A DNA stretch of 64,000 bases from Spizellomyces punctatus DAOM BR117 (lineage: Eukaryota). Position 1 is the stretch's first letter. The number at the start of each line of letters is the position of its first letter. The translations under genes and the position numbers were made by a program. The DNA is taken from assembly GCA_000182565.2 (NCBI GenBank), contig KQ257454.1; one strand, given 5' to 3'. Under the pieces are notes generated by a model that saw nothing but the letters and a program-made list of their open reading frames with translations, was not told the DNA's origin and did no database searches. Shown piece after piece: positions 1 through 64,000 of the stretch.

Positions 1-136
1 CAGGTCGACCTCAAGACTTTCGCCAGGCAGCGAGGGGCAGGTTGCCGTTGGAGGGCTGGGAAAACGCCGTAGAAAGGCGTGGTGGGAAGCGAGATATCTC
101 CCCGCTTAAACTGGGAGCTGATTTCGGATCCAACAC

Positions 137-2918
137 TCAACAACCGAACCCGCAAAACGCGGCGCCTTCCACAGGTGCCTCAAGATCTAGCGTGAACGAT
201 GCTTGAGTCTCCTCGGGTGGTGACCAGACAGATTGGACATTGCGTGAGTCGTGAAGTGTAGATGGTAGCTGGGAGTGAACGGGGTTGTCCCACAGATAGT
301 CGTCCAAAGCGTCGGTGGGTTGTGGCGGTTGCTGTTGCTGATGCTGATGCTGAGGACGAGGATGGTGCGGCTGCGGCTTTTGAGGTGAAACCACCTGAAG
401 ATGCTCCTGCTGCTGATACGGATCGATCTGGGGTTGGTGTTGGGGCATCTCTGAAGTGTAAAATCTATGCAACTGCTGTTGCTGTTGTTGCCGCACAGAA
501 ATCAGCTGTTGCAGGTAGTGCTGAAGTATCGGCTTCGTCGCTACCGGCGGGACGCTTTCGAGCAAGTGGCGAGTCTTGTGCATACTCGCCAGCAGGGACG
601 CCTGGACTCTGCGCCAAGTCTGCCAATCGTGGTTCATCGCGTGGTCGCTTTGGTGGCAGTTGAAAGCTTTTATCCAGCTGTTTAAGCTGCAACTCAGCTT
701 GCGGAAAACTCCAATGCAGACCTCAAGCCCGAGCCAACACAGGAGAAAGCGTTCCCTCTGGCATGACTCGTCTGCCGTCCCTGTTCGGCTGCCATACAGC
801 AACGCCATGCTGTCCAAGATAGATTGGACTGTCGTCACTGCTGTATCCCATTCGCCTGCCGTGATTACCGTCCGCTTCTGGTCGGCCACCAGACCTTGTA
901 GTTTGGAGCTGCCGTGGTGCGGTATTCGCAGTCCGTTCGCCTGATTAGGTTCGTAAACCATAGCTTCTGTCTCATGCTTCTCCGGAATCAATCTCAGATA
1001 AAGCATCTGGAACAAGAGCTGCCGAGTTTGTCCAGTCACATTGTCCGTGTGGCTAAGAGCTTGAGCTTCCATGCTCATATTGAAACGTTGACGGATATTC
1101 GCCATACTCGGTGGCATTGAACGTATCTGGGGAGTCTCGTCAATGTGGGTACCGTGGTTTGTGTCAATAATACATGCGGCCAAGAGACAGATTTCGGTGG
1201 TAGCAACGAACGTACTCAACCGCGAGGCATACACTGACTCTGGCACCATTTTACGATGCTGGAGATCATACTTACTTGACAAAGAACCTTTTTGTTGCGC
1301 GCAAAGTGCGGCATTAGCCGGCCTCGGTTCCATGGCAGACAAGAGGATCGTTGGGGACAAGCCGGACACAATGCGACTGTATAGCGAGAATACGACGCAC
1401 GTCCACCAACAAAAGTTTACCAGTTCGCTCTCGACGTCCTCCTGAGAGATGGACCCGCGCCGGTGTGCAGAAGCTAAAGTCGGGGTATTGGCTGGATGCT
1501 GCTGAGAGCTTTGAAGGGGGTATTCTTTGCGCAAGTTTTGCGCGAGTGTCCACGCCAAATGGATTATCCCTTGCATTTCTTGCATGTTCTTTGGCGAACC
1601 GGCTGGTACTAGCAATCGCTGAAAGATGACGATAAGGAGGGTCTGCAGCATCTCGAGCGATAAGCAGGCGTCGACACGGATATAGATCGCTTCCAGGGCT
1701 ATTGAAAAGGCTCGCTCGCACTCCCCGTTGCATTCGGTGGAAGAATGTGGAGCCGCAGACTCGTCATCCCTGCATGTGCCGATCGCCTGCCGCCAGCACG
1801 AAGCCGCGGCCAACACAGCCAAAGTGAGAGGCCCCGGGGAGGACTGCGTCGCTTGCGATTTGTGGAAAAGGGTTTTGTTCACCAGGTAGGAGAGGGGATG
1901 GAACAGGAAGAACGTCTCAATAAGTTGGAACGTCTCCGCTCCGTCTAGAGTCTTGAGATCCTGCTGTGCTGTTTCCCAGTTATGAGGGCACGGCGAGGTA
2001 TGTGGCATTGGTTCGAGCGTGTTAGATAACTCTTCACCCGAACTGTGCAGCTCCGGGGAGGTACGGCAGACCGCTCTGTTCTTCTGCGCCAAGTCTAGGT
2101 GAGGACGAAGCACCACGCGGAGCAGCCGTCGGGACAGAGCCAAGAAACAAACATGATGGTGTCCGCCACCTGGAACTGAGAGGGAATTGGGCGACCAGGT
2201 CTTGCGCGATTCCGTCGGCATAAGCCAGGGTTGTCGCGAGTCTGGGGAAGAAAATGCAATCATATCGGGGATGCTCCGGAAAAGATCTTCGTCGCCAGAG
2301 TCTCGGACCGACAACCGGGGACTGGCGTGCGGTATTGGCAAACGATTTGGTGTGCCTACTGGTTGGGGACTAGGAAAATCCGCAACAGGGGAGGTTGTGG
2401 TGGAGCTGGGAGGAGTAGACTCCAAGATACTGCTCAAGTCAAGGTCAATTGGCATAGCAGCATGTCGAGGATCAGCGCGAGGAGTACGAGTATGGCCAGA
2501 TCTCGCGGTGCGGCCGTTCTGCGGCTTCGAGCTTGGGCGACCTAGCTTCTGTCTCGGAACATAGATGCATGTTTTTGAAAGCACTCGACATCGATCACAT
2601 CCTTCAATTTGACCTAAAAACGTTGTGCGCGAAACGGTTAGCCATCTGACGTGTCAGCAGCAGGCAGAATGTTCCAGTTTTCTTGCTGGTTTACTCAAAG
2701 CCAAGATCCTCACAGGAGTGCTTAGCACCTTTCGCCAATAAGAGTAGTTTGCGCCCATGTTCTACACAATTTGGGATGTCTCATGCCAGCTTACCACTGC
2801 ATCGAATTTTACGCGCACGACAAGCCTGGCATGCGCTGCGTAGAGGGGGACCGCTGGCGATAGTTGCTCTTCCCGACGAGACACAAGCGGTAAAGAAAGA
2901 CGAACAGTTGGCCGTCAT
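137..2918 (-). CDS. Zn(II)2Cys6 fungal transcription factor with middle homology region and Gln-rich C-terminus; probable cluster regulator
   Basis: Exon 1 (2918-2795) reads MTANC...RSACQACRARKIRCS. A GT-AG intron spans 2794-2614, and exon 2 continues GQIEGCDRCRVLSKTCIYVPRQKLGRP, completing C-x2-C-x6-C-x6-C-x2-C-x6-C. It joins the 815-aa ORF, which has a LIETFFLFHPLSYLVNKTLF-type TF middle region and poly-Q. Confidence 0.92.
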
Positions 2919-3296
2919 CGTTACATTAAGGAATATGCGCAACTCGAGTATGCTGTCGTTCTAGGAGGAGGATGAGCGCGACGGTCGTCAGTGTTGTGTG
3001 CAAGGGCCTGCCTTGACAGTGGAATTAACTTTTGTTGAAAGTGAGCGTAACCGCCGTGGGGCATCTGGAGGGGGGCGGGGGGATGCAACAACTGGACGTC
3101 ACATTTTATTTCGTTTCGCTGGCCGCCCCAGCTATATACGCCTTCCAGCCTTTGGTCTTGCGGGAGCGGCCAATTTCCTTCGATCCAAGCGAGCCATTTC
3201 GACGTTGGCTGTCCTAATGTGCTGATATTGAGGGGTTAACAAACGCTCCAACACGTAGTAGTTGTAAGGACCAGCTTTTCGGAATATCGGAACCTT

Positions 3297-3371
3297 GGGA
3301 GGGACTGCGCTTCCTAAGCACATGGTCTGCTTGAGGGAGGGACTGCGCGTCCTAAGCACAGTGTCTGCTTG
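3297..3371. repeat. Two near-identical 37-bp tandem copies (period 38) upstream of the TF
   Basis: GGGAGGGACTGCGC(T/G)TCCTAAGCACA(TG/GT)GTCTGCTTG at 3297 and 3335. Confidence 0.9.
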
Positions 3372-3477
3372 CGTAAGCGACTTGGGTGCAGGCAGCAGTT
3401 ATCCTCGGGTTGACCGAACACCACCTGGCAACATCTTGTGTGCTTCGCCTGTCCGCTTCAACCAGGTTTCATCTTCT

Positions 3478-5000
3478 TCAGCTGGCGTATATCCGGCCAC
3501 CGGCTGCCACGATTCGCGTGTAGAGCTCGTTCCAGGTTATGCATCGAAATGGCGCCTGAAACCGCGTCCCAGCAACTTGATCTGTTCCTCTAGTTTCTTT
3601 CTCCTGCTTCGGTACGTCATCTGCAGGAGGCTGGGATGTCGAGGAAGTGGCTGGCGGGTAGGAGGTGGTCGCTTCGAACGATGTTGACCAAGGCGTATTC
3701 GAGCATGCGCTCATGACACAACAGGCGACCGGGTGCCGCGAGTCCAAATAACGCAGGTCAAAGTCAATTTGTGCTTGGACAACTGTATCCAACGCAACAC
3801 GTATAGAGCTCGGTAGGTGTACCTATGTGTCAGCACAAAGGAAAGCTCAAAATACAGGTCAAGGGAGTTTGCGTAAAAATCCTTTGGCGATTCTGTTGGA
3901 TCCTTCCGCATGAGGCGATGCAATCACTTACCGTCTCCTGAAGTTCCATCAACGGTGATTGCGCTTGCTCAAATCGGAACTCGACCCGCCGCAAATCGAG
4001 CGCTAACCCGACCCCAATAGCTTTCACGTAGCTCTCCTTCAATGCCCAAAGCTGTGCGAATCGATGCAGCTTCTGCTGCTCTTGAGTCAGTCGCTCCCCT
4101 TGCAGAATAGGGTTAATATCAGGTGCACATATGTCAGCGCGACCGCTGCAACTGCTAGTACGACACGTCTCAGAGCATTTTGGCAGCGTTTCTCTCAGTC
4201 CTGCAGAGCTGTCGAGTCTTCCATCTCCGTCATGGTGACTGCGGCTGCCGTGAATATACGCCCACTCTGCCTCGGTAAACACTTCGTCGAAATCCGCCAG
4301 ATACTCGTCTACGGGTTCGTCCGATGGGTTGTCTACTGACGATACGTCAACTCCCAACTGCTTTGAAAAGCCCGCGGCTATTACAACCCAGTCTCCATGG
4401 TGCGACACGTTGAACTGTAAGAAAGGCACGCGTGGCAAAAACTGACAATCCAGTTAGCAACGGCAGTAGAGTGGTCGAGTACGTTTGACACAGCTCAGAT
4501 AGAGTAGACTGATCCGCAAAGGGTTGACACAAGGTACAGACTTCGATATGCACTTACTAAGAAGGGTTTTTCATGCGCATCTCTGCTGATATCGATGTCG
4601 TACCAGCAAGAATGAAGTGACAGATCTGGGAAGCTATCTTGAGAAGCAAGGAGGGCGATTACTGCAGTACGTGCCAAAAGTTGACCAATGAGAGCTCTAC
4701 ACGCATCGATCCGGAACCTGTATCGCTTGACCCGCTCTTGCTCTGCTGGAGGCAGTAGACGTAGCAATTGATCTGTGAACTACCAAATAAGAGGATTTTG
4801 CGGAAATCTGAATGAGTACGCGCATGCCCTTGTGAAGTCAATGAAGGACAACAAAAGGCAGTACAGCAAGCGGATGCGGGAAAGGATCACTGTTAAGAGG
4901 TTACCTTGTCGCTCGGTGACCATGATGGAACGTAAAATGACCAGCGCAGTGTGCTATCTCCAACCCGGCTGCTCGTATTATGAGTCGATACTGGGATCAT
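3478..5000 (-). CDS. Sfp-type 4'-phosphopantetheinyl transferase (AASDHPPT/Lys5/NpgA-like), 4 exons
   Basis: Spliced product: MIPV...TLRWSFYVPSWSPSDK | FTDQLLRLLPPAEQERVKRYRFRIDACRALIGQLL...HEKPFL | ...FNVSHHGDWVV...LGVDV...FAQLWALKESYVKAIGVGL | ...LDSRHPVA. These are the canonical Sfp motifs (FNxSH, GVD, WxxKESYxKAxG). Confidence 0.93.
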
Positions 5001-5852
5001 ATTGTTGGTGAGAACTTGAAGCTGAAGACGGAAACTTGCCACATTGGATTATGGACATTTTACAATTGGTTTATAACTGGACAGCTGGGACTACATGTAT
5101 TCTACCTGCAGTTGAAGAACAATTTTGGCTTTCCATTAGAGTACCAGTGCCCCGGTTGCGACGGATGCACACGCCAATCAACGGTTGAAAAGAAACGGCG
5201 AATTTCACTGAAGGTTCACTTTACACCCGCGGGATGTAGTTGCAATCACCTGGGTTATGCAATGCACCAAACGTATTATTGGCGCCTATTGTCGGCCACA
5301 AATCGTCGCCCGGTGATTAGAAACTGTAACAGTTGCGATGTGAGAGAATCTGGTCTTCTTCGGCAACTTTCTTCATCCCGCCAGGAATTCAACCTCCTTC
5401 GGCAATTCAGGATTGTCTGTATCTATAGTACTTGTTAAATATATTCCTATAGATCTCTCTGCAAAAAGCCGCCGTCATGGACAAGGCTGACAGGTACGTC
5501 GATCGGAATTGAATGCTAACGTAATCAGACCTAATGAACGCGCGCCGGGGGAACGGTGCGGAAGGCGCCAACAATGTAAATCACCGGCGGACCCACGACG
5601 TGGCATGGCTACAACTACCAAACTGTCGGGACCGGATCGGAGCGGAGACTTCTCGGTAATCTCTCCAGAAAGGGTTATTATGGCTTCTTTCCAAAAATGA
5701 GTGGTAGATTGCCTCATCCGCATTTCATGTTCATGGATGCTGCGGACTCCTCATGCTTGCGTAATGCGTCGGGCATTTGATGGCTTTGGGAGTCGTGCGC
5801 GATGAACCACAAAAGTCCCCGGACTTGTTGGGATTCAGCCAACCTACTTTGA

Positions 5853-5862
5853 GCGGAGCTTT
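5853..5862 (+). promoter_or_regulatory. Candidate Zn2Cys6 site GCGGAGCTTT in the PPTase/dioxygenase divergent promoter
   Basis: Same GCGGAGNWTT motif recurs upstream of the ABC and NRPS genes; near-copies at 5642 and 5888-5897(-). Confidence 0.4.
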
Positions 5863-6318
5863 ACAGCCATTTCCCTCCTTCTGTAGGTATTCTCCGCTGA
5901 TTTTCGGCGGAGGCTTGGCATACATATCTTTTTTGTTCACAAAGTCGCCGTCGCTTCCCGCCGAGTTGAACCTGATGTACATTCCGACCGTTCTGAATGC
6001 AATACCGCCGTATCTCCGCCCACCGTGTGCGCCTCAACAGAAGCGACGGCCCACCGGAATGAGAGAAAGAGCCCGCTTGCAGTGGCCGACCGGAGCGGAC
6101 AGGCTGGCATCCGCAATGGCGTGTGTTATCCAACCTACGACTGCTGGTGACTCTCCATGACCGCTAGCTTGCGGTATATCCCATTTTCTCTGCTGGCTGA
6201 CTGCTACAGGATACCCAATTATATAAAAGAGGAGCATGTCTCTCACGAAGACTCTCTCAGCCATTTCTCAGAGTAAGCCCACTTGCCCACCTCCCTGCAT
6301 TGCTTAAAGATCGGCAGC

Positions 6319-7418
6319 ATGAGTCCTATACTGTATCAAGACACCCTGCCTGCAACTTCATCGGCCAAGGCCAACTCCAGTGAATCCACTGCTCGCCCTC
6401 CGGTCCCAGCTAGCGATGACAACCTCATCCTACCCGTCGAGACCCAGAACCTCATCGAGTCCGAGGTGCAGAATCTGAAGCATGCGACTCACATTCGTTT
6501 CAACCCAAGACGCTTTCTTGGTTTGAGCGAACCTGAGATTGAAGAGAGTATCCGTCAACTGAGGAAAGACTTTGACTCTCTTCCCACTGATAACTTTGTT
6601 CCCAGCAACTGGAGCCGGTATCGAACCTACTCGCGCGCCATTGTTCTTCCTTGGGAGAAGCCAATGCGTGTCCGGTATCTGCCGCCCTACCTTGACGAGA
6701 ACGGCAACGAGGAGGTTCCGTATAATCAAGGTTCCGTACCAGTTGGAAGTTGGGGCTTGTCGTTTGCCATTTATGTAGCTAAAACCAATTTGCTGCTCTT
6801 CTCTGACACGCAACAGGCGCATTCAATGTGGACTGCAGCAACGTCCGTCGCTGGTACAGCCCCATCACAGAGTCCATTAGGAACCTCCCTCTCCTCAATC
6901 GAATGATTCTAATGGATATTGCCCTCTGTGACTGGTCAGAGGACGAGCTTCGCCACCCGATCTTGGTCGGAATCCACTTTGTCAAGACGGCTCCAAACCC
7001 ATCTTGGCCAGTGGGCATCAACACTCCGAACGCCCTGCACCAGGACGGCCACAAGTTTTCGTTCGTCCACATGGTTCGCAGAAAAAATGCGGCAGGTGGC
7101 GAGAATGTTGTCGCCAAACCAGAGCACGCCGACAAGCACCCCTCCACGGTTCCGGCCAATGACATTTTCACCACGTTTACGTTGGAAGAACCTCTCGATA
7201 GCTTTGCGGTCTATGACGACAAATGCACCCACTATGCAGGTATCGTTCGGTGTTGTGTACAGAGGTATTTTCTCAAGGAAAGAACGTGCGCTCATGTTGA
7301 ATGGGTCGGTTCATTCAAAGGTGCCGTTTTGCAAGCCGAGCCCGGAGACAAGCCCACCGAGCGCAGCGTTTTCATTTTGGATGTCGAGCCCATGGTCGCT
7401 GCGGTCTGCCCAATCTAG
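6319..7418 (+). CDS. 2OG-Fe(II) dioxygenase, PF10014 (BsmA/L-isoleucine-4-hydroxylase-like) family
   Basis: Introns at 6731-6816 and 7240-7320. Motifs FDSLPTDNF...RYRTYSR, YNQG, VGIHFVK, NTPNALHQDG (HxD), RRKNAAGGEN, TLEEPLDS...DDKCTHY and ERSVFILD. TATA-like TATATAAAA at ~6220. Confidence 0.85.
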
Positions 7419-8840
7419 TATTCTTTTCCCAAGTCCTCTTTGAATTCGTTTTGGTTGTTTAAAATCCGTTTTGTCCATAGATCTCTTGTATCTTGTATCA
7501 TCAAAGTATTTCCATAAAACAAATAGACATTATGTCGCACGATCTTACAAGAGCCCTTGCTCTAGAGAAGTGCCTCATCATCAAACGTCACCGCCTTCAT
7601 ATACATTTTTGAGTTATTTCGTTTTGCTTGCGGCCGAAGGATACCATTTCACCTCTCACTTCGCAATCGTCGCATGCTAACGGCAGAGCAAACATTCAAG
7701 TTTAGTTGTTTCCTACTTTTCACACTCTATTTGTCGTGACTAGCCGAGCCCTATGTCAAGTTAATAACTTGGCACCTTGTTTTTAGCTGGTTTGCGACTT
7801 TTAAATCACCATAATGGTTCTATTAAGGTGCCTATTAAGGTGCCTTGCAAAGTCAGCATAACTGCACTAAAGTACACTCTGCTCTGCTGTTACTGTCCGC
7901 CGTTGTGGTCAGGCAACCATTTTCCGAATGATAATATCATAGTTTCTCCAGTCCATTGACGAACAAAGCAATGCTTCAAGCCGTCTCCGCTGGCTCGGCC
8001 CTGTATTTGGAATCGGTGCTGGGCAACTATCCCCTCGGCTCTGTGCGCCAGTCGAGCAAACTACTGCGCTCACGTCTTCTCTAGTGGGAACGAAACCAGT
8101 AGAACAGGACAGAAGGCTGACTTCAGATCATCAAGAAAGTCATCTACAAGATAACAGCCGTCTTTTTAGCACCTCATTTGGTACTGTGGAGTCATGGCAA
8201 GGTGTCTGCCTGCCTTTAAACGTGCCTCCAAAGTCAGCTTAAAGTCGTTATCAGCCATCTTTCTGGCACCTCGTTTTTAATTGGTTTGGGGACTTTTGAC
8301 TGAAGAGAAGGTGTCTTGAGCCTTCAAAGCCGGGTTACCCTTCGGGCCAAGTCCATGAAAAAAAGCGGATGGTTTGGCTGTTGCCACTTTTTCGGTCATG
8401 TCTTTGGGGCTGGTGCAGGGAAAGCAATCCCTCGTCTCTATGGTCCAGTCAATCCCCCGCCTCCATCGAACGTTTGTGTGTGCAGAGATATGATGACACC
8501 CTTCCTGTACGCCATTGCGGTGCTACCGGTGATTCTTTTGGATTTGAGTGTTGTTGCTTGCACCGAGATTAGACTCGCGGGAGCTGGAGACTTCACTCTA
8601 TAGCCAAAAGAGGTGGTGTTTGTCTCCATTGAAGGGAAGGAAGCTGGATGTAGTTATGCTACTATTCCGATTGAGGCTTAACAGTTTCTTTTTCAAACGC
8701 AGTTCATAGATACATAAATATCTAAACAGTCTTGGTACCCCGTCACAGGCCTATAGAGTCTATATCATGTGAAAAGTTCTACCTAATTCTATGGTATCTG
8801 CCAGAAAACGTAAAGGGAAGTATCCTTTTCCTACTGCTAT

Positions 8841-11800
8841 CTATTGCTGTCCAGAATTATGCACGAGCCCAAAGAAATGGGAGGTAGAATCCGCCAATAA
8901 GTCACCGGGAGCGCCAATCTCGACCACACGGCCAGCATCCATGACGATGATCTTGTCGTAAGACATGATCGTGTTCACCCCTGCGTGGGACGGGATAGAA
9001 CGATGAGAAATGTTACTGAAAACAAATCTTTGTCAGGGAGAATACATACGATGAGCAATCGTGACCACGGTGCAGTCTCCAAACTCGGTTTTCAAGGTTT
9101 CTTGTATGAGGGCGTCTGTGTCGTTGTCGACGGATGCGGTAGCTTCGTCGAGTATGATGACTTTGGAGTTGCGCAGGATTGCACGGGTCAGGCAAACAAG
9201 TTGCTTTTGTCCCACCGAGAAATTGTCGCCGGCTACCCTCATTTGTAGAAAAAGTGTAACTGGATGAGGGCCCATTTCATTCCTGGCTAGCCAGTACGGC
9301 TCGGACATTACATTACCTTCAGTAACAGTGGCATCCAACCCTCCATCCATTTCCTTCACCAGAGATTTCAATCCCACTTTCTCCAGGGCGGACCACAGCT
9401 CCTGATCGGTGGCTTTGCTGAATGGGTTGAGATTTTCCCGCAGGGTGCCGGTAAACATGAACGCTTCTTGTGGAATGATGGACAAGCGTTCGCGAAGAGT
9501 CGCCAAATCCACGCTGGCAATGTCAACGTCATCAATCTTTATGAAGCCATCCGTACCCTCAACATCAGCTTGATTGAAATCGGACTTTGATATCTCGACC
9601 ATACGTAGCAGAGCAAGGGCTAGGGAAGACTTTCCTGCTCCAGTACGACCAACTAAAAGAAATGGAAGAGGAAAAAGTTATTGATAATGTAGACGTAAGC
9701 TGGACTGCTACCTGAAACTTGCTTATACATACCAATCCCCACTTTCTGTCCACCGTCAATAGCAAATGTGAGGTTCTTCAAAACGAGGTCCATGCCCTCC
9801 CGGTAACGCATATTGACATTCTGGAACTCAATTCTGCCGTTTTGGGGCCACTCTTTGAGATCGCGTTGCGATTGAACGTCCTTTTCCAGTGGAAGGCTGA
9901 GATATTGTTTGAGCCGCTCCGCGTCCACCAGCTGTGTTTGCAGGTAGCCAAGTTTGGTCATCATGAGCGCAACCTCCTGCATAATGGCGAGGATCGTCGA
10001 TACGGCAAGAGCAACAGTCGAGGGGGAGAGCCGTTCGACGGAAACAACGGCAAAGACAGCGCTCGCGAAGACAACCAATGTTGCTGGTGGAGAACGAGAG
10101 AAATGGTAAGTCACCTACCTCTGAACCGGAGCCTACCGACGGCGACACTTACAGACGATGGTGATCCAAAGGGAGAACCACCTGTTCGCGTAGTAGAACA
10201 TGATCAAGGCCGCCTGCTGCCGGTCCATGTTGAGAGCATTCTGCTCGGAATNNNNNNNNNNNNNNNNNNNNNNNNNNNNNNNNNNNNNNNNNNNNNNNNN
10301 NNNNNNNNNNNNNNNNNNNNNNNNNNNNNNNNNNNNNNNNNNNNNNNNNNNGACATATGAAGGAGTCGCTCGTAGACTTGATTCGGAGGTACGCGACAGA
10401 CGCGGGAATGTACTGGTGCATGACAATGTAGCAAATTATTCCTATGGAGAAGAGCAAAAAGAAAGCCACGATCATTTAGGTTCTGCGCGCGCGCAGGTCA
10501 AAGCATCAGCTTTCCCAGTTCAGACAGAGAACCCTACCGGCGACCAGAACAACGATGAGGAATGACGGAAGGCTTATAATTGTCGGAAGAATGTTGACAA
10601 TAACATTTCGCCAGCGCGAAAATCATATCGTAAAAGGCATCCGGAAGACCCACGTCCACAGACGCAAGGTTAGAACTGAAACGGGTCATGATTCGTCCAA
10701 CCGGCGTGACAGAGAAAAACAACCAAGGCATCTTCATGATCCGGGAGAGGAGGTCGTTATGTAGCACGCGACCAGCACGGACACCCATGAAGCACAAGAA
10801 AAGGGAACCAGCCCATGGATAAAGGACGACATAACCAATGACCCAGGCCAGATAAATCCCAAAATAGAAACCCAGGCTGTGGGACGAGGGGTTGTCGTTC
10901 CAGTACAAAAGCCAGTATCTTGAGGCGAGATTGACTCCCTCGGAAACAACGAGTCCCAGAAAGAATGCCGCCAGCAGCGCGAAGGAGCAAGCGCGGAAGT
11001 ACATCATCACAACTTCCCAGCTGACTTTGCCATTCTCAGTTTCCTCCTCTTCGATCAGCTTAGCCTTTTCCCCACCAATCTCCCCTCCGCTTGTGCTGTC
11101 AGGATCGGCCGCTTCGTCTTCTGCCACTGCACCTTCTGTCGACTCTGTTGCTGCCACAACCGCTGTGGGACTATTGAAAAGTGCCTCGGAGATCTTACTG
11201 TCCGCAATCAGGACGTCGTAGGGCCCAGAGGCTACGATCTTGCCTTCCCCAAGCACCAGGACGCGATCAGCGTCCTTCAGGACATGTACAGCATGGGTGG
11301 AGAGCACTCGGGTTTTGGTGGCCAACAAGCCTTGAGGTCCGAGAACACGATCAAAGATGTGCTTTCCAACATGGCGATCAACAGCAGATAACACGTCGTC
11401 GAGAAGATATATGTCTGCATCACCGTAGACCGCACGAGCCAGGGAGACTCGCTGACGCTGGCCACCAGAGAGGTTGACACCGCGCTCGCCAATTTCGGTT
11501 TGATCGTGTGCAGCCAGGAGCTCTAAGTCCCGGGAGAGGGCACAAGCTTCAATGACGAGGTTGTATCGGTTGGCATCGTACGGGCGACCGATCAAGATGT
11601 TGTCGCGGATGGTCCCTTGGTAGATCCAGGGCTTTTGCGAAACGTAAAGGACAGATCCTCCCACGAAAACAAGCCCGCTGGTCTTTTCCATTTGACCAAG
11701 TATCGCAGAGAGTAGCGAAGACTTCCCTGATCCTACTGCGCCGACCACCCCGACAAACTCGCGCGATTTGATGTCCAATTCCATTTCGGTGAGCGTGGCC

Positions 11801-14292
11801 TTCCCCGTGTCGCCCTTATCGGTTGCACTCTTTGCCCATGTAAACTCGCCGGACTTGATTTTGATGGCTCCATGCTCCTCGTTGGGCTCAATGTAGTTCT
11901 CAATCTCTTCCTCGTTCATGAAAGTAGCGACCCGCTTCACGCATGCCCACGAGACAGCAACACCAGGAAGAGACATTGCTAAAAATTTGAAACAGAAGGA
12001 AGGTCAAAACTCATTGCGGATAAGGCGATAGGGCTTCCGGGTAACTTACACAGTTCAACAAGTGGGGCTTTCATCAGATTGAACAAGGCCAGCGTGACGA
12101 AAATGCGGTTAACGTCCAGAGGCTTTTTTTCGATAGCCGTGGATATTCCAAGGGCGGTAAGGAACATGATGACCGGAGGCAAGTTGCCCAGAAGGACACC
12201 AAAGATTTCACCAACACGGCGGATGCCAAGATGCCCAAGTTCGGTTTTGCGCAAGTCTTTTAACTGACCGTACCGGATGAGAAACAAGAGGAAGTTTCCT
12301 AAAAAGGCGAGATCCCTTCGTACCTTTTGAACAAAGAATGATTCCCAGGCGTACATTTTAATCATTTTCATGCCGTTTATAATCTCGGTCTAAATGGATG
12401 AAATAAACATGGTCAGGATAACCTTGTCATCACAATAAGTCCAGAAAAAGCCTCATACCGTTAGTCCCAGCCTTGTATCCATAACCTCAAATTGCTTGTC
12501 ACTCCATTTTTCAATGAAATTCGCATTCCACGTTTGAGCGGGACCAAGGAGCAAAATGAAAACTACAACCGAGACGGTTGACACTCCCAGTTGCGCCCAG
12601 ATCAAACCCACGCCGAACACCACTTGGACAATGGCGGCAATGACATCCGGCATGTTTGCGCCCATGAACCCGACTTCCATAGCGTCATTGGACAGAAGGT
12701 TGGAGACGTTACCGGTAGTGTTTTCCACACGCGCGCTGGGAGACAAGCGAAGACTCTTCCGGAACACCAAGCTGGCGGTAGCAATTTTCCAGCGATAATA
12801 GAGAAGCCAGGCCAACTGGCTTCCCCACACGTTCATGATGGCAGCAACCAAACCAACAAGCAGCATTCCAATGGCGATGAGATAGCCGGTAGCATGAGCT
12901 TGTGGTGAGCGCACCGATCCCTCTGATCCGTCAAAGCGATATGAGGAAACGTAGTTGATCAACGCGTCCAGTAGAAGAGGTTGCAGAAGCATGAACATCG
13001 AAGCAAGCACTTTTAGGCCCTACGATGTGAAAATCGAAATGGCAATGCATCTAAGCATACAAGCAACTTCAATGTACATCCGAAATGTGTCACGTACCAC
13101 AGCACCAATGGTCATTGCAAGCTGAGATTTGATGAGAGCAGCGCAGAGTCGTATATGGCTAGCGGCCACAATAGTTTAGATACTATCTCCCGCGTGGAAC
13201 TTTGGAAAAGGGACGGGTCTCACCTCATCTTCGCAGCGCCAGATGAAGATAACGCATCCGATAAGCGCTCGTAGCTGCGGTCAGTAGATTCTTCCAAGGG
13301 TATTCTCCTGTGGTAATAAAATTAATGTTAACGGCTAATCGAGTCATTCGAGAAAACTGAAAAACACACCAAACGTCTTCAATGGTCAGCTTGTACTTGT
13401 GGCTGTCTCGCAACTTGGACCAGATGAATCCAAATGTCAGATAGTTCAGCAAACCAGCCTTGTCCAGCGGAGTGGCATCTCCTCCGTCAGTAGATCTGAC
13501 GGATAAAGTCTCCTCGGCGAACAGCCACAGCACGGACGACACTAAAGTGCCGAGGGTCATGTTGAAGTACTGAGAAGAGGTGTCGCTCGACAAGGATAAA
13601 GTTCTCAGCTTGACGATGGAGGTGATCGCCACCCATGTCCAACAGCACACTACGGATACGCTTGGCTTCTGGCCAAGACGATGGTCGGCCAATTGAGCGA
13701 CCAGCGCAACTATCTGGGCGACGAACGTTACCACGCCGAACGCGACTGAGCCGCGAGCGTCGACATTCCAGTTAGCAAGACGAACAGCTGAGAATACTAC
13801 AGATGCTAGAGCGCATATCTACACGAAATCAATAAATTTACAGAGTCCGTCCGACGATAAAAATACGAAGGCATTCCCCATTGTGTACGTACGGTCATGA
13901 GTACGGTTCCGAGTCGGGATGGCCTCACGACGGATTCGTGCGGTTGGCGCCGGCGGGCGAAGCGGAGGACTTGACTCGAGATCATCCAAAAGGCAAACGC
14001 AGCAAGGGGCACCAAAGTGACGACGCTGTGAGTTGACAAAAGTTTAGATGTACTGTGTGGCCGCTTCATTGCACTAATTGAATGTACAGTCGAAACGGGC
14101 TACACTTACACATCTTCGAAGCAAAACGTAAAGTCGCTTGGTCGTACAAGAGAGAATGGACGCTAAACCCATGTGAAGAAGCACATTTGATGATTTTTGA
14201 CGCTCGAGCATCTTGATGGGAAGAAAACGTGAAGAATGGACAAGACATACCAGCCCTTCTGAATCCCTACATAAACCTCCGTCGCTACTCAT
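8841..14292 (-). CDS. ABCC/MRP (YCF1-like) full-length ABC exporter, multi-exon, spans a 100-N gap
   Basis: N-terminus [31 protein letters not shown] (YCF1-type). TMD1 includes [13 protein letters not shown]1 has [17 protein letters not shown] and YLLDD. NBD2 has [25 protein letters not shown] and TIAHR. Stop TAG at 8843-8841. Confidence 0.93.
10252..10351. other. Assembly gap (100 N) inside ABC transporter TMD2
   Basis: Run of N. Confidence 1.
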
Positions 14293-14443
14293 GACGTCCT
14301 ACGATGGCCAACGGAAACGGGGACGATGTGCCTCTTCTGGCGGGCAGTTGCTTCCAGAAAGGGCTTTCCCCCCACCGCCAGGCTTTATAGACTTTTATGT
14401 CAGCGGAGCGCCAACCTTTCGGCACTTCCCAATCCAGAACATT

Positions 14444-14494
14444 AAATGCTCCGCGCAACGGTGCAAATGTTATCTAAAAATTAAAAAGCTCCGC
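14444..14494 (-). promoter_or_regulatory. Two candidate Zn2Cys6 sites (GCGGAGCATT, GCGGAGCTTT) ~150-200 bp upstream of the ABC gene
   Basis: Plus-strand aaatgctccgc 14444-14454 and aaagctccgc 14485-14494. Confidence 0.45.
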
Positions 14495-14843
14495 GCTCTC
14501 GTTCCGCGTACCAGGGTTACGGCCGGGACAGCATTTCTTGCATGCTGACTCAGGATTAGGTTAAGGTTAGGTTAATAACTAAGGTTAACGAAGGTTAACA
14601 AAGTAGCAAGAGTTTGGACTAGTCCATGATCTTATATTTGACTGACAACAAAGTGGCTATTAAGAGACGGCGAATAAGCGCCTCTAAGGAATGTCTACGG
14701 GCATGTATAGCTGCTGCCTTTGAGAGGCCACATTGGCGCACTACCAAAGGCACCAGGAAAGATATAATCAATAATGTCTATATAACGCACCAAAAATGAC
14801 AGTCGTTGGGTCTGGGGTCCCTACGAAGCTCCACCATCTCTAT

Positions 14844-15990
14844 TTATCGCAATTGCCCTTCCCTGGCAATCACCGTCGGCTGCGGCTCTTTCGGGCTTCG
14901 ACGTTGCGCTACCAAACTCGGGCAGTTTGTTGACGGGCGCACGGGAGTGTATTCCCTGCTCGCCAAAAAGTACGGCCGAGTCCCTTCGACTGGGGGCTTG
15001 TTGTGCACCGTATTGTAACTGACAATGACTACTTTGCGATCCAACGGAGATAGATTGGCAGGTGATGCGTGGTAAACAAGCGGATGCATCAGCCAAACGT
15101 CTGTTTTTGCGTGGAGAAAGTACGATAGATGTTAATGTGGAAATGGACAGTTTGCTTGTGGCGGGAGCAGTGGGATCGTGTCTTGCAGTTGCACAAGAGG
15201 GATTGAATAGTTAACCTACCTCCAGGTTGACCTCGTCCCAAGACCAAGCCATATTCCGAGACGGCCGCTGAAAGGACGTCCTTCGAGATCGTGTACTTTA
15301 GATTTTCGGTAATTGAGCTCATGTAAGCCGCGGTTATCTTGTCGCTTGGATCCTGGCCGCTAGCTGAACGGGCCATACGTTCGCGGGCAAATCGACGGTG
15401 ATTTTATGAGATAGAGGGACAAACATCGGGGCGCCGTTGAATTCGTCGACAGTGTCCAGATAAATAAAAAAGTTGATGGCGTTCGCCGTTGGGAGAAAAT
15501 CATCTTCGGGACCTTAAATGGATCAGGTAACTGGTGACCTGGGAGACTGTCGAGACCATGTAGCTCAATATAGGGTCAAAGAAAAAGGGCACCAGTACAC
15601 TACGTCTTGGTGCCAGGGCCACACGCCACCGTCGAAAGCGGCTTTCACATTGATTTTAAACTGGCAAAAGATCGTTAGACCAGGATTAGTTAGATTTGCA
15701 CAACAACTTACTACGCTAATTATAGCAAAGTAGGGATTACCTGGTGAACATAGACGTCGTCTTTGAGGATGTTCGCCGCAACCGAAGCCAATTTGGGAAG
15801 TGCAGCCAACTTTTGAAACGTGGGATTCTTTAGATGAGAAGCGTCCAGTCTGTTGGAGCTCCTCGGCAGTTGCAGCACGCAGAACAGACACTTCCTCTGG
15901 AGAGAAGTAGTTGGGAATGTAGAGGATCCCTTCGTGGGCGTATGTCTCCAGCTGCTTGTGGGTGAGAGGCAATGTGTCTACCGGTATCAT
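14844..15990 (-). pseudogene. PhyH-family 2OG-Fe(II) dioxygenase resembling actinobacterial L-proline trans-4-hydroxylase/ectoine hydroxylase; apparently frameshifted
   Basis: Segments LTHKQLETYAHEGILYIPNYFSPEEV, ILKDDVYVHQ|FKINVKAAFDGGVWPWHQDVVYW, EDDFLPTANAINFFIYLDTVDEFNGAPMFVPLSH, ITENLKYTISKD and MHPLVYHASPANLSPLDRKVVIVSYN...RPYFLASR. The frame breaks at ~15843 with no room for an intron, at the ~15592/15510 splice, and near 15360. Confidence 0.75.
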
Positions 15991-16743
15991 GATGAGGATA
16001 TCTTTGCCAATGGCAATTGAGTTGAGAGGAAGAGGCCCGGAGAGAACGAAAGTATTGCAAAACGACTAAGGATGCGCACAGAGTCTTGGGTGATGGTGGT
16101 ATGCGAGACACAGTCCGCGGGGGAGTTTTTATCTTGACCTTAACTAGGTCAGGCCAACCCAAAATCTTTCACTCTCTGCGCCAATGTCCGTAGTGCTCTC
16201 CATTTGGCAACTTTGTGAACTTCTCCACTTGGAAAAATCCCTGCGGAATTCTCTAACTCATGTGAAATGACAACTGGACAAAATATCTGGGGACCGACAG
16301 GCTTGCTGCCGCAACGTTCGGAGAGTTTTCCCTGGAGCATTAAAGCCAACACTGGCGATGTTAGTTTGCAAATACTACACCCCGAGCCGGCTTGGAGCGG
16401 ACGGGAATGAATGCCTGCCTTGACTGCCAAAAAAGATCCGCCGCGGTGAGAACAGGACGCGCCGAGACCATCAACCAAGACCGTGAATAGCGGCCACTTT
16501 CCCGCTCCCGTTCCCGGCTAGTTGCACGCAACCTCTCTCTGATACGAGTGAAACCGTGATCAATGGAGGCTATGCAATGGCTGTTGAAAGGGAGCGAAAC
16601 GGCTGGGAGTGGTGGCTCTTGCCCACCGCCAAAATGATAAAAGCTTTTGAAGATTTCTTGTCACCCTTGCACCCCCAGTTTATGACCAAGTTGAAAGTCT
16701 GCAAGGAGATTCAATCAGCTTAAAGCGTCATATTGAGAACAAG

Positions 16744-18393
16744 ATGCCTTCGGAAACCCTAACTAGCGCTACTTTCACAACTGCTGGGCACAAGGCAAGT
16801 TTTAACTGATTGTTTCCCCAGCATTGTAGCAGGATTTCATTACTGTTGCGACGATTAACTCTTCTCCTCTGGCCCTCCTCCTCTATCGCTGCAGGCCCCT
16901 TTTCAAAAGGTTCCATCTGCATACGTGCACAAGGCATCGAAAATTTTTGTCCGGTTCGACGATGTGGAGGAATCCACCTTCCACTGTGTGTGGCTCCGAG
17001 ATCACTGCAAATGCTCTGAATGCTTTCACCCGCACACCAAGCAGCGTCTCTCCGATGTGACTCGGTTGCCGCTGGACATCTCAGTTATGAGCCTTGAAGT
17101 GACGCCTGATGGAAAGCAGCTGCGAGTGTCATGTAAGTTACAATGTGATCCCTATCCTATAAGCCCAAACTAGATGTCTTGAGTCTCGAGGGATGCTCAC
17201 CACTCGAGATGTATGTTAACAGGGCTTCAGGAGCCACACGTTAGCGTCTTCGATCTGGAATGGCTGCGCTACAATTCCTACAACCCTCCTTTGCGCAAGG
17301 CTAAGGAGTGAGTGTTCCGTTCAGAGATAGATGGCACAATAAATGCTGACATTTGTGTCTTCGCAAAAGAAGACCTCAACTCTTGTGGCGGGCCGACGAT
17401 CTCGTACAGAATTTACCCGTCGTTCCATACGCAGAAGTCATGGAAGACGACAATCTGCTCAAAACGTGCCTGTTGCAAATTGTAAGCCGTCGCTCGCATC
17501 TTTAGCTTCTCAATCTGATTAGGGGAGAGTTTCCGTGCCATATGCTGCCACTGAATGCACTTTGTGTTTCGCCGTCTTGATGCTGAAATCTAGGAAACTT
17601 TTGGAATCAGTTTCATTGACGGCATTCCATCCACCGTAGAAGCGACCGACGCTCTAGCTCGTCGCATCACCTTCGTTCGTGAAACTCACTACGGCCAAAC
17701 GCATCTTATTTCTGCGGATCTTGCCCACGGAGACGCAGCATTCATGCCTGTTCACCTTCCGGCTCACGCCGATACTTGTTACTTTACGGATTCCGTAGGG
17801 TGAGTACCCGGATAGATACGAAATTAAATTACGCAAAACAATGACCTCAAGTCCGTTTTTTTCACAGGCTCCTGATGATGCATGTGCTGCACCATACAGG
17901 CGGTACGGGCGGCGAATCCACTTTTGTTGACGGCTTTGCCGTGGCTGAACACCTCAAGAGGGAGCACCAGTGGGCATACAAAGTGTTAACCAAGGTCCCC
18001 GTGAGTTTCCATTCGGCAGGTGACGAGGAAACGTTGGTGGAGCCAATCCACGCCTCTTCAATCCTGCGCGAGCACCCGTTGACAGGAAAGCTTCTCCAAA
18101 TCCGACACAACAACGAGGATCGCTCCGTGCTGCGGGAAGTGGACCCGCACGATGTGTCGGCTTTCTATGCAGCTTTAAAGCTATGGACCGGCCTACTCAA
18201 AGATCCCGTGTTTGAGTACCGCATCAAGATGCCCCGCGGGTGCGCGGCCATGGTGGATAATTGGCGTGTTCTGCATGGACGTACGGCTTTCACTGGATCT
18301 AGAGTCATTGCCGCCAGTTACCTGAATCGAGATGATTACAAGAGCAGGGTGAAAACGCTCCTGGATGGCAATGTTTCCAAGCGCTTCTTGTAA
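16744..18393 (+). CDS. Trimethyllysine/gamma-butyrobetaine hydroxylase-like (DUF971 + TauD) 2OG-Fe(II) dioxygenase
   Basis: First intron is GC-AG (16795-16894, keeps frame). Motifs WLRDHCKCSECFHPHTKQR (Zn site), RETHYG, PAHADTCYFTD, GGESTFVDGF, IRHNNEDRS and DNWRVLHGRTAFTGSR. All five introns splice in frame. Confidence 0.9.
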
Positions 18394-18806
18394 AGAATCA
18401 AGACAGAAGGAAGATTCTTTTAGGACTTGTTAGATGCTATACATGATATATGTTAGAGTCATCTCCTTCCAAGTGTGATTCAGAGTGCTAGTGAAAGTTT
18501 TGGCTATATGTCATTGGTTAAACATTAACAGTTTGTTTGTTTGTTGAATTGTTATTGCGCCAATTATCAGCATGATAGACATCCATAATTCATGCTATAT
18601 TGGCTGGCGTAACGCCCATAGCGAAAAGACAATGTTGACCTCATCAGGCGAACTTCCTACCAATGGAAATAAGTTTTCCTACGTGCGCCCCCGCACAACA
18701 AAGTATATGCAATCTCCGAGAAGGCTGTGGCAGCGGCGGCCGCGGGGGTCAGCTCATTTCCACGAACGCAATCACCTATGCAGGTGTCGCCATGTATCGC
18801 CTTATC

Positions 18807-19308
18807 AAATCTCGCGGAGATTTCCCAAAGCGGCAGGGATATTGCCCGATAAAATCCTTTGGAAAAACTCCGGAGACCCGTCGTTTGTTTGCGTTGACCG
18901 CGGGTGACAATTGCCAACGGTATGGCAGCGATTTTTGTTTTGATAGCCACGACTCCGACAACAACGCCTTCCGATGGACGTTCCGCAAGACCTCCCAAAA
19001 TGCTCCGCGACGGTGACAAGATGAGGCCGCGGATCGCTGATCAGAATGCGTTTTGCTCTTTTTTGTTGGTTGCACAGCCATCGTCTTACCCACCGCGGAA
19101 AACACCGCGTGCAGAGTAGGTCCATCACCAGCGGGGCATTTATGGCACATCTTTCCGTTGCAAACAAGGCACCTTTCGGGGAAGGTGCCGGCAAACGCAG
19201 GGTCAAGCATCTGGTGGTCTGTGATAGGTCCGCACCTCCACTCCATGTTTGCCTACATGTGTGCACCTACGCATCATTTTATCGGCAGCAGATTCCTCAA
19301 AACTCCGC
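18807..19308. promoter_or_regulatory. Candidate Zn2Cys6 sites upstream of the NRPS
   Basis: Palindrome AAATCTC-GCG-GAGATTT 18807-18823 containing GCGGAGATTT; CTCCGGAG 18868-18875; GCGGAGTTTT on the minus strand at 19299-19308. Confidence 0.4.
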
Positions 19309-19572
19309 TCATGGCGAGTTTTCATACTTTCAGGCTTGTCCGAGCGCCCACCGCTGGGATGGCTGGTCTACATCAGTCTTGGTCATGCAATATAGGCTCC
19401 ACTTGGTACACTGCTGCGGATCAGATAAACTCCAGACTAGGGACAGCAACCCTAGCGCTCCTGTTATTAAACCTGAGTTCTATTAGAATTCATCAACTTC
19501 TGGAGCCTCTCCTAGTCTACCATACTTTCCTCCCACGAGTGCCATCTATCAACTATATATCGTGACAAAACA

Positions 19573-22500
19573 ATGTCACTCCTTTCTGATACACACGAGC
19601 AACTTGACTATCTCAAGAGTTTTGCGGGTATGCCTGCCCCAGCTGCTTTCCCCTTGCCTCCACCAGAGGCTGATGCGGTGCGGGAAGACAAACCAGACTC
19701 CATCACTTTCGAACTGCCAACGCAGCTGGTACAACAAGCGGGGAGATTGTCCCACACTCATTGTTGCGGAATCCGGGCGGTCTTGTACGCTGCTTGGGCC
19801 ATTGTTCATTCGCGGTACTTGAGTTCCGAAGATGTAACATTTGGAGCGGACATCGAGGACCAAGAAAGGCTTGATGGACCATTCTGTCCGCGACCTGTGC
19901 ACGCGGTACTGTCTGCTCATGATCTACAAGCGAGCAGATTGGTCCGTTCTATACACGAGGCGGTCTCCTCCGCGAACACCGGCCTTACGTCGCTTGATGC
20001 AATTCGCGAGGCGGCTGGAGTTTCGTCCGGCGAGCCCTTATTTCGACTTGCGATTGGATTCTGGGATTCTCGGGTGCTAGCTCAACTCACGAACGAACTC
20101 CCTCTGATTGTTTGCTTCGGAAAGCCAATAGCTGATGCACCCATTCAAGTCGAAATACTCTTTGCCGGGTCCGTCTTCGAGTATCGCGCGATGAAAGCGC
20201 TTGCTGGACATTTCTCCCAAGCATTGCAGGGTCTGGTCGGAGAAGGCGACCCTCGTGTAGCGGACATAAACATCTTGACACCGGAAGAGTCGAGAGTGAT
20301 TCTTCACGACTTCAACGACAACCGGCAGGAGGTGTTTGAAAATGACTTGGCTGCGCTAGACAAGTGGTGCATGCAGATTCCATTCGAAAAGAAGGTAATC
20401 TCTATCAAGTGAGAGCTTCTTGAGTGTGATGGATGCACCTCAACTTGGCGAATGCACTTTTCTTTTCTCCGTAGGTTAAGCAACACTCTGAAATGAATGC
20501 TGTCGAGCACTACCACCGTAGCATCACTTACGGGGAGCTAAATGCACACTCGAATCGCATGGCTCACGATCTCCGCCAAAAAGGCATCAAACTTGGAGCA
20601 CCCGTGGGTCTGCTCGTAACCCGATCGATTGAAATGATTGTTGGTTTTTGGGCAATTATCAAGGTAAGCCTACTTCCAATGGAGCTGTCTCAAGCGTCGT
20701 GATTTGATCACCCGTTAACCTTTGTGTTCTTCTCACCTTTTTCGTTGCAGTCCTCTGGGGCTTACGTCCCGATCGATGCTAGCTTTCCCCCTGCACGGGC
20801 GCAGTACATGCTGCAAGATGCAGGCTGCGTGGCTTTAGTCACAACATTGGCTGACGACAATCAAATACGTGCTTCCATGCCGTCTGACATGAACATTCCT
20901 GTGTTGAAAGTACAGGATTTCGGGAATGGACCCATCGACGTGGAAAACCCAACCTTAATAAACAACAGCGAAGACCTACTATACGTGGCCTATACTTCTG
21001 GAACAACAGGCCGACCAAAGGTAGTGGCCGATTCTAGTTGGCGCATCAGCACATTGCTCATCCCCAACTTAATGAAAACCGTAAACAACAGGGCGTCGAG
21101 ATTCCACATAGAGTCATGTATAACCTCATCCTTCATGGAGCGGGTGGTCTTGGGAACACTGACGGAACGAGAATGATGCAGTTCAGCTCAATTGGTTTCG
21201 ACAACCTCGGCTGGGAGATTTTTGCAACGCACTGCAGAGGAGGCACTCTGGTTGTGCGCCCCGACGATCTTGGAGAAGATTTCGAGCAAGCGTTGTATCG
21301 GATCGATACAATTCTTATCACCCCGTCCGCTCTTTCCATCGTAAGCCCGGACCAATATCCAAACATCAAGAAAATAATTGTTTCTGGCGAGCCCAGCAAC
21401 GCAGGGCTCACAAAGGCGTGGGGCGATAGAGTCATCTTGCTAAACGGTTATGGCCCGGCCGAAACCCACGCAACCCATATTGGTATCAATATTCCGGGGA
21501 AACCCATAACTGTCGGCCGCGTCATTCCTGGCGACACCTGCTACATCCTTGATGACCGGATGCGACCTGTTCCAATCGGAGGTGAAAAGAGTCTCCATGC
21601 CAATTTCTGTAACTTCAATTTTTAACTGAATCCTGCTCCGATTCCGTAACAGTTCCGGGTCTTATCTGGATCGGCGGCACTGGGGTCGGGAGGGGTTATA
21701 GAAATCTTCCTGACCTGACTGCCCAAAAGTTCAAACTTGACCCTTTCGCCAAGGACGGAAGCAAGATGTACAATACGGGCGATTTGGGCAGATGGACCAA
21801 CAGAGGAGAATTGGAAGTAATTGGCCGTGCGGATCATCAGGTCAAAATCAACGGTTTTCGGGTGGAATTGGGGGAAGTGGAAACAATCCTAGGGAAGTTA
21901 CCGTCCGTCAGCAATGTGGTCGTCTTGTTTGAGTCCAGACAGCTGGTTGGATTCATTTCGCCGCATACGTTGAACGTTGACATGCTGCGGAGCGAAATGA
22001 AAAAGGTAAAAGCTCTCTGCCTTACTGTCTGACTGTTGTTCTTGGAGTACTCAGAGGTGCTCGCGTTCGTTCAGATGCTGCCGTACTACATGGTCCCGTC
22101 CAAGCTTATTGCCCTTGAGGTGCTGCCAATGACTGAGAACCGCAAGGTGGACCGTCGGATGCTTGCGGCCATGCTACGCAGTGAAGCCACCGGTCGAGAT
22201 GCGGCTCTCCCAGCTTCTACGCCCCGTTTCGTCAACCGTTCCGCAGCTTCCGTGCGTCTCTCGCCTCAGGAGACCACAGTCGCTTACATCTGGGCGACGG
22301 TTCTGAAGATTCCCGTTGAGGGAATCACCTCTGAAACGTCATTTTTAGCCATCGGTGGTGATTCTATCTCAGCTATATTGGTGTCAGCCCGTCTGCGAAG
22401 AGTGTATGGGTTGTACATCTCCCCGACTGTGATTTTCGATAAGCATGTCTTGAAAGAGCTGGCTTCGCTTCCTCTACTCTCTCCGGCAAACCAAGCGGCA

Positions 22501-25500
22501 AAAGCAATGATGGAGACGGGCCCTGTGGAGGGCAGGGTGGAGCTGACTCCAATTCAGCACTGGTTTTTGGAATGGAAGCCGGTGAATCCCGATCATTACA
22601 ATCAAACCTTCCTCCTCATTCCCAATCAAAGATTGCTTCCAGAAACGGTTACCCAGACGATGAACGCTCTTGTCGCTCACCACGATATGCTTCGGGCGCG
22701 GTTCACTCTGGACCGGGAGGCAGGTACAATGGAGCAACGTATTCTCAACCTCCAAGACCATGCCCCGGTCGAGACCATGTCTTCTACCGCGGCGAACAGA
22801 ACTGAAATGCTAGAGAGGGTTTATGCGATTCAGCGAACGCTGAATTTGGCAGACGGGCCTATCATCGCCGCTGGATTGATCGATATGACGGATGGCCAGC
22901 AGCGGCTCGTCATAACCGTCCATCATTTGGTCATGGATCTGGTGTCCTGGCGCATCTTGCTCGAAGACTTCCAAAACCTTTATACCGGTGTGGATGGGCT
23001 GCCCCCCAAGACGACTTCATTTCAGACTTGGGCTCTCAAGCAAGCCGAGTACGCGCAAACCCTCGACCCCGAGTCATGGCCCAATACCTTCCCCACCCAG
23101 CCGCCAATACCTTCCGATTTTGCGGGCAATCCGACGCAGAAGAACCGCGCGAGCACGATGCACCGCCTTACTGTCGAGGTCCCGGCGACGACGGTGGAGA
23201 AGATCTTCTCTCAGGCCTTGCCTTTCTACCAATGCACTGTATTGGAGATTCTCGTGGCGGCATTAGCTCTTGCGTACGGCCAGCAGTTCGACCGCGACGT
23301 GTTTGCTGTCGATCTGGAAGGGCACGGACGCGAGCCTTGGGATGACGCTCTGGACACCTCACGAACTCTGGGATGGTTTACAACCACATTTCCAGTCTGC
23401 CTGCGCGCTCGTAACGTTGCAATGGATCAAGAAGGACACATGCCATTTGTAGATACCATAAAGAAAACGATTCGAGGCCTCCCGCTCAAAGGTCTTCCTT
23501 ACGGAGCTATGAGGTACCTGTCCAACAAGCCTTCAGCAAAGACGTTCGTTACCACACACCCTACTTCCGAAATCATATACAACTATTACGGGGCGTTCTC
23601 TCAACTGGAAGACAAGGCTAGCCTGCTTAGACTGGCCGGAGAAGAATATGCCAATGGGGAAGATGACTACGACGACTGCGAAATGAACCGATATCGATTC
23701 AGTATAGAAACCATCCAGCAGAACGGCATCCTAGAAACCCGTTTCTTGTACAGTGCGGCCGACTTTAGAGAAGAGACTGTGAGTGCTTTCGCTGCCAAGT
23801 GGCTGATGTTTCTCGACGTTTTCGTCGATGTTACCCATGTCCCCAGCTCTTCAGCGGACATTTCGATCGCCGACTCGACGGTGGTCAATGAAGCTCCACT
23901 CCGCCCATTTGAATTGCTCGGCATGGGGGAGGCTGAGGGACGTGCTTTTCTTCAAAATTTCCTCGAGGACCACCCGATTGATATGGATGATATAAAGGTA
24001 GGTCTGCCCTCAGCGCTTTGGTGTGGACCACTTGGCTCTCAGTAGTTAATCCTGTTTGCCGCATTAGGATGCAATGCCCTGTGTCCCGTTGCAGTCTGCC
24101 ATTGTGGCGGCCACAAAGCTAGACAGTTCCCAATACACCTGGCAAACGGTGTACAAGATTCATGGCTCATTGGATTCCGCCCGGTTCGAAAGTGCCTGGA
24201 GGGAGATCATCCATGCCAATGATATGCTCCGGACGACCTGCGGTTGGACCGCGGACTTGCATGGAGATACTAATGCAGTCCAGGTACTGTTGAAAAGCGA
24301 CCGATCTGAGTGGAAGAACATCGTTTGCGGAGAAGAAGGTATGGAAGCGACCCTGAAAGAGTATTTAAAATCAGACGAAGCCCGTGGTTTCCCTTCCGGC
24401 GACCCGTTCGTGCGGGCCTGTCTTTTATCCAAACCTGGGGAGCCATCTAGGTTAATTGTGACCGTCCACCATTCTATCATTGATCAGTGGTCCTTGAACA
24501 TGGTGGTTGATGACCTCCGTATACGATATCATGGCGGCATTCCAGCACCTTACACTTCATTCGCAAACTTCACCAAGTACATGATGGAGGAAGATTGGTC
24601 GAGAGCCAAATTATTCTGGACGGAGTATCTCCGGGGAACGAAGCGTGTGGAGTTTCCAAGGTCAGGGAGCTTCTGCTGCTCTCATGGACTATTGTCCGCT
24701 TTCTTCTCAAATTCCATTCGTAGATCACTCCCCAACGTCGCATGTCGGGCGACGAGGCATTTTGAAGCAAACATCTTGCTCGAGCTTGGTAACTTTGCTC
24801 GCGCTAAGGGCATAGCTGCGTCTGTACTGGTCAACGCAGCTTGGAGCATAGCTCTTAGCGCTCGTTCCGGAAAGAAGGACGTGGTTTTTGGCACTGTCTT
24901 TTCCGGGCGCTCTGCTCCGTTGGACGGAATCGAGCGGATTTGTGGGCCGTGTTTGAACACAGTGCCATTCAGGGCCACGATTTCTCATGGGACCACCATC
25001 ATTGACTTTTTGAAGGGACTACAGAGAGCATCTTCAGACATTATGGAATTTGAGTCGACACCAAAGTCGGTAGTGTCTGAAGCGGTGGGAATGGACTCGA
25101 GCAAACTGTTCAACACTTTAGTAGCTCTGCAGGTACGTGTTTACTTTATTGGACTGTATTTGGCAGGTGATGGCAAGGGATATACTAATACATTCACAGA
25201 ACGTTGCGGATTGGTCTAACAGACAGTGCACCGAGACTATTTCACTGGAAACAGAAAGCACCACTATGATCTCAGACATCTCTTTGTCCGTCGAGGTCAC
25301 TATATCCGCCGACGGCTTGAAGTTCGTGTTCCGATACGACCAGAAAGTTATTTCCCAAATTGAAATTGACCTACTCTTGCACCATCTCGCGGACGTCCTT
25401 TCGTATATGATTAATTTCCCGGATCGGCCTGTCGAGTCCATTCCCCTAGTAAGCGCTCAAGAGCACGGCATACTCCAGTCTTGGGCGCAGGGCCGCGATG

Positions 25501-28500
25501 CTCCCGTCCAGGGCGTCTTGCTACACGAGTTAGTGCAGTGGCGAGCGGATAACCACCCCGACACAATAGCGGCCGAGCTCTATCGTGGTGGAAAACTGAC
25601 CTACCGGCAGCTCATGGAAAACGCGAATCGCCTGGGTCATTATTTGCAACAGATGGGTGTGCGGCCTGACATGATGGTGCCAGTGTGCATGTCGAGGTCT
25701 TTTGATATGCTCGTTGGTCTCTTGGCTATTCTGGCCGCCGGTGGGGCCTACGTGCCGATTAGCGAAAAGATATCCCCTGAACGTATTCGAGACATTCTCA
25801 AAGCAACAAATGCTGCTGTAGTCGTTACAACCGAAAAGCTTTCCGGCCTCTTCCTTGCCGATTCGACTGACTCCAAGCCCAAATGCGTTTTGGTTGATGA
25901 GTTTAAGACTGAGCTTGCAAACTATCCGGCGACACCTGTGGTCACTCCTGGGCTATCTGAGGACAATCTGGCATATGTTCTTTTCACCTCAGGATCCACG
26001 GGCGAACCAAAAGGGGTAATGCTGGAACACGCCAGCGTCGTCAACTCCCTCCGTGCGCACACCCTGTGGAATGTCGGCCCACACTCTCGGGTTCTAAACG
26101 TGTCTCCGTACACCTTCGACCTTTCTGTGACGGATATATTCCTGCCTCTTATATCAGGTGGAACGGTTGTGCTTGCATCGGAAAACGATATTCAAAGCGA
26201 TTTGAGTCAGGTAATAAGGGAAGCACGTATTGACCATGTCGAGCTTGTCCCGTCGCTTGCGGATACGGTTGATCCCGCGTCGGTGCCTGAACTGAAGACA
26301 TTGGTCACCGCGGGAGAAATGTTAACAGAAGTGCTGGTGCAACGGTGGGCTTCGCGAGTCCGTTTGATCAATGGTTATGGACCAACAGGTACGTCTCCCT
26401 TCGCAGCATTCTGATATGATATCAATCCTACTCACCGCATCATCTTCAGAAACCACGATACACTCTCACATGAAGGTGGTTCAACCGAATGATTCTCCAT
26501 TACATATTGGCGCAAGCATTGGAGATGTAGCCACTTACATCTTGAAGGATGACCTCAGCCCGGTGCCTGTTGGGGTTGAAGGCGAGGTTTACATCGGTGG
26601 AACCCAAGTGTGCAGAGGATACCTAAACGGGACTGATTTGGACAAAGAGGCATTTGTATCCAACCCTTACAAGAAGGGTGGACGTCTGTATCGCACCGGC
26701 GACATTGCGCGCTTCCGACCTGACGGGACTCTGGAATTCGTGAGACGCAGAGGAAATCAAGTCAAAGTCAACGGTTTACGAATTGACCTAGAAGCGATTG
26801 ACAATGTCATCGCAAGAGAGGACGTCGTTGAATCCGCCGTGACTCAGCCGGTGAAGTTTAGAGGCAAACAGCTGCTTGTAGCATTCATTGTTGTTGGACA
26901 GAAAAGTAGCTCCGTCCGACTAGCGGTTGAGGCTCTTGAAAAGGCTATCGCTGCCAAGTTGCCCTCATACATGACACCGCGGCACTGGATTCCCCTTGAT
27001 GGTGAGAACTATATTTCATGCTGCAGGCATTGTTTTTTAATGAACGTCGCTAACATTTATGGCGTATCTCAGCGCTTCCGCTGAACGCTAATTTCAAGCT
27101 GGATCGTCGGGCCCTCCAAACGATCTTTTCGGCTGTTGATCTTGTGGCAATCAATACCCTCACGCGCGGTGCCAGCACCAGAAAACACCCTCCGGCGAGC
27201 CAACTGGAAAAGGATCTGCATGACATGTGGACTTTGACCTTGGGTCTTGAACCCTCAGATATAGGAACGAATGATTCTTTCTTCAATCTAGGAGGCGATT
27301 CTCTAGCGCTCATCAAGTTCGTCAATAATGCCCGTGCGAAAGGTCTCTCCATAACGTCATCAGATGTATGTGGTTCGTTAAAGATCCGTTGATTTTGGTA
27401 ACACCTCATTTCTCACCTTTGTGAACATAGTTTTTCGCCAACCCAACCATCGCATGTCTTGCGAAATTCCTTGAGAAAACCAGTCCCCCGGCTCCGGTCT
27501 TGACTGTCAAGCAGCAACCTAATGTGGCTGCGTTCAGCATGTTGACCCTTCCCCAACTGATGGAAATCAGTTCGAGGGACCTTCCCGCCCTAGATATCAA
27601 ACTTGAGGATATTGAGGACATCTATCCGTGCACTCCCATGCAGCGAAGCCTAGTGGCTGCGACAATAACGGGTGAGAGAGCCTCTTATCTCTCACAGATA
27701 GTCTACGAGTTTGAGAAGACACCGAATATCGATCGTTTCAAGAAAGCCTGGCGCGAGGTGATCCGTTCCAACCCGATTTTAAGGACGCTTTTTGTCGTCC
27801 CTCAGACAACCTCGAGCGACCTTCAATGCCTGCAAGTTGTAATGCGCGATGACCTCTCGTCGTGGACCGAGCATCAAATAACAGAGGGAGAAGAGCTAGA
27901 GAAGATTTTGTCCCAAGATCTGGAGAAAGGAGTGAAGCTCGGCTCGCCCTTCATGCGCTTTGCTCTGGTTCGTGCCCCTTCCGCAAACGTCAAGTTCATC
28001 TGGACCATTCACCACGCGCTATACGATGGATGGTCGACGAACATGATATTGGACGACCTAGAAGCTGCCTGTCGCGGTGAAGCGTTAACATTGCGGCCGG
28101 CCTATAAGGGATTCGTTCAATATTTGGTCCAGCAAGACAGGGAGAAGGCTGCCGAATTCTGGAGACAACAGTTGAAGGACTTTGCGGGAATGACCTTCCC
28201 GCGGTCGCCGTCATCCACCTACCAAGCGAAGAGTACCGGGAACTTGACCTGTGCCGTTAATGTGGATTTGGGCAAACATGCCAGGGAGCTTGGCGTTACG
28301 ATCTCAACTATTTTCCGTGCAACGTGGGCCCTTGTTCTTGCTTCCCATGCCAACACGAATGATGTGTCGTTCGCCTGCGTTAGTTCAGGACGCAGTGTTC
28401 CGGTAGACGATATTGAGTATATCAACGGCCCATGCATTACATGCGTCCCGGTCCGAGTCGTTTTGGACAAAAGCATGACTGCTACGAACTTCTTGCAGGT

Positions 28501-31500
28501 GCTACAGAAGCACCACCTTGACATGATGCAATATGAACATTGCAGTCTGATGGACGTGCTGAATTGCGGGCCTGGCTTGTCTGGCTTGAGCGGGCTGTTT
28601 ACGACCATGCTGGTGATTCAAAATCAACCCGAAGCTGTAAAAGACATGGACGCATCTGGTCTCAAATTTCTCAGAGCCGAGATGGGCATGGACAGTGGAC
28701 TCTGCCTTGAGCTTAAGAAAACCGACTCAGGATGGATGGTGGTGGTTGATTTTGATGAGGAGATTATTACTGAAGGAGAGCTCAAATGGATCATGGCTCA
28801 CGTCTGTCACGGCATCAAAGATCTGGTTCAACGCCCTAACGCCGCGCTCCGGGACATCCAGTTGAGCAGCCTGGAAGAAATGGAATTTCAGCGTACCCAA
28901 TGGGGTCGGCAGATCGTAGAGGTTGACGCGGATCTGTGCATTCATCAACTTGTTGAACGTCAGGTCGCGCGAACACCGCATAAAAATGCCGTAGAGTTTC
29001 TGAACGGCCCAACTTTGACGTATGCCGAGTTGAACTGTCGCAGCAACCTCCTCGCACGTCACTTGCAAGAAATTGGCGTTGGTCCAGAGGTCCTTGTGCC
29101 CATATGTGTTGGACGATGCATTGAAATGGTCATCGCGGTCCTTGGAGTGCTCAAGGCTGGTGGCGCTTACGTTCCGCTCGATCCCGATATTCCAGCGAAG
29201 AGGATCAACTTCATCATCGAGCAGACGAAGAGCACATTAGTGGTGACAACATCGAACCTTGTGTCCATCCTGCAAGCTACTCTGGAGGCAAACGTCATGG
29301 CGGTGGAACATGTTTTGTCTGACGATCCAGGCACACCTGTCGAGAACTTCAGCGTTCCCTCGCTCTCGTCAAGCAACCTTGCGTACATAATCTATACCAG
29401 CGGCTCCACCGGCGACCCGAAAGGAGTCATGATCCCCCATCGTGCAATTGTATCCGCAAGCGGCGGTTTTTGCGAGCGGTACTCTCATGGTGAAAGCGAC
29501 CGCCGCTTGAACTATGCCACTTTCACGTTCGACGACTGTGTTATGGATTTTTTTGCAACGTTGAGGACAGGTAAGGAAGACAGTTATCGTTCCGCAAAAG
29601 GTTCGGATCACTCAGTCAATGCTGTCCCCTAGGTGGCACGATCTGTATGGCCTCCAGGGAAGACCTTACAACCGACTTGGATGGCGTCATCGCCGAAATG
29701 AAGGTGACTTTCCTGGCTGCTACACCGTCTGTACTTGCCCTGCTTGATCCACGGCGGGTCCCTACCATGCGGGCTATGGATATTGGTGGGGAGCCTATGA
29801 TGCAGGAGCTTGTTGAACGCTGGGGAGGATTGGTTCATCTTGGTAATGGTTACGGACCGACGGAAACCTGCTGTCTCAGTCACTCCCACCGGCATTATAG
29901 CGACGAAAAGAACATTCATTTGATTGGGTATCCTTATCGAGAAGTTGCTCAGTACCTTCTCGACGACAAACTCAAGCCTGTACCTATTGGGTGCGTGGGG
30001 GAGATTTGTTTAGCAGGTCCGCAGCTGGGACGAGGATATCTGGGTCACCCAGAATTGACTTCCAAGGCATGGATTAACCATCCCCAGTTGGGATTGATAT
30101 ACCGAAGCGGCGATCTTGGGCGCTACTGGTACGACGGCCAGCTTATTATCTTAGGACGACAAGATGATCAAGTGAAGCTGCATGGATTACGGATCGAGCT
30201 TGGCGAAATTGAAAACGTTCTGTTAAGAGCACAAGAAGTCAAATATCTTGCGGCAGTCGTGATGACCCTTGCTGGAGAAAATGACAAAAGCCTTGTGTGC
30301 TTCTACGACCTGCACAGGTATCGAGATGAAAACCACAAATGCACTTTCCTCCCGTCAAACGACTTCGTGCAATCAGTCACTGGCGGTTTGATTACTCTCG
30401 CTCGGTCTGCGCTGCCCTATTACATGGTCCCATCCATGTGGGTCCCAATGACGCGGTTGCCCCTCAACAAGAATGGTAAGATTGACAAAAAGAAGCTTAA
30501 GCAGCTCACAGTGGTTCGCTCTAACAGAGAGACTGCCGAGTTGGAAAACCCGCAAAGCGACACTGAGCAGGAGATTTTTAACATCGTGAAAAAGCTGGTT
30601 GGGAATGAACACTTCGGTGTAGATGACGTCTGGTGGACAGTTGGTCTAAACTCGCTGTCGATGATTCGATTTGTGGGAACACTGAGGACCTCATTTCCTT
30701 CATCAGGTTTGACGATAACTGATCTTGTACCAAATGCAACTATCCGGCAACTCGCGGTTTACATAGACAAGTACGGGGGTCGAGGAGGGGGTGACACGAA
30801 CGCAGAAGCGAACTCACAAACAACAACCGAAGAGCGCTCGATGCTAGCGGACATAGGTCATGGCCGTTTCCCCGCCTCATTTACTCAAGAGCGAATGTGG
30901 CTAGCGCAGCAAATTTGGAATGACAGCACCTACCATATCCCAGAGCTAATGCGAGTTCGCCAACCGCTAAAGCCGGATCTTCTGATCAAATCAATGCACC
31001 TAGTGTGCCAGCAAAATGCGATTCTCCGAACCACGTTTGAATTCGATGGGGACAATGTGATGCAAATTGTAAATAAGAAGATTGACTATGAATTCAAGTC
31101 GCTTGACCTGACCGCGGAGGGCGATCCTCTTGCAGCGCTTCGAAAGCTATGCGCAGAGGACAATGCCACACTTTTCAACCTCAGCGATAAACCCGCCGTT
31201 AGATTCATGATCTTCGAGTTGGGCAGTAATGATTACGCTGTTTACCTCAATGTTCATCATATCATTGCAGATGAGTGGACCTTCGCTCTTTTACTGAACG
31301 AGCTCTCCCACACGTACGCGATACTCATACAACAGAAAGCGGACGTTGGTATCGGTCATGCCTCGTTGGAGTACGTCGATTTTACATTAGGGCAACGACG
31401 CCACCTGTCGGAGGTTGAAAGCCAGCAATTGGACTTCTGGGGAAATGCACTCAAGGACGTGGTCCCCGCAAAATTTCCGTCGTTGCAGAGCAACAAGATA

Positions 31501-34500
31501 GATGATAAGTCAGCAGCGAATAACGAAGAGCTTTTCCTGGACCCCGTAGTCGTGGAGGCGTTTCTAGCCGTCTGCAAAAGCCAAAATGCATCCCCTTACG
31601 TAGGCTGGCTGTCCCTTTTCCAAATTCTTGTTTACCGCTATTGTCAATCGACGGATTTCGCCATTTTGACACCTGTCACAAATCGAGCAGCGATTTACGC
31701 GGACGTGATGGGCTGCTTCCTGAACACGCTTGCGATCAGCACGAGACTTGAACCTGACCTCCCGTTTGTCAACTACCTCCGACAAAACATGCAAGTTGTG
31801 AACGAGCATCTGGCTAACATGGATGTACCCTTCGAAAGAGTCATCAGCGAAGTGTACGGAAAGGAAGCACGGCTAATGTTGTCGGAGTTCCAGGTTATGT
31901 TTGCCTACGTTACCGACAACAAATACGTCGCGGATCAGCAGAACATCTTCCAAGACGCGGAGCAGCTGCCTATTAATACCGAGCGAAGGGGATATTACGA
32001 TGTAGCTCTCTCTCTCGTAGAAGGTCGCGGAGAAAATCAAGTCTCAATTAGAATTGAGTGTAACGGGCACTTGTATGACTCCAGGTACATCCGAGCACTC
32101 GCGGGACACTTCCAAGAATTGTTGCTGTCCATTACGAGGAAACCTTCGACGGCCATCGGCTCACTGCGGATGGTCCCAAAAGAGGAAGAGAACTTACTCA
32201 TCAGAAACGAGTATGTGTGCAACACCTGCGATGAGACCGAAACGTTTCATGGCTTGTTTGAAAGGCAGTGCATTAAGACCCCTCATTCAATCGCCCTGGA
32301 GCATCTTGATGGCAGAAGTGTGACGTATGCGGAACTAGATGCGAAGGTAGATGACCGTTCGAGCTGCGTCCGGTTGCTTTTCCTCCGAACTCACTGACAA
32401 ATCCCATTTTCAGGCCAATTCAATTGCGCGGTTCCTGCGATCCGAAGGCGTTCCCCTTGAAACACCTATAGTGTTATGCCTCGACAAATGCTTCGACGCC
32501 GTGTGGTGGATGTTGGGAGTTACTAAAGCTGGGTGTTGCTGGGTACCAATAGAGCCTGCAGCCGTAGCCGAGAAACAAGATCTGATCATTCGCGCGGCGA
32601 AGGCACCATTTGTTGTCACAACCACCAAATACTCGGCTGACTTCCGCCGCGCAGGACACAGAGCTATCGAAGTGGACGTAGAGGACATTGTTTCGAAAAT
32701 GCCAACCTCGCCGGTTGAAGCACTGCACGTAACATCGGGCTTGTTGGCATATATTCTCTTTACCTCGGGGACCACGGGAACACCAAAAGGTGTCATGGTG
32801 GAGCATCGGGCTGCTGTTAAGTTTATCGACCTTTGCGCAGACGAGCTTGGAACGACTGAAAGTACTCGCGCCCTCAACTTTTCAACGTATACCTTCGACC
32901 TCTCCATCCTGGATATTTTCTGCACGCTTGCAAGAGGGGGCACCGTTTGTGTTGCACCTGCCGCGGAGATGCACGGCAATTTAGCAGCAGTAGTTCGAAA
33001 CCTTTCTGCGAACGCTCTCACTCTCACACCCACCGTGATATCCCTGCTCTCTCCGGAAGAAGTTCCATCTCTGAAAGTTCTTTGCTCAGCAGGCGAGCCT
33101 ATCACGCAGACGATTGTGGCGACGTGGTTCCCATATCTCGACAGGCTTCTTAATGCGTATGGTGAGTGCGGACTGCACATTTGACACCTCTAAATAATTT
33201 TGCTAATTCCAGTGTAGGTCCCACGGAAACGGCAGTTACAACTATTTGTCGGCCGGATCCGTCCACGTTTCCTACCATTATCGGAGGGGCTGTCGGTTCC
33301 AGCTTATGCCTAGTCGTCGATGAAAGGATGAATCTAGTGCCCATTGGCGTCAGTGGCCAGTTAGCGGTAGGAGGAGGTCATTTGGCGAGGGGCTACCTCA
33401 ACCGGGCAGATCTCACCAGGGAGAAATTCATCGACAATCCTTTTGTGCCCAGAACACGCATGTATCTGACAGGTAAGCAACGGGCCCCTTGGAAGGTCTC
33501 CTGCGGATTTAAGTTTAAGTTGATCGTCACACTTCCGCGCCTTAGGTGACCGTGTCAGATTGCACGCCAATGGGCAGTTTGAATATTTTGGTCGCATCGA
33601 CAATCAGGTGAAAATAAACGGTCGACGGACGGAGCTAGGTGAAATCGAGCACGCAATCTTGGAGGTCCGCTGCGTTCGAAATGCATGTGTTGTCTTGCAA
33701 ACCGGAGACAATGCCTCTCTTATCGGCTACGTTACATTCAAAGATGTTAGCGGAACTGTTGCCCAGATAACGGACGGATCAAAGGATCAAGACCTGGAAG
33801 CTATCCGATCTCTCTTGAGGAAGAAACTCCCACCGTACATGGTACCGCGAAAATTGATACCGATGGCAGATTTCCCTCTGAGCAAGGCTGGCAAGATCGA
33901 CCGCGGCAAACTCCGGTCATGGAGGTTCCTTGAACAAAAGCCAGCGCAAGCACAGAGTGATAGAAAAAGAGAATCCAAGGACTACGAGCACGAATTGCTG
34001 GGGCTTGTGGCTCAGATCGTGAACAGTGCGGACATCGACCCAGACGATGACTTGTCCGCGGTCGGTTTGGATTCTTACGGCATGATGCGCCTGATGCTAC
34101 GTATACGAAAGACCTACCAAGTGGAATTGACGGTGTCCGAAATTCAGAAGTGTTCCTCCGTAGGCTCTCTTTGTAATTTGATTTCCCGCAAAAGAGAGTC
34201 CGGTCACAACGACAAACAATCAGCTTTGGAGATTTCCCTACTCCGAACGATAGCTGACTTACTCAAGTATGACGTGATTGAGGCGGAAGACAATTTAATT
34301 GCCAATGGATTAGAATCATATGCCATCATGCGACTTATTTCGCGAGTCAGGAAGGAGTTTAACATGGACTTGACGATTTCGGAGGTGTCAGCAAACCCCT
34401 CGGTCCGCTCACTCGCTGCACTTATCAGCAGGAAGCGACATCCACGCTCTGACACTGTATCCGAAGAATCTGCTACGATTGCCCAGGAGAAACAATATCC

Positions 34501-37500
34501 AGCATCCTACACCCAAGAGCGCATGTGGGCAGCGCAGATAGCCCACGGCGACAATGCCTATCACTTGGCCAAGCTGGTTGTCGTGGAATCCCTGTTGGAT
34601 TGCGAGCTCCTCGTCAAAGCGATGGAGGCTGCCTGCCGGAGACACACCATCATGCGGACGACTTACAAGCTAAATTCTGATTTTTCGGAACTAGTGCAGG
34701 TCATCAGGAGGAATCTGCCTCTTAACTTTGAGATCGTTGACCTGGCTCAATCTGCGGATGCCGTTGAGGAAATGAAATCTCAATGCCGAGCGGACAACCT
34801 GATTCTGTTTGACTTATCGACTGAAGCTCCAATCAGGTTCAGAGTGTTCAAACTAGGCCAAGCAACCGGTGTCTATCTCAACATTCATCACATTGCCGTG
34901 GACGAATGGGGGCTCAACCTTTTGCTCGATGAGGTGACTTTGATTTACCACCATTTGGTAGCAGGCCGATCGGTGAGCCTGGAGCCCGCCATGCAATTTG
35001 TACCTCTTACTTTGAGGCATCGCCAGCTTCTTGAGGCGAACAACAGAGAGCTCTGGAACACCCAGTCTCGCTTTGCTTCATATCATGTGAGATACCCACC
35101 ATTGATCTGTCGGAGAGTCAACGTCTGCCGGATGGCGGCAGGGGAACTGCTGTTTGGAGTGAAGAGGTGCCTTTGGACCAGGCAGCCACAAAGCGATTCC
35201 TGGAGCTCTGCTCAAACGCAGCGGTCTCTCCTTTCACTGCATATCTTTCCCTTTTCCAGACTCTTATTGCCAGGTATGTTATACGCTATCGCGGATTTCA
35301 TGTAACTCTTACTAAACGTAATCCTTGCCAGACAAACTGGGCAGTACGATTTTGGCGTCGTGACACCTGTGAGCCTCCGTAGCAATGTTCGAGAAAGCTT
35401 TACATCTGTCGGCTGCTTCATCAATACAGTCGTGGTCCGCGCCCAGCTTGAGGAACACGACTCGTTTAAGGATGTTTTGAAGAAAACAAGGGTGAACATT
35501 AACCGAGTCCTTGAAAACAGCGACATTCCATTCGAGACGGTCATGACCTCAAAAGGGATTTCACCATCGACCTTACAGCTCATGTTCGACTTCACTACCT
35601 CGAGTGGGCCTCAAAGCGAGCATAATATTATAGCTCGTGGAACGGAGCTGGATCTAGACAGTACTACCACCGCTCACTTTGCGTTTACCTTCAATGTCGA
35701 TGCCAGGGGCAGCCCTAAAACTCCGACATTGATATCCATACAGTACGATGGCAAATTTTTTGAAGCGCAATTAGTGGAAAAGATGTTGGGAGACTACGCG
35801 AAGCTGCTCGACGTGGTAACCTCTAGTCCAGACGACCGAATTGCCACGCTCAACCAGTGCGAGGGTGAGGAGAACCTGATTCTGCGGGGTCCAGTCGCGC
35901 CATTGCCGTACGATTGTATCCACCACGGCTTTGAACTGGCGGCTGTTTCTCATTCCCAGCGGATCGCCATACAGCACGGCGATCGCAACCTAAAGTACCG
36001 AGAGCTGGACAAGAAAGCGAATGCTGTGGCCTGTCGGTTGCGCGCATTTGGAGTCCAACCAGGCATCTACGTGGCAATAGTAGTGCACAGATCCATTGAG
36101 ATGGCAGTGGCACTGCTTGCAACCTTGAAGGCTGGCGGAGTGTGTGTGCCTATCAGCGCCGACTTCCCCACGGATCGCATCAAGTATATTTTGCAGACGG
36201 TCTCGACCAGGATCGTGTTGACTACGAGGGACGCTTATGACATTGTTCCGTCGCTGGATGCAACGACGTCATGCCATTTGATTGAAGATTTGGCATCCCA
36301 GAATGAAATGGATGAGAAACCAGACGACCTTAGTACTGGAAATACCATTGCGTACTGTATTTTTACGTGAGTACATGAATGGCTATCTCCGAAGTCGCTG
36401 AACTCGCCAATAAGTAGCTTTCATATTCCCATCATTAGGTCGGGAACAACTGGAACACCCAAAGGAGTCATGGTGCCTCATAAGGGAATTGTCAATAACA
36501 TCCTGCACCACCCATTCACGTGCCATTGCAAGCCCGGAGTTAAAGTTGCACAAATGCTGGGAATTTCATTCGACGGCGCACTGCAAGAACTGTACGGAAC
36601 ATGGTTCACGGGGGCCACATTGGTACTTCGCGAGGAAGACATCTTCAAGACTCTCAGAAACGTGGAGTGCATAAACTTGACTCCAACGGGAATCATGCAG
36701 ATGGAGCCAAGCGAGTTTCCCAACCTCAAGGTGGTCCTGGCTATTGGAGAAGCTTGTCCGGACTCGCTTGTGAAGAAGTGGGGTAATCACGTCAATTTCT
36801 ACGTCGACTATGGGGCGGTAGGTTTTTTGGGAGATCATCCAGTAAACCGTATCGTGGTCTCACCTGGACCGCTTTTCAAATATCTTTTAGACCGAGACTT
36901 CCGTTACCACCTCCTGCACACCACCTTTGAAACCCGGGATTCATATCGGTATTGGCAAACCTTTCGCCAATAATTCTTATTACGTGCTTGACAAGAAGCT
37001 GAGACACGTACCAGTGGGCGGGAAGGGACAGATACACGTTGGAGGCATCGGAGTGTCACTGGGCTACATCAACAACCCGGAACTTACGGCATGCAAGTTC
37101 TTGCGGGATCCCTTCAGCAAGACCGGAGGGAGGATGTATGCTACCGGAGACATGGTGCGAAGACTTGCGAATGGGGAACTCGAGTTTGCCGGTAGAGTGG
37201 ACGATCAAATCAAACTTGGAGGCTACCGGGTGGAGCTCAACGAAGTCACCTCGGCACTTCTACGAACGCCGGACGTTGGCCTGGCCGCTGCAATTGTCCA
37301 CGAAAGTGTTCTGATTGCATTCGTTAGCCCGTCCACAGTGAACTTGGACGGTCTCAAGAAGAGCATAGAAAAGTTCCTTCCACCGTACATGATTCCGGGG
37401 AAATTTGTTGCTATCGATGAATTCCCACGCACGTTTAACGGCAAAGCCGACGTGAGACGCTTGCGCGAGGAACTCAAGAACCAGCAATCCAGCACGTTTG

Positions 37501-38739
37501 ATTCCGTCATGACGAACACGTTGAGAGATTTTCGACAGCAGCTGCTCGCGCAAATCTGGTCGACGATACTCAAGGTCGACATGGATCGCATTAGGCCTGA
37601 AACTTCCTTCTTTGAGTTGGGCGGTAACTCAATGTCTGCGGTTCGGATGATACTAGCAGCCGGTCAGCAGGGTATCAAATTGACTCTCGCGGACGTGTAC
37701 CAGAAACCCACACTGGCAGCACTCGCACCTGACTCGATTGGAGCGAAGGCAGCAACTCAGCTGTTGAACAGCGGTCCCTCGAGATCAACTCCAAAAAAGA
37801 TCTCATCATCGGTGACAGCAATCCCGTCCAGCTACACGACGCAATTAGAACAGCCTCATAAGAAACCCGAACCAAACGTTCTAACCAGAGCGTCGCCCGG
37901 CGCAAAGAAACTGCGTGTCTTGTGCTTGCATGGCTCGGAAACGAGTGGGAAAATCTTATCCCTTCAATTGCAAGCCCTTCAACAGAAACTGCAAGACCAA
38001 GTCCAGTTCTACTTTGTCGATGGACCACGGAAACAGTACACGTCCTGTAAGTGTGGGAACACCAAAAAAGGTCAATGGCTACCTACTGACTCTGTCTCTC
38101 TTTTTCCCTCCAGATATTTCAAAGTACTTTGATGGCCCCTACTTCCGCTGGCTGCCAGCTTCCTCATATGATGTCGGCGAACGCAGCGCCATGGCGGCCG
38201 TGAACCACCTCATAAACAAGATGGACGCGATCGGAGGGCAATTTGACGGAATTTTAGGATTCTCGGAAGGAGCCAGCATTGTGGAGCTGGTAGATCGTCT
38301 GAGCACACAAGGACGCATTGCCCGAAAATGGAATTTCAGTGTCTTGATCAGTGCATGTACCGTGAAGGTTTCTTCTCCTGGTGCCTCATCATGGCTTCGA
38401 CGTCCTTTTGAAGGAGGATACCTGCGCCTTCCCTCCGTCCACGTTATTAGCTCCAAGGACTACCTGTTCCGAAAAAGCATGAAAGTCGAATGTCGCTACG
38501 AACCAGAGCTACGACATGTGGTCACGCATGACAGCGGACATCAGATCCCTCAAACACCCGGATTCATCAAGCAGTTGGCTGACCGGATTCTAGATGCAGC
38601 TGCGTTGGCTGAAGATCTCTCCTTAGCCTTCCCAACTCACAAAATAGACGACGAGTTCGAGTTTGTGAAGAGGAGCAAGGCAAAGGGCGGGTGGTTGCGG
38701 ACAATACGCCGTGCTATCAAGAATTCAATGATCTCTTGA
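19573..38739 (+). CDS. Five-module NRPS: C(half)-A1-T1-E-C-A2-T2-C-A3-T3-C-A4-T4a-T4b-C-A5-T5-FSH1 hydrolase; ~19 introns, one apparent frameshift at ~35055-35090
   Basis: Five (Y/F)TSG(T/S)TGxPKG A3 motifs. T serines: GGDS (~22354, ~27291), GLNS (~30643), GLDS (~34064), GLES (~34306), GGNS (~37619). E domain HHLVMDLVSW...EGHGRE...RTLGWFTT. C domains HHSIIDQ, HHALYDG, HHIIADE and HHIAVDE. GT-AG introns join all ORF-track pieces in frame except at ~35.07 kb. Confidence 0.96.
37911..38600 (+). other. C-terminal FSH1/DUF341 (LovG-like) serine hydrolase domain of the NRPS
   Basis: LRVLCLHGSETSGKIL...YFVDGP...FDGPYFRW...FDGILGFSEGA...LPSVHVISSKD...HDSGHQIP gives a Ser/Asp/His triad. It is in frame with T5 in ORF 36927..38132 through a Ser/Thr/Pro-rich linker. 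Confidence 0.88.
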
Positions 38740-38990
38740 ATAGAAGTAACAGATGAAAAGCAATCCTCATAGAGAGTTATTGTAGAATACATAGTAGGAG
38801 TAGAAGATGATGCCTCATCATTATGTCACTTTGTACATGATTTTTTGATTTTCACTTAATCACATCCCCAAAAAGCCATCCATTTCCACGACTAGCGAGA
38901 TTATTTTAGACAAAAGATGCAGACGAAATAGATCCTGAAGCCATCAATTGGTATAAGGAAAGGCGACACCAACCGAACGACGTGTGTTCT

Positions 38991-39679
38991 GACAAGCTTG
39001 TAGCGCGGATTCAGGGCTTTCTAGAACCACTTTGGTCTTGTCAATATGTTAATAATTCGCTAACTTTTTCAATTTACCATCCCATGACATTTCCGATGAA
39101 ATCAATCAGCTAATTCCAACAGTCACCACTTGAACAAATATTCTGTCTTTAAAACACGTGTTGGATCATTAGTACTGTATAGCGCCGACAAATCAGATGT
39201 GTTTATCGCGCCCCAAACAAGTCCACTGGCAAAGACTATCGAACAAGTCAACAAATGAAAGGGCAGATGAGAATATGATGACTACGTCACTTTTGAAGTC
39301 CATGGGCTGAAAATGACATTCTATTCAGATACAATACAAGGGCTGGCGAAAGAACTATTATGCTGCCACATTAGTTGAGCTTGGTTGGTATGTACCCAAT
39401 GGCATTTCTTTTCATTCTGTCATTCATCTCGCTGACATGCAGTCTTTTTAGTCTCCAAGCCTTGTCACTGAACATCCTCTGGCTTGTGACGCTGCCCAGT
39501 CGATTCGCTCCTGGATGCAAGAGTCTGGCTTGAATGCTCCGGATCAAGGCCCAGTAGGGACCGTGTGGTGGTGGGCAATTATCCGGTTAGAACCAACCGT
39601 TACGTATTGCGTGTATAACTGCCTACAAGTAGTTAGTTAGCTTTTCCGGACCGGTTGTCGCCGGTTTATCCCTGGTGTA
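38991..39679 (+). repeat. Copy 1 of a ~0.6-0.7 kb gene-like repeated unit (degenerate)
   Basis: Matches 39739-40357 over blocks GACAAGCTTG...AATTCCAACAGTC and CTATTATGCTGCCACAT...CCCTGGTGTA. Confidence 0.85.
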
Positions 39680-39738
39680 GTAGCTAGTGCCAGTTTCTGT
39701 CACCTCTACACTAAGACAACTACCTAAGAAAGTGTTTT

Positions 39739-40357
39739 GACAAGCTTGCAGGGCTTTCTAGAACCGTTTTGCTCTTGTCGATAGGTTAATAGCTCGCCTA
39801 GTTATTCAAGTTACTGTCCCATGACAATCTCGATGAAATCGATCAATTAATTCCAACAGTCCCCTTCCCCCCATCTTGTTTCTTTATCCCTCGATGCAAG
39901 CATCTGCCCAATGCTCAAGCACTCTCTCAAGTCCATCATGAGAATTCTGCTCTGGTGCCGAGGACCTCATCCACCTGACAACAGTGATCAGAACCAGCTG
40001 CAACCAATTGGATAGGTTGACAAAGCTGCTATTATGCTGCCACATTTGTTGAGCTTGGTTGGTATATACCAACAGCATTTCTTTTCATTCTGTCATTCTG
40101 TCACTGACATGCAGTTTTTTTAGTCTCCAAGCACTTGTCACTGAAGATTCTCTGGCTTGTGACACTGCCCAGTCGATTCGCTCCTGGATGCAAGAGTCTG
40201 CTATCAAGAGTTCCAGACCAGAGCCTAGCAGGGACCGCGTGTGGTAGTGGACAATTATCCGGTTACAACCAACCGTTGCGTATTGCGTGTATAATTGCCA
40301 AGTAGTAGTTAGCTAGCTTTTCCGAACCGGTTGTCGCCGGTTCATTCCCCTGGTGTA
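39739..40357 (+). repeat. Copy 2 of the repeated unit (degenerate, in-frame stops)
   Basis: Tandem with copy 1. It also carries ATGAGAATTCTGCTCTGGTGCCGAGGACCTCATCCACCTGACAA, homologous to the start of the inverted copy at 41121. Confidence 0.85.
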
Positions 40358-40840
40358 CGAGGCGTTGACATTTGTTTTTGCCAATACACTACTGACAGTG
40401 CCATACGGTATCCTAAACTCAACGTCCCCCATAAATAAGCCGTGTCATGCTGTCGCCTTTGGATGCTGGATGCGAGACGAATGTACTGGGATCTCCTTGG
40501 CAATATACGCTACTATCCATTGTATCCAGTGACTTATGCATCCATTTATATTGAAAAGCACTTAGTGATAAGGTTTGGATGCTGGCGGTGACGATTTTTT
40601 TTTTTTTTCTGAAGAATGAACGGTCTACATTAGTGTGCAGGTGGTAGAAAATGTCACTAGGGACAAAATTCTCCCTCCAACCCACTACAGCCGGTTCTAA
40701 TTTACAATTAGCCAGCCTGTCCAACCCTTCATAACCTATCCTGCAAACGAGTCCCACCCCTATCCTAACTCGCTACAGGTTCCAGCCTGGGTTGAACTGG
40801 GGTACGTGCAAAGCAGCACGATTCCACTAACTAACTACCA

Positions 40841-41121
40841 CTAGGCCCAATTGCACATGCAATACATTACGGTTGTTTCTAACCGGGTAACTAAGCCCAC
40901 CACCACGAGAGAAATCCTACTAAGCCCTTTGATTCCGAAATTCTTCGTCCGAGGATGTTCAGATACTAATTAAACCAGAATTAGACTCGGAATATGCGTG
41001 GGAAAATACAAAGATAATGCATACCTGCGATCGTAGCAGTATAGTAGTAATAGTGTTTGCGAGGGGTTATGTTGTATTTGTCGGGCGGACGAGGTCCTCG
41101 ACACCAGAGCGGCATTCTCAT
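40841..41121 (-). CDS. Putative 73-aa two-exon microprotein (inverted, intact copy 3 of the repeated unit)
   Basis: TATA CTATAAAA at 41204-41197, ATG at 41121, intron GTATGC...CTAAT...TAG at 41024-40966, stop at 40843-40841. Product MRMPLWCRGPRPPDKYNITPRKHYYYYTATIAVSEHPRTKNFGIKGLSRISLVVVGLVTRLETTVMYCMCNWA. Confidence 0.45.
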
Positions 41122-41522
41122 GATGATGGACTGAGATATGTTGGGCAGATGCTTGCGAGTCGAGGATGGGTAAAGAGGAAAGAGGGAAGGCCCCCCTTTT
41201 ATAGACCTTTGGCATGCGCCACATCGCAGTTTAAAAAAAAAGTTACATTAGCATGCCACACCAATCTGAGTGATAGAGGGGGTGCTGATTATGCGATATG
41301 ATTAACCGGATTAATCCGGATAATAATGGGTCCTAGTGCCATTTGCAATCACCTCCACATTAATATTTCCAATGTCGCTAATACGGTAAGATCGGCTGAC
41401 TTTCGCTCATATCACGCTAGATTTTTTTAAGTTTCAACATATATGTGATCCGGCATTAAGTAACTGTTTTCCACCCTTCGACCGTGTCCTACTTCGTTGG
41501 TATTACTTGCCCAATGTAGCAC

Positions 41523-42920
41523 CTATGGGAGTGTCGCGCCATCCATGCTTATCGCTTGATTCCCATCCCCCTGCAATCCTCCAGTGCGAGCGGCTCCACC
41601 CTCCGCGTCCCACACCTCCATCTCCCTTTCCACTTGTCGAAGTTCTTCTCCCTTCGGCTCCCACGTCAGATCCCACTGGAACATTTCACCAAGCTTCATC
41701 TTTCTCTCCCTGCAAATCTCATAATAACTCGTCAGCAAAAACGGCTGCATGAGGCTCGGCATTGGATCGCGCCACGAAAATATCACATCCCGCGTAGTTG
41801 TTAATTTTGCGAGATGGCGAAGATACTGCTTCAGAGACACTCCTTCGTGCTGCCACATTACCATGCCGGGAAATAGCTGGCGTTTTGCTCCAATTTTGGC
41901 CAGCGTAAATGAAAATGATTCCAACGGAGAACTGGTATCCACTGCACTGGTGAGCGCGTTTACAAGCCCCTCGTTTTGCTTAAAGAGATGGATGCCAGAC
42001 GTGGCGCGCGGATTACATTCGATAGCAACAAGCCGCGAATCTGTCTCAATGAAGTCTAGCGCAATTTGTCCGGTATATCCCAGTTTCTGTATGAGAACCT
42101 CGACATACGACCGAATACCAGGATGATCGATGGATTTGAAGTAAACACAAGATGATCCATCCACGGTGTCCTGTACGGGATATATCGCAAGCGCGAGCAT
42201 CTTGCCGTCCCGCGCTACAGAGTACGTGCAAAATTGCTTTCCATAGATCCAGACCTGAGCAACGTAGTGATTATCGGGCCCTATGAGAATATTGTCGGGG
42301 AGTGGGTGGTTGGCCTTCAAATGGTAGAGGTTGGATTTGGCGCGGCCAAAGACGGGTTTCAATGCTAGGTCAGAACTACGATCGAGATTCTGTACATCCT
42401 CCACTGATCGACATAACCATGTTTCTGGAGCATCGAGATTGAATCGACGGAGAATTTTGTGAAAGTACCATTTGTTGTGTAGGCAAATAAGCATGTCGAA
42501 TGACGGAGCAAAGAGTTTACCGATGATTTCTGGGTTGCCCTTGCAGATCTGTGTCACATGGAATACCTCCTCGTGTAAAGGAACGATAAGGTCAATATTG
42601 GCCTCCACAATCGCTTTCTTTACGCCTTTGACGTAGCCTGCTGGGTCGACGTGAGGTGCAGGGACATGCCAGGATTTCTTGACGGCTCTCGAGAATTTGC
42701 AAACATGGTACTTCATGGGGTCCACAACGTAGACCTTATGGCCGCTGGCTTTGAGTTGACGGGCGAGGTCAAGGGACACTGGGAACCGGCCGTTTGTCAG
42801 CAGGATATTGAGCTTCCTTTTTGCTTGCTTGCTTGAGTGAAACCGTGGTACAAGTTGCTCTTGGGAATCAAGGGAAGCGTCGCCGTTGTGATTTTTGTCG
42901 TCTTTCGGACTATCTGGCAT
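41523..42920 (-). CDS. ATP-grasp carboxylate-amine ligase, bacterial-type (MysC-related superfamily), intronless
   Basis: NILLTNGRFPVSLDLARQL...FSRAVKK...VPAP...IDLIVPLHEE, LHNKWYF, ALKPVFGR, GQIALDFIE and AIECNPRATSG. Confidence 0.88.
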   Translation of the reverse strand: MPDSPKDDKNHNGDASLDSQEQLVPRFHSSKQAKRKLNILLTNGRFPVSLDLARQLKASGHKVYVVDPMKYHVCKFSRAVKKSWHVPAPHVDPAGYVKGVKKAIVEANIDLIVPLHEEVFHVTQICKGNPEIIGKLFAPSFDMLICLHNKWYFHKILRRFNLDAPETWLCRSVEDVQNLDRSSDLALKPVFGRAKSNLYHLKANHPLPDNILIGPDNHYVAQVWIYGKQFCTYSVARDGKMLALAIYPVQDTVDGSSCVYFKSIDHPGIRSYVEVLIQKLGYTGQIALDFIETDSRLVAIECNPRATSGIHLFKQNEGLVNALTSAVDTSSPLESFSFTLAKIGAKRQLFPGMVMWQHEGVSLKQYLRHLAKLTTTRDVIFSWRDPMPSLMQPFLLTSYYEICRERKMKLGEMFQWDLTWEPKGEELRQVEREMEVWDAEGGAARTGGLQGDGNQAISMDGATLP

Positions 42921-42991
42921 GGTTTGAGTAGGTTGGCAGGATTGGAGTAAGTGAGGAGAGCGAGAAGGAGAGCTGTTGACATTTATAAGAC

Positions 42992-44176
42992 ATGGTGCAA
43001 AAACGTGCAGTGTGGAAAACTGAATCCATTACGAAGCGTCATCCATCAATGACGGATGCGCTTACGTCATTCAGATCGACGCAGCCAAAGAAGGCCTCTT
43101 TTGCACGAGACCTTTTATTAACGAAATCCGCCCGAGCGGACGTGTACAGCCTGCACATGTTACGGCCTAGATGGGTTCTGCACCTGGAAGCATGGTGCTG
43201 GCGCTTCCTAACAGATATTGGTTTCTTCTTCCACCGTCGCGCATTGCCCCGCCCCATATCCCCATCGTTTAACCGAAGAATCAAATCCACCTTGTCTCCC
43301 CTAGAGGGCTACATCGACCTGGTCTTTTACACTCCCAATGACTACCATCTGCGATTCAATGGGTCGGACGATGTTACAAGATACCCTGTCCTAGTTAACT
43401 TCCATGGTGGTGGCTTCACCATTGGCCGCGCTACAGACGACAGTCGGTGGGCAACCACCGTGGTACAGAATCTGAACTGTATTGTCGTCAGCGTCGATTA
43501 TCGCTGCGCGCCAGAGGCCCCTTTTCCGACCGCAGTGGAAGATGGCGCAGATGCAATATTGTGGCTCCTTCTCAATGCCAAAGAGTTGAAACTGGATCCG
43601 TCCAAGTTGGCTGTTAGCGGGTTTTCCGCCGGTGGGAATCTGGCTTTCACAAGTCTCCTCCGCTTACAGGTCGAATTGATCCGTCGCAGAACTGACATGC
43701 CAGAACTCTCCTCGATCATTAAAGGGATCATTGCATGGTATCCCAGCACAGATTTCACTCGTCCACGTATCGAGCGCCGCAAAACCAACATCCGCCCGGA
43801 CAAGGAACTGCCTGCTTTCTTCACTAGACTATTTGACGCTAGCTACCTCTATCCCCCGAAAACAGTAGACGTGAGTGACCCTTATTTGTCTCCAGCTGCA
43901 GCCAGCGATGTCATTTTGCATGAAGGGTTACCCGCTACCGTAGTTATGTACACGTGCGAATGGGATGAGCTAAGGGACGAAGCAGAGAGATTTAAAGATC
44001 GACTTACGGCCCTGGGGAAATACGTAAGATACACAATGATCGAGGGAGTAGCGCATGCCTGGGACAAAAACCCGTTTGGTGTGAATGTCATTCGAGATCG
44101 CTATTATTCGGACGCGTGCGATCAACTAAGAAGGCTCTTCCATAGCACCTCAGACATTTCTGAATCAAAAGTGTAA
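42992..44176 (+). CDS. Alpha/beta-hydrolase fold-3 (HSL-family) esterase/lipase, intronless
   Basis: NFHGGGF, VDYRCAPEAPFPTAVEDG, GFSAGGNLA, CEWDEL and GVAHAWD. The true start may be Met at 43049. Confidence 0.92.
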   Translation: MVQKRAVWKTESITKRHPSMTDALTSFRSTQPKKASFARDLLLTKSARADVYSLHMLRPRWVLHLEAWCWRFLTDIGFFFHRRALPRPISPSFNRRIKSTLSPLEGYIDLVFYTPNDYHLRFNGSDDVTRYPVLVNFHGGGFTIGRATDDSRWATTVVQNLNCIVVSVDYRCAPEAPFPTAVEDGADAILWLLLNAKELKLDPSKLAVSGFSAGGNLAFTSLLRLQVELIRRRTDMPELSSIIKGIIAWYPSTDFTRPRIERRKTNIRPDKELPAFFTRLFDASYLYPPKTVDVSDPYLSPAAASDVILHEGLPATVVMYTCEWDELRDEAERFKDRLTALGKYVRYTMIEGVAHAWDKNPFGVNVIRDRYYSDACDQLRRLFHSTSDISESKV

Positions 44177-44446
44177 TAATCACATGTAGAATTGACTTGT
44201 GTGTAGAATATCTATGCTGTGTTCTGAGGCCTTTCATTTGGCCGTGATGCTCAATGACACACATCTAAGGCATTGGTGTACTAGATGACCATTACTCCTA
44301 CCCCGCTGTGAGAAAAGTGCAATAATCACACGTAGAATTGACTTGCGTGTAGAATATCTATGCTGTGTTCTGAGGCCTTCCTTTGGCCGTGATGCTCAAT
44401 GACACACATCTAAGGCATTGATGACCATTACTCCTACACCGCTGTG
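44167..44446 (+). repeat. ~140-bp tandem duplication of the esterase stop/3'UTR region
   Basis: AAAAGTG(T/C)AATAATCAC...CCGCTGTG at 44167-44310 and 44313-44446, with a few substitutions and an indel. Confidence 0.85.
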
Positions 44447-44519
44447 CCAAAATGCATGGCTGGTTGAAAGATCTGTGACTTTGAACAGCGTACACTTCGC
44501 CATTGGAGTTTGTCCGTGC

Positions 44520-45700
44520 CGGCCCCCCCCCCCCCCCCCCCCCCCCAAACACATAAAACCATTAACCCACACCCACCCCACTCCCCCCCCCCCCGGCCCA
44601 ATTTTAAAAAAAGTTTTTTGCTTTGTGGGGGGGGGGGGTCCAAAAAACCTTTCCCCCTCCTTCCACACCCCTGGGTTTAATTTTTCCAAAAACCCAGTTG
44701 AAAGGGGGGGGGGAAAAAAAACCGGGTTTGGGGAAATTAAAACTATTCAAAAAAAAATTCCCCCTGGGTTTTTTAATAGCCCAAATTTTTTCCCCCCATT
44801 TTACGCCGGAGCGGGAATTTTCCTAAAAAAGAGGGGCCCCTTTCCCCATGTGGTGGGACCCGTCTCCCCCCCGCAAATCCCAACCTTGGACGCCGGGTAA
44901 AGCGGGGAAAAGTAACCCGGCTCTTTGGGCAATTTTGGGCCACCCCCAATAAAGGGTTCCCCCCTGCCTGACGAAGTTAGCTATTTAAGAGAAAACAACC
45001 CACCCGGAGTAAGAGTAAAACAAGCCAGGGGCAGAAAACACCTCCAACGGTAAAAGGAGCAAACCCCTTTCCCTCCCTTTTCTTTTGTCTTGAGNNNNNN
45101 NNNNNNNNNNNNNNNNNNNNNNNNNNNNNNNNNNNNNNNNNNNNNNNNNNNNNNNNNNNNNNNNNNNNNNNNNNNNNNNNNNNNNNNNNNNNNNNNNNNN
45201 NNNNNNNNNNNNNNNNNNNNNNNNNNNNNNNNNNNNNNNNNNNNNNNNNNNNNNNNNNNNNNNNNNNNNNNNNNNNNNNNNNNNNNNNNNNNNNNNNNNN
45301 NNNNNNNNNNNNNNNNNNNNNNNNNNNNNNNNNNNNNNNNNNNNNNNNNNNNNNNNNNNNNNNNNNNNNNNNNNNNNNNNNNNNNNNNNNNNNNNNNNNN
45401 NNNNNNNNNNNNNNNNNNNNNNNNNNNNNNNNNNNNNNNNNNNNNNNNNNNNNNNNNNNNNNNNNNNNNNNNNNNNNNNNNNNNNNNNNNNNNNNNNNNN
45501 NNNNNNNNNNNNNNNNNNNNNNNNNNNNNNNNNNNNNNNNNNNNNNNNNNNNNNNNNNNNNNNNNNNNNNNNNNNNNNNNNNNNNNNNNNNNNNNNNNNN
45601 NNNNNNNNNNNNNNNNNNNNNNNNNNNNNNNNNNNNNNNNNNNNNNNNNNNNNNNNNNNNNNNNNNNNNNNNNNNNNNNNNNNNNNNNNNNNNNNNNNNN
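44520..45700. other. Low-quality read tail after a poly-C run (44520-45094), then an assembly gap (45095-45700)
   Basis: Homopolymer-stuttered sequence immediately after a long C run, followed by N. Confidence 0.9.
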
Positions 45701-46323
45701 TGGCAAATGTGCCGGCCAGTCATAGCCAAGAACGTGACGAGTGTGGATTCGGTGATGCCCAGCCTAACGTCGTGCCGCTCGTGTTTTACGTGGTCAAGCG
45801 CCCGCCGCCCCCAGCAGACAACAAGCAGGCCGCCCCGGCAGCGGCACCCGCCGCCCCCGGCGCGAACGGCAAAGGCAATGGCAAGGGAACACAATTCATC
45901 ACCGGTCCTTGCTCGAGCGATGCTGACTGTGCCTCTGACTGCTGTGGCTTTAACTCTGGCAAATGTGCCGGCCCAGTCATAGCCCAAGAACGTGACGGAG
46001 GTTGTGGATTCGGTGATGCCCAACCTAACGACCGTGCCGCTCGTGTTTTCCGTGGTCAAGCGCCCGCCGCCCCAGCAGCCAAAAAGCAGGCCGCCCCGGC
46101 AGCGGCACCCGCCGCCCCCGGCGCCAAAAACAAAGGCAATGGCCAGGGAACACAATTCATCACTGGTCCTTGTGCGAGCGATGCTGACTGCGCTTCTGGG
46201 TGCTGTGGATTCAGAACTGGAAAGTGTGCTGGAGCGATCGTTGCTCAGGAACGTGACGGTGGATGCGGATTCGGCGATGCCCAGCCTAATGATCGCGCTG
46301 CTCGTAAGCTTCGTGGTCAGTAA
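45701..46323 (+). CDS. Partial Cys-rich repeat protein, BAS2-like (biotrophy-associated secreted protein 2) domains with Ala/Pro linkers
   Basis: Repeated GNGxGTQFITGPCxSDADCASxCCGFxxGKCAGxxxAQERDGGCGFGDAQPND: two complete units plus a third, error-prone one at the gap edge. The 5' end lies in the gap. Confidence 0.75.
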
Positions 46324-47484
46324 GGATGGTCACGTGGCTAACATTGGATATGGGAATGTAGTCTGATAGTGGTTGATGCAGCTAGCATAGCTCAAGTAGC
46401 CCTTGTAGGTAGGTCTTAGGTTGGGTTGGGAATATATAGGTGCGTGTACATAGTTCATGTTCACATTTCATAATGGAGAGATTTGTATTTTCACATTTGC
46501 TAGAAGCGCCCGCTAATTCTGCTGGTAACAAATAGACCAATTTATTAGAATGTCCATGTTCCTCTAAGAATTATTTCTCTCTTGACCTTCGGTTTCCTCA
46601 TGGTTGAATTCCGATAAGTAGGAGATATCCATTCGATTGTCGTCACCGTTAGGAACGGTCAACCGTTCCCCAACGAATTACCTCGGAACATAAAAAAGAA
46701 ACTCGGGATCTGGACACCCAAACGACACTTGTGCGTCACATCAGCTCTTTTGTCTTATGTGTGCAGGTTCAGCACCGGTGCTTTTAACACGAAACGGTTG
46801 GGGCTTCTATTATGCGATTGTTACCGTAATCAACCGAACCGCCGACCTTGTTTGCTACAAAGATCTCATGTACGCATCCACATCAATGATCCAATACTAA
46901 CGCTAACACGGTTCACAATCCTGATAGGTTTTGCTGCGATCTTTGTGACATCGATTCGGACAGAGTGAGTGCTTCATGTTACAACCCAATGACTTGCGGT
47001 TGGCTGCAGAGTGAGACGTCCCTTGCTCTTACGTTTTCCCACCAGTGATTGAGATTGACTGCATATATTAAGGGCTCGGCAGTACAGCTGCTTTTACCGC
47101 ATGCGAGCAAGCAAAGGAACACTGTGGCTCGCATTGTGAGGCAAGACGACGCAACAGGCATCAGACTGTTGCCCACTTATTAGCTTTAACCGAAAGAAGG
47201 TGTGCTAAGGTTGCTTGATATAATTGTCCGTCATTTCAGGATTTCCCTCTACAAAACATCGGCTGCGCAATCAATCCTCTGCCAATCACCCGTCCATCTC
47301 ATGGTCTTTTTGAAAAAGTTGGATATCGTCTTGACGTGCATTATTATCACTCTACACCCATAGCAGATGCCGCTATATTTACCATGTAACGTTCTTATTT
47401 ACACTATCCGCCTATCGTAATCAATTCCTTTTGCGCGCCGCACTCTACTAATATTGACAGTAAGTCAATAGGGCAACTCGGCTT

Positions 47485-50400
47485 TCAAATAATAGGAGCA
47501 ATCTCCATCGCAATGGCTCTCCCAGCTCCAGCATCTACTCTATCCAAAATCTCTAAATACTTCCGCTTAACTCTTTCTTGACCCTCAGCCTCCAGCATGG
47601 CTTTTCCCAGTGCTGTGCTAATTATGGATGACCACCCAAGCAGCACCCTGGCTGCAATCATGTCCACAAGCCTCCCTTCTCTCTCTCCCTCTATATTAAC
47701 ATCATCTCGAATATCATCCAGGAACCGCTGCACATAGTCTAGACCTAGCAGGAGAGGTGGTGCCCATTGCCATCTGTTCGGCGATTCGGATTCTTGAACA
47801 GGATCGAGGGCGGAGATAATTTGAGTCGCTATTTGAACGGGGCTGAGGGTTGAGTGTGGAGCGGCAAGGCAAGTTCGCATGTGGCGAATGTACGCCTCTG
47901 GATTAAGGACAGTAAAGCGCGGATATGAACTCAACAGCTCGTTGCCCAATTCGCTATACATGCGTTGTATTGCTGGAGTCATACGAGCATCTGTTTCCGT
48001 CGCTGTAGAGAGATGTAAGCACGCAAGTTAAAGCTGTGGCGCGAGTTATAGACCATTCAAAAGAGAAGAAAAGACGCACGCACCTTGGACCATACTTTTG
48101 AGGTACCCTCCCCAGTTTTCCAAAAGCCCCTGCCATCTGTGATGCATTTTCTTGGTTGTATCCTTCCCATCTCGGCCCTCAATATCACCTCCATCCGCAC
48201 CCACATCGCTGATAAAGCGAAATGTGACGCCAGCGACAATACTGAACGGAATGTCATGCTGCAGGACGAGCGGTGTTAAGTTGACGCTATGTAACCGCCC
48301 ATTCAGAATGGCCTCAATTACGATCACTGCCGCCGGGGACAAATCATGTTCCACAACTTTGAAGACTTCTGCACTTGTTTTGCAGGCAAACAATATCGCC
48401 GCGCGATGCACATACAAGACCAACCGCGACATAATAGTCTTTGCTTCCTGTAGATCGATTCGCCCTCGCACATATTGCGTGTGTAGAAAACCACAGATTT
48501 CTGACGGCAGACGTGCAAAAGTAATGTCTGGATTCGCCATGACAATGTGCAGCAAGATGTCGGCGTCAGGTCCTTCCCATCCAGCTGCCTTTGCTCGTAT
48601 AAATAAAGGCATGAGGAGGTTAGGTCCTCGACGAAGGTTTGACACATCCAGAAGACCCTTATGAGACTCCATCGTATGAGATTGCATAATAGCCTCAATT
48701 ATCGTTGCGATTCCTTTCCACTCTCTCCTGTAGAACACTTGTGTTTCACGGTCATTTGAGCTAATGCGCTCTACAAATCTTGTGGCAAGACCCCGAAGAT
48801 GGTCTCCACTAGACTCGTTGTCCCACAACGCTGGAAGACCACCCATTCCCAGACATGCTAGCTGAATGGAATCAAGAAACACGAATTGGCCCACCTCCCC
48901 TTCCCCTTGGAGCACTATCTCAAGAACGGCCTGCTTCGTTGCGATGGTAGGCATAGCGGTTACAAGTCTCAACACTCTCTCCACAGCATATGACGGATCC
49001 TCGGCATACATGTTGGCATACACAACGAGATGCTCTAGTATTTCCAATATTTGAGGCTTGATTTCGGACTGAGGTATGTCCAATGTTGGCTGAAATAATG
49101 CAAACTCCCGATCAAGTATCGTACGCCAGAAGAAGTCCTGCAGATTGTGATCTTTCAAAGGTCGGACAAGTTCTACTCGATTTGTTGCATCGCACCAATC
49201 CGAGATTCTCAAAAATAGATATTCTGATTCCAGGCAAAGCTGCTGGATTCTTGTTCGCGCCAACTTTCGTCGATGTCTGCTTTCACCGGCATCCGCCAGT
49301 ACCTCAGCTAGCATATCAACAATAGCTATCAGCTCACGCCATGGCCCGGTCGGAGAGCTGTCCCTTGCGGCACACTCGCCAAGACCAGTCATCAACGTCT
49401 GCCATAGTCCTAACATTGAATCATCCAACATGATCCTTGTTGCGGCCGATCTCCATTCAGTCGCCAATGAATGGGCATTCTGCGGTGTTATCCACGAAGA
49501 ATTAATCGTTTGATACGCTAAGTGTTTTACCAACCGTGCATTCTCCCGTCCAGGGTCTTTTTCATCGATCTCAATTTGGGAACACAAAGGCCGAAGAGCA
49601 ATGTCAAGATACCGTGATTGCTGGCCTTTCTCAATCTGAATAAAGGCAATATTTGAGAGTGTTGAGCTATGAACCCATCCTTTGCGGAGAATCCCACTGT
49701 CCATAAATTGAGCTCCGCACGGAATTGCCGCCAGCAAAGGTATTGCCGCTCCGGTGGCTCTATGCTTTGCATCTGCTGCGGCATCTGCCACGATGGTCCA
49801 AGCCATATTGTTTACTTGCGGATCCATGACCTCCCAACCACCAGTGCTAATAATCCGAATAGCAACTTGTAACACTACCATCCGTACATCAATGTGTAGT
49901 GAATCTCTTTGCCATAAATTCATGAGCAGTGCTCTGCATTCCGAATTTCGAATGTACTCCGAAGCCAGTCGTACCAGCTCTTTTTGAACTGTCACTCGCT
50001 GCTGTTTCGAGGGCGGGTGGGGAAATAGTGGCACAATATAATCTGATACCTTTTCGATGGGTACAAAATTCAGGGACTGTTTGGCAGCATGAACTGACGT
50101 GCGAGCCAGATCAGAGGACAGGTACCCCGGCGCCAACAGTAGCTGAATACCGCAGGCCGGCTCTACCATCCGTGGAAGGAACATTAAAATCGCTTCAGCG
50201 ACGCGAGAGGGAAGACGGGGGGTGGCAAGAAGATCTGCAAGATGCGATAGATTCGTAACAGGAAGCTGCGCGTACTTCTCTGCAGAATCAATGCGTTGGC
50301 TAATGGGCAGAGAGGAATCCTTTGTAATAGAAAGATATCTCTGAGCAAGAAGTCGACACTGACGCGGGAAAAGACGAGAAGGAAATGCCGGATTGAGTGG

Positions 50401-53400
50401 GACCGGAGCAGTCGCACCTGTTGAGTTCCGCATCTGATTAAAGACACCCGAAAAATGTTCCCGTCCTGTCAGATACGCCTCTTTGAGCAAATCTTGACGG
50501 AAGTCACATAGGTGCGTTTGAACCTGTTCCAAAGCAATTGCCGATGGGGAGATTGCCACGAGCGCGACGACTAATGCGTCTGTTCGCTTAAAGTCCACTT
50601 TTCCTTCCAACGATTGACATTCATTGAAAAGGGCGTTGACTTCCTCCACGGCGTAAGTAGATTCGAGGCGCAGAGTACGGAAGGTATTATACCATGGCAG
50701 CATAACGCGATTTTTTCGTATCCAGGGTTGATCAAAGAGGGAAGACAGAGTCATGATGAGTTCACGGGGATCTCTCCAGTGGGGCGTGTCCTCCTTGTTT
50801 CTGGTAATCCAAGTAGCAGACCAATCGAGCACTGTTTCCCCTCCACCCACTAAAACACGAGGAGCAGACTGCAGTTCTTCCAAAAGCGAATCCGCGTATG
50901 ACAGGAGTGTACGAGATAGTACCCAACGAACCCCAAGCGCCTTGGCAGCGTCCAAACAAACCTGTCTAAACAAAAGACTTCTCTCGCAATTCGCGGCGTC
51001 GTTCACCTTAAACCTATCTCTATATAACCCAATCACAGCTGTGACGAACTCTTCTTCTTTTCCATACCGTATGGAGGCGAGGCCCCACCTATACCTCTGC
51101 TTTCCTGTTCCTAAATCCTCGCCAACGGTCCTGCTCAAGCGTACCGCTTTTCGCCGTAAAAATTCGCAATTTTCACTTCGTTCGGAGAGAGCGCCACAAT
51201 AATATTTGGGCTCGACAAGGGGAATATTGAACTGATGGATCGCCTGGCCCTCACCAGCCGTGTGCAGTACGCGCCTCCAAGCGATTTCCACACCAAAGCA
51301 AAAAAGAGGGTGTAACGGAGTTGAAATGAATCTTGCAATAGCTTCATTGGCAATGTTAGATATGAATCCCGCGAGCGGCCAGACGATTGTTACCGCTGAG
51401 AAGTTCTGTAGACGACTAGAAGTGAGCTAAATGCTCTCCAAACTGCTTTGTTGGTTTAATTACCTGTGCATCCAACTTCAAATATAGCGCAGCCAGTTCC
51501 TTGGCCTCATCCTCCATAGCATCATCAAGACATTGTTTTGGCACTGTTCCACTCCATCCCTCCCAATTCAGATGCGGTACCAACATGAGCAGGTTTGGAT
51601 GAATCTCGTTGGTCATTCTGTTCGAAAGATTTATCAGTAATGTAACAAGTTGCCACTCTACAGCTCAGCCGAATACCGACCTTGGCACCATAAACTTCAG
51701 CGCCTCAATCCACGCCCTTACGCTTCGCCGCTTACGGGCGGCATTCAACAAGACCTTGTACACGTTCAGCCGATCTTCGAATACCGCTTTTTTCGCCGCT
51801 TTCTGAAACTCCTCGCGAACATCCCAGCGTTCAACATCGAGATACTGACCAATCATTTGACGATCAGCGTCCGTTGCATCTTCATGATTATACATTCTCC
51901 AGGCGACTTCATGCCGCAGCTCCGGTGTCGGTGCCAGCACATCCAATGCGGCAAGGATGATTCCGGGCTCGCTTTTGAACATTGAAAGGTTGATTTTGTC
52001 TCGGATAAGAAAGAACAATTCTTCCCTCTGTCTATTCGTCAAGAAAACTCGCTTTTCTTTCGTAAGAGATGGCTGTGCAAAACGAAACGAAATCTCCCAC
52101 TTCGAAGGGGTTGCGATCTTTCCTTGGGCTATATTCGTCCAATATTCCATTGCTCTTATATTAATATTGGGTGGGTAATATTTTAGTAGAGCATTGAAGG
52201 CAGTTTGGTTTGAGAACGGCGGCACAGATGAGAAGGGTGAGTCTACGTCGTCGTTGGGAAAGTCAAAGATGCTTGGCGAAGTTGGCGCAAGAAGGCGAAC
52301 GACCAAAGATCCAATACACGCTACCCACGGCTGAACACCGGTACCTGATGGCCAGAAGATGCTCTGAACTAGGCTAAACAGTTCTTCTGCCAACGGAGGA
52401 TAGGCATCTAAAGCATTGATGTCGATAAGCAGAAAAATGCTTTTATAGAGGAGCTTGTGGAACCCATAGTCGTTGGTGCATAGCAATGGTAAAACTGCCA
52501 TAGCTCGTTTGACAATAGCTGTTAGAAGAGTTGAGTACATCTGGTGAAACATATCAGTAGCTGACACTCTGTCGCGACGGGTGGAGGTCGTAATGAGGCG
52601 ATTGCCGAGAATATTGAGCCCCCCGACTGCGAAACGGAAAATGTTATGCACTTCTTTCTTCGATGAAGCGGGAATGGATTTTGATTGAGACTCTGGAAGG
52701 AAGTTGATCGCTGCGCGGATCAGCCGCATCTACGGGATAGAATTGTAACTAATGGGTGAAACTCACTCCTAATGACAATTGGTAAACCTACCAGCACAGG
52801 TGCGCGACAGATGAAGAGTTGTTCTGCTGGTAGAAGTCCGGCTTTCAGCAGAGCTCCATTGCCCACGCTCATCAAACTTTCCACCAAGTCGCCAACTAGC
52901 CCTGTCTGATCGGGTTGATTCCTCCAAAACTTTTGAACCTGCTTGCTACTCGTGAGTAGTTTGAAGGTATCCTGAAGAATGTATCTACTTTGTTCTCCAC
53001 TGCCCTCTACGGCCCACGACGTGTTTTGCAGGATCTTCATTATCCGAGGTGGGTCCGCAAGAAGTAGCGGAACGAAAAGTCTTTTCAAGATGTAAGCCAA
53101 CATGGGAAAGCGCGAAGTTGGGTCATGGACGCCACCAAAGAATAGAGGCGGGTATTCTTCTTGCAAGCGAAGGAGGGTATCAGACAGAGGCCCGTTCAAA
53201 GTAAATACCGGGTCATGTTGATGCTGCACCTGATGTCTACCCTTTACACTAGCAAAGGCTGACCTAGAAAAGCTGAGTCGTAAGAAACTCCAAAAATGTA
53301 ACACCATAAAATTCAGCACGTACTGATATGACATCCAAACTTTGGCCCGATCCCATTCGTTTGACGCTTTTAAATCACGCTCCAACCGCACACAAACTGG

Positions 53401-54052
53401 AACAATTGGCTCCTTTATTTCGAAAGCGGGGTTCTCGCCAAGCAGCTTGTTGACTAGATCAGGACGGGAGGATTTCCTAAGGGCTTCAATTAGAGGCTTC
53501 TGTACTGCGGGAACACATTTCGCATAAACTGCAGTCAGCTGCGTATCTGATGCTTTGCGAGCACAGTATGTGATGACTCGAGGTTTTCCGATTGTCGAAG
53601 GATCAACGAGGTTCTGTGAAGGTTACGTAGCATATGTTACTCCAATTTCAATCAGACGCAAAGGCAGACATCCTATCCGCGTCACAAACCTCGAGTAACA
53701 GATCCATCTGATTCCCTGCAATTGTGGCCATAGCCAGAGCTGCTTCGCGCTGAAAATACTTGGCGGCCGCGTCTGTCTGAGGGACAATCAAATTTCTATA
53801 TACCATGTTGGGTACGGGGATGCCGCCGTCAGCCTCTAGGTCACTGTTGGCTTCTGTCGGTTGAACTATCGGAATGGAATAAACCACGGGCTTTGTAGTC
53901 AGCAACAGCTTAATTAGTGTAGACAGAGCATCGTCGTCTCTGTAGACATGGGCAAGCCTTGCGGTAAGTTGCCCGCGTGCTGAGTAAGAACGGGACTCAA
54001 GCAGAGCCATAAAGTCGTTCTCAGATTGGGGGAGGGGAGGATGAAAGGTCAT
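47485..54052 (-). CDS. Large (~2000 aa) multi-exon hypothetical protein, probably alpha-helical
   Basis: Collinear minus-strand ORFs 53648-54052, 52720-53391, 51665-52729, 51416-51616, 48046-51291 and 47485-47982 are separated by short GT-AG introns (e.g. GTAGGT...CCCGTAG before 52729). No catalytic motif recognised. Confidence 0.8.
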
Positions 54053-56208
54053 CGTTCTGGAATGATGGCAACTTTGTAAACTGGAAAAGCTCTCCGCTCG
54101 CCTGCAGAATCGATGAACGACAAAATAAAGGTGGATAGTTAGTTCTCTTGGGGATAACTCTCCAGTATGTGACTCCGCCGTAGTCACCACCTCTCGTAAG
54201 CGGGGTATGGCGCAGTCAGGACAAATGCCATCAGGACTGGGTCTGGGACTGGTCGCCCAAAGTGCAAAATGCTGCATCGCCAATCACAATGTAATACATT
54301 TGAGAAGGATCACATTCTCGGTTGGGACCATCACATGCTATGAACATCTTGGAGAGCAGGAACCGAGACCCGACTTTGAATTGAGGCATTTGTTAAAAGT
54401 GGTCTGCGTTCCATGAGACCATCTTGACCATCCTGGTATGGCTGCCTATCATAGATCATATGATAACTGACATTGGCTTAGTGGTAAATGGAGAGAACGA
54501 AGAAGGAACCAGACGATCGACATTCTCGAATCCGGCGAGTTTTTCGAGTGTTTGTTTTGGGGTTTTAAATGTTTCTAATGGGGTTTGTTCTGGGGCGTGG
54601 GTGTTGGGGATTATGAAGGTGACAAAGTGATATTCGTGGGATTGTGTATCAGTGTCATTATCGATTTGTGATTGAGCCATTTGGTCAGATGTCCTTAATC
54701 CCGACCTCCCTACTCTCCATTACCTCGCAGCACCTTATCAAACGCTCATTAAGATGCAGTATCATTCACGCTAACTATCGATAACGTTCGCAGTTCGCAA
54801 ACTGCCGGGGATGTCTTCGGGCGAAACTTTCGTCGTCGTTAAGTCGCTCTCTATGTGCTCCACTCCACCTTGTACCACGTTCCATCTACTTCCATATAGT
54901 ATGTCGCAGAATGTTCGATGTTGCGGAATATATGGACGCGTTGGACCAGTTGACGGACGAGATGGGAGACGCATTGAAGGCGGAATGGCTCTCATCGACT
55001 CCTCGGGATGCTGGGCAGAGAAATTATCGGGACCATGCTCGTAGAAAAGATGCCATTCATTTTTATCGTTTCCGCAGAGCAGGTAACTTGTTGCTATCTT
55101 TGACCCGTGGCCGGTCTCGAAGCAGGAAGGAATCATGCGAACCTTGATTCGGTAGCATCCCCGCGGGTAGATATTGTCCCCCGATGTATTGTTTATTTCA
55201 TGGGGAACAACCGCGACATGTGCTGGAATGAAACAGTGTTGTAACATAGGGTTGGTTAACCCAAGCTTCATTCTGTTGAGAGATATTTGCAGTTGCTCGA
55301 TGATATGATCCCTATGCTCCTTCAGCGCGTGGGATGTTATGCAGTAACTGAGCTCGGCCGAGGACCTCTTGCGGAATAATACCGTTTACCACCGGTGCTG
55401 TACATTATCGACATGGTCCCGTCGTCCTCGTAGTTCACATCCACTACTTCTAATACAGTAGAAAGTGGCGTATGTCGTCTCTCTTTTTTCCGTTGAACAC
55501 CTCCGCGCACATGGTTCCCTTCAGAAAGCTACCCCACAGTTAAACATGCTGCGCAACAAGACACATACTATGGTAAAACAAGTATTGTTAAGCGATAGCC
55601 CTTAAGGATTATCAGATAATCAGCCATGGCCTTCCATGGGATGTCTTCTACAATCACCAAAGAGATTAACCGAGTGAGATCCTTGAATTGACGCACCAAT
55701 CCGTACGGCGTGAGTTGCCACTTGAGGCGGGTGGCTCAAAACCCCACATTGCTGACTCATCGTTCAAACAACCAAACTCTTGCGTAATATACCCAAATAT
55801 GGTAATGCAGATTTCACACGTTTTGCAAAAAAAAATTGAGCCGACCCAAAGGGAATAAAAATCGGAAGCCTTTAAAGTCCCCCCCCCCCCCCCTTTCCAG
55901 AGTTTTAGACGAGCACGTTGAGCGTTGGGATAGAGTGATTGGACCGACCAGCTTCCAGAGGTATGGCTATCGATTCTGTTTATGTGAGCAAGTGGTACAG
56001 ATGGGAGTAATGAGATGGGCGGAGTTTGAAAGCGCGGGGACATGATGGGGATTATGGAATGATGACTCTGGGCGGAACTTGTTCTGAAAAAAAAAAAGGA
56101 ACATTACCATGTTCTGTATAAAATGCGGAACATTCTTATAGATCACTGATCCGTATTTCTTCTCTTCACTCGTTTTCAGCATCCAACTGCACTCGCTCAA
56201 CTACCAAT

Positions 56209-57863
56209 ATGTCCACGACGCGCGCGGCGACGTTCGCACATCTTGATGAAGCCCGTCTGGGATGGTTTCACATCCGGTCTATTCTTGTCGCGGGGGCAGG
56301 GTTTTTTGGTGATGCGTACGATATCTTCGTGATTGGGTTGGCGCTACCAATGATCTATCGGTACGTTTTTCTAGTTTTGGTTGTAGTAATCGTTCTAACT
56401 TTAAGATGCTAACTTTTGAATGTTTCAGCGTGTACTATCCACCTGCGGATGGAAACAAACTTAAAGGTTCCAGCTTTGGGGCGGACCACCCACACATTGA
56501 TGCTCTTCTCAAGGCATCTACAAACTGGGGAAACCTCGTTGGACAGCTTAGCTTTGGTTACCTCGGTGACAAACTTGGCCGTAAAAAGGTTTACGGTGTG
56601 GAAATCATCATCATGATGGTCGCGATTCTCGGATCCACTCTCGCTTGTTCCACCGTTCGTGGCATGGGCGTGCTAACCATGCTCGGATTGTGGCGGTTCG
56701 TTTTGGGGATCGGTATTGGTGGAGATTATCCCATGTCGGCCACCATCACATCTGAATTCGCTCAAGTTCGGTACCGAGGCATGATGATCGCTGCCGTGTT
56801 CGCCATGCAAGGAATCGGTATTCTTGTCGGGGGATTGGTGACGCTGATTGCTTTGGCGGCCTTCCAGAACTTGATCCGGGAGGACCCACTGTACCTTGAC
56901 TATGTGTGGCGTATCATGCTTGGATTCGGTATCGTTCCGTGTGTCGCCACAGTTTATTTCCGTCTCACCATGCCAGAAACACCTCGGTTCAGTGCGCACG
57001 TCAAGGGTGATCACGAAGCCGCGCAGCGGGACATTCAAAAGCTGACCCACCCAGAAGCCCAAACCGGCAAGGGCGACGACATTACGGTCAACCAACCTCT
57101 CCAACCTGTAGAACCTGTCCCCACGGAGCGTAAAGTTAATTTCCAGCAATACTTTAGCCAACCGAAAAACGCAAAACTGCTTTTCGCAACTGCGTACTGC
57201 TGGTTTGCCCTTGATATTGCTTGGTACGGTCTTTCCCTCAACCTCCCCGTCGTCCTCGAGCTCATCGACTACTCTGGTCATGGAGGCGACCAGTACGATT
57301 CCTTCTGGGCCAAAGCAGTAGGAAACATTATTGTGGCTTGTATGGGTACTGTTCCTGGGTACTGGGTTACAGTGGCCTTGATTGAAAAATTGGGCCGCAA
57401 GCCGATCCAATATGTGGGCTTTAGTGTCATTACCATCATCCTAGCCATTCTTGCTGGTGCTTGGGACCAGATTTTGAAAAAGGGAGATGACGGACACTAC
57501 ACAAGTTCCTCAAAAGCCATTTTCTTGACCCTGTATACCATCGCCCAATTCTTTTTCAACTTTGGGCCGAACGAGACGACCTTTATCTACCCCGCCGAAA
57601 TCTTTCCAACCCGCTTCCGTTCCCGAGCTCACGGACTCTCCTCTGCAGCCGGTAAATGCGGTGCCATCGTCGGCATCCAAGCCGTCGGACCCTTCTTTTT
57701 TGATCATCCCAAGATTGTCTTGGCGGTGTTTGCGGCAGTCATGGCTTCCGGATTCTTTACAACATTTTTGTTGCCTGAACCCAAGGGAAAGACTTTGGAA
57801 GAGTTGACGGATACGCATGATGATAGTGTACCTGAGGACGAGGTGATGAAAATAGAGGTGTAG
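56209..57863 (+). CDS. PHO84: High-affinity phosphate:H+ symporter (MFS)
   Basis: WFHIRSILVAGAGFFGDAYDIF, GDKLGRKKVYG, GIGIGGDYPMSATITSE, AAVFAMQG, MPETPR, DIAWYG and QFFFNFGPNETTFIYPAEIFPTRFRS. One intron at ~56361-56428. Confidence 0.95.
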
Positions 57864-58381
57864 ATTGATGGGTAGGGTTGCTCAGTAGAGCGTGTGGTAT
57901 TTACCTGCGGATAGTTACCGTTGCCACCAAGTATAACTCTTACATATTTAGATTCTTGTGTAGAAAGGATCTTCAAAACCCCATTTTGTTGAAACGCTAA
58001 TACATGTGCCTTATTACATTTTGAGTAAAATGCACTTTCAGTCGTTTCAGCAGAGTCTTTTCGGTCATGCTTTCATTATCGATGAATGGGTTGGAATCGT
58101 TTACAGTTCACTTGCACAATACACAAAAACCTCAAAAGTGGCGAGATGAAAAAAGCACTTATTAGCCACTGATTATCCATGCACTTGGCTTGCCCTGCCC
58201 ATTGTGAAACTGGCTAGGAAAACGGTGATGTTGGCCATCGCTTGGTGTAGAGGGGTTGCCGCATGGAAATTTTTACAAGGTTTGAGTGTTCAATGTTCAA
58301 AAAGTGTCTGCCCCTGTAATCTGCAAAGACAACAATCCTGTAGTTCCGTTCTTGTATGAATGGGCAAATGGTATTAGAAAG

Positions 58382-58535
58382 GGGTAATAGGTGTTGGAAA
58401 GTATCTGCAAGTCAAATCTATGTATTTTCACTCTTGTGTGGATGGGTAATAGGTGTTGGCAAGGCAATCTACTGTATATATCTGCAAGGCATCTATGTGT
58501 GTATGGGTAATAGGTGTTTCTACAAGGCAATCTAC
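58382..58535. repeat. Three ~61-bp degenerate tandem units with core GGGTAATAGGTGTT
   Basis: Core at ~58382, ~58444 and ~58505, with shared CAAGGCAATCTA / ATCTGCAAG sub-motifs. Confidence 0.85.
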
Positions 58536-58550
58536 ACTGCAGTTCAATCG

Positions 58551-58599
58551 ATTCGTCCTCCAAGCACATTGCCCAGCGATCACTCCCTTGGAAAGTAAA
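58551..58599 (+). repeat. 49-bp perfect direct repeat, left copy
   Basis: ATTCGTCCTCCAAGCACATTGCCCAGCGATCACTCCCTTGGAAAGTAAA, identical to 62177-62225. Confidence 0.95.
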
Positions 58600-58949
58600 A
58601 ATGCATATTTTGTCATTATTTCACCACGCATATAAGATGGATTATAGGTGAAACGTTAGATGCTCAAACCGAGACCCGTGAGAAATAATGTCAATCTCTA
58701 CATACAGATCACCATGCTTCATGCGTCACCAATGCCATTTGGGCTTTGTTTCCCAGGCTCTACCATGCTTCCCACGAAGCAAAGTCTGACTGAGCAACCT
58801 TTTCCTCATTGTAGCTGCAATTTAACCGCAGTCCTTCTTTGTCAAAGATGATTCGTTGCCATTCTGCACAAGAATCCCTTCGCAAACCTTATGTGATTGC
58901 CGAGCGAGAAGTCTTTTCACAGGGCAGTGTACAGTACCCCGTCACGCCC

Positions 58950-61900
58950 ATGGCCACCAATGCACTTGAGGTTATTCAAAATCGGTCGAGTTACCTGTTG
59001 TCTAAATGCTCACCTTTACATACTTTATCATACCATTAGCAAAATGTGCATTCCACTATTGTCAGACGCTTGCAAGCAGCGCACCAGTCCACTGCAGACC
59101 TCTCGGCGGGATTGACTCGGTTCCTTGTGGGTCCGGCCATTCATGCAGCTACGAATCCGGCAGAGTCTCAACGATTGACGCAAAGGGTGCTGGCATTAAT
59201 GCAGAACAATGTCCTTGTCTCGGATGCAGATATGGTTAAAGCTCTGGGGTTAGTAGAGTCTACCGGTGACTTTGTCGCTGAGCCGGATGTGGAATACTTT
59301 TATGTTCGAAGCTGGGCAATCCACGCAACCGATCTGGCAAGACTTCTTGCAAGCTGGGAAGAGGAAGGGATAGAGCCCCGTGAGGCATGGCAATGGCTAT
59401 ATGCAATTCAAATAGCCGAAACATGCTTTATCCGATACGTTGGTAAATGCCGGGGCCCCGCTACACCGCACAAGCGATATACCACTGATTTGAAGCAAAG
59501 GGAGTCGGGTCTTTTGCACGATTTTTTGGAAGCACTGCAAGAAATCGCCCCAGACTCGTATGCAAGTGGTAAGACTTTTGAGTTTGTAGAGGGTAGACTT
59601 GGTGAGATAGCCGAAGCAACGATCAGGGATGACCGTGAGAGGGCGATTATTGCGTTTTTTGACCGAGAAAAGCTTTTGAATCGTCAGCACGGCGGCTTTT
59701 ATCAGTCCTACATTCCAAGCATTGATGACTACCATCTGTTCAAAGAATTGAATACCGACTTTATCCGTCGCTTCCGCAATGCGTGCACGAGCACCCACGA
59801 TGACATGCTGAAGGCTATTGACCAGTGGATAGAGGAAACCAAATGTTATGCTGAAGAACACCCGATCGAGACCAAGACTGGACTGCATCCACTGACCCAA
59901 AAATACAACACGAAACGACGGCACCAACTCTTGCCTCAGATGATCAACGATAATGTCATCTTGCTGCTGATTGGCAAGGACGTTACATTTGAAGAATATA
60001 TTGGTTCTCACACTTTTCTTTCAGGAAATTCACGAGCAGGGTACCTTACCAAAGATTTTCTCGCGCGCCTTCAAGCGTACGAACGGGATGCATCATCGTG
60101 GTCAACCCTTGACAAGTTGGCATTCCCTTTTATCAACTTATTCCCATGGATGGGACATGAAGACGTGACGTCCGCACTTGATTATCTGTCGGCATTTCTT
60201 CGCATTGTCCGTCCCATCATTACAGTTACATTTTCGCATTTGGTTACTTCAAGTGCACACGCAAATTTCTATCACCCATACGGGCTTTCACAGGATAACT
60301 TTTTGGATAGCGTAGGCGTCTTGTCCCTGCGGCATTTTGAAGATCGTGACTGGCTCTCGTCTGTAGAATCAGAGGTGACCGAATGGACTATTGTTATTCC
60401 GCACTTGGATCCCGGTTTTGACAAATACGGCGCCCAACCTGTTGAACTAAGGGCTGTCATCGACCTGACGTGGTACCTCACCTTTTATGTTGCCCACCGT
60501 GCCATGAAACTGCTGAGGGCCGGCAAGGGCGCCGCCAAGGGAAAAGGACCAGATCGCACTACCCTCGTGAAACGGCTCTATACGGAATGCAGCGAACATG
60601 ATCCCATGTTCATGGATCCCGCTGTGGTCGCCTTGTATGAACGTCTAAAACAAGCAAAAACGGCTCTAAAGGCCCATTGGGAGGATGTCCGACAACGCCG
60701 GCGACGTACGGTTCAACCACTGGATGAGGAGGTTCGCAAGGTCATGTCTGAAAAGGCGGTAGCGAGAATCCTTCGAGGAGAGAGAGCCCGAGGTGCACCC
60801 AACTCGGATGAGCGAAAAGCTCAAGTCAACCGTTTGTACAAACTCCACATGCCGGATACTTTTTTACATGTCACTGATTACAAAGAAGATAAAGATCGCT
60901 GGTTCCAGTGGGCCATGACGTTGCCCGAAAACATGTCATTTGCGATGAGCTCCCTTGCGCAAGCGATGCCCAAAGCACAGCGTATTCGCAATTCCATACG
61001 CATGTTTCGACCAGCGGAAGCCACTGACGACTCTTGGATGGATGACCCAACTCGAATGCGAAAGGCACTGCTAGCAAAAGGAGCTCACCTAAAACAATTT
61101 CTCCCAGCCGACTTTTACTCGAGCGAGAAACAGCGTGAGCGAGTCTTGCGAAAAACAGCCAGCGATCCGTTATTTGCACACACATCCGTTTTACAGGGTC
61201 GGGAGATCAAAATATGGGCAAATGGAGACATGGTGCTGCGCTGGATTGCGCCTGCCGAACTTTTGGAGGCACTTCAAACCGACCGAAATGTTACGCTTAT
61301 TGTCAGAGGACCCAAACGAGCCGTGCCGATCCAGGACGGCGACAAGCGATTTGTCCAATTTCTTGCTGATGGCATTGGACTTTATGACGAGAATGGGAGA
61401 GACATTGGCCCGGGTGCACTGGTGCGTCAACAGGACTTTATCCTCCACAAATCTCACCGTTTGCTTCAGGCTTTGTGGGCATCAGAAAGGGCCATTATCC
61501 AAGGAACTGCACCCATTCCAGCTCTGACAATCGAGGCCGCCGCTGAAGGACCTGTCCCCGTTTCCGTTTCCGTTCCAGCTCGTCGCCCAAGCTTGGCTCA
61601 ATCTATATCAGAAGCTCTGGCAAGGGGAATGGAGACAGCTCTAAGTGAACCACTGGAAGCCGAGAAAATGACTTCAGGACGTCCACCATTCAAACAGCAG
61701 ACTAGCAAAAAGACCATGGCTGCTTTTGGTCCGGTTCAAGCAAACGACGGATTGTGGTTGCTTCAACAGTGGCTAAAGGAAACCCATCCCAATGGAGGCA
61801 CCTTCTCGCTGGCTGATCCCATCATCTTTCCCAACCAACAATCCATGATCCCTTCTTTTTCAATGTTTTTGGACAAATATCCCAATCATCCCTATCATAA

Positions 61901-62060
61901 GGCTTGGAAAAATTGGCTCTTACCCGAGGAATTGGCTGGTGCATCACGCCACATTATTGCCAACATTCGGTATCTATGTCCCAACACAAGCAGCAAGCGG
62001 GTCCAGAGGAAAGAGACCCAGTTCCAAAGGTTGACTGTGAAGCCGCCCATTAAAGAGTAG
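58950..62060 (+). CDS. ~1010-aa unknown protein with an N-terminal GIY-YIG-like nuclease signature
   Basis: 1004-codon open exon 59046-62060; a likely short first exon MATNALE (58950-58970) with intron 58971-59039. Motif order YFYVR...IRYVGKC...HKRY...DRERAIIAFF...LLNRQHGG. Confidence 0.7.
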
Positions 62061-62176
62061 TACATCAGTCATGTATATAGTATGTCAAAATTTTTAGGTT
62101 TAGTTTAGTTGCTGGAGCCATTATTTTCTGTGTTACTAAGTATGTAGAAATGCCATTCACCATTATGAATTCCATC

Positions 62177-62225
62177 ATTCGTCCTCCAAGCACATTGCCC
62201 AGCGATCACTCCCTTGGAAAGTAAA
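62177..62225 (+). repeat. 49-bp perfect direct repeat, right copy
   Basis: Identical to 58551-58599; lies 61 bp upstream of the tRNA. Confidence 0.95.
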
Positions 62226-62286
62226 GTTTTTCCAAGACACCTTATCTATTTGGATGTACATCTATCACTTCCTTGGAAAGTAAAAC

Positions 62287-62368
62287 GTCGGTTTGGCGGA
62301 GTGGTTAACGCGGTGGCCTGCTAAGCCATTTCCTTCTGGGAGCACAGGTTCGAATCCTGTAGCCGACG
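62287..62368 (+). tRNA. tRNA-Ser (anticodon GCT)
   Basis: Acceptor stem GTCGGTT/AGCCGAC plus discriminator G; A-box TGGCGGAGTGG; anticodon arm GTGGC-CTGCTAA-GCCAT; long variable arm; T-arm ACAGG-TTCGAAT-CCTGT; oligo-T ~20 nt downstream. Confidence 0.95.
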
Positions 62369-63252
62369 CTCGCGCAGAGGGAAAACATCTTTTTTGATGG
62401 TTTTATACATGCACAGACTTTCACCGCTTTGTGGTTCACGCACTGTATGATCATTTGAAGGTGCTGGTTTTATACATGCATACAGACGCTCGCGCAGAGT
62501 GAAAACCTCTTTTTTGAAGGCGCTGGTTTTATATACATGCATACAGACGCTCGCGCAGAGTGAAAACCTCTTTTTTGAAGGCGCTGGTTTTATACATGCA
62601 CTTACCCCCAATCAGGTCCGACGCGTCTCCTATGAGTCGCGGACCCAGGTCCGCAGACCTGATTGCAAATATGGACTTACACTGCTAATAGACCACCAAA
62701 AATAACTGCGATTATTTGCACTGGTTTTATACATGCACAGACTTTCACCGCTTTGTGGTTCACGCACCGTGTGATCATTCTCAGTTTTCTTGAAAGAGTG
62801 AGTGAAATTCATCAAGATGGCGCGTGATTTTTATCATTCAAAGTGATCCTTTGACACTACAACTCCTATCGAGTATGTTATGGGGCACCATGGAATGTAC
62901 TTGTAATTTCTTCCATTCATTCAACGCGCTATTTCATAGCAATTGCTAAGGCGGTATGGCCATGCCATCAAACCTGGTTTAACGCATGCGCTGCTATGTT
63001 TCTGCTGTGTACCGGTTATTTGTCCCATCATATATTCAAAGGAGTTGTAGTACATGCAGAGTGGTGCTTTTGACCGCTTTGGGGTGTAGCCGACGGTTGT
63101 TCGGCTCTTTTTTCTTGTTTTTTATCATTCAAAGTGATCCTTTGACACTAGTACATGCAGAGTGGTGCTTTTGACCGCTTTGAGGTGTGCTTCACGCACT
63201 GTGTGATCATTCTCAGTTTTCTTGGAAGAGTGAGTGAAGTTCATCAAGATGG
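62365..63252 (+). repeat. Patchwork of repeats derived from the tRNA 3' end and trailer
   Basis: GACGCTCGCGCAGAG(G/T)GAAAAC(A/C)TCTTTTTT at 62365, 62485 and 62546. TTATACATGCACAGACTTTCACCGCTTTGTGGTTCACGCAC at ~62403 and ~62726. GATCATTCTCAGTTTTCTTG...TTCATCAAGATGGC at ~62773 and ~63205. Confidence 0.9.
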
Positions 63253-63294
63253 CTTAAACATCAGTAGTGGTTTCTGCTTGGGATAGGAGCTGGC

Positions 63295-63383
63295 ATGAAC
63301 TTGAGATGCCTGCCCATTGGCAGCCGATTCTGCTTGGAATAGCAACCGGTATGAACTTGAGATGCCTGCCCATTGGCAGCCGA
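63295..63383 (+). repeat. 33-bp direct repeat x2 (period 56)
   Basis: ATGAACTTGAGATGCCTGCCCATTGGCAGCCGA at 63295 and 63351. Confidence 0.9.
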
Positions 63384-63941
63384 CGATGGAGGTTCAGATC
63401 TGAATTTGAAGGTGCCCAAGGCAAACTTATCCAATCGGGCTCACTCTCTTACCCAAAGTGCATGGCCGGTAAAAGACCATGCGCCAGTGACTCACGCACA
63501 AGATACCGTGGGTCAAACAGCCCAAGCCGATCTGACTGCAAACCAAACCCAAGCAACTGCAAAAAGGTCTTGACATGATTTCATAACTAATACTTTGTAT
63601 TTCAATAATAAGATGATGGCAGTTTGACTGCAAACAGTTTACTCTTTTGCAGCTTGGGCAGTTTTTTGTTATTTGAACGCGTGTCTATGGCCTTCCAAAA
63701 GTGGACTTACAAATTACGACCTTTCCCACAGTTTTTGACGCGGTTCATTTCGCAGTCATCAACCTCGCCCCCTTTATATAGTGGACTTACGCAGCAGTAG
63801 CAGTCTTTCCCACGCCAGATTTTTCGACATCTTTCATCGGTCCCATTCATCTGCCTTTTTCCATCGTTTCCCACTTACCCACATACTCTTATCACAACTA
63901 CACCGTCCTCAACAACACTTTTTAACCACACCCATCCAAAA

Positions 63942-63964
63942 ATGTCTGGAAAGGGAAAACTACC
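63942..63964 (+). CDS. Probable first exon of a gene continuing beyond the window (MSGKGKL...)
   Basis: TATA-like TTTATATAG at ~63773, C/A-rich leader, AAAA-ATG context and GTAAGT donor at 63965. Confidence 0.45.
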
Positions 63965-64000
63965 GTAAGTAGACACGACTCGCATCATGTGGAATGGCCC

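What the first reader, a model, noticed from the sequence alone, without database searches (positions are those of the whole stretch)
137..38739. Self-contained five-module NRPS cluster with its own PPTase, regulator, exporter and three different amino-acid-hydroxylase families
Seen: eight contiguous functions, namely a Zn2Cys6 TF, Sfp PPTase, PF10014 dioxygenase, ABCC exporter, PhyH dioxygenase, TMLH-like dioxygenase, the NRPS and its fused hydrolase. Established: IDO (PF10014), actinobacterial proline-4-hydroxylase (PhyH) and TMLH/BBOX all hydroxylate free amino acids or their derivatives. Inference: the cluster makes an exported pentapeptide with a D-residue at position 1 and hydroxylated non-proteinogenic residues. 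I do not recognise this architecture as any characterised fungal NRPS (ferrichrome, coprogen, echinocandin, HC-toxin or peptaibol types).
Basis: partly seen in the sequence, partly recalled or inferred. Interest (0 to 1): 0.88.

Follow-up and report, generated by a model that had tools for sequence, protein, structure and literature searches.

The report
Chytrid peptide-synthetase gene cluster, hydrolase-terminated
This is a real, intact five-module peptide-synthetase gene cluster from the soil chytrid Spizellomyces punctatus, unusual because it ends in an FSH1-type serine hydrolase, and its product is unknown in a fungal group from which almost no natural products are known.

Summary
They are a Zn2Cys6 regulator, an Sfp-type PPTase, a PF10014 dioxygenase, an ABCC transporter, a PhyH dioxygenase, a TMLH/BBOX-like dioxygenase, and a five-module NRPS fused to an FSH1 serine hydrolase.

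I built an NRPS model of 5,948 aa with 19 GT-AG introns and no stop codon. Its order is C-remnant, A-T-E, C-A-T, C-A-T, C-A-T-T, C-A-T, FSH1.

Two accessory exons are 99-100% identical to annotated Spizellomyces punctatus DAOM BR117 proteins, so this is a chytrid locus. C-terminal FSH1 domains recur in 14 other long NRPS-like proteins, 11 from chytrids and 3 from Calcarisporiella. The closest is a five-module Phlyctochytrium arcticum NRPS, collinear at 39% identity. Its contig length equals that of the PF10014 orthologue's contig.

The TMLH-like gene is a lineage-specific duplicate with an altered trimethylammonium cage. In the one RNA-seq run laid, the locus is nearly silent.

Two weak points remain. 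The PhyH gene has an unresolved splice junction, and the ABCC gene holds an assembly gap. No characterised counterpart was found. I rate it a new variant of a known kind, of moderate to high interest.

The parts
137..2918 (-). Zn2Cys6 transcription factor. ATG at 2918, intron 2794-2614 (181 nt), stop at 137-139, 866 aa.
   Evidence: the spliced product contains the C-x2-C-x6-C-x6-C-x2-C-x6-C motif. Zn_clus hit on exon 1, 18.5 bits, below the cut-off; no other Pfam domain in the 838-aa exon.
3830..4779 (-). Sfp/AASDHPPT-type 4'-phosphopantetheinyl transferase, at least two exons; ends approximate.
   Evidence: ACPS 54.5 bits, AASDHPPT_N 39.9 bits; human AASDHPPT 3.7e-14, Sfp 1.8e-8.
6319..7418 (+). 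PF10014 (IDO/BsmA-type) Fe/2OG dioxygenase; matches the annotated SPPG_03063.
   Evidence: 77.3 bits. IDO 6lnh and BsmA-type structures; 99% identical to the S. punctatus protein P0288; exons mapped.
8841..14099 (-). ABCC-type ABC transporter (TMD0, then two TMD-NBD units); many exons; 100-N assembly gap at 10252-10351; ends approximate.
   Evidence: two ABC_tran, two ABC_membrane, weak TMD0_ABC; gap. C-terminal exon at 8844-9032.
14844..15985 (-). PhyH-family Fe/2OG dioxygenase in about four exons. The exon 1-2 junction is unresolved, so intactness is not established.
   Evidence: collinear PhyH hits (model positions 3-118, 123-162, 190-212). GriE 2e-9, EctD 2e-4; only a poor GC-AG intron (15590-15513) keeps the HQD motif.
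16859..18393 (+). TMLH/BBOX-like Fe/2OG dioxygenase (GBBH-like_N plus TauD). A lineage-specific paralogue with an altered aromatic cage. Start codon not located.
   Evidence: Pfam. BBOX1 and TmpA; 100% identical to the S. punctatus protein P0295 over its exons; cage residues.
19573..38739 (+). NRPS of 5,948 aa with 19 introns of 56-87 nt. Order: C-remnant, A1-T1-E, C2-A2-T2, C3-A3-T3, C4-A4-T4a-T4b, C5-A5-T5, FSH1.
   Evidence: DNA reads of another run show no insertions or deletions across 10352-30351.
22513..23826 (+). Epimerisation domain after T1.
   Evidence: PvdL 6.8e-78, GrsA T-E 7.4e-56, TycA E 2.6e-45, against 3e-21 for the first match not labelled as one of those (LgrA). HHLVMD, EGHGRE, TLGWFT.
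33992..34441 (+). Tandem carrier domains T4a and T4b of module 4 (GLDS and GLES serines).
   Evidence: two PP-binding stretches; sequences.
37905..38739 (+). C-terminal FSH1 serine-hydrolase domain, split by intron 38047-38113. Motifs: LHG, GFSEG nucleophile, GHQIP histidine.
   Evidence: FSH1 36 and 57.8 bits (cut-off 21); the N-terminal part is in the same exon and frame as T5; nucleophile and His columns conserved in homologues.
41523..44176 (.). Divergent pair: an ATP-grasp protein (41523-42920, -) and an Abhydrolase_3 protein (42992-44176, +). They lie 2.8 kb downstream of the NRPS. Membership of the cluster is not shown.
   Evidence: ATP-grasp_3 6.1e-5, Abhydrolase_3 3.1e-49.

Best explanation
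The locus is a functional but normally silent secondary-metabolite gene cluster of the chytrid Spizellomyces punctatus, or a near-identical strain.

Proposed mechanism:
- The in-cluster Sfp-type PPTase primes six carrier domains.
- Five adenylation domains load five amino acids.
- The residue loaded by module 1 is epimerised to the D form by the E domain.
- Four condensation domains build an enzyme-bound pentapeptide.
- The fused FSH1 alpha/beta hydrolase, with Ser in GFSEG and His in GHQIP, takes the place of a thioesterase. It releases the peptide from T5 by hydrolysis or cyclisation.
- One or more building blocks are hydroxylated as free amino acids by the PF10014, PhyH and TMLH-like Fe/2OG dioxygenases.
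- The TMLH-like enzyme is a duplicated carnitine-pathway enzyme. It keeps the alpha-amino-binding Asp and the catalytic residues, but its trimethylammonium cage is remodelled. It probably beta-hydroxylates a different, probably still cationic, amino acid.
- The Zn2Cys6 factor controls the cluster and the ABCC pump exports the product.

Shown: gene content, an intact NRPS reading frame, E-domain identity, the FSH1 fusion and its recurrence, partial conserved linkage, and near silence in one RNA sample.

Inferred: every catalytic role, the substrates, the release chemistry, regulation and export.
For: - Gene content comes from Pfam and PDB searches.
- The NRPS model is 17,847 nt of coding sequence, 5,948 aa, with 19 GT-AG introns and no internal stop. 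Core motifs are restored across the junctions, for example NGYGPTE and TSGTTGTPKGV.
- Independent DNA reads cover all 30 of 30 bins of 10352-30351. 4,302 of 4,558 reads are at least 99% alike and none shows an insertion or deletion. The frame changes in that stretch are therefore introns, not assembly errors.
- Species: the PF10014 exon is 99% identical and the TauD exon 100% identical to annotated S. punctatus DAOM BR117 proteins.
- FSH1 recurrence: 14 of the 150 listed representatives are longer than 1,500 aa and carry the match at their C-terminus. All 14 are from chytrids (11) or Calcarisporiella (3). The nucleophile and His columns are conserved.
- Closest relative: P. arcticum P0212 is collinear at 38.8% identity over 4,483 columns and has five A-T units plus FSH1. 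Its A5 specificity code matches in 9 of 10 positions.
- Linkage in P. arcticum: the PF10014 orthologue and NRPS P0212 are both on a contig of 72,564 bp.
- Linkage in F. jonesii: the PF10014 orthologue, the TMLH paralogue and the best FSH1 match all lie on a contig of 801,127 bp. The housekeeping TMLH is on another contig.
- TMLH paralogue: 3 of 3 cluster-type proteins have His and Phe where 12 of 14 and 14 of 14 other TMLH-like proteins have Trp and Tyr. The remaining 2 of 14 have Tyr at the Trp site. Asp231, the HxD motif, the second His and the Arg equivalents are kept (residue roles from passages of PMC7764450).
- Precedent for FSH-type hydrolases releasing carrier-bound products: LovG, known here from a passage and a reference title in PMC10512364.
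Against: - Only 25 RNA reads out of 26.4 million records read lie on 10352-30351, and no splice joints were reported. No intron and no co-expression is confirmed by RNA.
- PhyH exons 1 and 2 cannot be joined by a canonical intron without losing the HQD iron motif. Six RNA reads cover the putative intron. The gene may be defective.
- The ABCC gene holds an assembly gap.
- The TF has no recognisable fungal middle-homology domain.
- Linkage rests on equal contig lengths, not on seen synteny. The F. jonesii contig is 801 kb, so linkage there is loose.
- The two Powellomyces hirtus orthologues list different contig lengths (665,811 and 107,209), which gives no support.
- No P. arcticum copy of the TMLH paralogue appeared among the 120 hits listed.
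- Specificity codes of modules 2 and 4 differ between the window and P0212, so the relatives need not make the same product.
- Whether the PPTase is an extra copy or the organism's only Sfp-type enzyme could not be tested, because no genome is held.
- The FSH1 Asp position is not conserved among homologues.
Confidence: 0.55

Rival explanations
1. The NRPS is real, but the 'self-contained cluster' is partly a neighbourhood effect. Some flanking genes serve other roles and do not feed the NRPS. The PPTase could be the general Lys2/NRPS activator, the TMLH paralogue could belong to a carnitine-like pathway, PhyH could be decaying, and the ABCC pump could be a general transporter.
For: - The PhyH junction is unresolved.
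- The uniqueness of the PPTase is untested.
- The housekeeping TMLH copy (P0303) lies on the same 1.54-Mb scaffold.
- No P. arcticum TMLH paralogue was listed.
- No expression data link the genes.
Against: - PF10014 is linked to the NRPS homologue on a 72.5-kb contig in P. arcticum.
- Three components share one contig in F. jonesii.
- The TMLH paralogue has a remodelled substrate cage in all three species that have it, which argues against a plain carnitine role.
- Seven genes of natural-product type sit within 39 kb with no unrelated gene detected between them.
Confidence: 0.25
2. The product is a siderophore or other metal chelator. Beta-hydroxylated residues would supply the ligands, as in bacterial hydroxy-aspartate or hydroxy-histidine siderophores. 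The tandem carrier domains would recall ferrichrome-type synthetases.
For: - Tandem T domains in module 4.
- A TauD-superfamily hydroxylase and an ABC transporter lie beside the NRPS.
- The comparison with siderophore systems is recalled, not tested here.
Against: - No ornithine N-monooxygenase, acyltransferase, ferric reductase or siderophore importer was found among the ORFs scanned.
- There are five distinct A domains, not the iterative ferrichrome layout.
- The TauD-type enzyme descends from TMLH, not from SyrP-like Asp hydroxylases.
Confidence: 0.1
3. The cluster is a silent evolutionary relic that no longer makes a product.
For: - Near-zero RNA coverage.
- Doubtful PhyH splice junction.
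Against: - An 18-kb coding sequence with 19 introns and no stop or frameshift would not persist without selection.
- Catalytic motifs are intact in all A, T, C, E and FSH1 domains.
- Orthologues of the accessory genes are 65-88% identical in three related genera.
- Silence under laboratory conditions is usual for such clusters (general knowledge).
Confidence: 0.08

Closest known systems
Phlyctochytrium arcticum NRPS KAI9088773.1 (P0212; near-identical copy KAI9098314.1), uncharacterised
   Same: Five A-T units ending in a C-terminal FSH1 domain (GFSQG). It is collinear with the window's residues 1478-5842 at 38.8% identity, and the A5 code agrees in 9 of 10 positions. A PF10014 dioxygenase orthologue (75%) is on a contig of the same length, 72,564 bp.
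   Different: By motif scan it has no E domain after module 1 and a single T in module 4. The codes of modules 2 and 4 differ. No TMLH paralogue was listed.
Batrachochytrium dendrobatidis NRPS-like protein with T-C-T-A-T-FSH1 architecture (BDEG_03514, described by Bushley and Turgeon 2010, PMC2823734; passages read)
   Same: An FSH1 serine-hydrolase domain directly follows the last carrier domain. It is also a chytrid protein. The Bd and Bsal proteins P0141 and P0160 appear among my FSH1 hits.
   Different: It has a single A domain and about 1,700 aa, against five modules here. No accessory cluster has been described for it.
LovG-type free-standing FSH/alpha-beta hydrolases of fungal polyketide clusters (Xu et al. 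2013, seen only as a reference title and a passage in PMC10512364)
   Same: A hydrolase of the FSH1 kind, whose reported role is thioesterase release of a carrier-bound product.
   Different: LovG acts in trans on a polyketide synthase in Ascomycota. Here the domain is fused in cis to an NRPS. No direct sequence comparison with LovG was made.
Canonical bacterial and fungal NRPS termination (TE, R or terminal C-type domains)
   Same: Same position in the assembly line, after the last T domain. TE domains are also Ser-His-Asp alpha/beta hydrolases (general knowledge).
   Different: No PF00975, reductase or extra C domain was found at the end of the window's NRPS. Pfam assigns the terminus to PF03959, FSH1.
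Human TMLH and BBOX1 (carnitine pathway; PDB 3O2G/4BG1; review PMC7764450, passages read)
   Same: GBBH-like_N plus TauD fold, the HxD...H iron triad, the 2OG-binding Arg, the Tyr217 equivalent and the TMLH-type Asp231 equivalent.
   Different: The cage Trp221 is replaced by His and Tyr234 by Phe in the cluster-type paralogues of three species. The gene sits beside an NRPS. The housekeeping copy is a separate gene at 53% identity.
Echinocandin/pneumocandin-type clusters of Ascomycota, and the bacterial-like pentapeptide NRPSs of Mortierella alpina (both recalled; the Mortierella paper was seen only as a reference title)
   Same: An NRPS accompanied by several Fe/2OG amino-acid hydroxylases and an ABC transporter (echinocandins). 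A five-module NRPS in an early-diverging fungus incorporating D-residues (Mortierella).
   Different: Different phylum, no lipid-loading module, a different terminal domain and different hydroxylase families.

Membership tests
Modular (type A) NRPS | Repeated A, T and C domains with their core motifs | tested here: met
   Five AMP-binding domains with the TSG(T/S)TGxPK motif, six PP-binding serine motifs, and five HHxxxD motifs (one E and four C).
Modular (type A) NRPS | Canonical release domain (TE, R or terminal C) | tested here: not met
   Only FSH1 (PF03959) follows T5. No PF00975, reductase or additional C hit.
NRPS epimerisation domain | Closer to solved E domains than to C domains, with E-type motifs | tested here: met
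   PvdL 6.8e-78, GrsA T-E 7.4e-56 and TycA E 2.6e-45, against LgrA 3e-21. HHLVMD, EGHGRE and TLGWFT are present. The motif names are recalled.
FSH1 serine hydrolase (PF03959) | Pfam match above the gathering score | tested here: met
   36.0 and 57.8 bits on the two exons, against a cut-off of 21.
FSH1 serine hydrolase (PF03959) | Ser-Asp-His catalytic triad | tested here: inconclusive
   The Ser of GFSEG and the His of GHQIP lie in conserved columns. The Asp (SSKDY) is present in the window, but that column varies among homologues. Two Calcarisporiella proteins have Cys in place of Ser. No structure was modelled. The PDB sequence search gave only 1ycd at E = 0.3.
Chytrid/Calcarisporiella NRPS-FSH1 fusions | FSH1 domain at the C-terminus directly after a carrier domain | tested here: met
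   T5 and the N-terminal part of FSH1 share one exon and frame. 14 of 150 listed representatives are longer than 1,500 aa with the match at their end. All were named as chytrids or Calcarisporiella.
TMLH/BBOX Fe/2OG oxygenases | GBBH-like_N plus TauD domains, the iron triad and the 2OG-binding Arg | tested here: met
TMLH/BBOX Fe/2OG oxygenases | Aromatic cage for trimethylammonium (Tyr217, Trp221, Tyr234 in human TMLH) | tested here: not met
   Tyr is kept, but Trp is replaced by His and Tyr by Phe in 3 of 3 cluster-type proteins. Residue list from PMC7764450.
PF10014 (IDO/BsmA-type) dioxygenase | Pfam match above the gathering score | tested here: met
   77.3 bits against 23.1. The nearest structures are 8w8h, 9dqp and IDO 6lnh, at E-values of only 1e-4 to 1e-3. 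Substrate not testable.
PhyH dioxygenase | Pfam match, and an intact reading frame including the HxD motif | tested here: inconclusive
   Exon hits of 18.1, 23.7 and 13.1 bits (cut-off 22) are collinear. GriE scores 2e-9. The exon 1-2 junction needs a poor GC-AG intron.
Zn2Cys6 fungal transcription factor | CX2CX6CX5-12CX2CX6-8C motif | tested here: met
   The motif appears after removal of the 181-nt intron. No Fungal_trans domain was detected.
Sfp-type PPTase | AASDHPPT_N plus ACPS domains | tested here: met
   Whether it is dedicated to the cluster was not testable, because no genome is held.
ABCC transporter | TMD0 followed by two TMD-NBD units | tested here: inconclusive
   Two ABC_membrane and two ABC_tran hits are clear. 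TMD0 is below its cut-off (20.6 against 27). A 100-N gap lies inside the gene.
Any characterised (MIBiG) fungal NRPS cluster | High-identity match over the full architecture | not testable with these tools
   No MIBiG or antiSMASH tool was available. The protein searches gave no named, characterised relative. The literature searches found none.

The most novel reading that the evidence does not exclude
FSH1 domains are a distinct class of NRPS off-loading domain, independent of thioesterases, that arose in zoosporic and early-diverging fungi. Under this reading, the cluster makes the first chytrid non-ribosomal peptide. It would be a D-residue-initiated pentapeptide containing a beta-hydroxylated cationic amino acid. 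That residue would be produced by a carnitine-pathway hydroxylase recruited into secondary metabolism by duplication and remodelling of its cation-pi cage.
Probability: 0.35. Interest if true: 0.75.

Novelty: new variant of a known kind. Interest (0 to 1): 0.58.

Why it matters
Zoosporic fungi are regarded as poor in secondary metabolites (introduction of PMC7466969). None of my five literature searches found a characterised chytrid NRPS product.

This locus offers a compact and apparently complete test case, in a species for which DNA, ChIP and RNA data sets exist. It would make three questions directly testable:
- Do chytrids make non-ribosomal peptides?
- Can an FSH1 hydrolase replace a thioesterase as the chain-release catalyst? 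The related NRPS-FSH1 proteins in the amphibian pathogens Batrachochytrium dendrobatidis and B. salamandrivorans make this of wider interest.
- How was a primary-metabolism hydroxylase (TMLH) re-tooled for a natural-product pathway?

Tried and rejected
- Whole-genome access and earlier findings were not available.
- I tried to reach homologues of about 6,000 aa by giving the whole NRPS span as one reference. The call failed on 170 stop codons. I did not pursue it and used the FSH1 exon in the representative search instead.
- The first homologue search, with a 940-aa exon, was limited to proteins of 1,646-4,700 aa. It was dominated by bacterial multi-module NRPSs at 26-30% identity, so it was uninformative about orthologues.
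- RNA index: no RNA holder listed.
- A metagenome scan with the TMLH-paralogue alignment gave only 3 distant loci at 22-32% identity. They were not used.
- The PDB sequence search of the FSH1 exon gave only 1ycd at E = 0.3. The ATP-grasp protein had no PDB match.
- The contig lengths listed for the two Powellomyces hirtus orthologues differ (665,811 and 107,209), so they say nothing about linkage.
- I extracted Stachelhaus-type codes from recalled landmark positions: A1 DNWLISGATK, A2 DLTEVAGIHK, A3 DDMADGGCLK, A4 DLLTCAAVTK, A5 DGQNLIDVTK. No predictor was available, so I assign no substrates. The script also failed on several A domains of the relatives.
- One Pfam call failed on a frame error and was not repeated. 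One paper, PMC7848919, is not held. Supplements of papers were not consulted.
- The pseudogene reading of the NRPS is rejected, because every frame change is bridged by a 56-87-nt GT-AG intron that restores conserved motifs.

Full report
**Observation**

The window is intron-rich eukaryotic DNA of about 50% GC with two runs of N, at 10252-10351 and 45095-45700.

On the minus strand:
- A PPTase, with AASDHPPT_N at 5e-10 and ACPS at 1.4e-14.
- An ABC transporter, with two ABC_tran hits, two ABC_membrane hits and a weak TMD0.
- A PhyH-type dioxygenase in three collinear exon hits of 18.1, 23.7 and 13.1 bits, against a cut-off of 22.

On the plus strand:
- A PF10014 dioxygenase at 77.3 bits.
- A GBBH-like_N plus TauD dioxygenase, at 2.6e-10 and 1.1e-26.
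- A long run of Condensation, AMP-binding and PP-binding hits that ends in FSH1.

The large ORF at 140-2653 (minus strand) has no Pfam domain. It begins with CDRCRVLSKTC, and an upstream exon carries CQACRARKIRC. Removing a 181-nt GT-AG intron (2794-2614) gives a complete Zn2Cys6 motif in an 866-aa protein.

**NRPS gene model**

The NRPS is broken into about 19 ORFs in different frames. Each break is bridged by a GT-AG intron of 56-87 nt. These introns restore conserved core motifs, for example NGYGPTE, NAYGPTE and YCIFTSGTTGTPKGV.

The assembled coding sequence runs from 19573 to 38739. It is 17,847 nt, encodes 5,948 aa and has no internal stop.

The domain order is a C-domain remnant without HHxxxD, then A1-T1-E, C2-A2-T2, C3-A3-T3, C4-A4-T4a-T4b, C5-A5-T5 and FSH1.

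The domain after T1 is an epimerisation domain:
- Its best solved relatives are PvdL (6.8e-78), the GrsA T-E didomain (7.4e-56) and the TycA E domain (2.6e-45). LgrA scores 3e-21.
- It carries HHLVMD, a unique EGHGRE and TLGWFT. The motif names are recalled.

T5 and the first part of FSH1 lie in one exon and one frame, so the fusion does not depend on my splicing.

DNA reads of an independent run cover all 30 bins of 10352-30351. Of 4,558 reads, 4,302 are at least 99% alike, and none shows an insertion or deletion. This argues against assembly frameshifts in that stretch.

**Origin**

The PF10014 exon is 99% identical to SPPG_03063 of Spizellomyces punctatus DAOM BR117. The TauD exon is 100% identical to an annotated 'trimethyllysine dioxygenase' of the same strain. 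Both lie on a 1,543,596-bp scaffold, and mapping these proteins back reproduces the exons.

The locus is therefore from this chytrid or a near-identical strain.

**The FSH1 terminus is a family trait**

I searched 1.84 billion representatives with the last FSH1 exon. This gave 250 hits at E up to 1e-3.
- Of the 150 listed, 14 are longer than 1,500 aa and carry the match at their C-terminus.
- All 14 were named. Eleven are from chytrids: Thoreauomyces, Geranomyces, Chytriomyces, Quaeritorhiza, Globomyces, Polyrhizophydium, Zopfochytrium, Phlyctochytrium, a second S. punctatus NRPS, B. dendrobatidis and B. salamandrivorans. Three are from Calcarisporiella thermophila.
- The best hit, at 62%, is a 171-aa fragment from Fimicolochytrium jonesii.

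Bushley and Turgeon noted a T-C-T-A-T-FSH1 protein in B. dendrobatidis in 2010 (PMC2823734, passages).

In an alignment of these termini, the LHG motif, the GFS(Q/E)G nucleophile and the GH(x)(I/V)P histidine are conserved. The aspartate column is variable, and two Calcarisporiella proteins have Cys at the nucleophile position.

**Closest relative and linkage**

P. arcticum P0212 (5,471 aa) aligns in one piece with residues 1478-5842 of the window's NRPS, at 38.8% identity over 4,483 columns. By motif scan it has five A-T units plus FSH1, with no E domain and a single T in module 4. Its A5 code differs from the window's at one of ten positions. The codes of modules 2 and 4 differ (landmark positions recalled).

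No tool gave eukaryotic gene context, so I compared the contig lengths listed with the hits:
- In P. arcticum, the PF10014 orthologue (75%) and NRPS P0212 are both on a contig of 72,564 bp.
- In F. jonesii, the PF10014 orthologue (80%), the TMLH paralogue (65%) and the FSH1 fragment are all on a contig of 801,127 bp. The housekeeping TMLH is on a contig of 786,645 bp.
- The two P. hirtus orthologues list different contig lengths, so they are uninformative.

This is indirect evidence for conserved linkage of part of the set.

**Accessory enzymes**

- PF10014: the nearest structures are BsmA-type proteins and L-isoleucine 4-hydroxylase, at weak E-values of 1e-4 to 1e-3.
- PhyH: the nearest structures are a set labelled phytanoyl-CoA dioxygenase, the leucine hydroxylase GriE (2e-9) and EctD.
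- TauD-type: the nearest structures are human BBOX1 (2.9e-17 for the exon, 1.4e-41 for the P. hirtus orthologue) and TmpA.

The TauD-type gene is a lineage-specific duplicate. Cluster-type copies are 100%, 80% and 65% identical in S. punctatus, P. hirtus and F. jonesii. Ordinary TMLH copies of the same species are about 53% identical.

I used the residue roles given for human TMLH in PMC7764450 (passages) and the BBOX1 alignment.
- All three cluster-type proteins keep the Tyr217, Asp231, HxD, second His and Arg equivalents.
- They have His in place of Trp221 and Phe in place of Tyr234.
- Of 14 other TMLH-like proteins, 12 have Trp and 2 have Tyr at the first site. All 14 have Tyr at the second.

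The enzyme therefore looks active and still suited to an alpha-amino acid, but probably not to trimethyllysine.

**Weak points**

- PhyH exons 1 and 2 cannot be joined by a GT-AG intron without deleting the HQD iron motif. Only a poor GC-AG intron (15590-15513) works, and six RNA reads cover that interval.
- The ABCC gene contains the 100-N gap.
- The start codon of the TMLH paralogue was not found. The annotated 324-aa model omits the GBBH-like_N part that the window encodes and that the orthologues have.
- Whether the PPTase is an extra copy is unknown.

**Expression**

The word index listed no RNA holder. One RNA-seq run with the same species label as the best DNA holder was laid on 10352-30351. 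Only 25 of 26.4 million records read mapped there. They lie mostly on PhyH and the middle of the NRPS, with mate orientations that fit the predicted strands, and no joints were reported.

In that sample the cluster is essentially silent. Co-regulation and splicing remain untested.

**Comparison and novelty**

This is a modular NRPS cluster of a familiar general kind: a core synthetase plus tailoring oxygenases, a regulator and a pump. It departs from described systems in three ways:
- Its terminal domain is FSH1, where a TE, R or C-type domain would be expected.
- Its host is a chytrid.
- It has recruited a remodelled carnitine-pathway hydroxylase.

Five literature searches found no characterised counterpart and no mention of the locus tags. 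Supplements were not available and could hold genome-mining tables that list it. The genome is public and its genes are annotated, so the sequence itself is not new. The reading of it is.

**Verdict**

- Observation: confirmed.
- Novelty: a new variant of a known kind.
- Interest: 0.58.

Noticed in passing
window 13020-15020 and 18356-19689: A ChIP-seq DNA run with the same species label shows sharp enrichment at the 5' end of the ABCC gene and at the NRPS start. Summed depth over both mate orientations is up to about 88 and about 27, against a background of about 1.5-3.5. The ChIP target is unknown, so the meaning is open.
   Followed up: no
window 15552: The window has G where 113 of 119 DNA reads and 6 of 6 RNA reads have A. 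This is a strain difference or an assembly error. It lies inside the putative first PhyH intron.
   Followed up: partly
window 39012-40348: The 2.8-kb non-coding stretch after the NRPS holds a duplicated segment of about 320-1,000 bp. Copies at 39355-39672 and 40029-40348 are 89-96% alike, and 39012-39127 matches 39749-39864 at 82%. There are also two inverted-repeat pairs.
   Followed up: no
window 41523-44176: An ATP-grasp gene (465 aa, single exon, no PDB relative) and an Abhydrolase_3 gene are arranged head to head, with only 71 bp between their start codons. They may be further cluster members.
   Followed up: partly
window 16859-17170: The annotated S. punctatus model of the TMLH-like protein (P0295, 324 aa) starts at MSLEV and lacks the GBBH-like_N zinc-finger part. 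The window encodes that part just upstream, and the P. hirtus and F. jonesii orthologues include it. The annotation is probably truncated at its 5' end.
   Followed up: partly
P0123 and P0126 (Calcarisporiella thermophila), C-terminal domain: Two NRPS-FSH1 homologues have Cys in place of the nucleophilic Ser (GFCQG and GYCQG).
   Followed up: no
window 38116-38736 (search): No representative was more than 62% identical to the last FSH1 exon, although other proteins of this strain are in the collections. The public model of this NRPS may lack this exon, or it may be missing from that library.
   Followed up: no
window 44001-46000: A low-GC stretch (36%) surrounds the second assembly gap at 45095-45700.
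   Followed up: no
window 24068-25132 and 27431-29570 versus 29633-32346 and 33546-35086: C2 and C3 begin with a (Y)PC(V/T)P(L/M)Q motif that I recall as typical of fungal C domains. C4 and C5 begin with (F/Y)PAS(F/Y)TQERMW, which I recall as typical of bacterial LCL domains. This hints at a mosaic origin of the modules.
   Followed up: no

What the first reader, a model, noticed from the sequence alone, without database searches (positions are those of the whole stretch)
37530..38739. NRPS terminated by a fused FSH1/LovG-type serine hydrolase
Seen: T5 (GGNS) continues in frame through a ~60-aa linker into CLHG...GFSEG...D...GH, with an intact catalytic triad. Established: fungal NRPSs normally release product through CT, R or occasionally TE domains, whereas FSH1/DUF341 hydrolases such as LovG are usually stand-alone, trans-acting releasers for polyketide synthases. 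Inference: this is an unusual in-cis release domain for a peptide assembly line, acting by hydrolysis or macrocyclisation.
Basis: partly seen in the sequence, partly recalled or inferred. Interest (0 to 1): 0.82.

Follow-up and report, generated by a model that had tools for sequence, protein, structure and literature searches.

The report
Chytrid-type NRPS ending in FSH1 hydrolase
A large intron-rich fungal peptide synthetase really does end in a fused FSH1-type serine hydrolase where a thioesterase would normally sit, but this ending is the usual one in chytrid fungi, was noted in 2010, and has not been found tested at the bench.

Summary
One uninterrupted reading frame (36891-38046) holds the end of the last adenylation domain, carrier domain T5 (GGNS), a 59-residue linker with no Met, and the first strand of an FSH1 domain (CLHG). 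A 67-nt GT-AG intron (38047-38113) joins it to the rest of the domain. Pfam calls PF03959 on both exons and finds no thioesterase PF00975. The Ser/Asp/His triad is intact.

A-T-FSH1 termini are not rare: among the best 150 relatives of the hydrolase part, 23 have a carrier domain just upstream and 4 more sit at the end of an NRPS. All 21 that carry an organism name come from Chytridiomycota (17) or Calcarisporiella thermophila (4). These domains form one clade apart from stand-alone FSH1 proteins. Bushley and Turgeon (2010) already recorded T-C-T-A-T-FSH1 in Batrachochytrium dendrobatidis. My searches found no biochemical study.

The most likely role is release of the peptide in cis through an acyl-enzyme; hydrolysis versus cyclisation stays open.

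Caveats: the window as written has a frame break in the fifth condensation domain (35073-35088), which a DNA contig from another run repairs. RNA data were too thin to show splicing.

The parts
19573..38739 (+). Whole NRPS gene, about 5,990 codons with 18 short GT-AG introns. Order of domains: partial C, A1-T1-E-C-A2-T2-C-A3-T3-C-A4-T4-T4'-C-A5-T5-FSH1.
   Evidence: Pfam scans of the stop-to-stop pieces. HHxxxD and carrier-domain motifs. Intron candidates at every frame break. The start Met is inferred and has no RNA support.
35073..35088 (+). Frame discrepancy inside condensation domain C5. The window is a net 4 nt shorter than a DNA contig of run X5.
   Evidence: (tables 3 and 4) lists the differences. 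Searches show that the X5 version gives an open frame carrying the conserved C-domain RFW..YL motif seen in P0094, whereas the window version runs out of frame to a stop at 35303-35305.
35274..35331 (+). 58-nt intron (GTATGT...CAG) that returns the corrected C5 frame to the frame of 35306-36367.
35933..37445 (+). Adenylation domain A5 with its C-terminal subdomain. It is interrupted by introns 36367-36417 and 36818-36890.
   Evidence: Pfam AMP-binding and AMP-binding_C. Introns.
37542..37727 (+). Carrier domain T5. The phosphopantetheine Ser of GGNS lies at 37629-37631.
   Evidence: PF00550, E 4.7e-15. Motif position.
37728..37904 (+). 59-residue linker, rich in Ser/Thr/Pro/Lys, with no Met and no stop.
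   Evidence: Translation.
37905..38046 (+). First part of the FSH1 domain (strand 1 with LCLHG, helix 1, strand 2), in the same exon as T5.
   Evidence: PF03959 profile positions 3-46, E 1.1e-8.
38047..38113 (+). Intron of 67 nt, GTAAGT...CCAG.
   Evidence: The junction aligns without a gap to homologues. No RNA joint was seen.
38114..38571 (+). Second part of the FSH1 domain. It carries nucleophile Ser 38263-38265 (GFSEG), Asp 38458-38460 and His 38539-38541 (HDSGHQIP).
   Evidence: PF03959 profile positions 67-209, E 1.3e-15. Alignment to 1ycd. Clade alignment.
38572..38739 (+). C-terminal tail of about 55 residues after the Pfam match, then the TGA stop at 38737-38739. Only the closest relative, P0004, shares part of the tail.
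   Evidence: P0004 aligns to query residues 38-195.

Best explanation
The window carries a five-module, intron-rich NRPS of an early-diverging (chytrid-type) fungus. Its last carrier domain, T5, is joined through a flexible 59-residue linker to an FSH1-family alpha/beta-hydrolase domain. That domain sits where bacterial and some fungal NRPSs have a type I thioesterase.

The most likely mechanism has three steps:
1. The finished pentapeptidyl thioester on the T5 phosphopantetheine arm enters the FSH1 active site.
2. The GFSEG serine, activated by the His/Asp pair, takes the chain as an acyl-O-enzyme.
3. The chain is released either by water, giving a linear acid, or by an internal nucleophile, giving a macrocycle.

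Shown here: the fusion, the family assignment, the intact triad, and the recurrence of the architecture as one clade. Inferred: that the domain is the release catalyst. Open: hydrolysis versus cyclisation.
For: - T5 and the first FSH1 strand lie in one stop-free exon, and the linker has no Met.
- PF03959 is called on both exons above the curated cut-off. No PF00975, reductase or terminal C domain follows T5.
- The Ser and His align with the catalytic residues of yeast Fsh1, 1ycd.
- In the 36-row clade alignment the nucleophile is Ser in 33 rows and Cys in 3. The acid column is Asp or Glu in 29, and the other 7 have Glu one residue further on. His is kept in 35 of 36.
- Of the 20 relatives scanned with Pfam, 17 carry NRPS domains (A, T or C) directly upstream of the FSH1 domain.
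- Local phmmer finds a T domain within 200 residues upstream of FSH1 in 23 of the 150 listed relatives. In most of these fused proteins FSH1 is followed by 0-17 residues.
- All T-fused rows, the window and 4 further NRPS rows form one clade. Support is SH-like 99 in FastTree on 116 rows and SH-aLRT 88 in IQ-TREE on 66 rows.
- An AlphaFold model of the T-FSH1 homologue P0010 (pLDDT 89.2) finds yeast FSH1 1ycd as its best solved match (E 1.8e-10). The next matches are the PCP-thioesterase didomains 3tej and 8w2d.
- The neighbourhood looks like a biosynthetic cluster: PPTase, ABCC transporter, TauD dioxygenase, ATP-grasp and Abhydrolase_3.
Against: - No biochemical data exist for any T-FSH1 terminus; the literature searches are listed in the full report.
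- RNA coverage of the gene was at most 0.63x and no splice joint was listed, so transcription through T5-FSH1 is not shown.
- As written, the window has a frame break in C5 (35073-35088) upstream of A5-T5-FSH1. If it is real in this strain, the terminal didomain would not be translated.
- A separate Abhydrolase_3 gene lies 4 kb downstream and could be the true release enzyme.
Confidence: 0.65

Rival explanations
1. The FSH1 domain is not the product-releasing catalyst. Instead it is an editing or rescue hydrolase (like a type II thioesterase) that clears misprimed or stalled T domains, or an acyltransferase that hands the chain to another acceptor. Final release would then be done by another enzyme of the cluster, such as the Abhydrolase_3 protein.
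For: - FSH1 relatives in fungal polyketide clusters are often dispensable or have unclear roles. FUS5 is reported as not essential in the passages of PMC10512364 read.
- An Abhydrolase_3 gene (42989-44173) and an ATP-grasp gene (41526-43028) lie next to the NRPS.
Against: - The domain sits in cis at the extreme C-terminus, directly behind the last T domain, in most of the fused relatives.
- None of the 20 proteins scanned shows another terminal release domain at E<=1e-5.
- Known editing thioesterases are stand-alone proteins (general knowledge, recalled).
Confidence: 0.2
2. This particular copy is a decaying or inactive gene. The frame break at 35073-35088 is real, so A5-T5-FSH1 is not made in this strain.
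For: - The window sequence leaves the C5 frame at about 35073 and meets a stop at 35303-35305.
- RNA depth over the gene is near zero.
Against: - A DNA contig from run X5, which carries the same species label, differs by a net +4 nt at exactly this place. That version restores the frame and a conserved C-domain motif.
- Everything downstream (A5, T5, FSH1, triad) is intact, and every other frame break has a canonical intron.
- The X5 contig has a depth of only 3.8, so this is not proof.
Confidence: 0.1
3. The fusion is an artefact of reading the DNA: the hydrolase is a separate gene or transcript that merely abuts the NRPS.
For: - No RNA joint or continuous transcript was observed.
- In Fimicolochytrium jonesii the closest relative is annotated as a separate 171-residue protein, P0004.
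Against: - The first FSH1 strand is in the same stop-free exon as T5, and no Met lies between them.
- P0004 begins inside the domain, lacks the first strands and the CLHG motif, and so looks like a truncated gene model.
- The same fusion is annotated independently in 21 named proteins from many species.
Confidence: 0.03

Closest known systems
Chytrid NRPSs with a C-terminal FSH1 domain, e.g. Batrachochytrium dendrobatidis BDEG_03514.1 (T-C-T-A-T-FSH1; Bushley and Turgeon 2010, PMC2823734) and the database proteins P0024/P0162 (B. dendrobatidis), P0031 (Spizellomyces punctatus) and P0094 (Phlyctochytrium arcticum)
   Same: All share the A-T-FSH1 terminus, and their FSH1 domains fall in one clade. 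They share the triad motifs LHG, GFSxGA and GHxIP. P0094 is colinear with modules 3-5 of the window NRPS at 38-46% identity.
   Different: The number of modules differs: the window has five plus an E domain, while the Bd protein has one or two. The window's linker is longer (59 residues) and it has a C-terminal tail of about 55 residues. None of these proteins has a known product or assay.
Yeast Fsh1 (PDB 1ycd) and the stand-alone FSH1/OVCA2 serine hydrolases (PF03959)
   Same: They belong to the same Pfam family. The GxSxG Ser and the GH His align. 1ycd is the best solved structural match of the homologue model.
   Different: These are stand-alone proteins of about 220-250 residues. They fall outside the NRPS-fused clade and are not known to act on carrier-protein thioesters.
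LovG, the trans-acting hydrolase that releases dihydromonacolin L from the lovastatin PKS (Xu et al. 2013; recalled, and cited in PMC10512364)
   Same: It is an alpha/beta-hydrolase of the FSH1 type that cleaves a carrier-protein-bound thioester in a secondary-metabolite assembly line.
   Different: LovG is a separate protein acting in trans on a polyketide synthase in Ascomycota. The domain here is fused in cis to a peptide synthetase. Sequence relatedness to LovG itself was not tested, because no LovG sequence was available from a tool.
Type I thioesterase domains of NRPS termination modules (PF00975; e.g. EntF PCP-TE 3tej, SulM PCP-TE 8w2d, SrfA-C 2vsq)
   Same: They share the position after the last T domain, the alpha/beta-hydrolase fold, a Ser(or Cys)/His/Asp triad and the presumed acyl-enzyme mechanism. 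PCP-TE didomains are the second-best structural matches of the T-FSH1 model.
   Different: It is a different sequence family: PF00975 gave no hit at E<=1. The closest fold is FSH1 and the acyl-protein-thioesterase/carboxylesterase group, not TE.

Membership tests
FSH1 serine hydrolase family (Pfam PF03959) | A match to the family HMM above the curated gathering score. | tested here: met
   exon 2 scores 58.1 bits (E 1.3e-15) and the exon 1 part 35.5 bits (E 1.1e-8), against a cut-off of 21. The profile positions matched, 3-46 and 67-209, are complementary.
FSH1 serine hydrolase family (Pfam PF03959) | A Ser/Asp/His catalytic triad with the Ser in a GxSxG turn. | tested here: met
   The GFSEG Ser and the GH His align to yeast Fsh1 1ycd. 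Asp 38458-38460 lies in the acid column, which is Asp or Glu in 29 of 36 clade rows. Catalysis itself was not tested.
FSH1 serine hydrolase family (Pfam PF03959) | An alpha/beta-hydrolase fold closest to the solved FSH1 structure. | tested here: inconclusive
   The test was met for the homologue P0010: pLDDT 89.2 and best PDB match 1ycd at E 1.8e-10. The window's own spliced protein could not be folded.
NRPS type I thioesterase (Pfam PF00975) | A match to the Thioesterase HMM. | tested here: not met
   One search gave no PF00975 hit at E<=1 on either exon. One search gave none at E<=1e-5 in the 20 relatives scanned.
NRPS type I thioesterase (Pfam PF00975) | Located directly after the final carrier domain of the assembly line. 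| tested here: met
   This is a likeness in position and probable role, not family membership.
Chytrid-type NRPS with T-FSH1 terminus (architecture noted by Bushley and Turgeon 2010) | An A-T didomain followed by FSH1 at the C-terminus of an NRPS. | tested here: met
   for the window. for the relatives.
Chytrid-type NRPS with T-FSH1 terminus (architecture noted by Bushley and Turgeon 2010) | The FSH1 domain groups with those of other NRPS-fused members rather than with stand-alone FSH1 proteins. | tested here: met
   A clade of 37 rows has SH-like support 99. The same 36 rows (second copy of P0005 left out) form one side of a branch with SH-aLRT 88. The window's nearest rows are P0004, P0011 and the Calcarisporiella proteins.
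LovG-type trans-acting release hydrolases | A stand-alone protein acting in trans on a PKS. | tested here: not met
   The domain is fused in cis to an NRPS.
LovG-type trans-acting release hydrolases | Close sequence kinship to LovG. | not tested
   No tool gave a LovG sequence, and the LovG paper (PMC3844545) is not held.

The most novel reading that the evidence does not exclude
FSH1 termini are a distinct, lineage-wide class of NRPS off-loading domain. They would have been recruited once in early-diverging fungi (Chytridiomycota and Calcarisporiella), independently of TE, CT and R domains. Natural Ser-to-Cys nucleophile variants (P0006, P0009, P0052) hint that some members do chemistry other than plain hydrolysis, such as macrocyclisation or formation of a strained ring. 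The window's five-module enzyme with one E domain would then make a released, possibly cyclic, pentapeptide containing a D-residue, whose kind has not been seen from chytrids.
Probability: 0.5. Interest if true: 0.65.

Novelty: new member of a known kind. Interest (0 to 1): 0.45.

Why it matters
NRPS release domains decide whether a peptide leaves as an acid, a macrocycle, an aldehyde or something else, and they are prime tools for engineering. The textbook list is TE, terminal C/CT and R. Here a fourth, unrelated hydrolase family occupies that position across an entire, chemically almost unexplored fungal phylum that includes the amphibian pathogens Batrachochytrium. It has not been assayed. 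Characterising one T-FSH1 didomain would define the off-loading logic for all of these enzymes and help predict chytrid metabolites. For this window itself the finding is not a surprise: it is one more member of that group.

Tried and rejected
- **RNA evidence.** One RNA run with the same species label (X11) was laid, about 6 in 100 of its reads. Depth over the NRPS body was 0-0.63 and no joints were listed, so it neither confirms nor refutes the 38047-38113 intron or a continuous T5-FSH1 transcript. Contigs of two RNA libraries (X1, X2) hold three exact pieces of 151-270 nt within A5/C5 exons, but DNA carry-over cannot be excluded.
- **Longer homologues.** The search for homologous proteins with 'longer' searches only up to 2000 residues, so it missed the long NRPSs. 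It found only P0003, a KS_C-FSH1 fragment.
- **Own genome.** No genome is held for this window, so other FSH1 or NRPS copies in the same organism could not be counted.
- **LovG paper.** PMC3844545 is not held.
- **Window protein structure.** Folding the window's own spliced T5-FSH1 was not possible, because joined sequences are not accepted. A homologue was folded instead.
- **RNA family downstream.** An Rfam scan of 38600-40500, aimed at the read pile downstream of the stop codon, gave 0 matches.
- **Ordinary TE.** Considered and rejected, because PF00975 gave no hit.
- **Pseudogene full of stops.** Considered and rejected, because every break but one is a canonical short intron.

Full report
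**Observation.**
On the + strand, the stop-free frame 36891-38132 translates to the following, in order:
- the end of an adenylation domain;
- a carrier domain with the motif GGNS;
- a Ser/Thr/Pro/Lys-rich stretch;
- the sequence around LRVLCLHGSETSG.

Pfam assigns these parts as follows:

| Residues of the 385-residue translation | Pfam family | E-value / score |
|---|---|---|
| 1-59 | AMP-binding | 2.1e-7 |
| 118-185 | AMP-binding_C | 1e-6 |
| 218-279 | PP-binding | 4.7e-15 |
| 339-381 | FSH1 (PF03959), profile positions 3-46 | 1.1e-8, 35.5 bits, cut-off 21 |

A GTAAGT...CCAG intron of 67 nt (38047-38113) moves the frame by one into 38114-38736. That exon matches FSH1 profile positions 67-209 (E 1.3e-15, 58.1 bits). 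No Thioesterase (PF00975) hit appeared at E<=1.

The linker and the first FSH1 exon contain no Met, so the hydrolase cannot begin as an ATG-initiated ORF of its own. The Ser is at 38263-38265, the Asp at 38458-38460 and the His at 38539-38541. phmmer aligns the Ser and His with those of yeast Fsh1, 1ycd (the match is weak overall, E 0.3, but falls on the catalytic motifs).

**The gene.**
The NRPS is broken into 17 or more stop-to-stop pieces, but they are exons. Every frame break has a canonical GT-AG intron of 44-87 nt in the right phase.

Pfam on the pieces, together with HHxxxD and carrier-domain motifs, gives this domain order:
- a partial C domain at the N-terminus;
- A1-T1-E, where the E is called from an HHLVMDLVSW-type motif (this E-domain signature is recalled, not tested);
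- C-A2-T2;
- C-A3-T3;
- C-A4-T4-T4';
- C-A5-T5-FSH1.

The total is about 5,990 codons from a presumed start at 19573.

One break is not an intron. Between about 35073 and 35088 the window leaves the C5 frame. Read laying reports that a DNA contig of run X5 (same species label, depth 3.8) differs there by substitutions and a net +4 nt. Applying those differences in a script gives an open frame with the conserved C-domain motif seen in the colinear homologue P0094. A 58-nt intron (35274-35331) then follows. I read this as a local assembly error in the window, but a real frameshift in this strain is not excluded.

**Neighbours.**
The surroundings look like a biosynthetic cluster:
- a 4'-phosphopantetheinyl transferase (3833-4453, - strand);
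- an ABCC-type transporter (about 9036-13818, - strand);
- a TauD-type dioxygenase (17845-18390, + strand);
- an ATP-grasp protein (41526-43028, - strand);
- an Abhydrolase_3 protein (42989-44173, + strand);
- an MFS transporter (56313-57860, + strand).

**Relatives.**
An exhaustive HMMER search with the 207-residue second exon found 250 representative proteins at E<=1e-3; the best 150 were listed. The top of the list is dominated by very long proteins that match at their extreme C-terminus. Examples are P0006 (5540 aa, match 5372-5536), P0011 (6600 aa), P0014 (5693 aa), P0015 (4728 aa) and P0094 (5471 aa).

- **Pfam on 20 of them, those of 5000 aa or less.** All 20 have FSH1. Seventeen carry A, T or C domains upstream, one (P0003) carries a ketosynthase C-terminal part, and two have FSH1 only. 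None has PF00975 at E<=1e-5.
- **The six representatives over 5000 aa.** These could not be scanned with Pfam, but they give 54-74 tblastn HSPs each against the window NRPS.
- **Local phmmer with the window's T5.** This finds a T domain within 200 residues upstream of FSH1 in 23 of the 150. Eleven more have other N-terminal extensions, four of which are NRPSs by Pfam. The remaining 116 are stand-alone in size.

**Names.**
Twenty-four of the 28 fused proteins were looked up: 19 of the 23 T-fused proteins, the 4 further NRPSs and P0003. P0022, P0032, P0116 and P0141 were not looked up.
- Twenty-one carry organism names.
- Seventeen of these are Chytridiomycota: Batrachochytrium dendrobatidis and B. 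salamandrivorans, Spizellomyces, Chytriomyces, Globomyces, Geranomyces, Thoreauomyces, Phlyctochytrium, Quaeritorhiza, Zopfochytrium, Physocladia, Polyrhizophydium, Terramyces and Dinochytrium. Lineages were checked for two genera only (Fimicolochytrium, Quaeritorhiza); for the other genera the phylum is recalled.
- Four are from Calcarisporiella thermophila, phylum Calcarisporiellomycota.

The closest match to the window domain (62% identity) is a 171-residue Fimicolochytrium jonesii protein that starts inside the domain and looks like a truncated gene model. The window therefore probably comes from a chytrid of the Spizellomycetales neighbourhood.

**Tree.**
- **FastTree.** FSH1 envelopes of 114 of the 150 hits were used; 36 that covered fewer than 150 query positions were dropped, among them the T-fused P0141. 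The two copies in P0005 were entered separately and the window was added. All 23 T-fused rows, 4 further NRPS rows, 1 N-extended row, 8 short stand-alone rows and the window form one clade with SH-like support 99. Two other large groups contain only stand-alone or otherwise extended proteins.
- **IQ-TREE quick search.** The input was 66 rows: the 36 clade rows plus 30 others drawn at random, after leaving out 6 long-branch rows and the second P0005 copy. It recovers exactly the same 36 rows as one side of a branch (SH-aLRT 88). It places the window with P0004, P0011 and the Calcarisporiella proteins (SH-aLRT 95).
- **Named outgroup rows.** One is an oomycete protein (P0043) and one an Aspergillus 'serine hydrolase FSH' (P0045).

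**Active site across the clade (36 rows).**
- The His of the LHG motif is kept in 31, with 5 gaps from fragments.
- The nucleophile is Ser in 33 and Cys in 3 (P0006, P0009, P0052).
- The acid column is Asp in 12 and Glu in 17; the other 7 have Glu one residue later.
- The catalytic His is kept in 35, with Ile in P0034.

The splice junction of the window aligns gap-free to the homologues, which supports the intron boundaries.

**Structure.**
The model has mean pLDDT 89.2, with a disordered linker at residues 99-106. Foldseek against the PDB ranks the matches as follows:
1. yeast FSH1 1ycd (E 1.8e-10, TM 0.62-0.63 on the target);
2. the PCP-thioesterase didomains 3tej and 8w2d;
3. carboxylesterases and acyl-protein thioesterases.

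**Literature.**
Nine full-text searches were run. They found one paper that mentions the architecture: Bushley and Turgeon 2010 (PMC2823734; passages read). It reports a B. dendrobatidis NRPS (BDEG_03514.1) with T-C-T-A-T followed by an FSH1 (IPR005645) serine hydrolase domain, and lists 'FSH/SH' among C-terminal domains.

- 'PF03959' together with 'NRPS' gave 0 papers.
- Passages of PMC7466969 and PMC9730576 on early-diverging fungal or Bd NRPSs do not mention the domain.
- That LovG has the same domain structure as an FSH1-domain protein comes from passages of PMC10512364. The LovG paper itself was not available, so what I say of LovG's activity is recalled.
- Supplements were not consulted.

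**RNA.**
The RNA run of the same species label (X11) gave 275 laid reads. Depth over the NRPS was 0-0.63 and no joints were listed. A 13x pile lies just past the stop codon (38740 to about 39030), in the opposite mate orientation to the few reads on the gene body. It is unexplained; Rfam finds nothing there.

**Mechanism and rivals.**
The case for cis-acting chain release through an acyl-enzyme rests on four points:
- the domain's position;
- the absence of any other terminal release domain;
- the conserved nucleophile and His;
- the clade-wide fusion.

Hydrolysis versus cyclisation cannot be decided from sequence. An editing or transfer role with release by another enzyme remains possible (about 0.2). 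A pseudogene in this strain is about 0.1, and an annotation artefact about 0.03.

**Verdict.**
The claim of rarity fails, because this is the standard ending of chytrid NRPSs and was noted in 2010. The domain class remains biochemically untouched, and that is where the residual interest lies.

Noticed in passing
window 35073-35088: The window differs from a DNA contig of run X5 by several substitutions and a net 4 nt. Only the X5 version keeps the C5 condensation domain in frame. This is probably a local assembly error in the window record.
   Followed up: yes
window 38740-39030: A pile of RNA reads (13x, against 0.63x or less on the NRPS) starts exactly after the NRPS stop codon. Its mate orientation is opposite to the reads on the gene body, and it has loose ends at 38740/38741, 38984 and 39021/39028. 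It may be a small spliced transcript on the other strand or a 3'-tag effect. There is no Rfam match.
   Followed up: partly
P0006, P0009 (Calcarisporiella thermophila) and P0052: In these NRPS-clade FSH1 domains the nucleophile Ser is replaced by Cys (GFCQG / GYCQG). In classical NRPS thioesterases, Cys nucleophiles go with unusual ring-forming release (recalled).
   Followed up: no
P0003 (538 aa, ENA metagenome fragment): This fragment has a ketosynthase C-terminal part followed by an FSH1 domain, so FSH1 is also fused to PKS-type modules. It falls outside the NRPS-fused clade.
   Followed up: no
P0005 (Globomyces sp., 834 aa): It contains two identical copies of the T-FSH1 unit in tandem (FSH1 at 218-428 and 624-832). 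This is likely an assembly or gene-model duplication.
   Followed up: no
window 33524-35302 (residues 157-306 of that piece): Module 4 carries two carrier domains in tandem (T4-T4').
   Followed up: no
window 3833-4453 (-), 9036-13818 (-), 17845-18390 (+), 41526-43028 (-), 42989-44173 (+): Cluster-like neighbours of the NRPS: a PPTase, an ABCC transporter, a TauD dioxygenase, an ATP-grasp ligase and an Abhydrolase_3 hydrolase. The ATP-grasp and Abhydrolase_3 frames overlap head to head by about 40 nt as stop-to-stop ORFs.
   Followed up: partly
window 38572-38736: A tail of about 55 residues follows the FSH1 domain and ends in a basic, amphipathic-looking stretch. Only the Fimicolochytrium relative P0004 shares part of it. 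Its function is unknown.
   Followed up: no
window 10252-10351 and 45095-45700: Two runs of N (100 and 606 bases). The first lies inside the ABC transporter gene.
   Followed up: no
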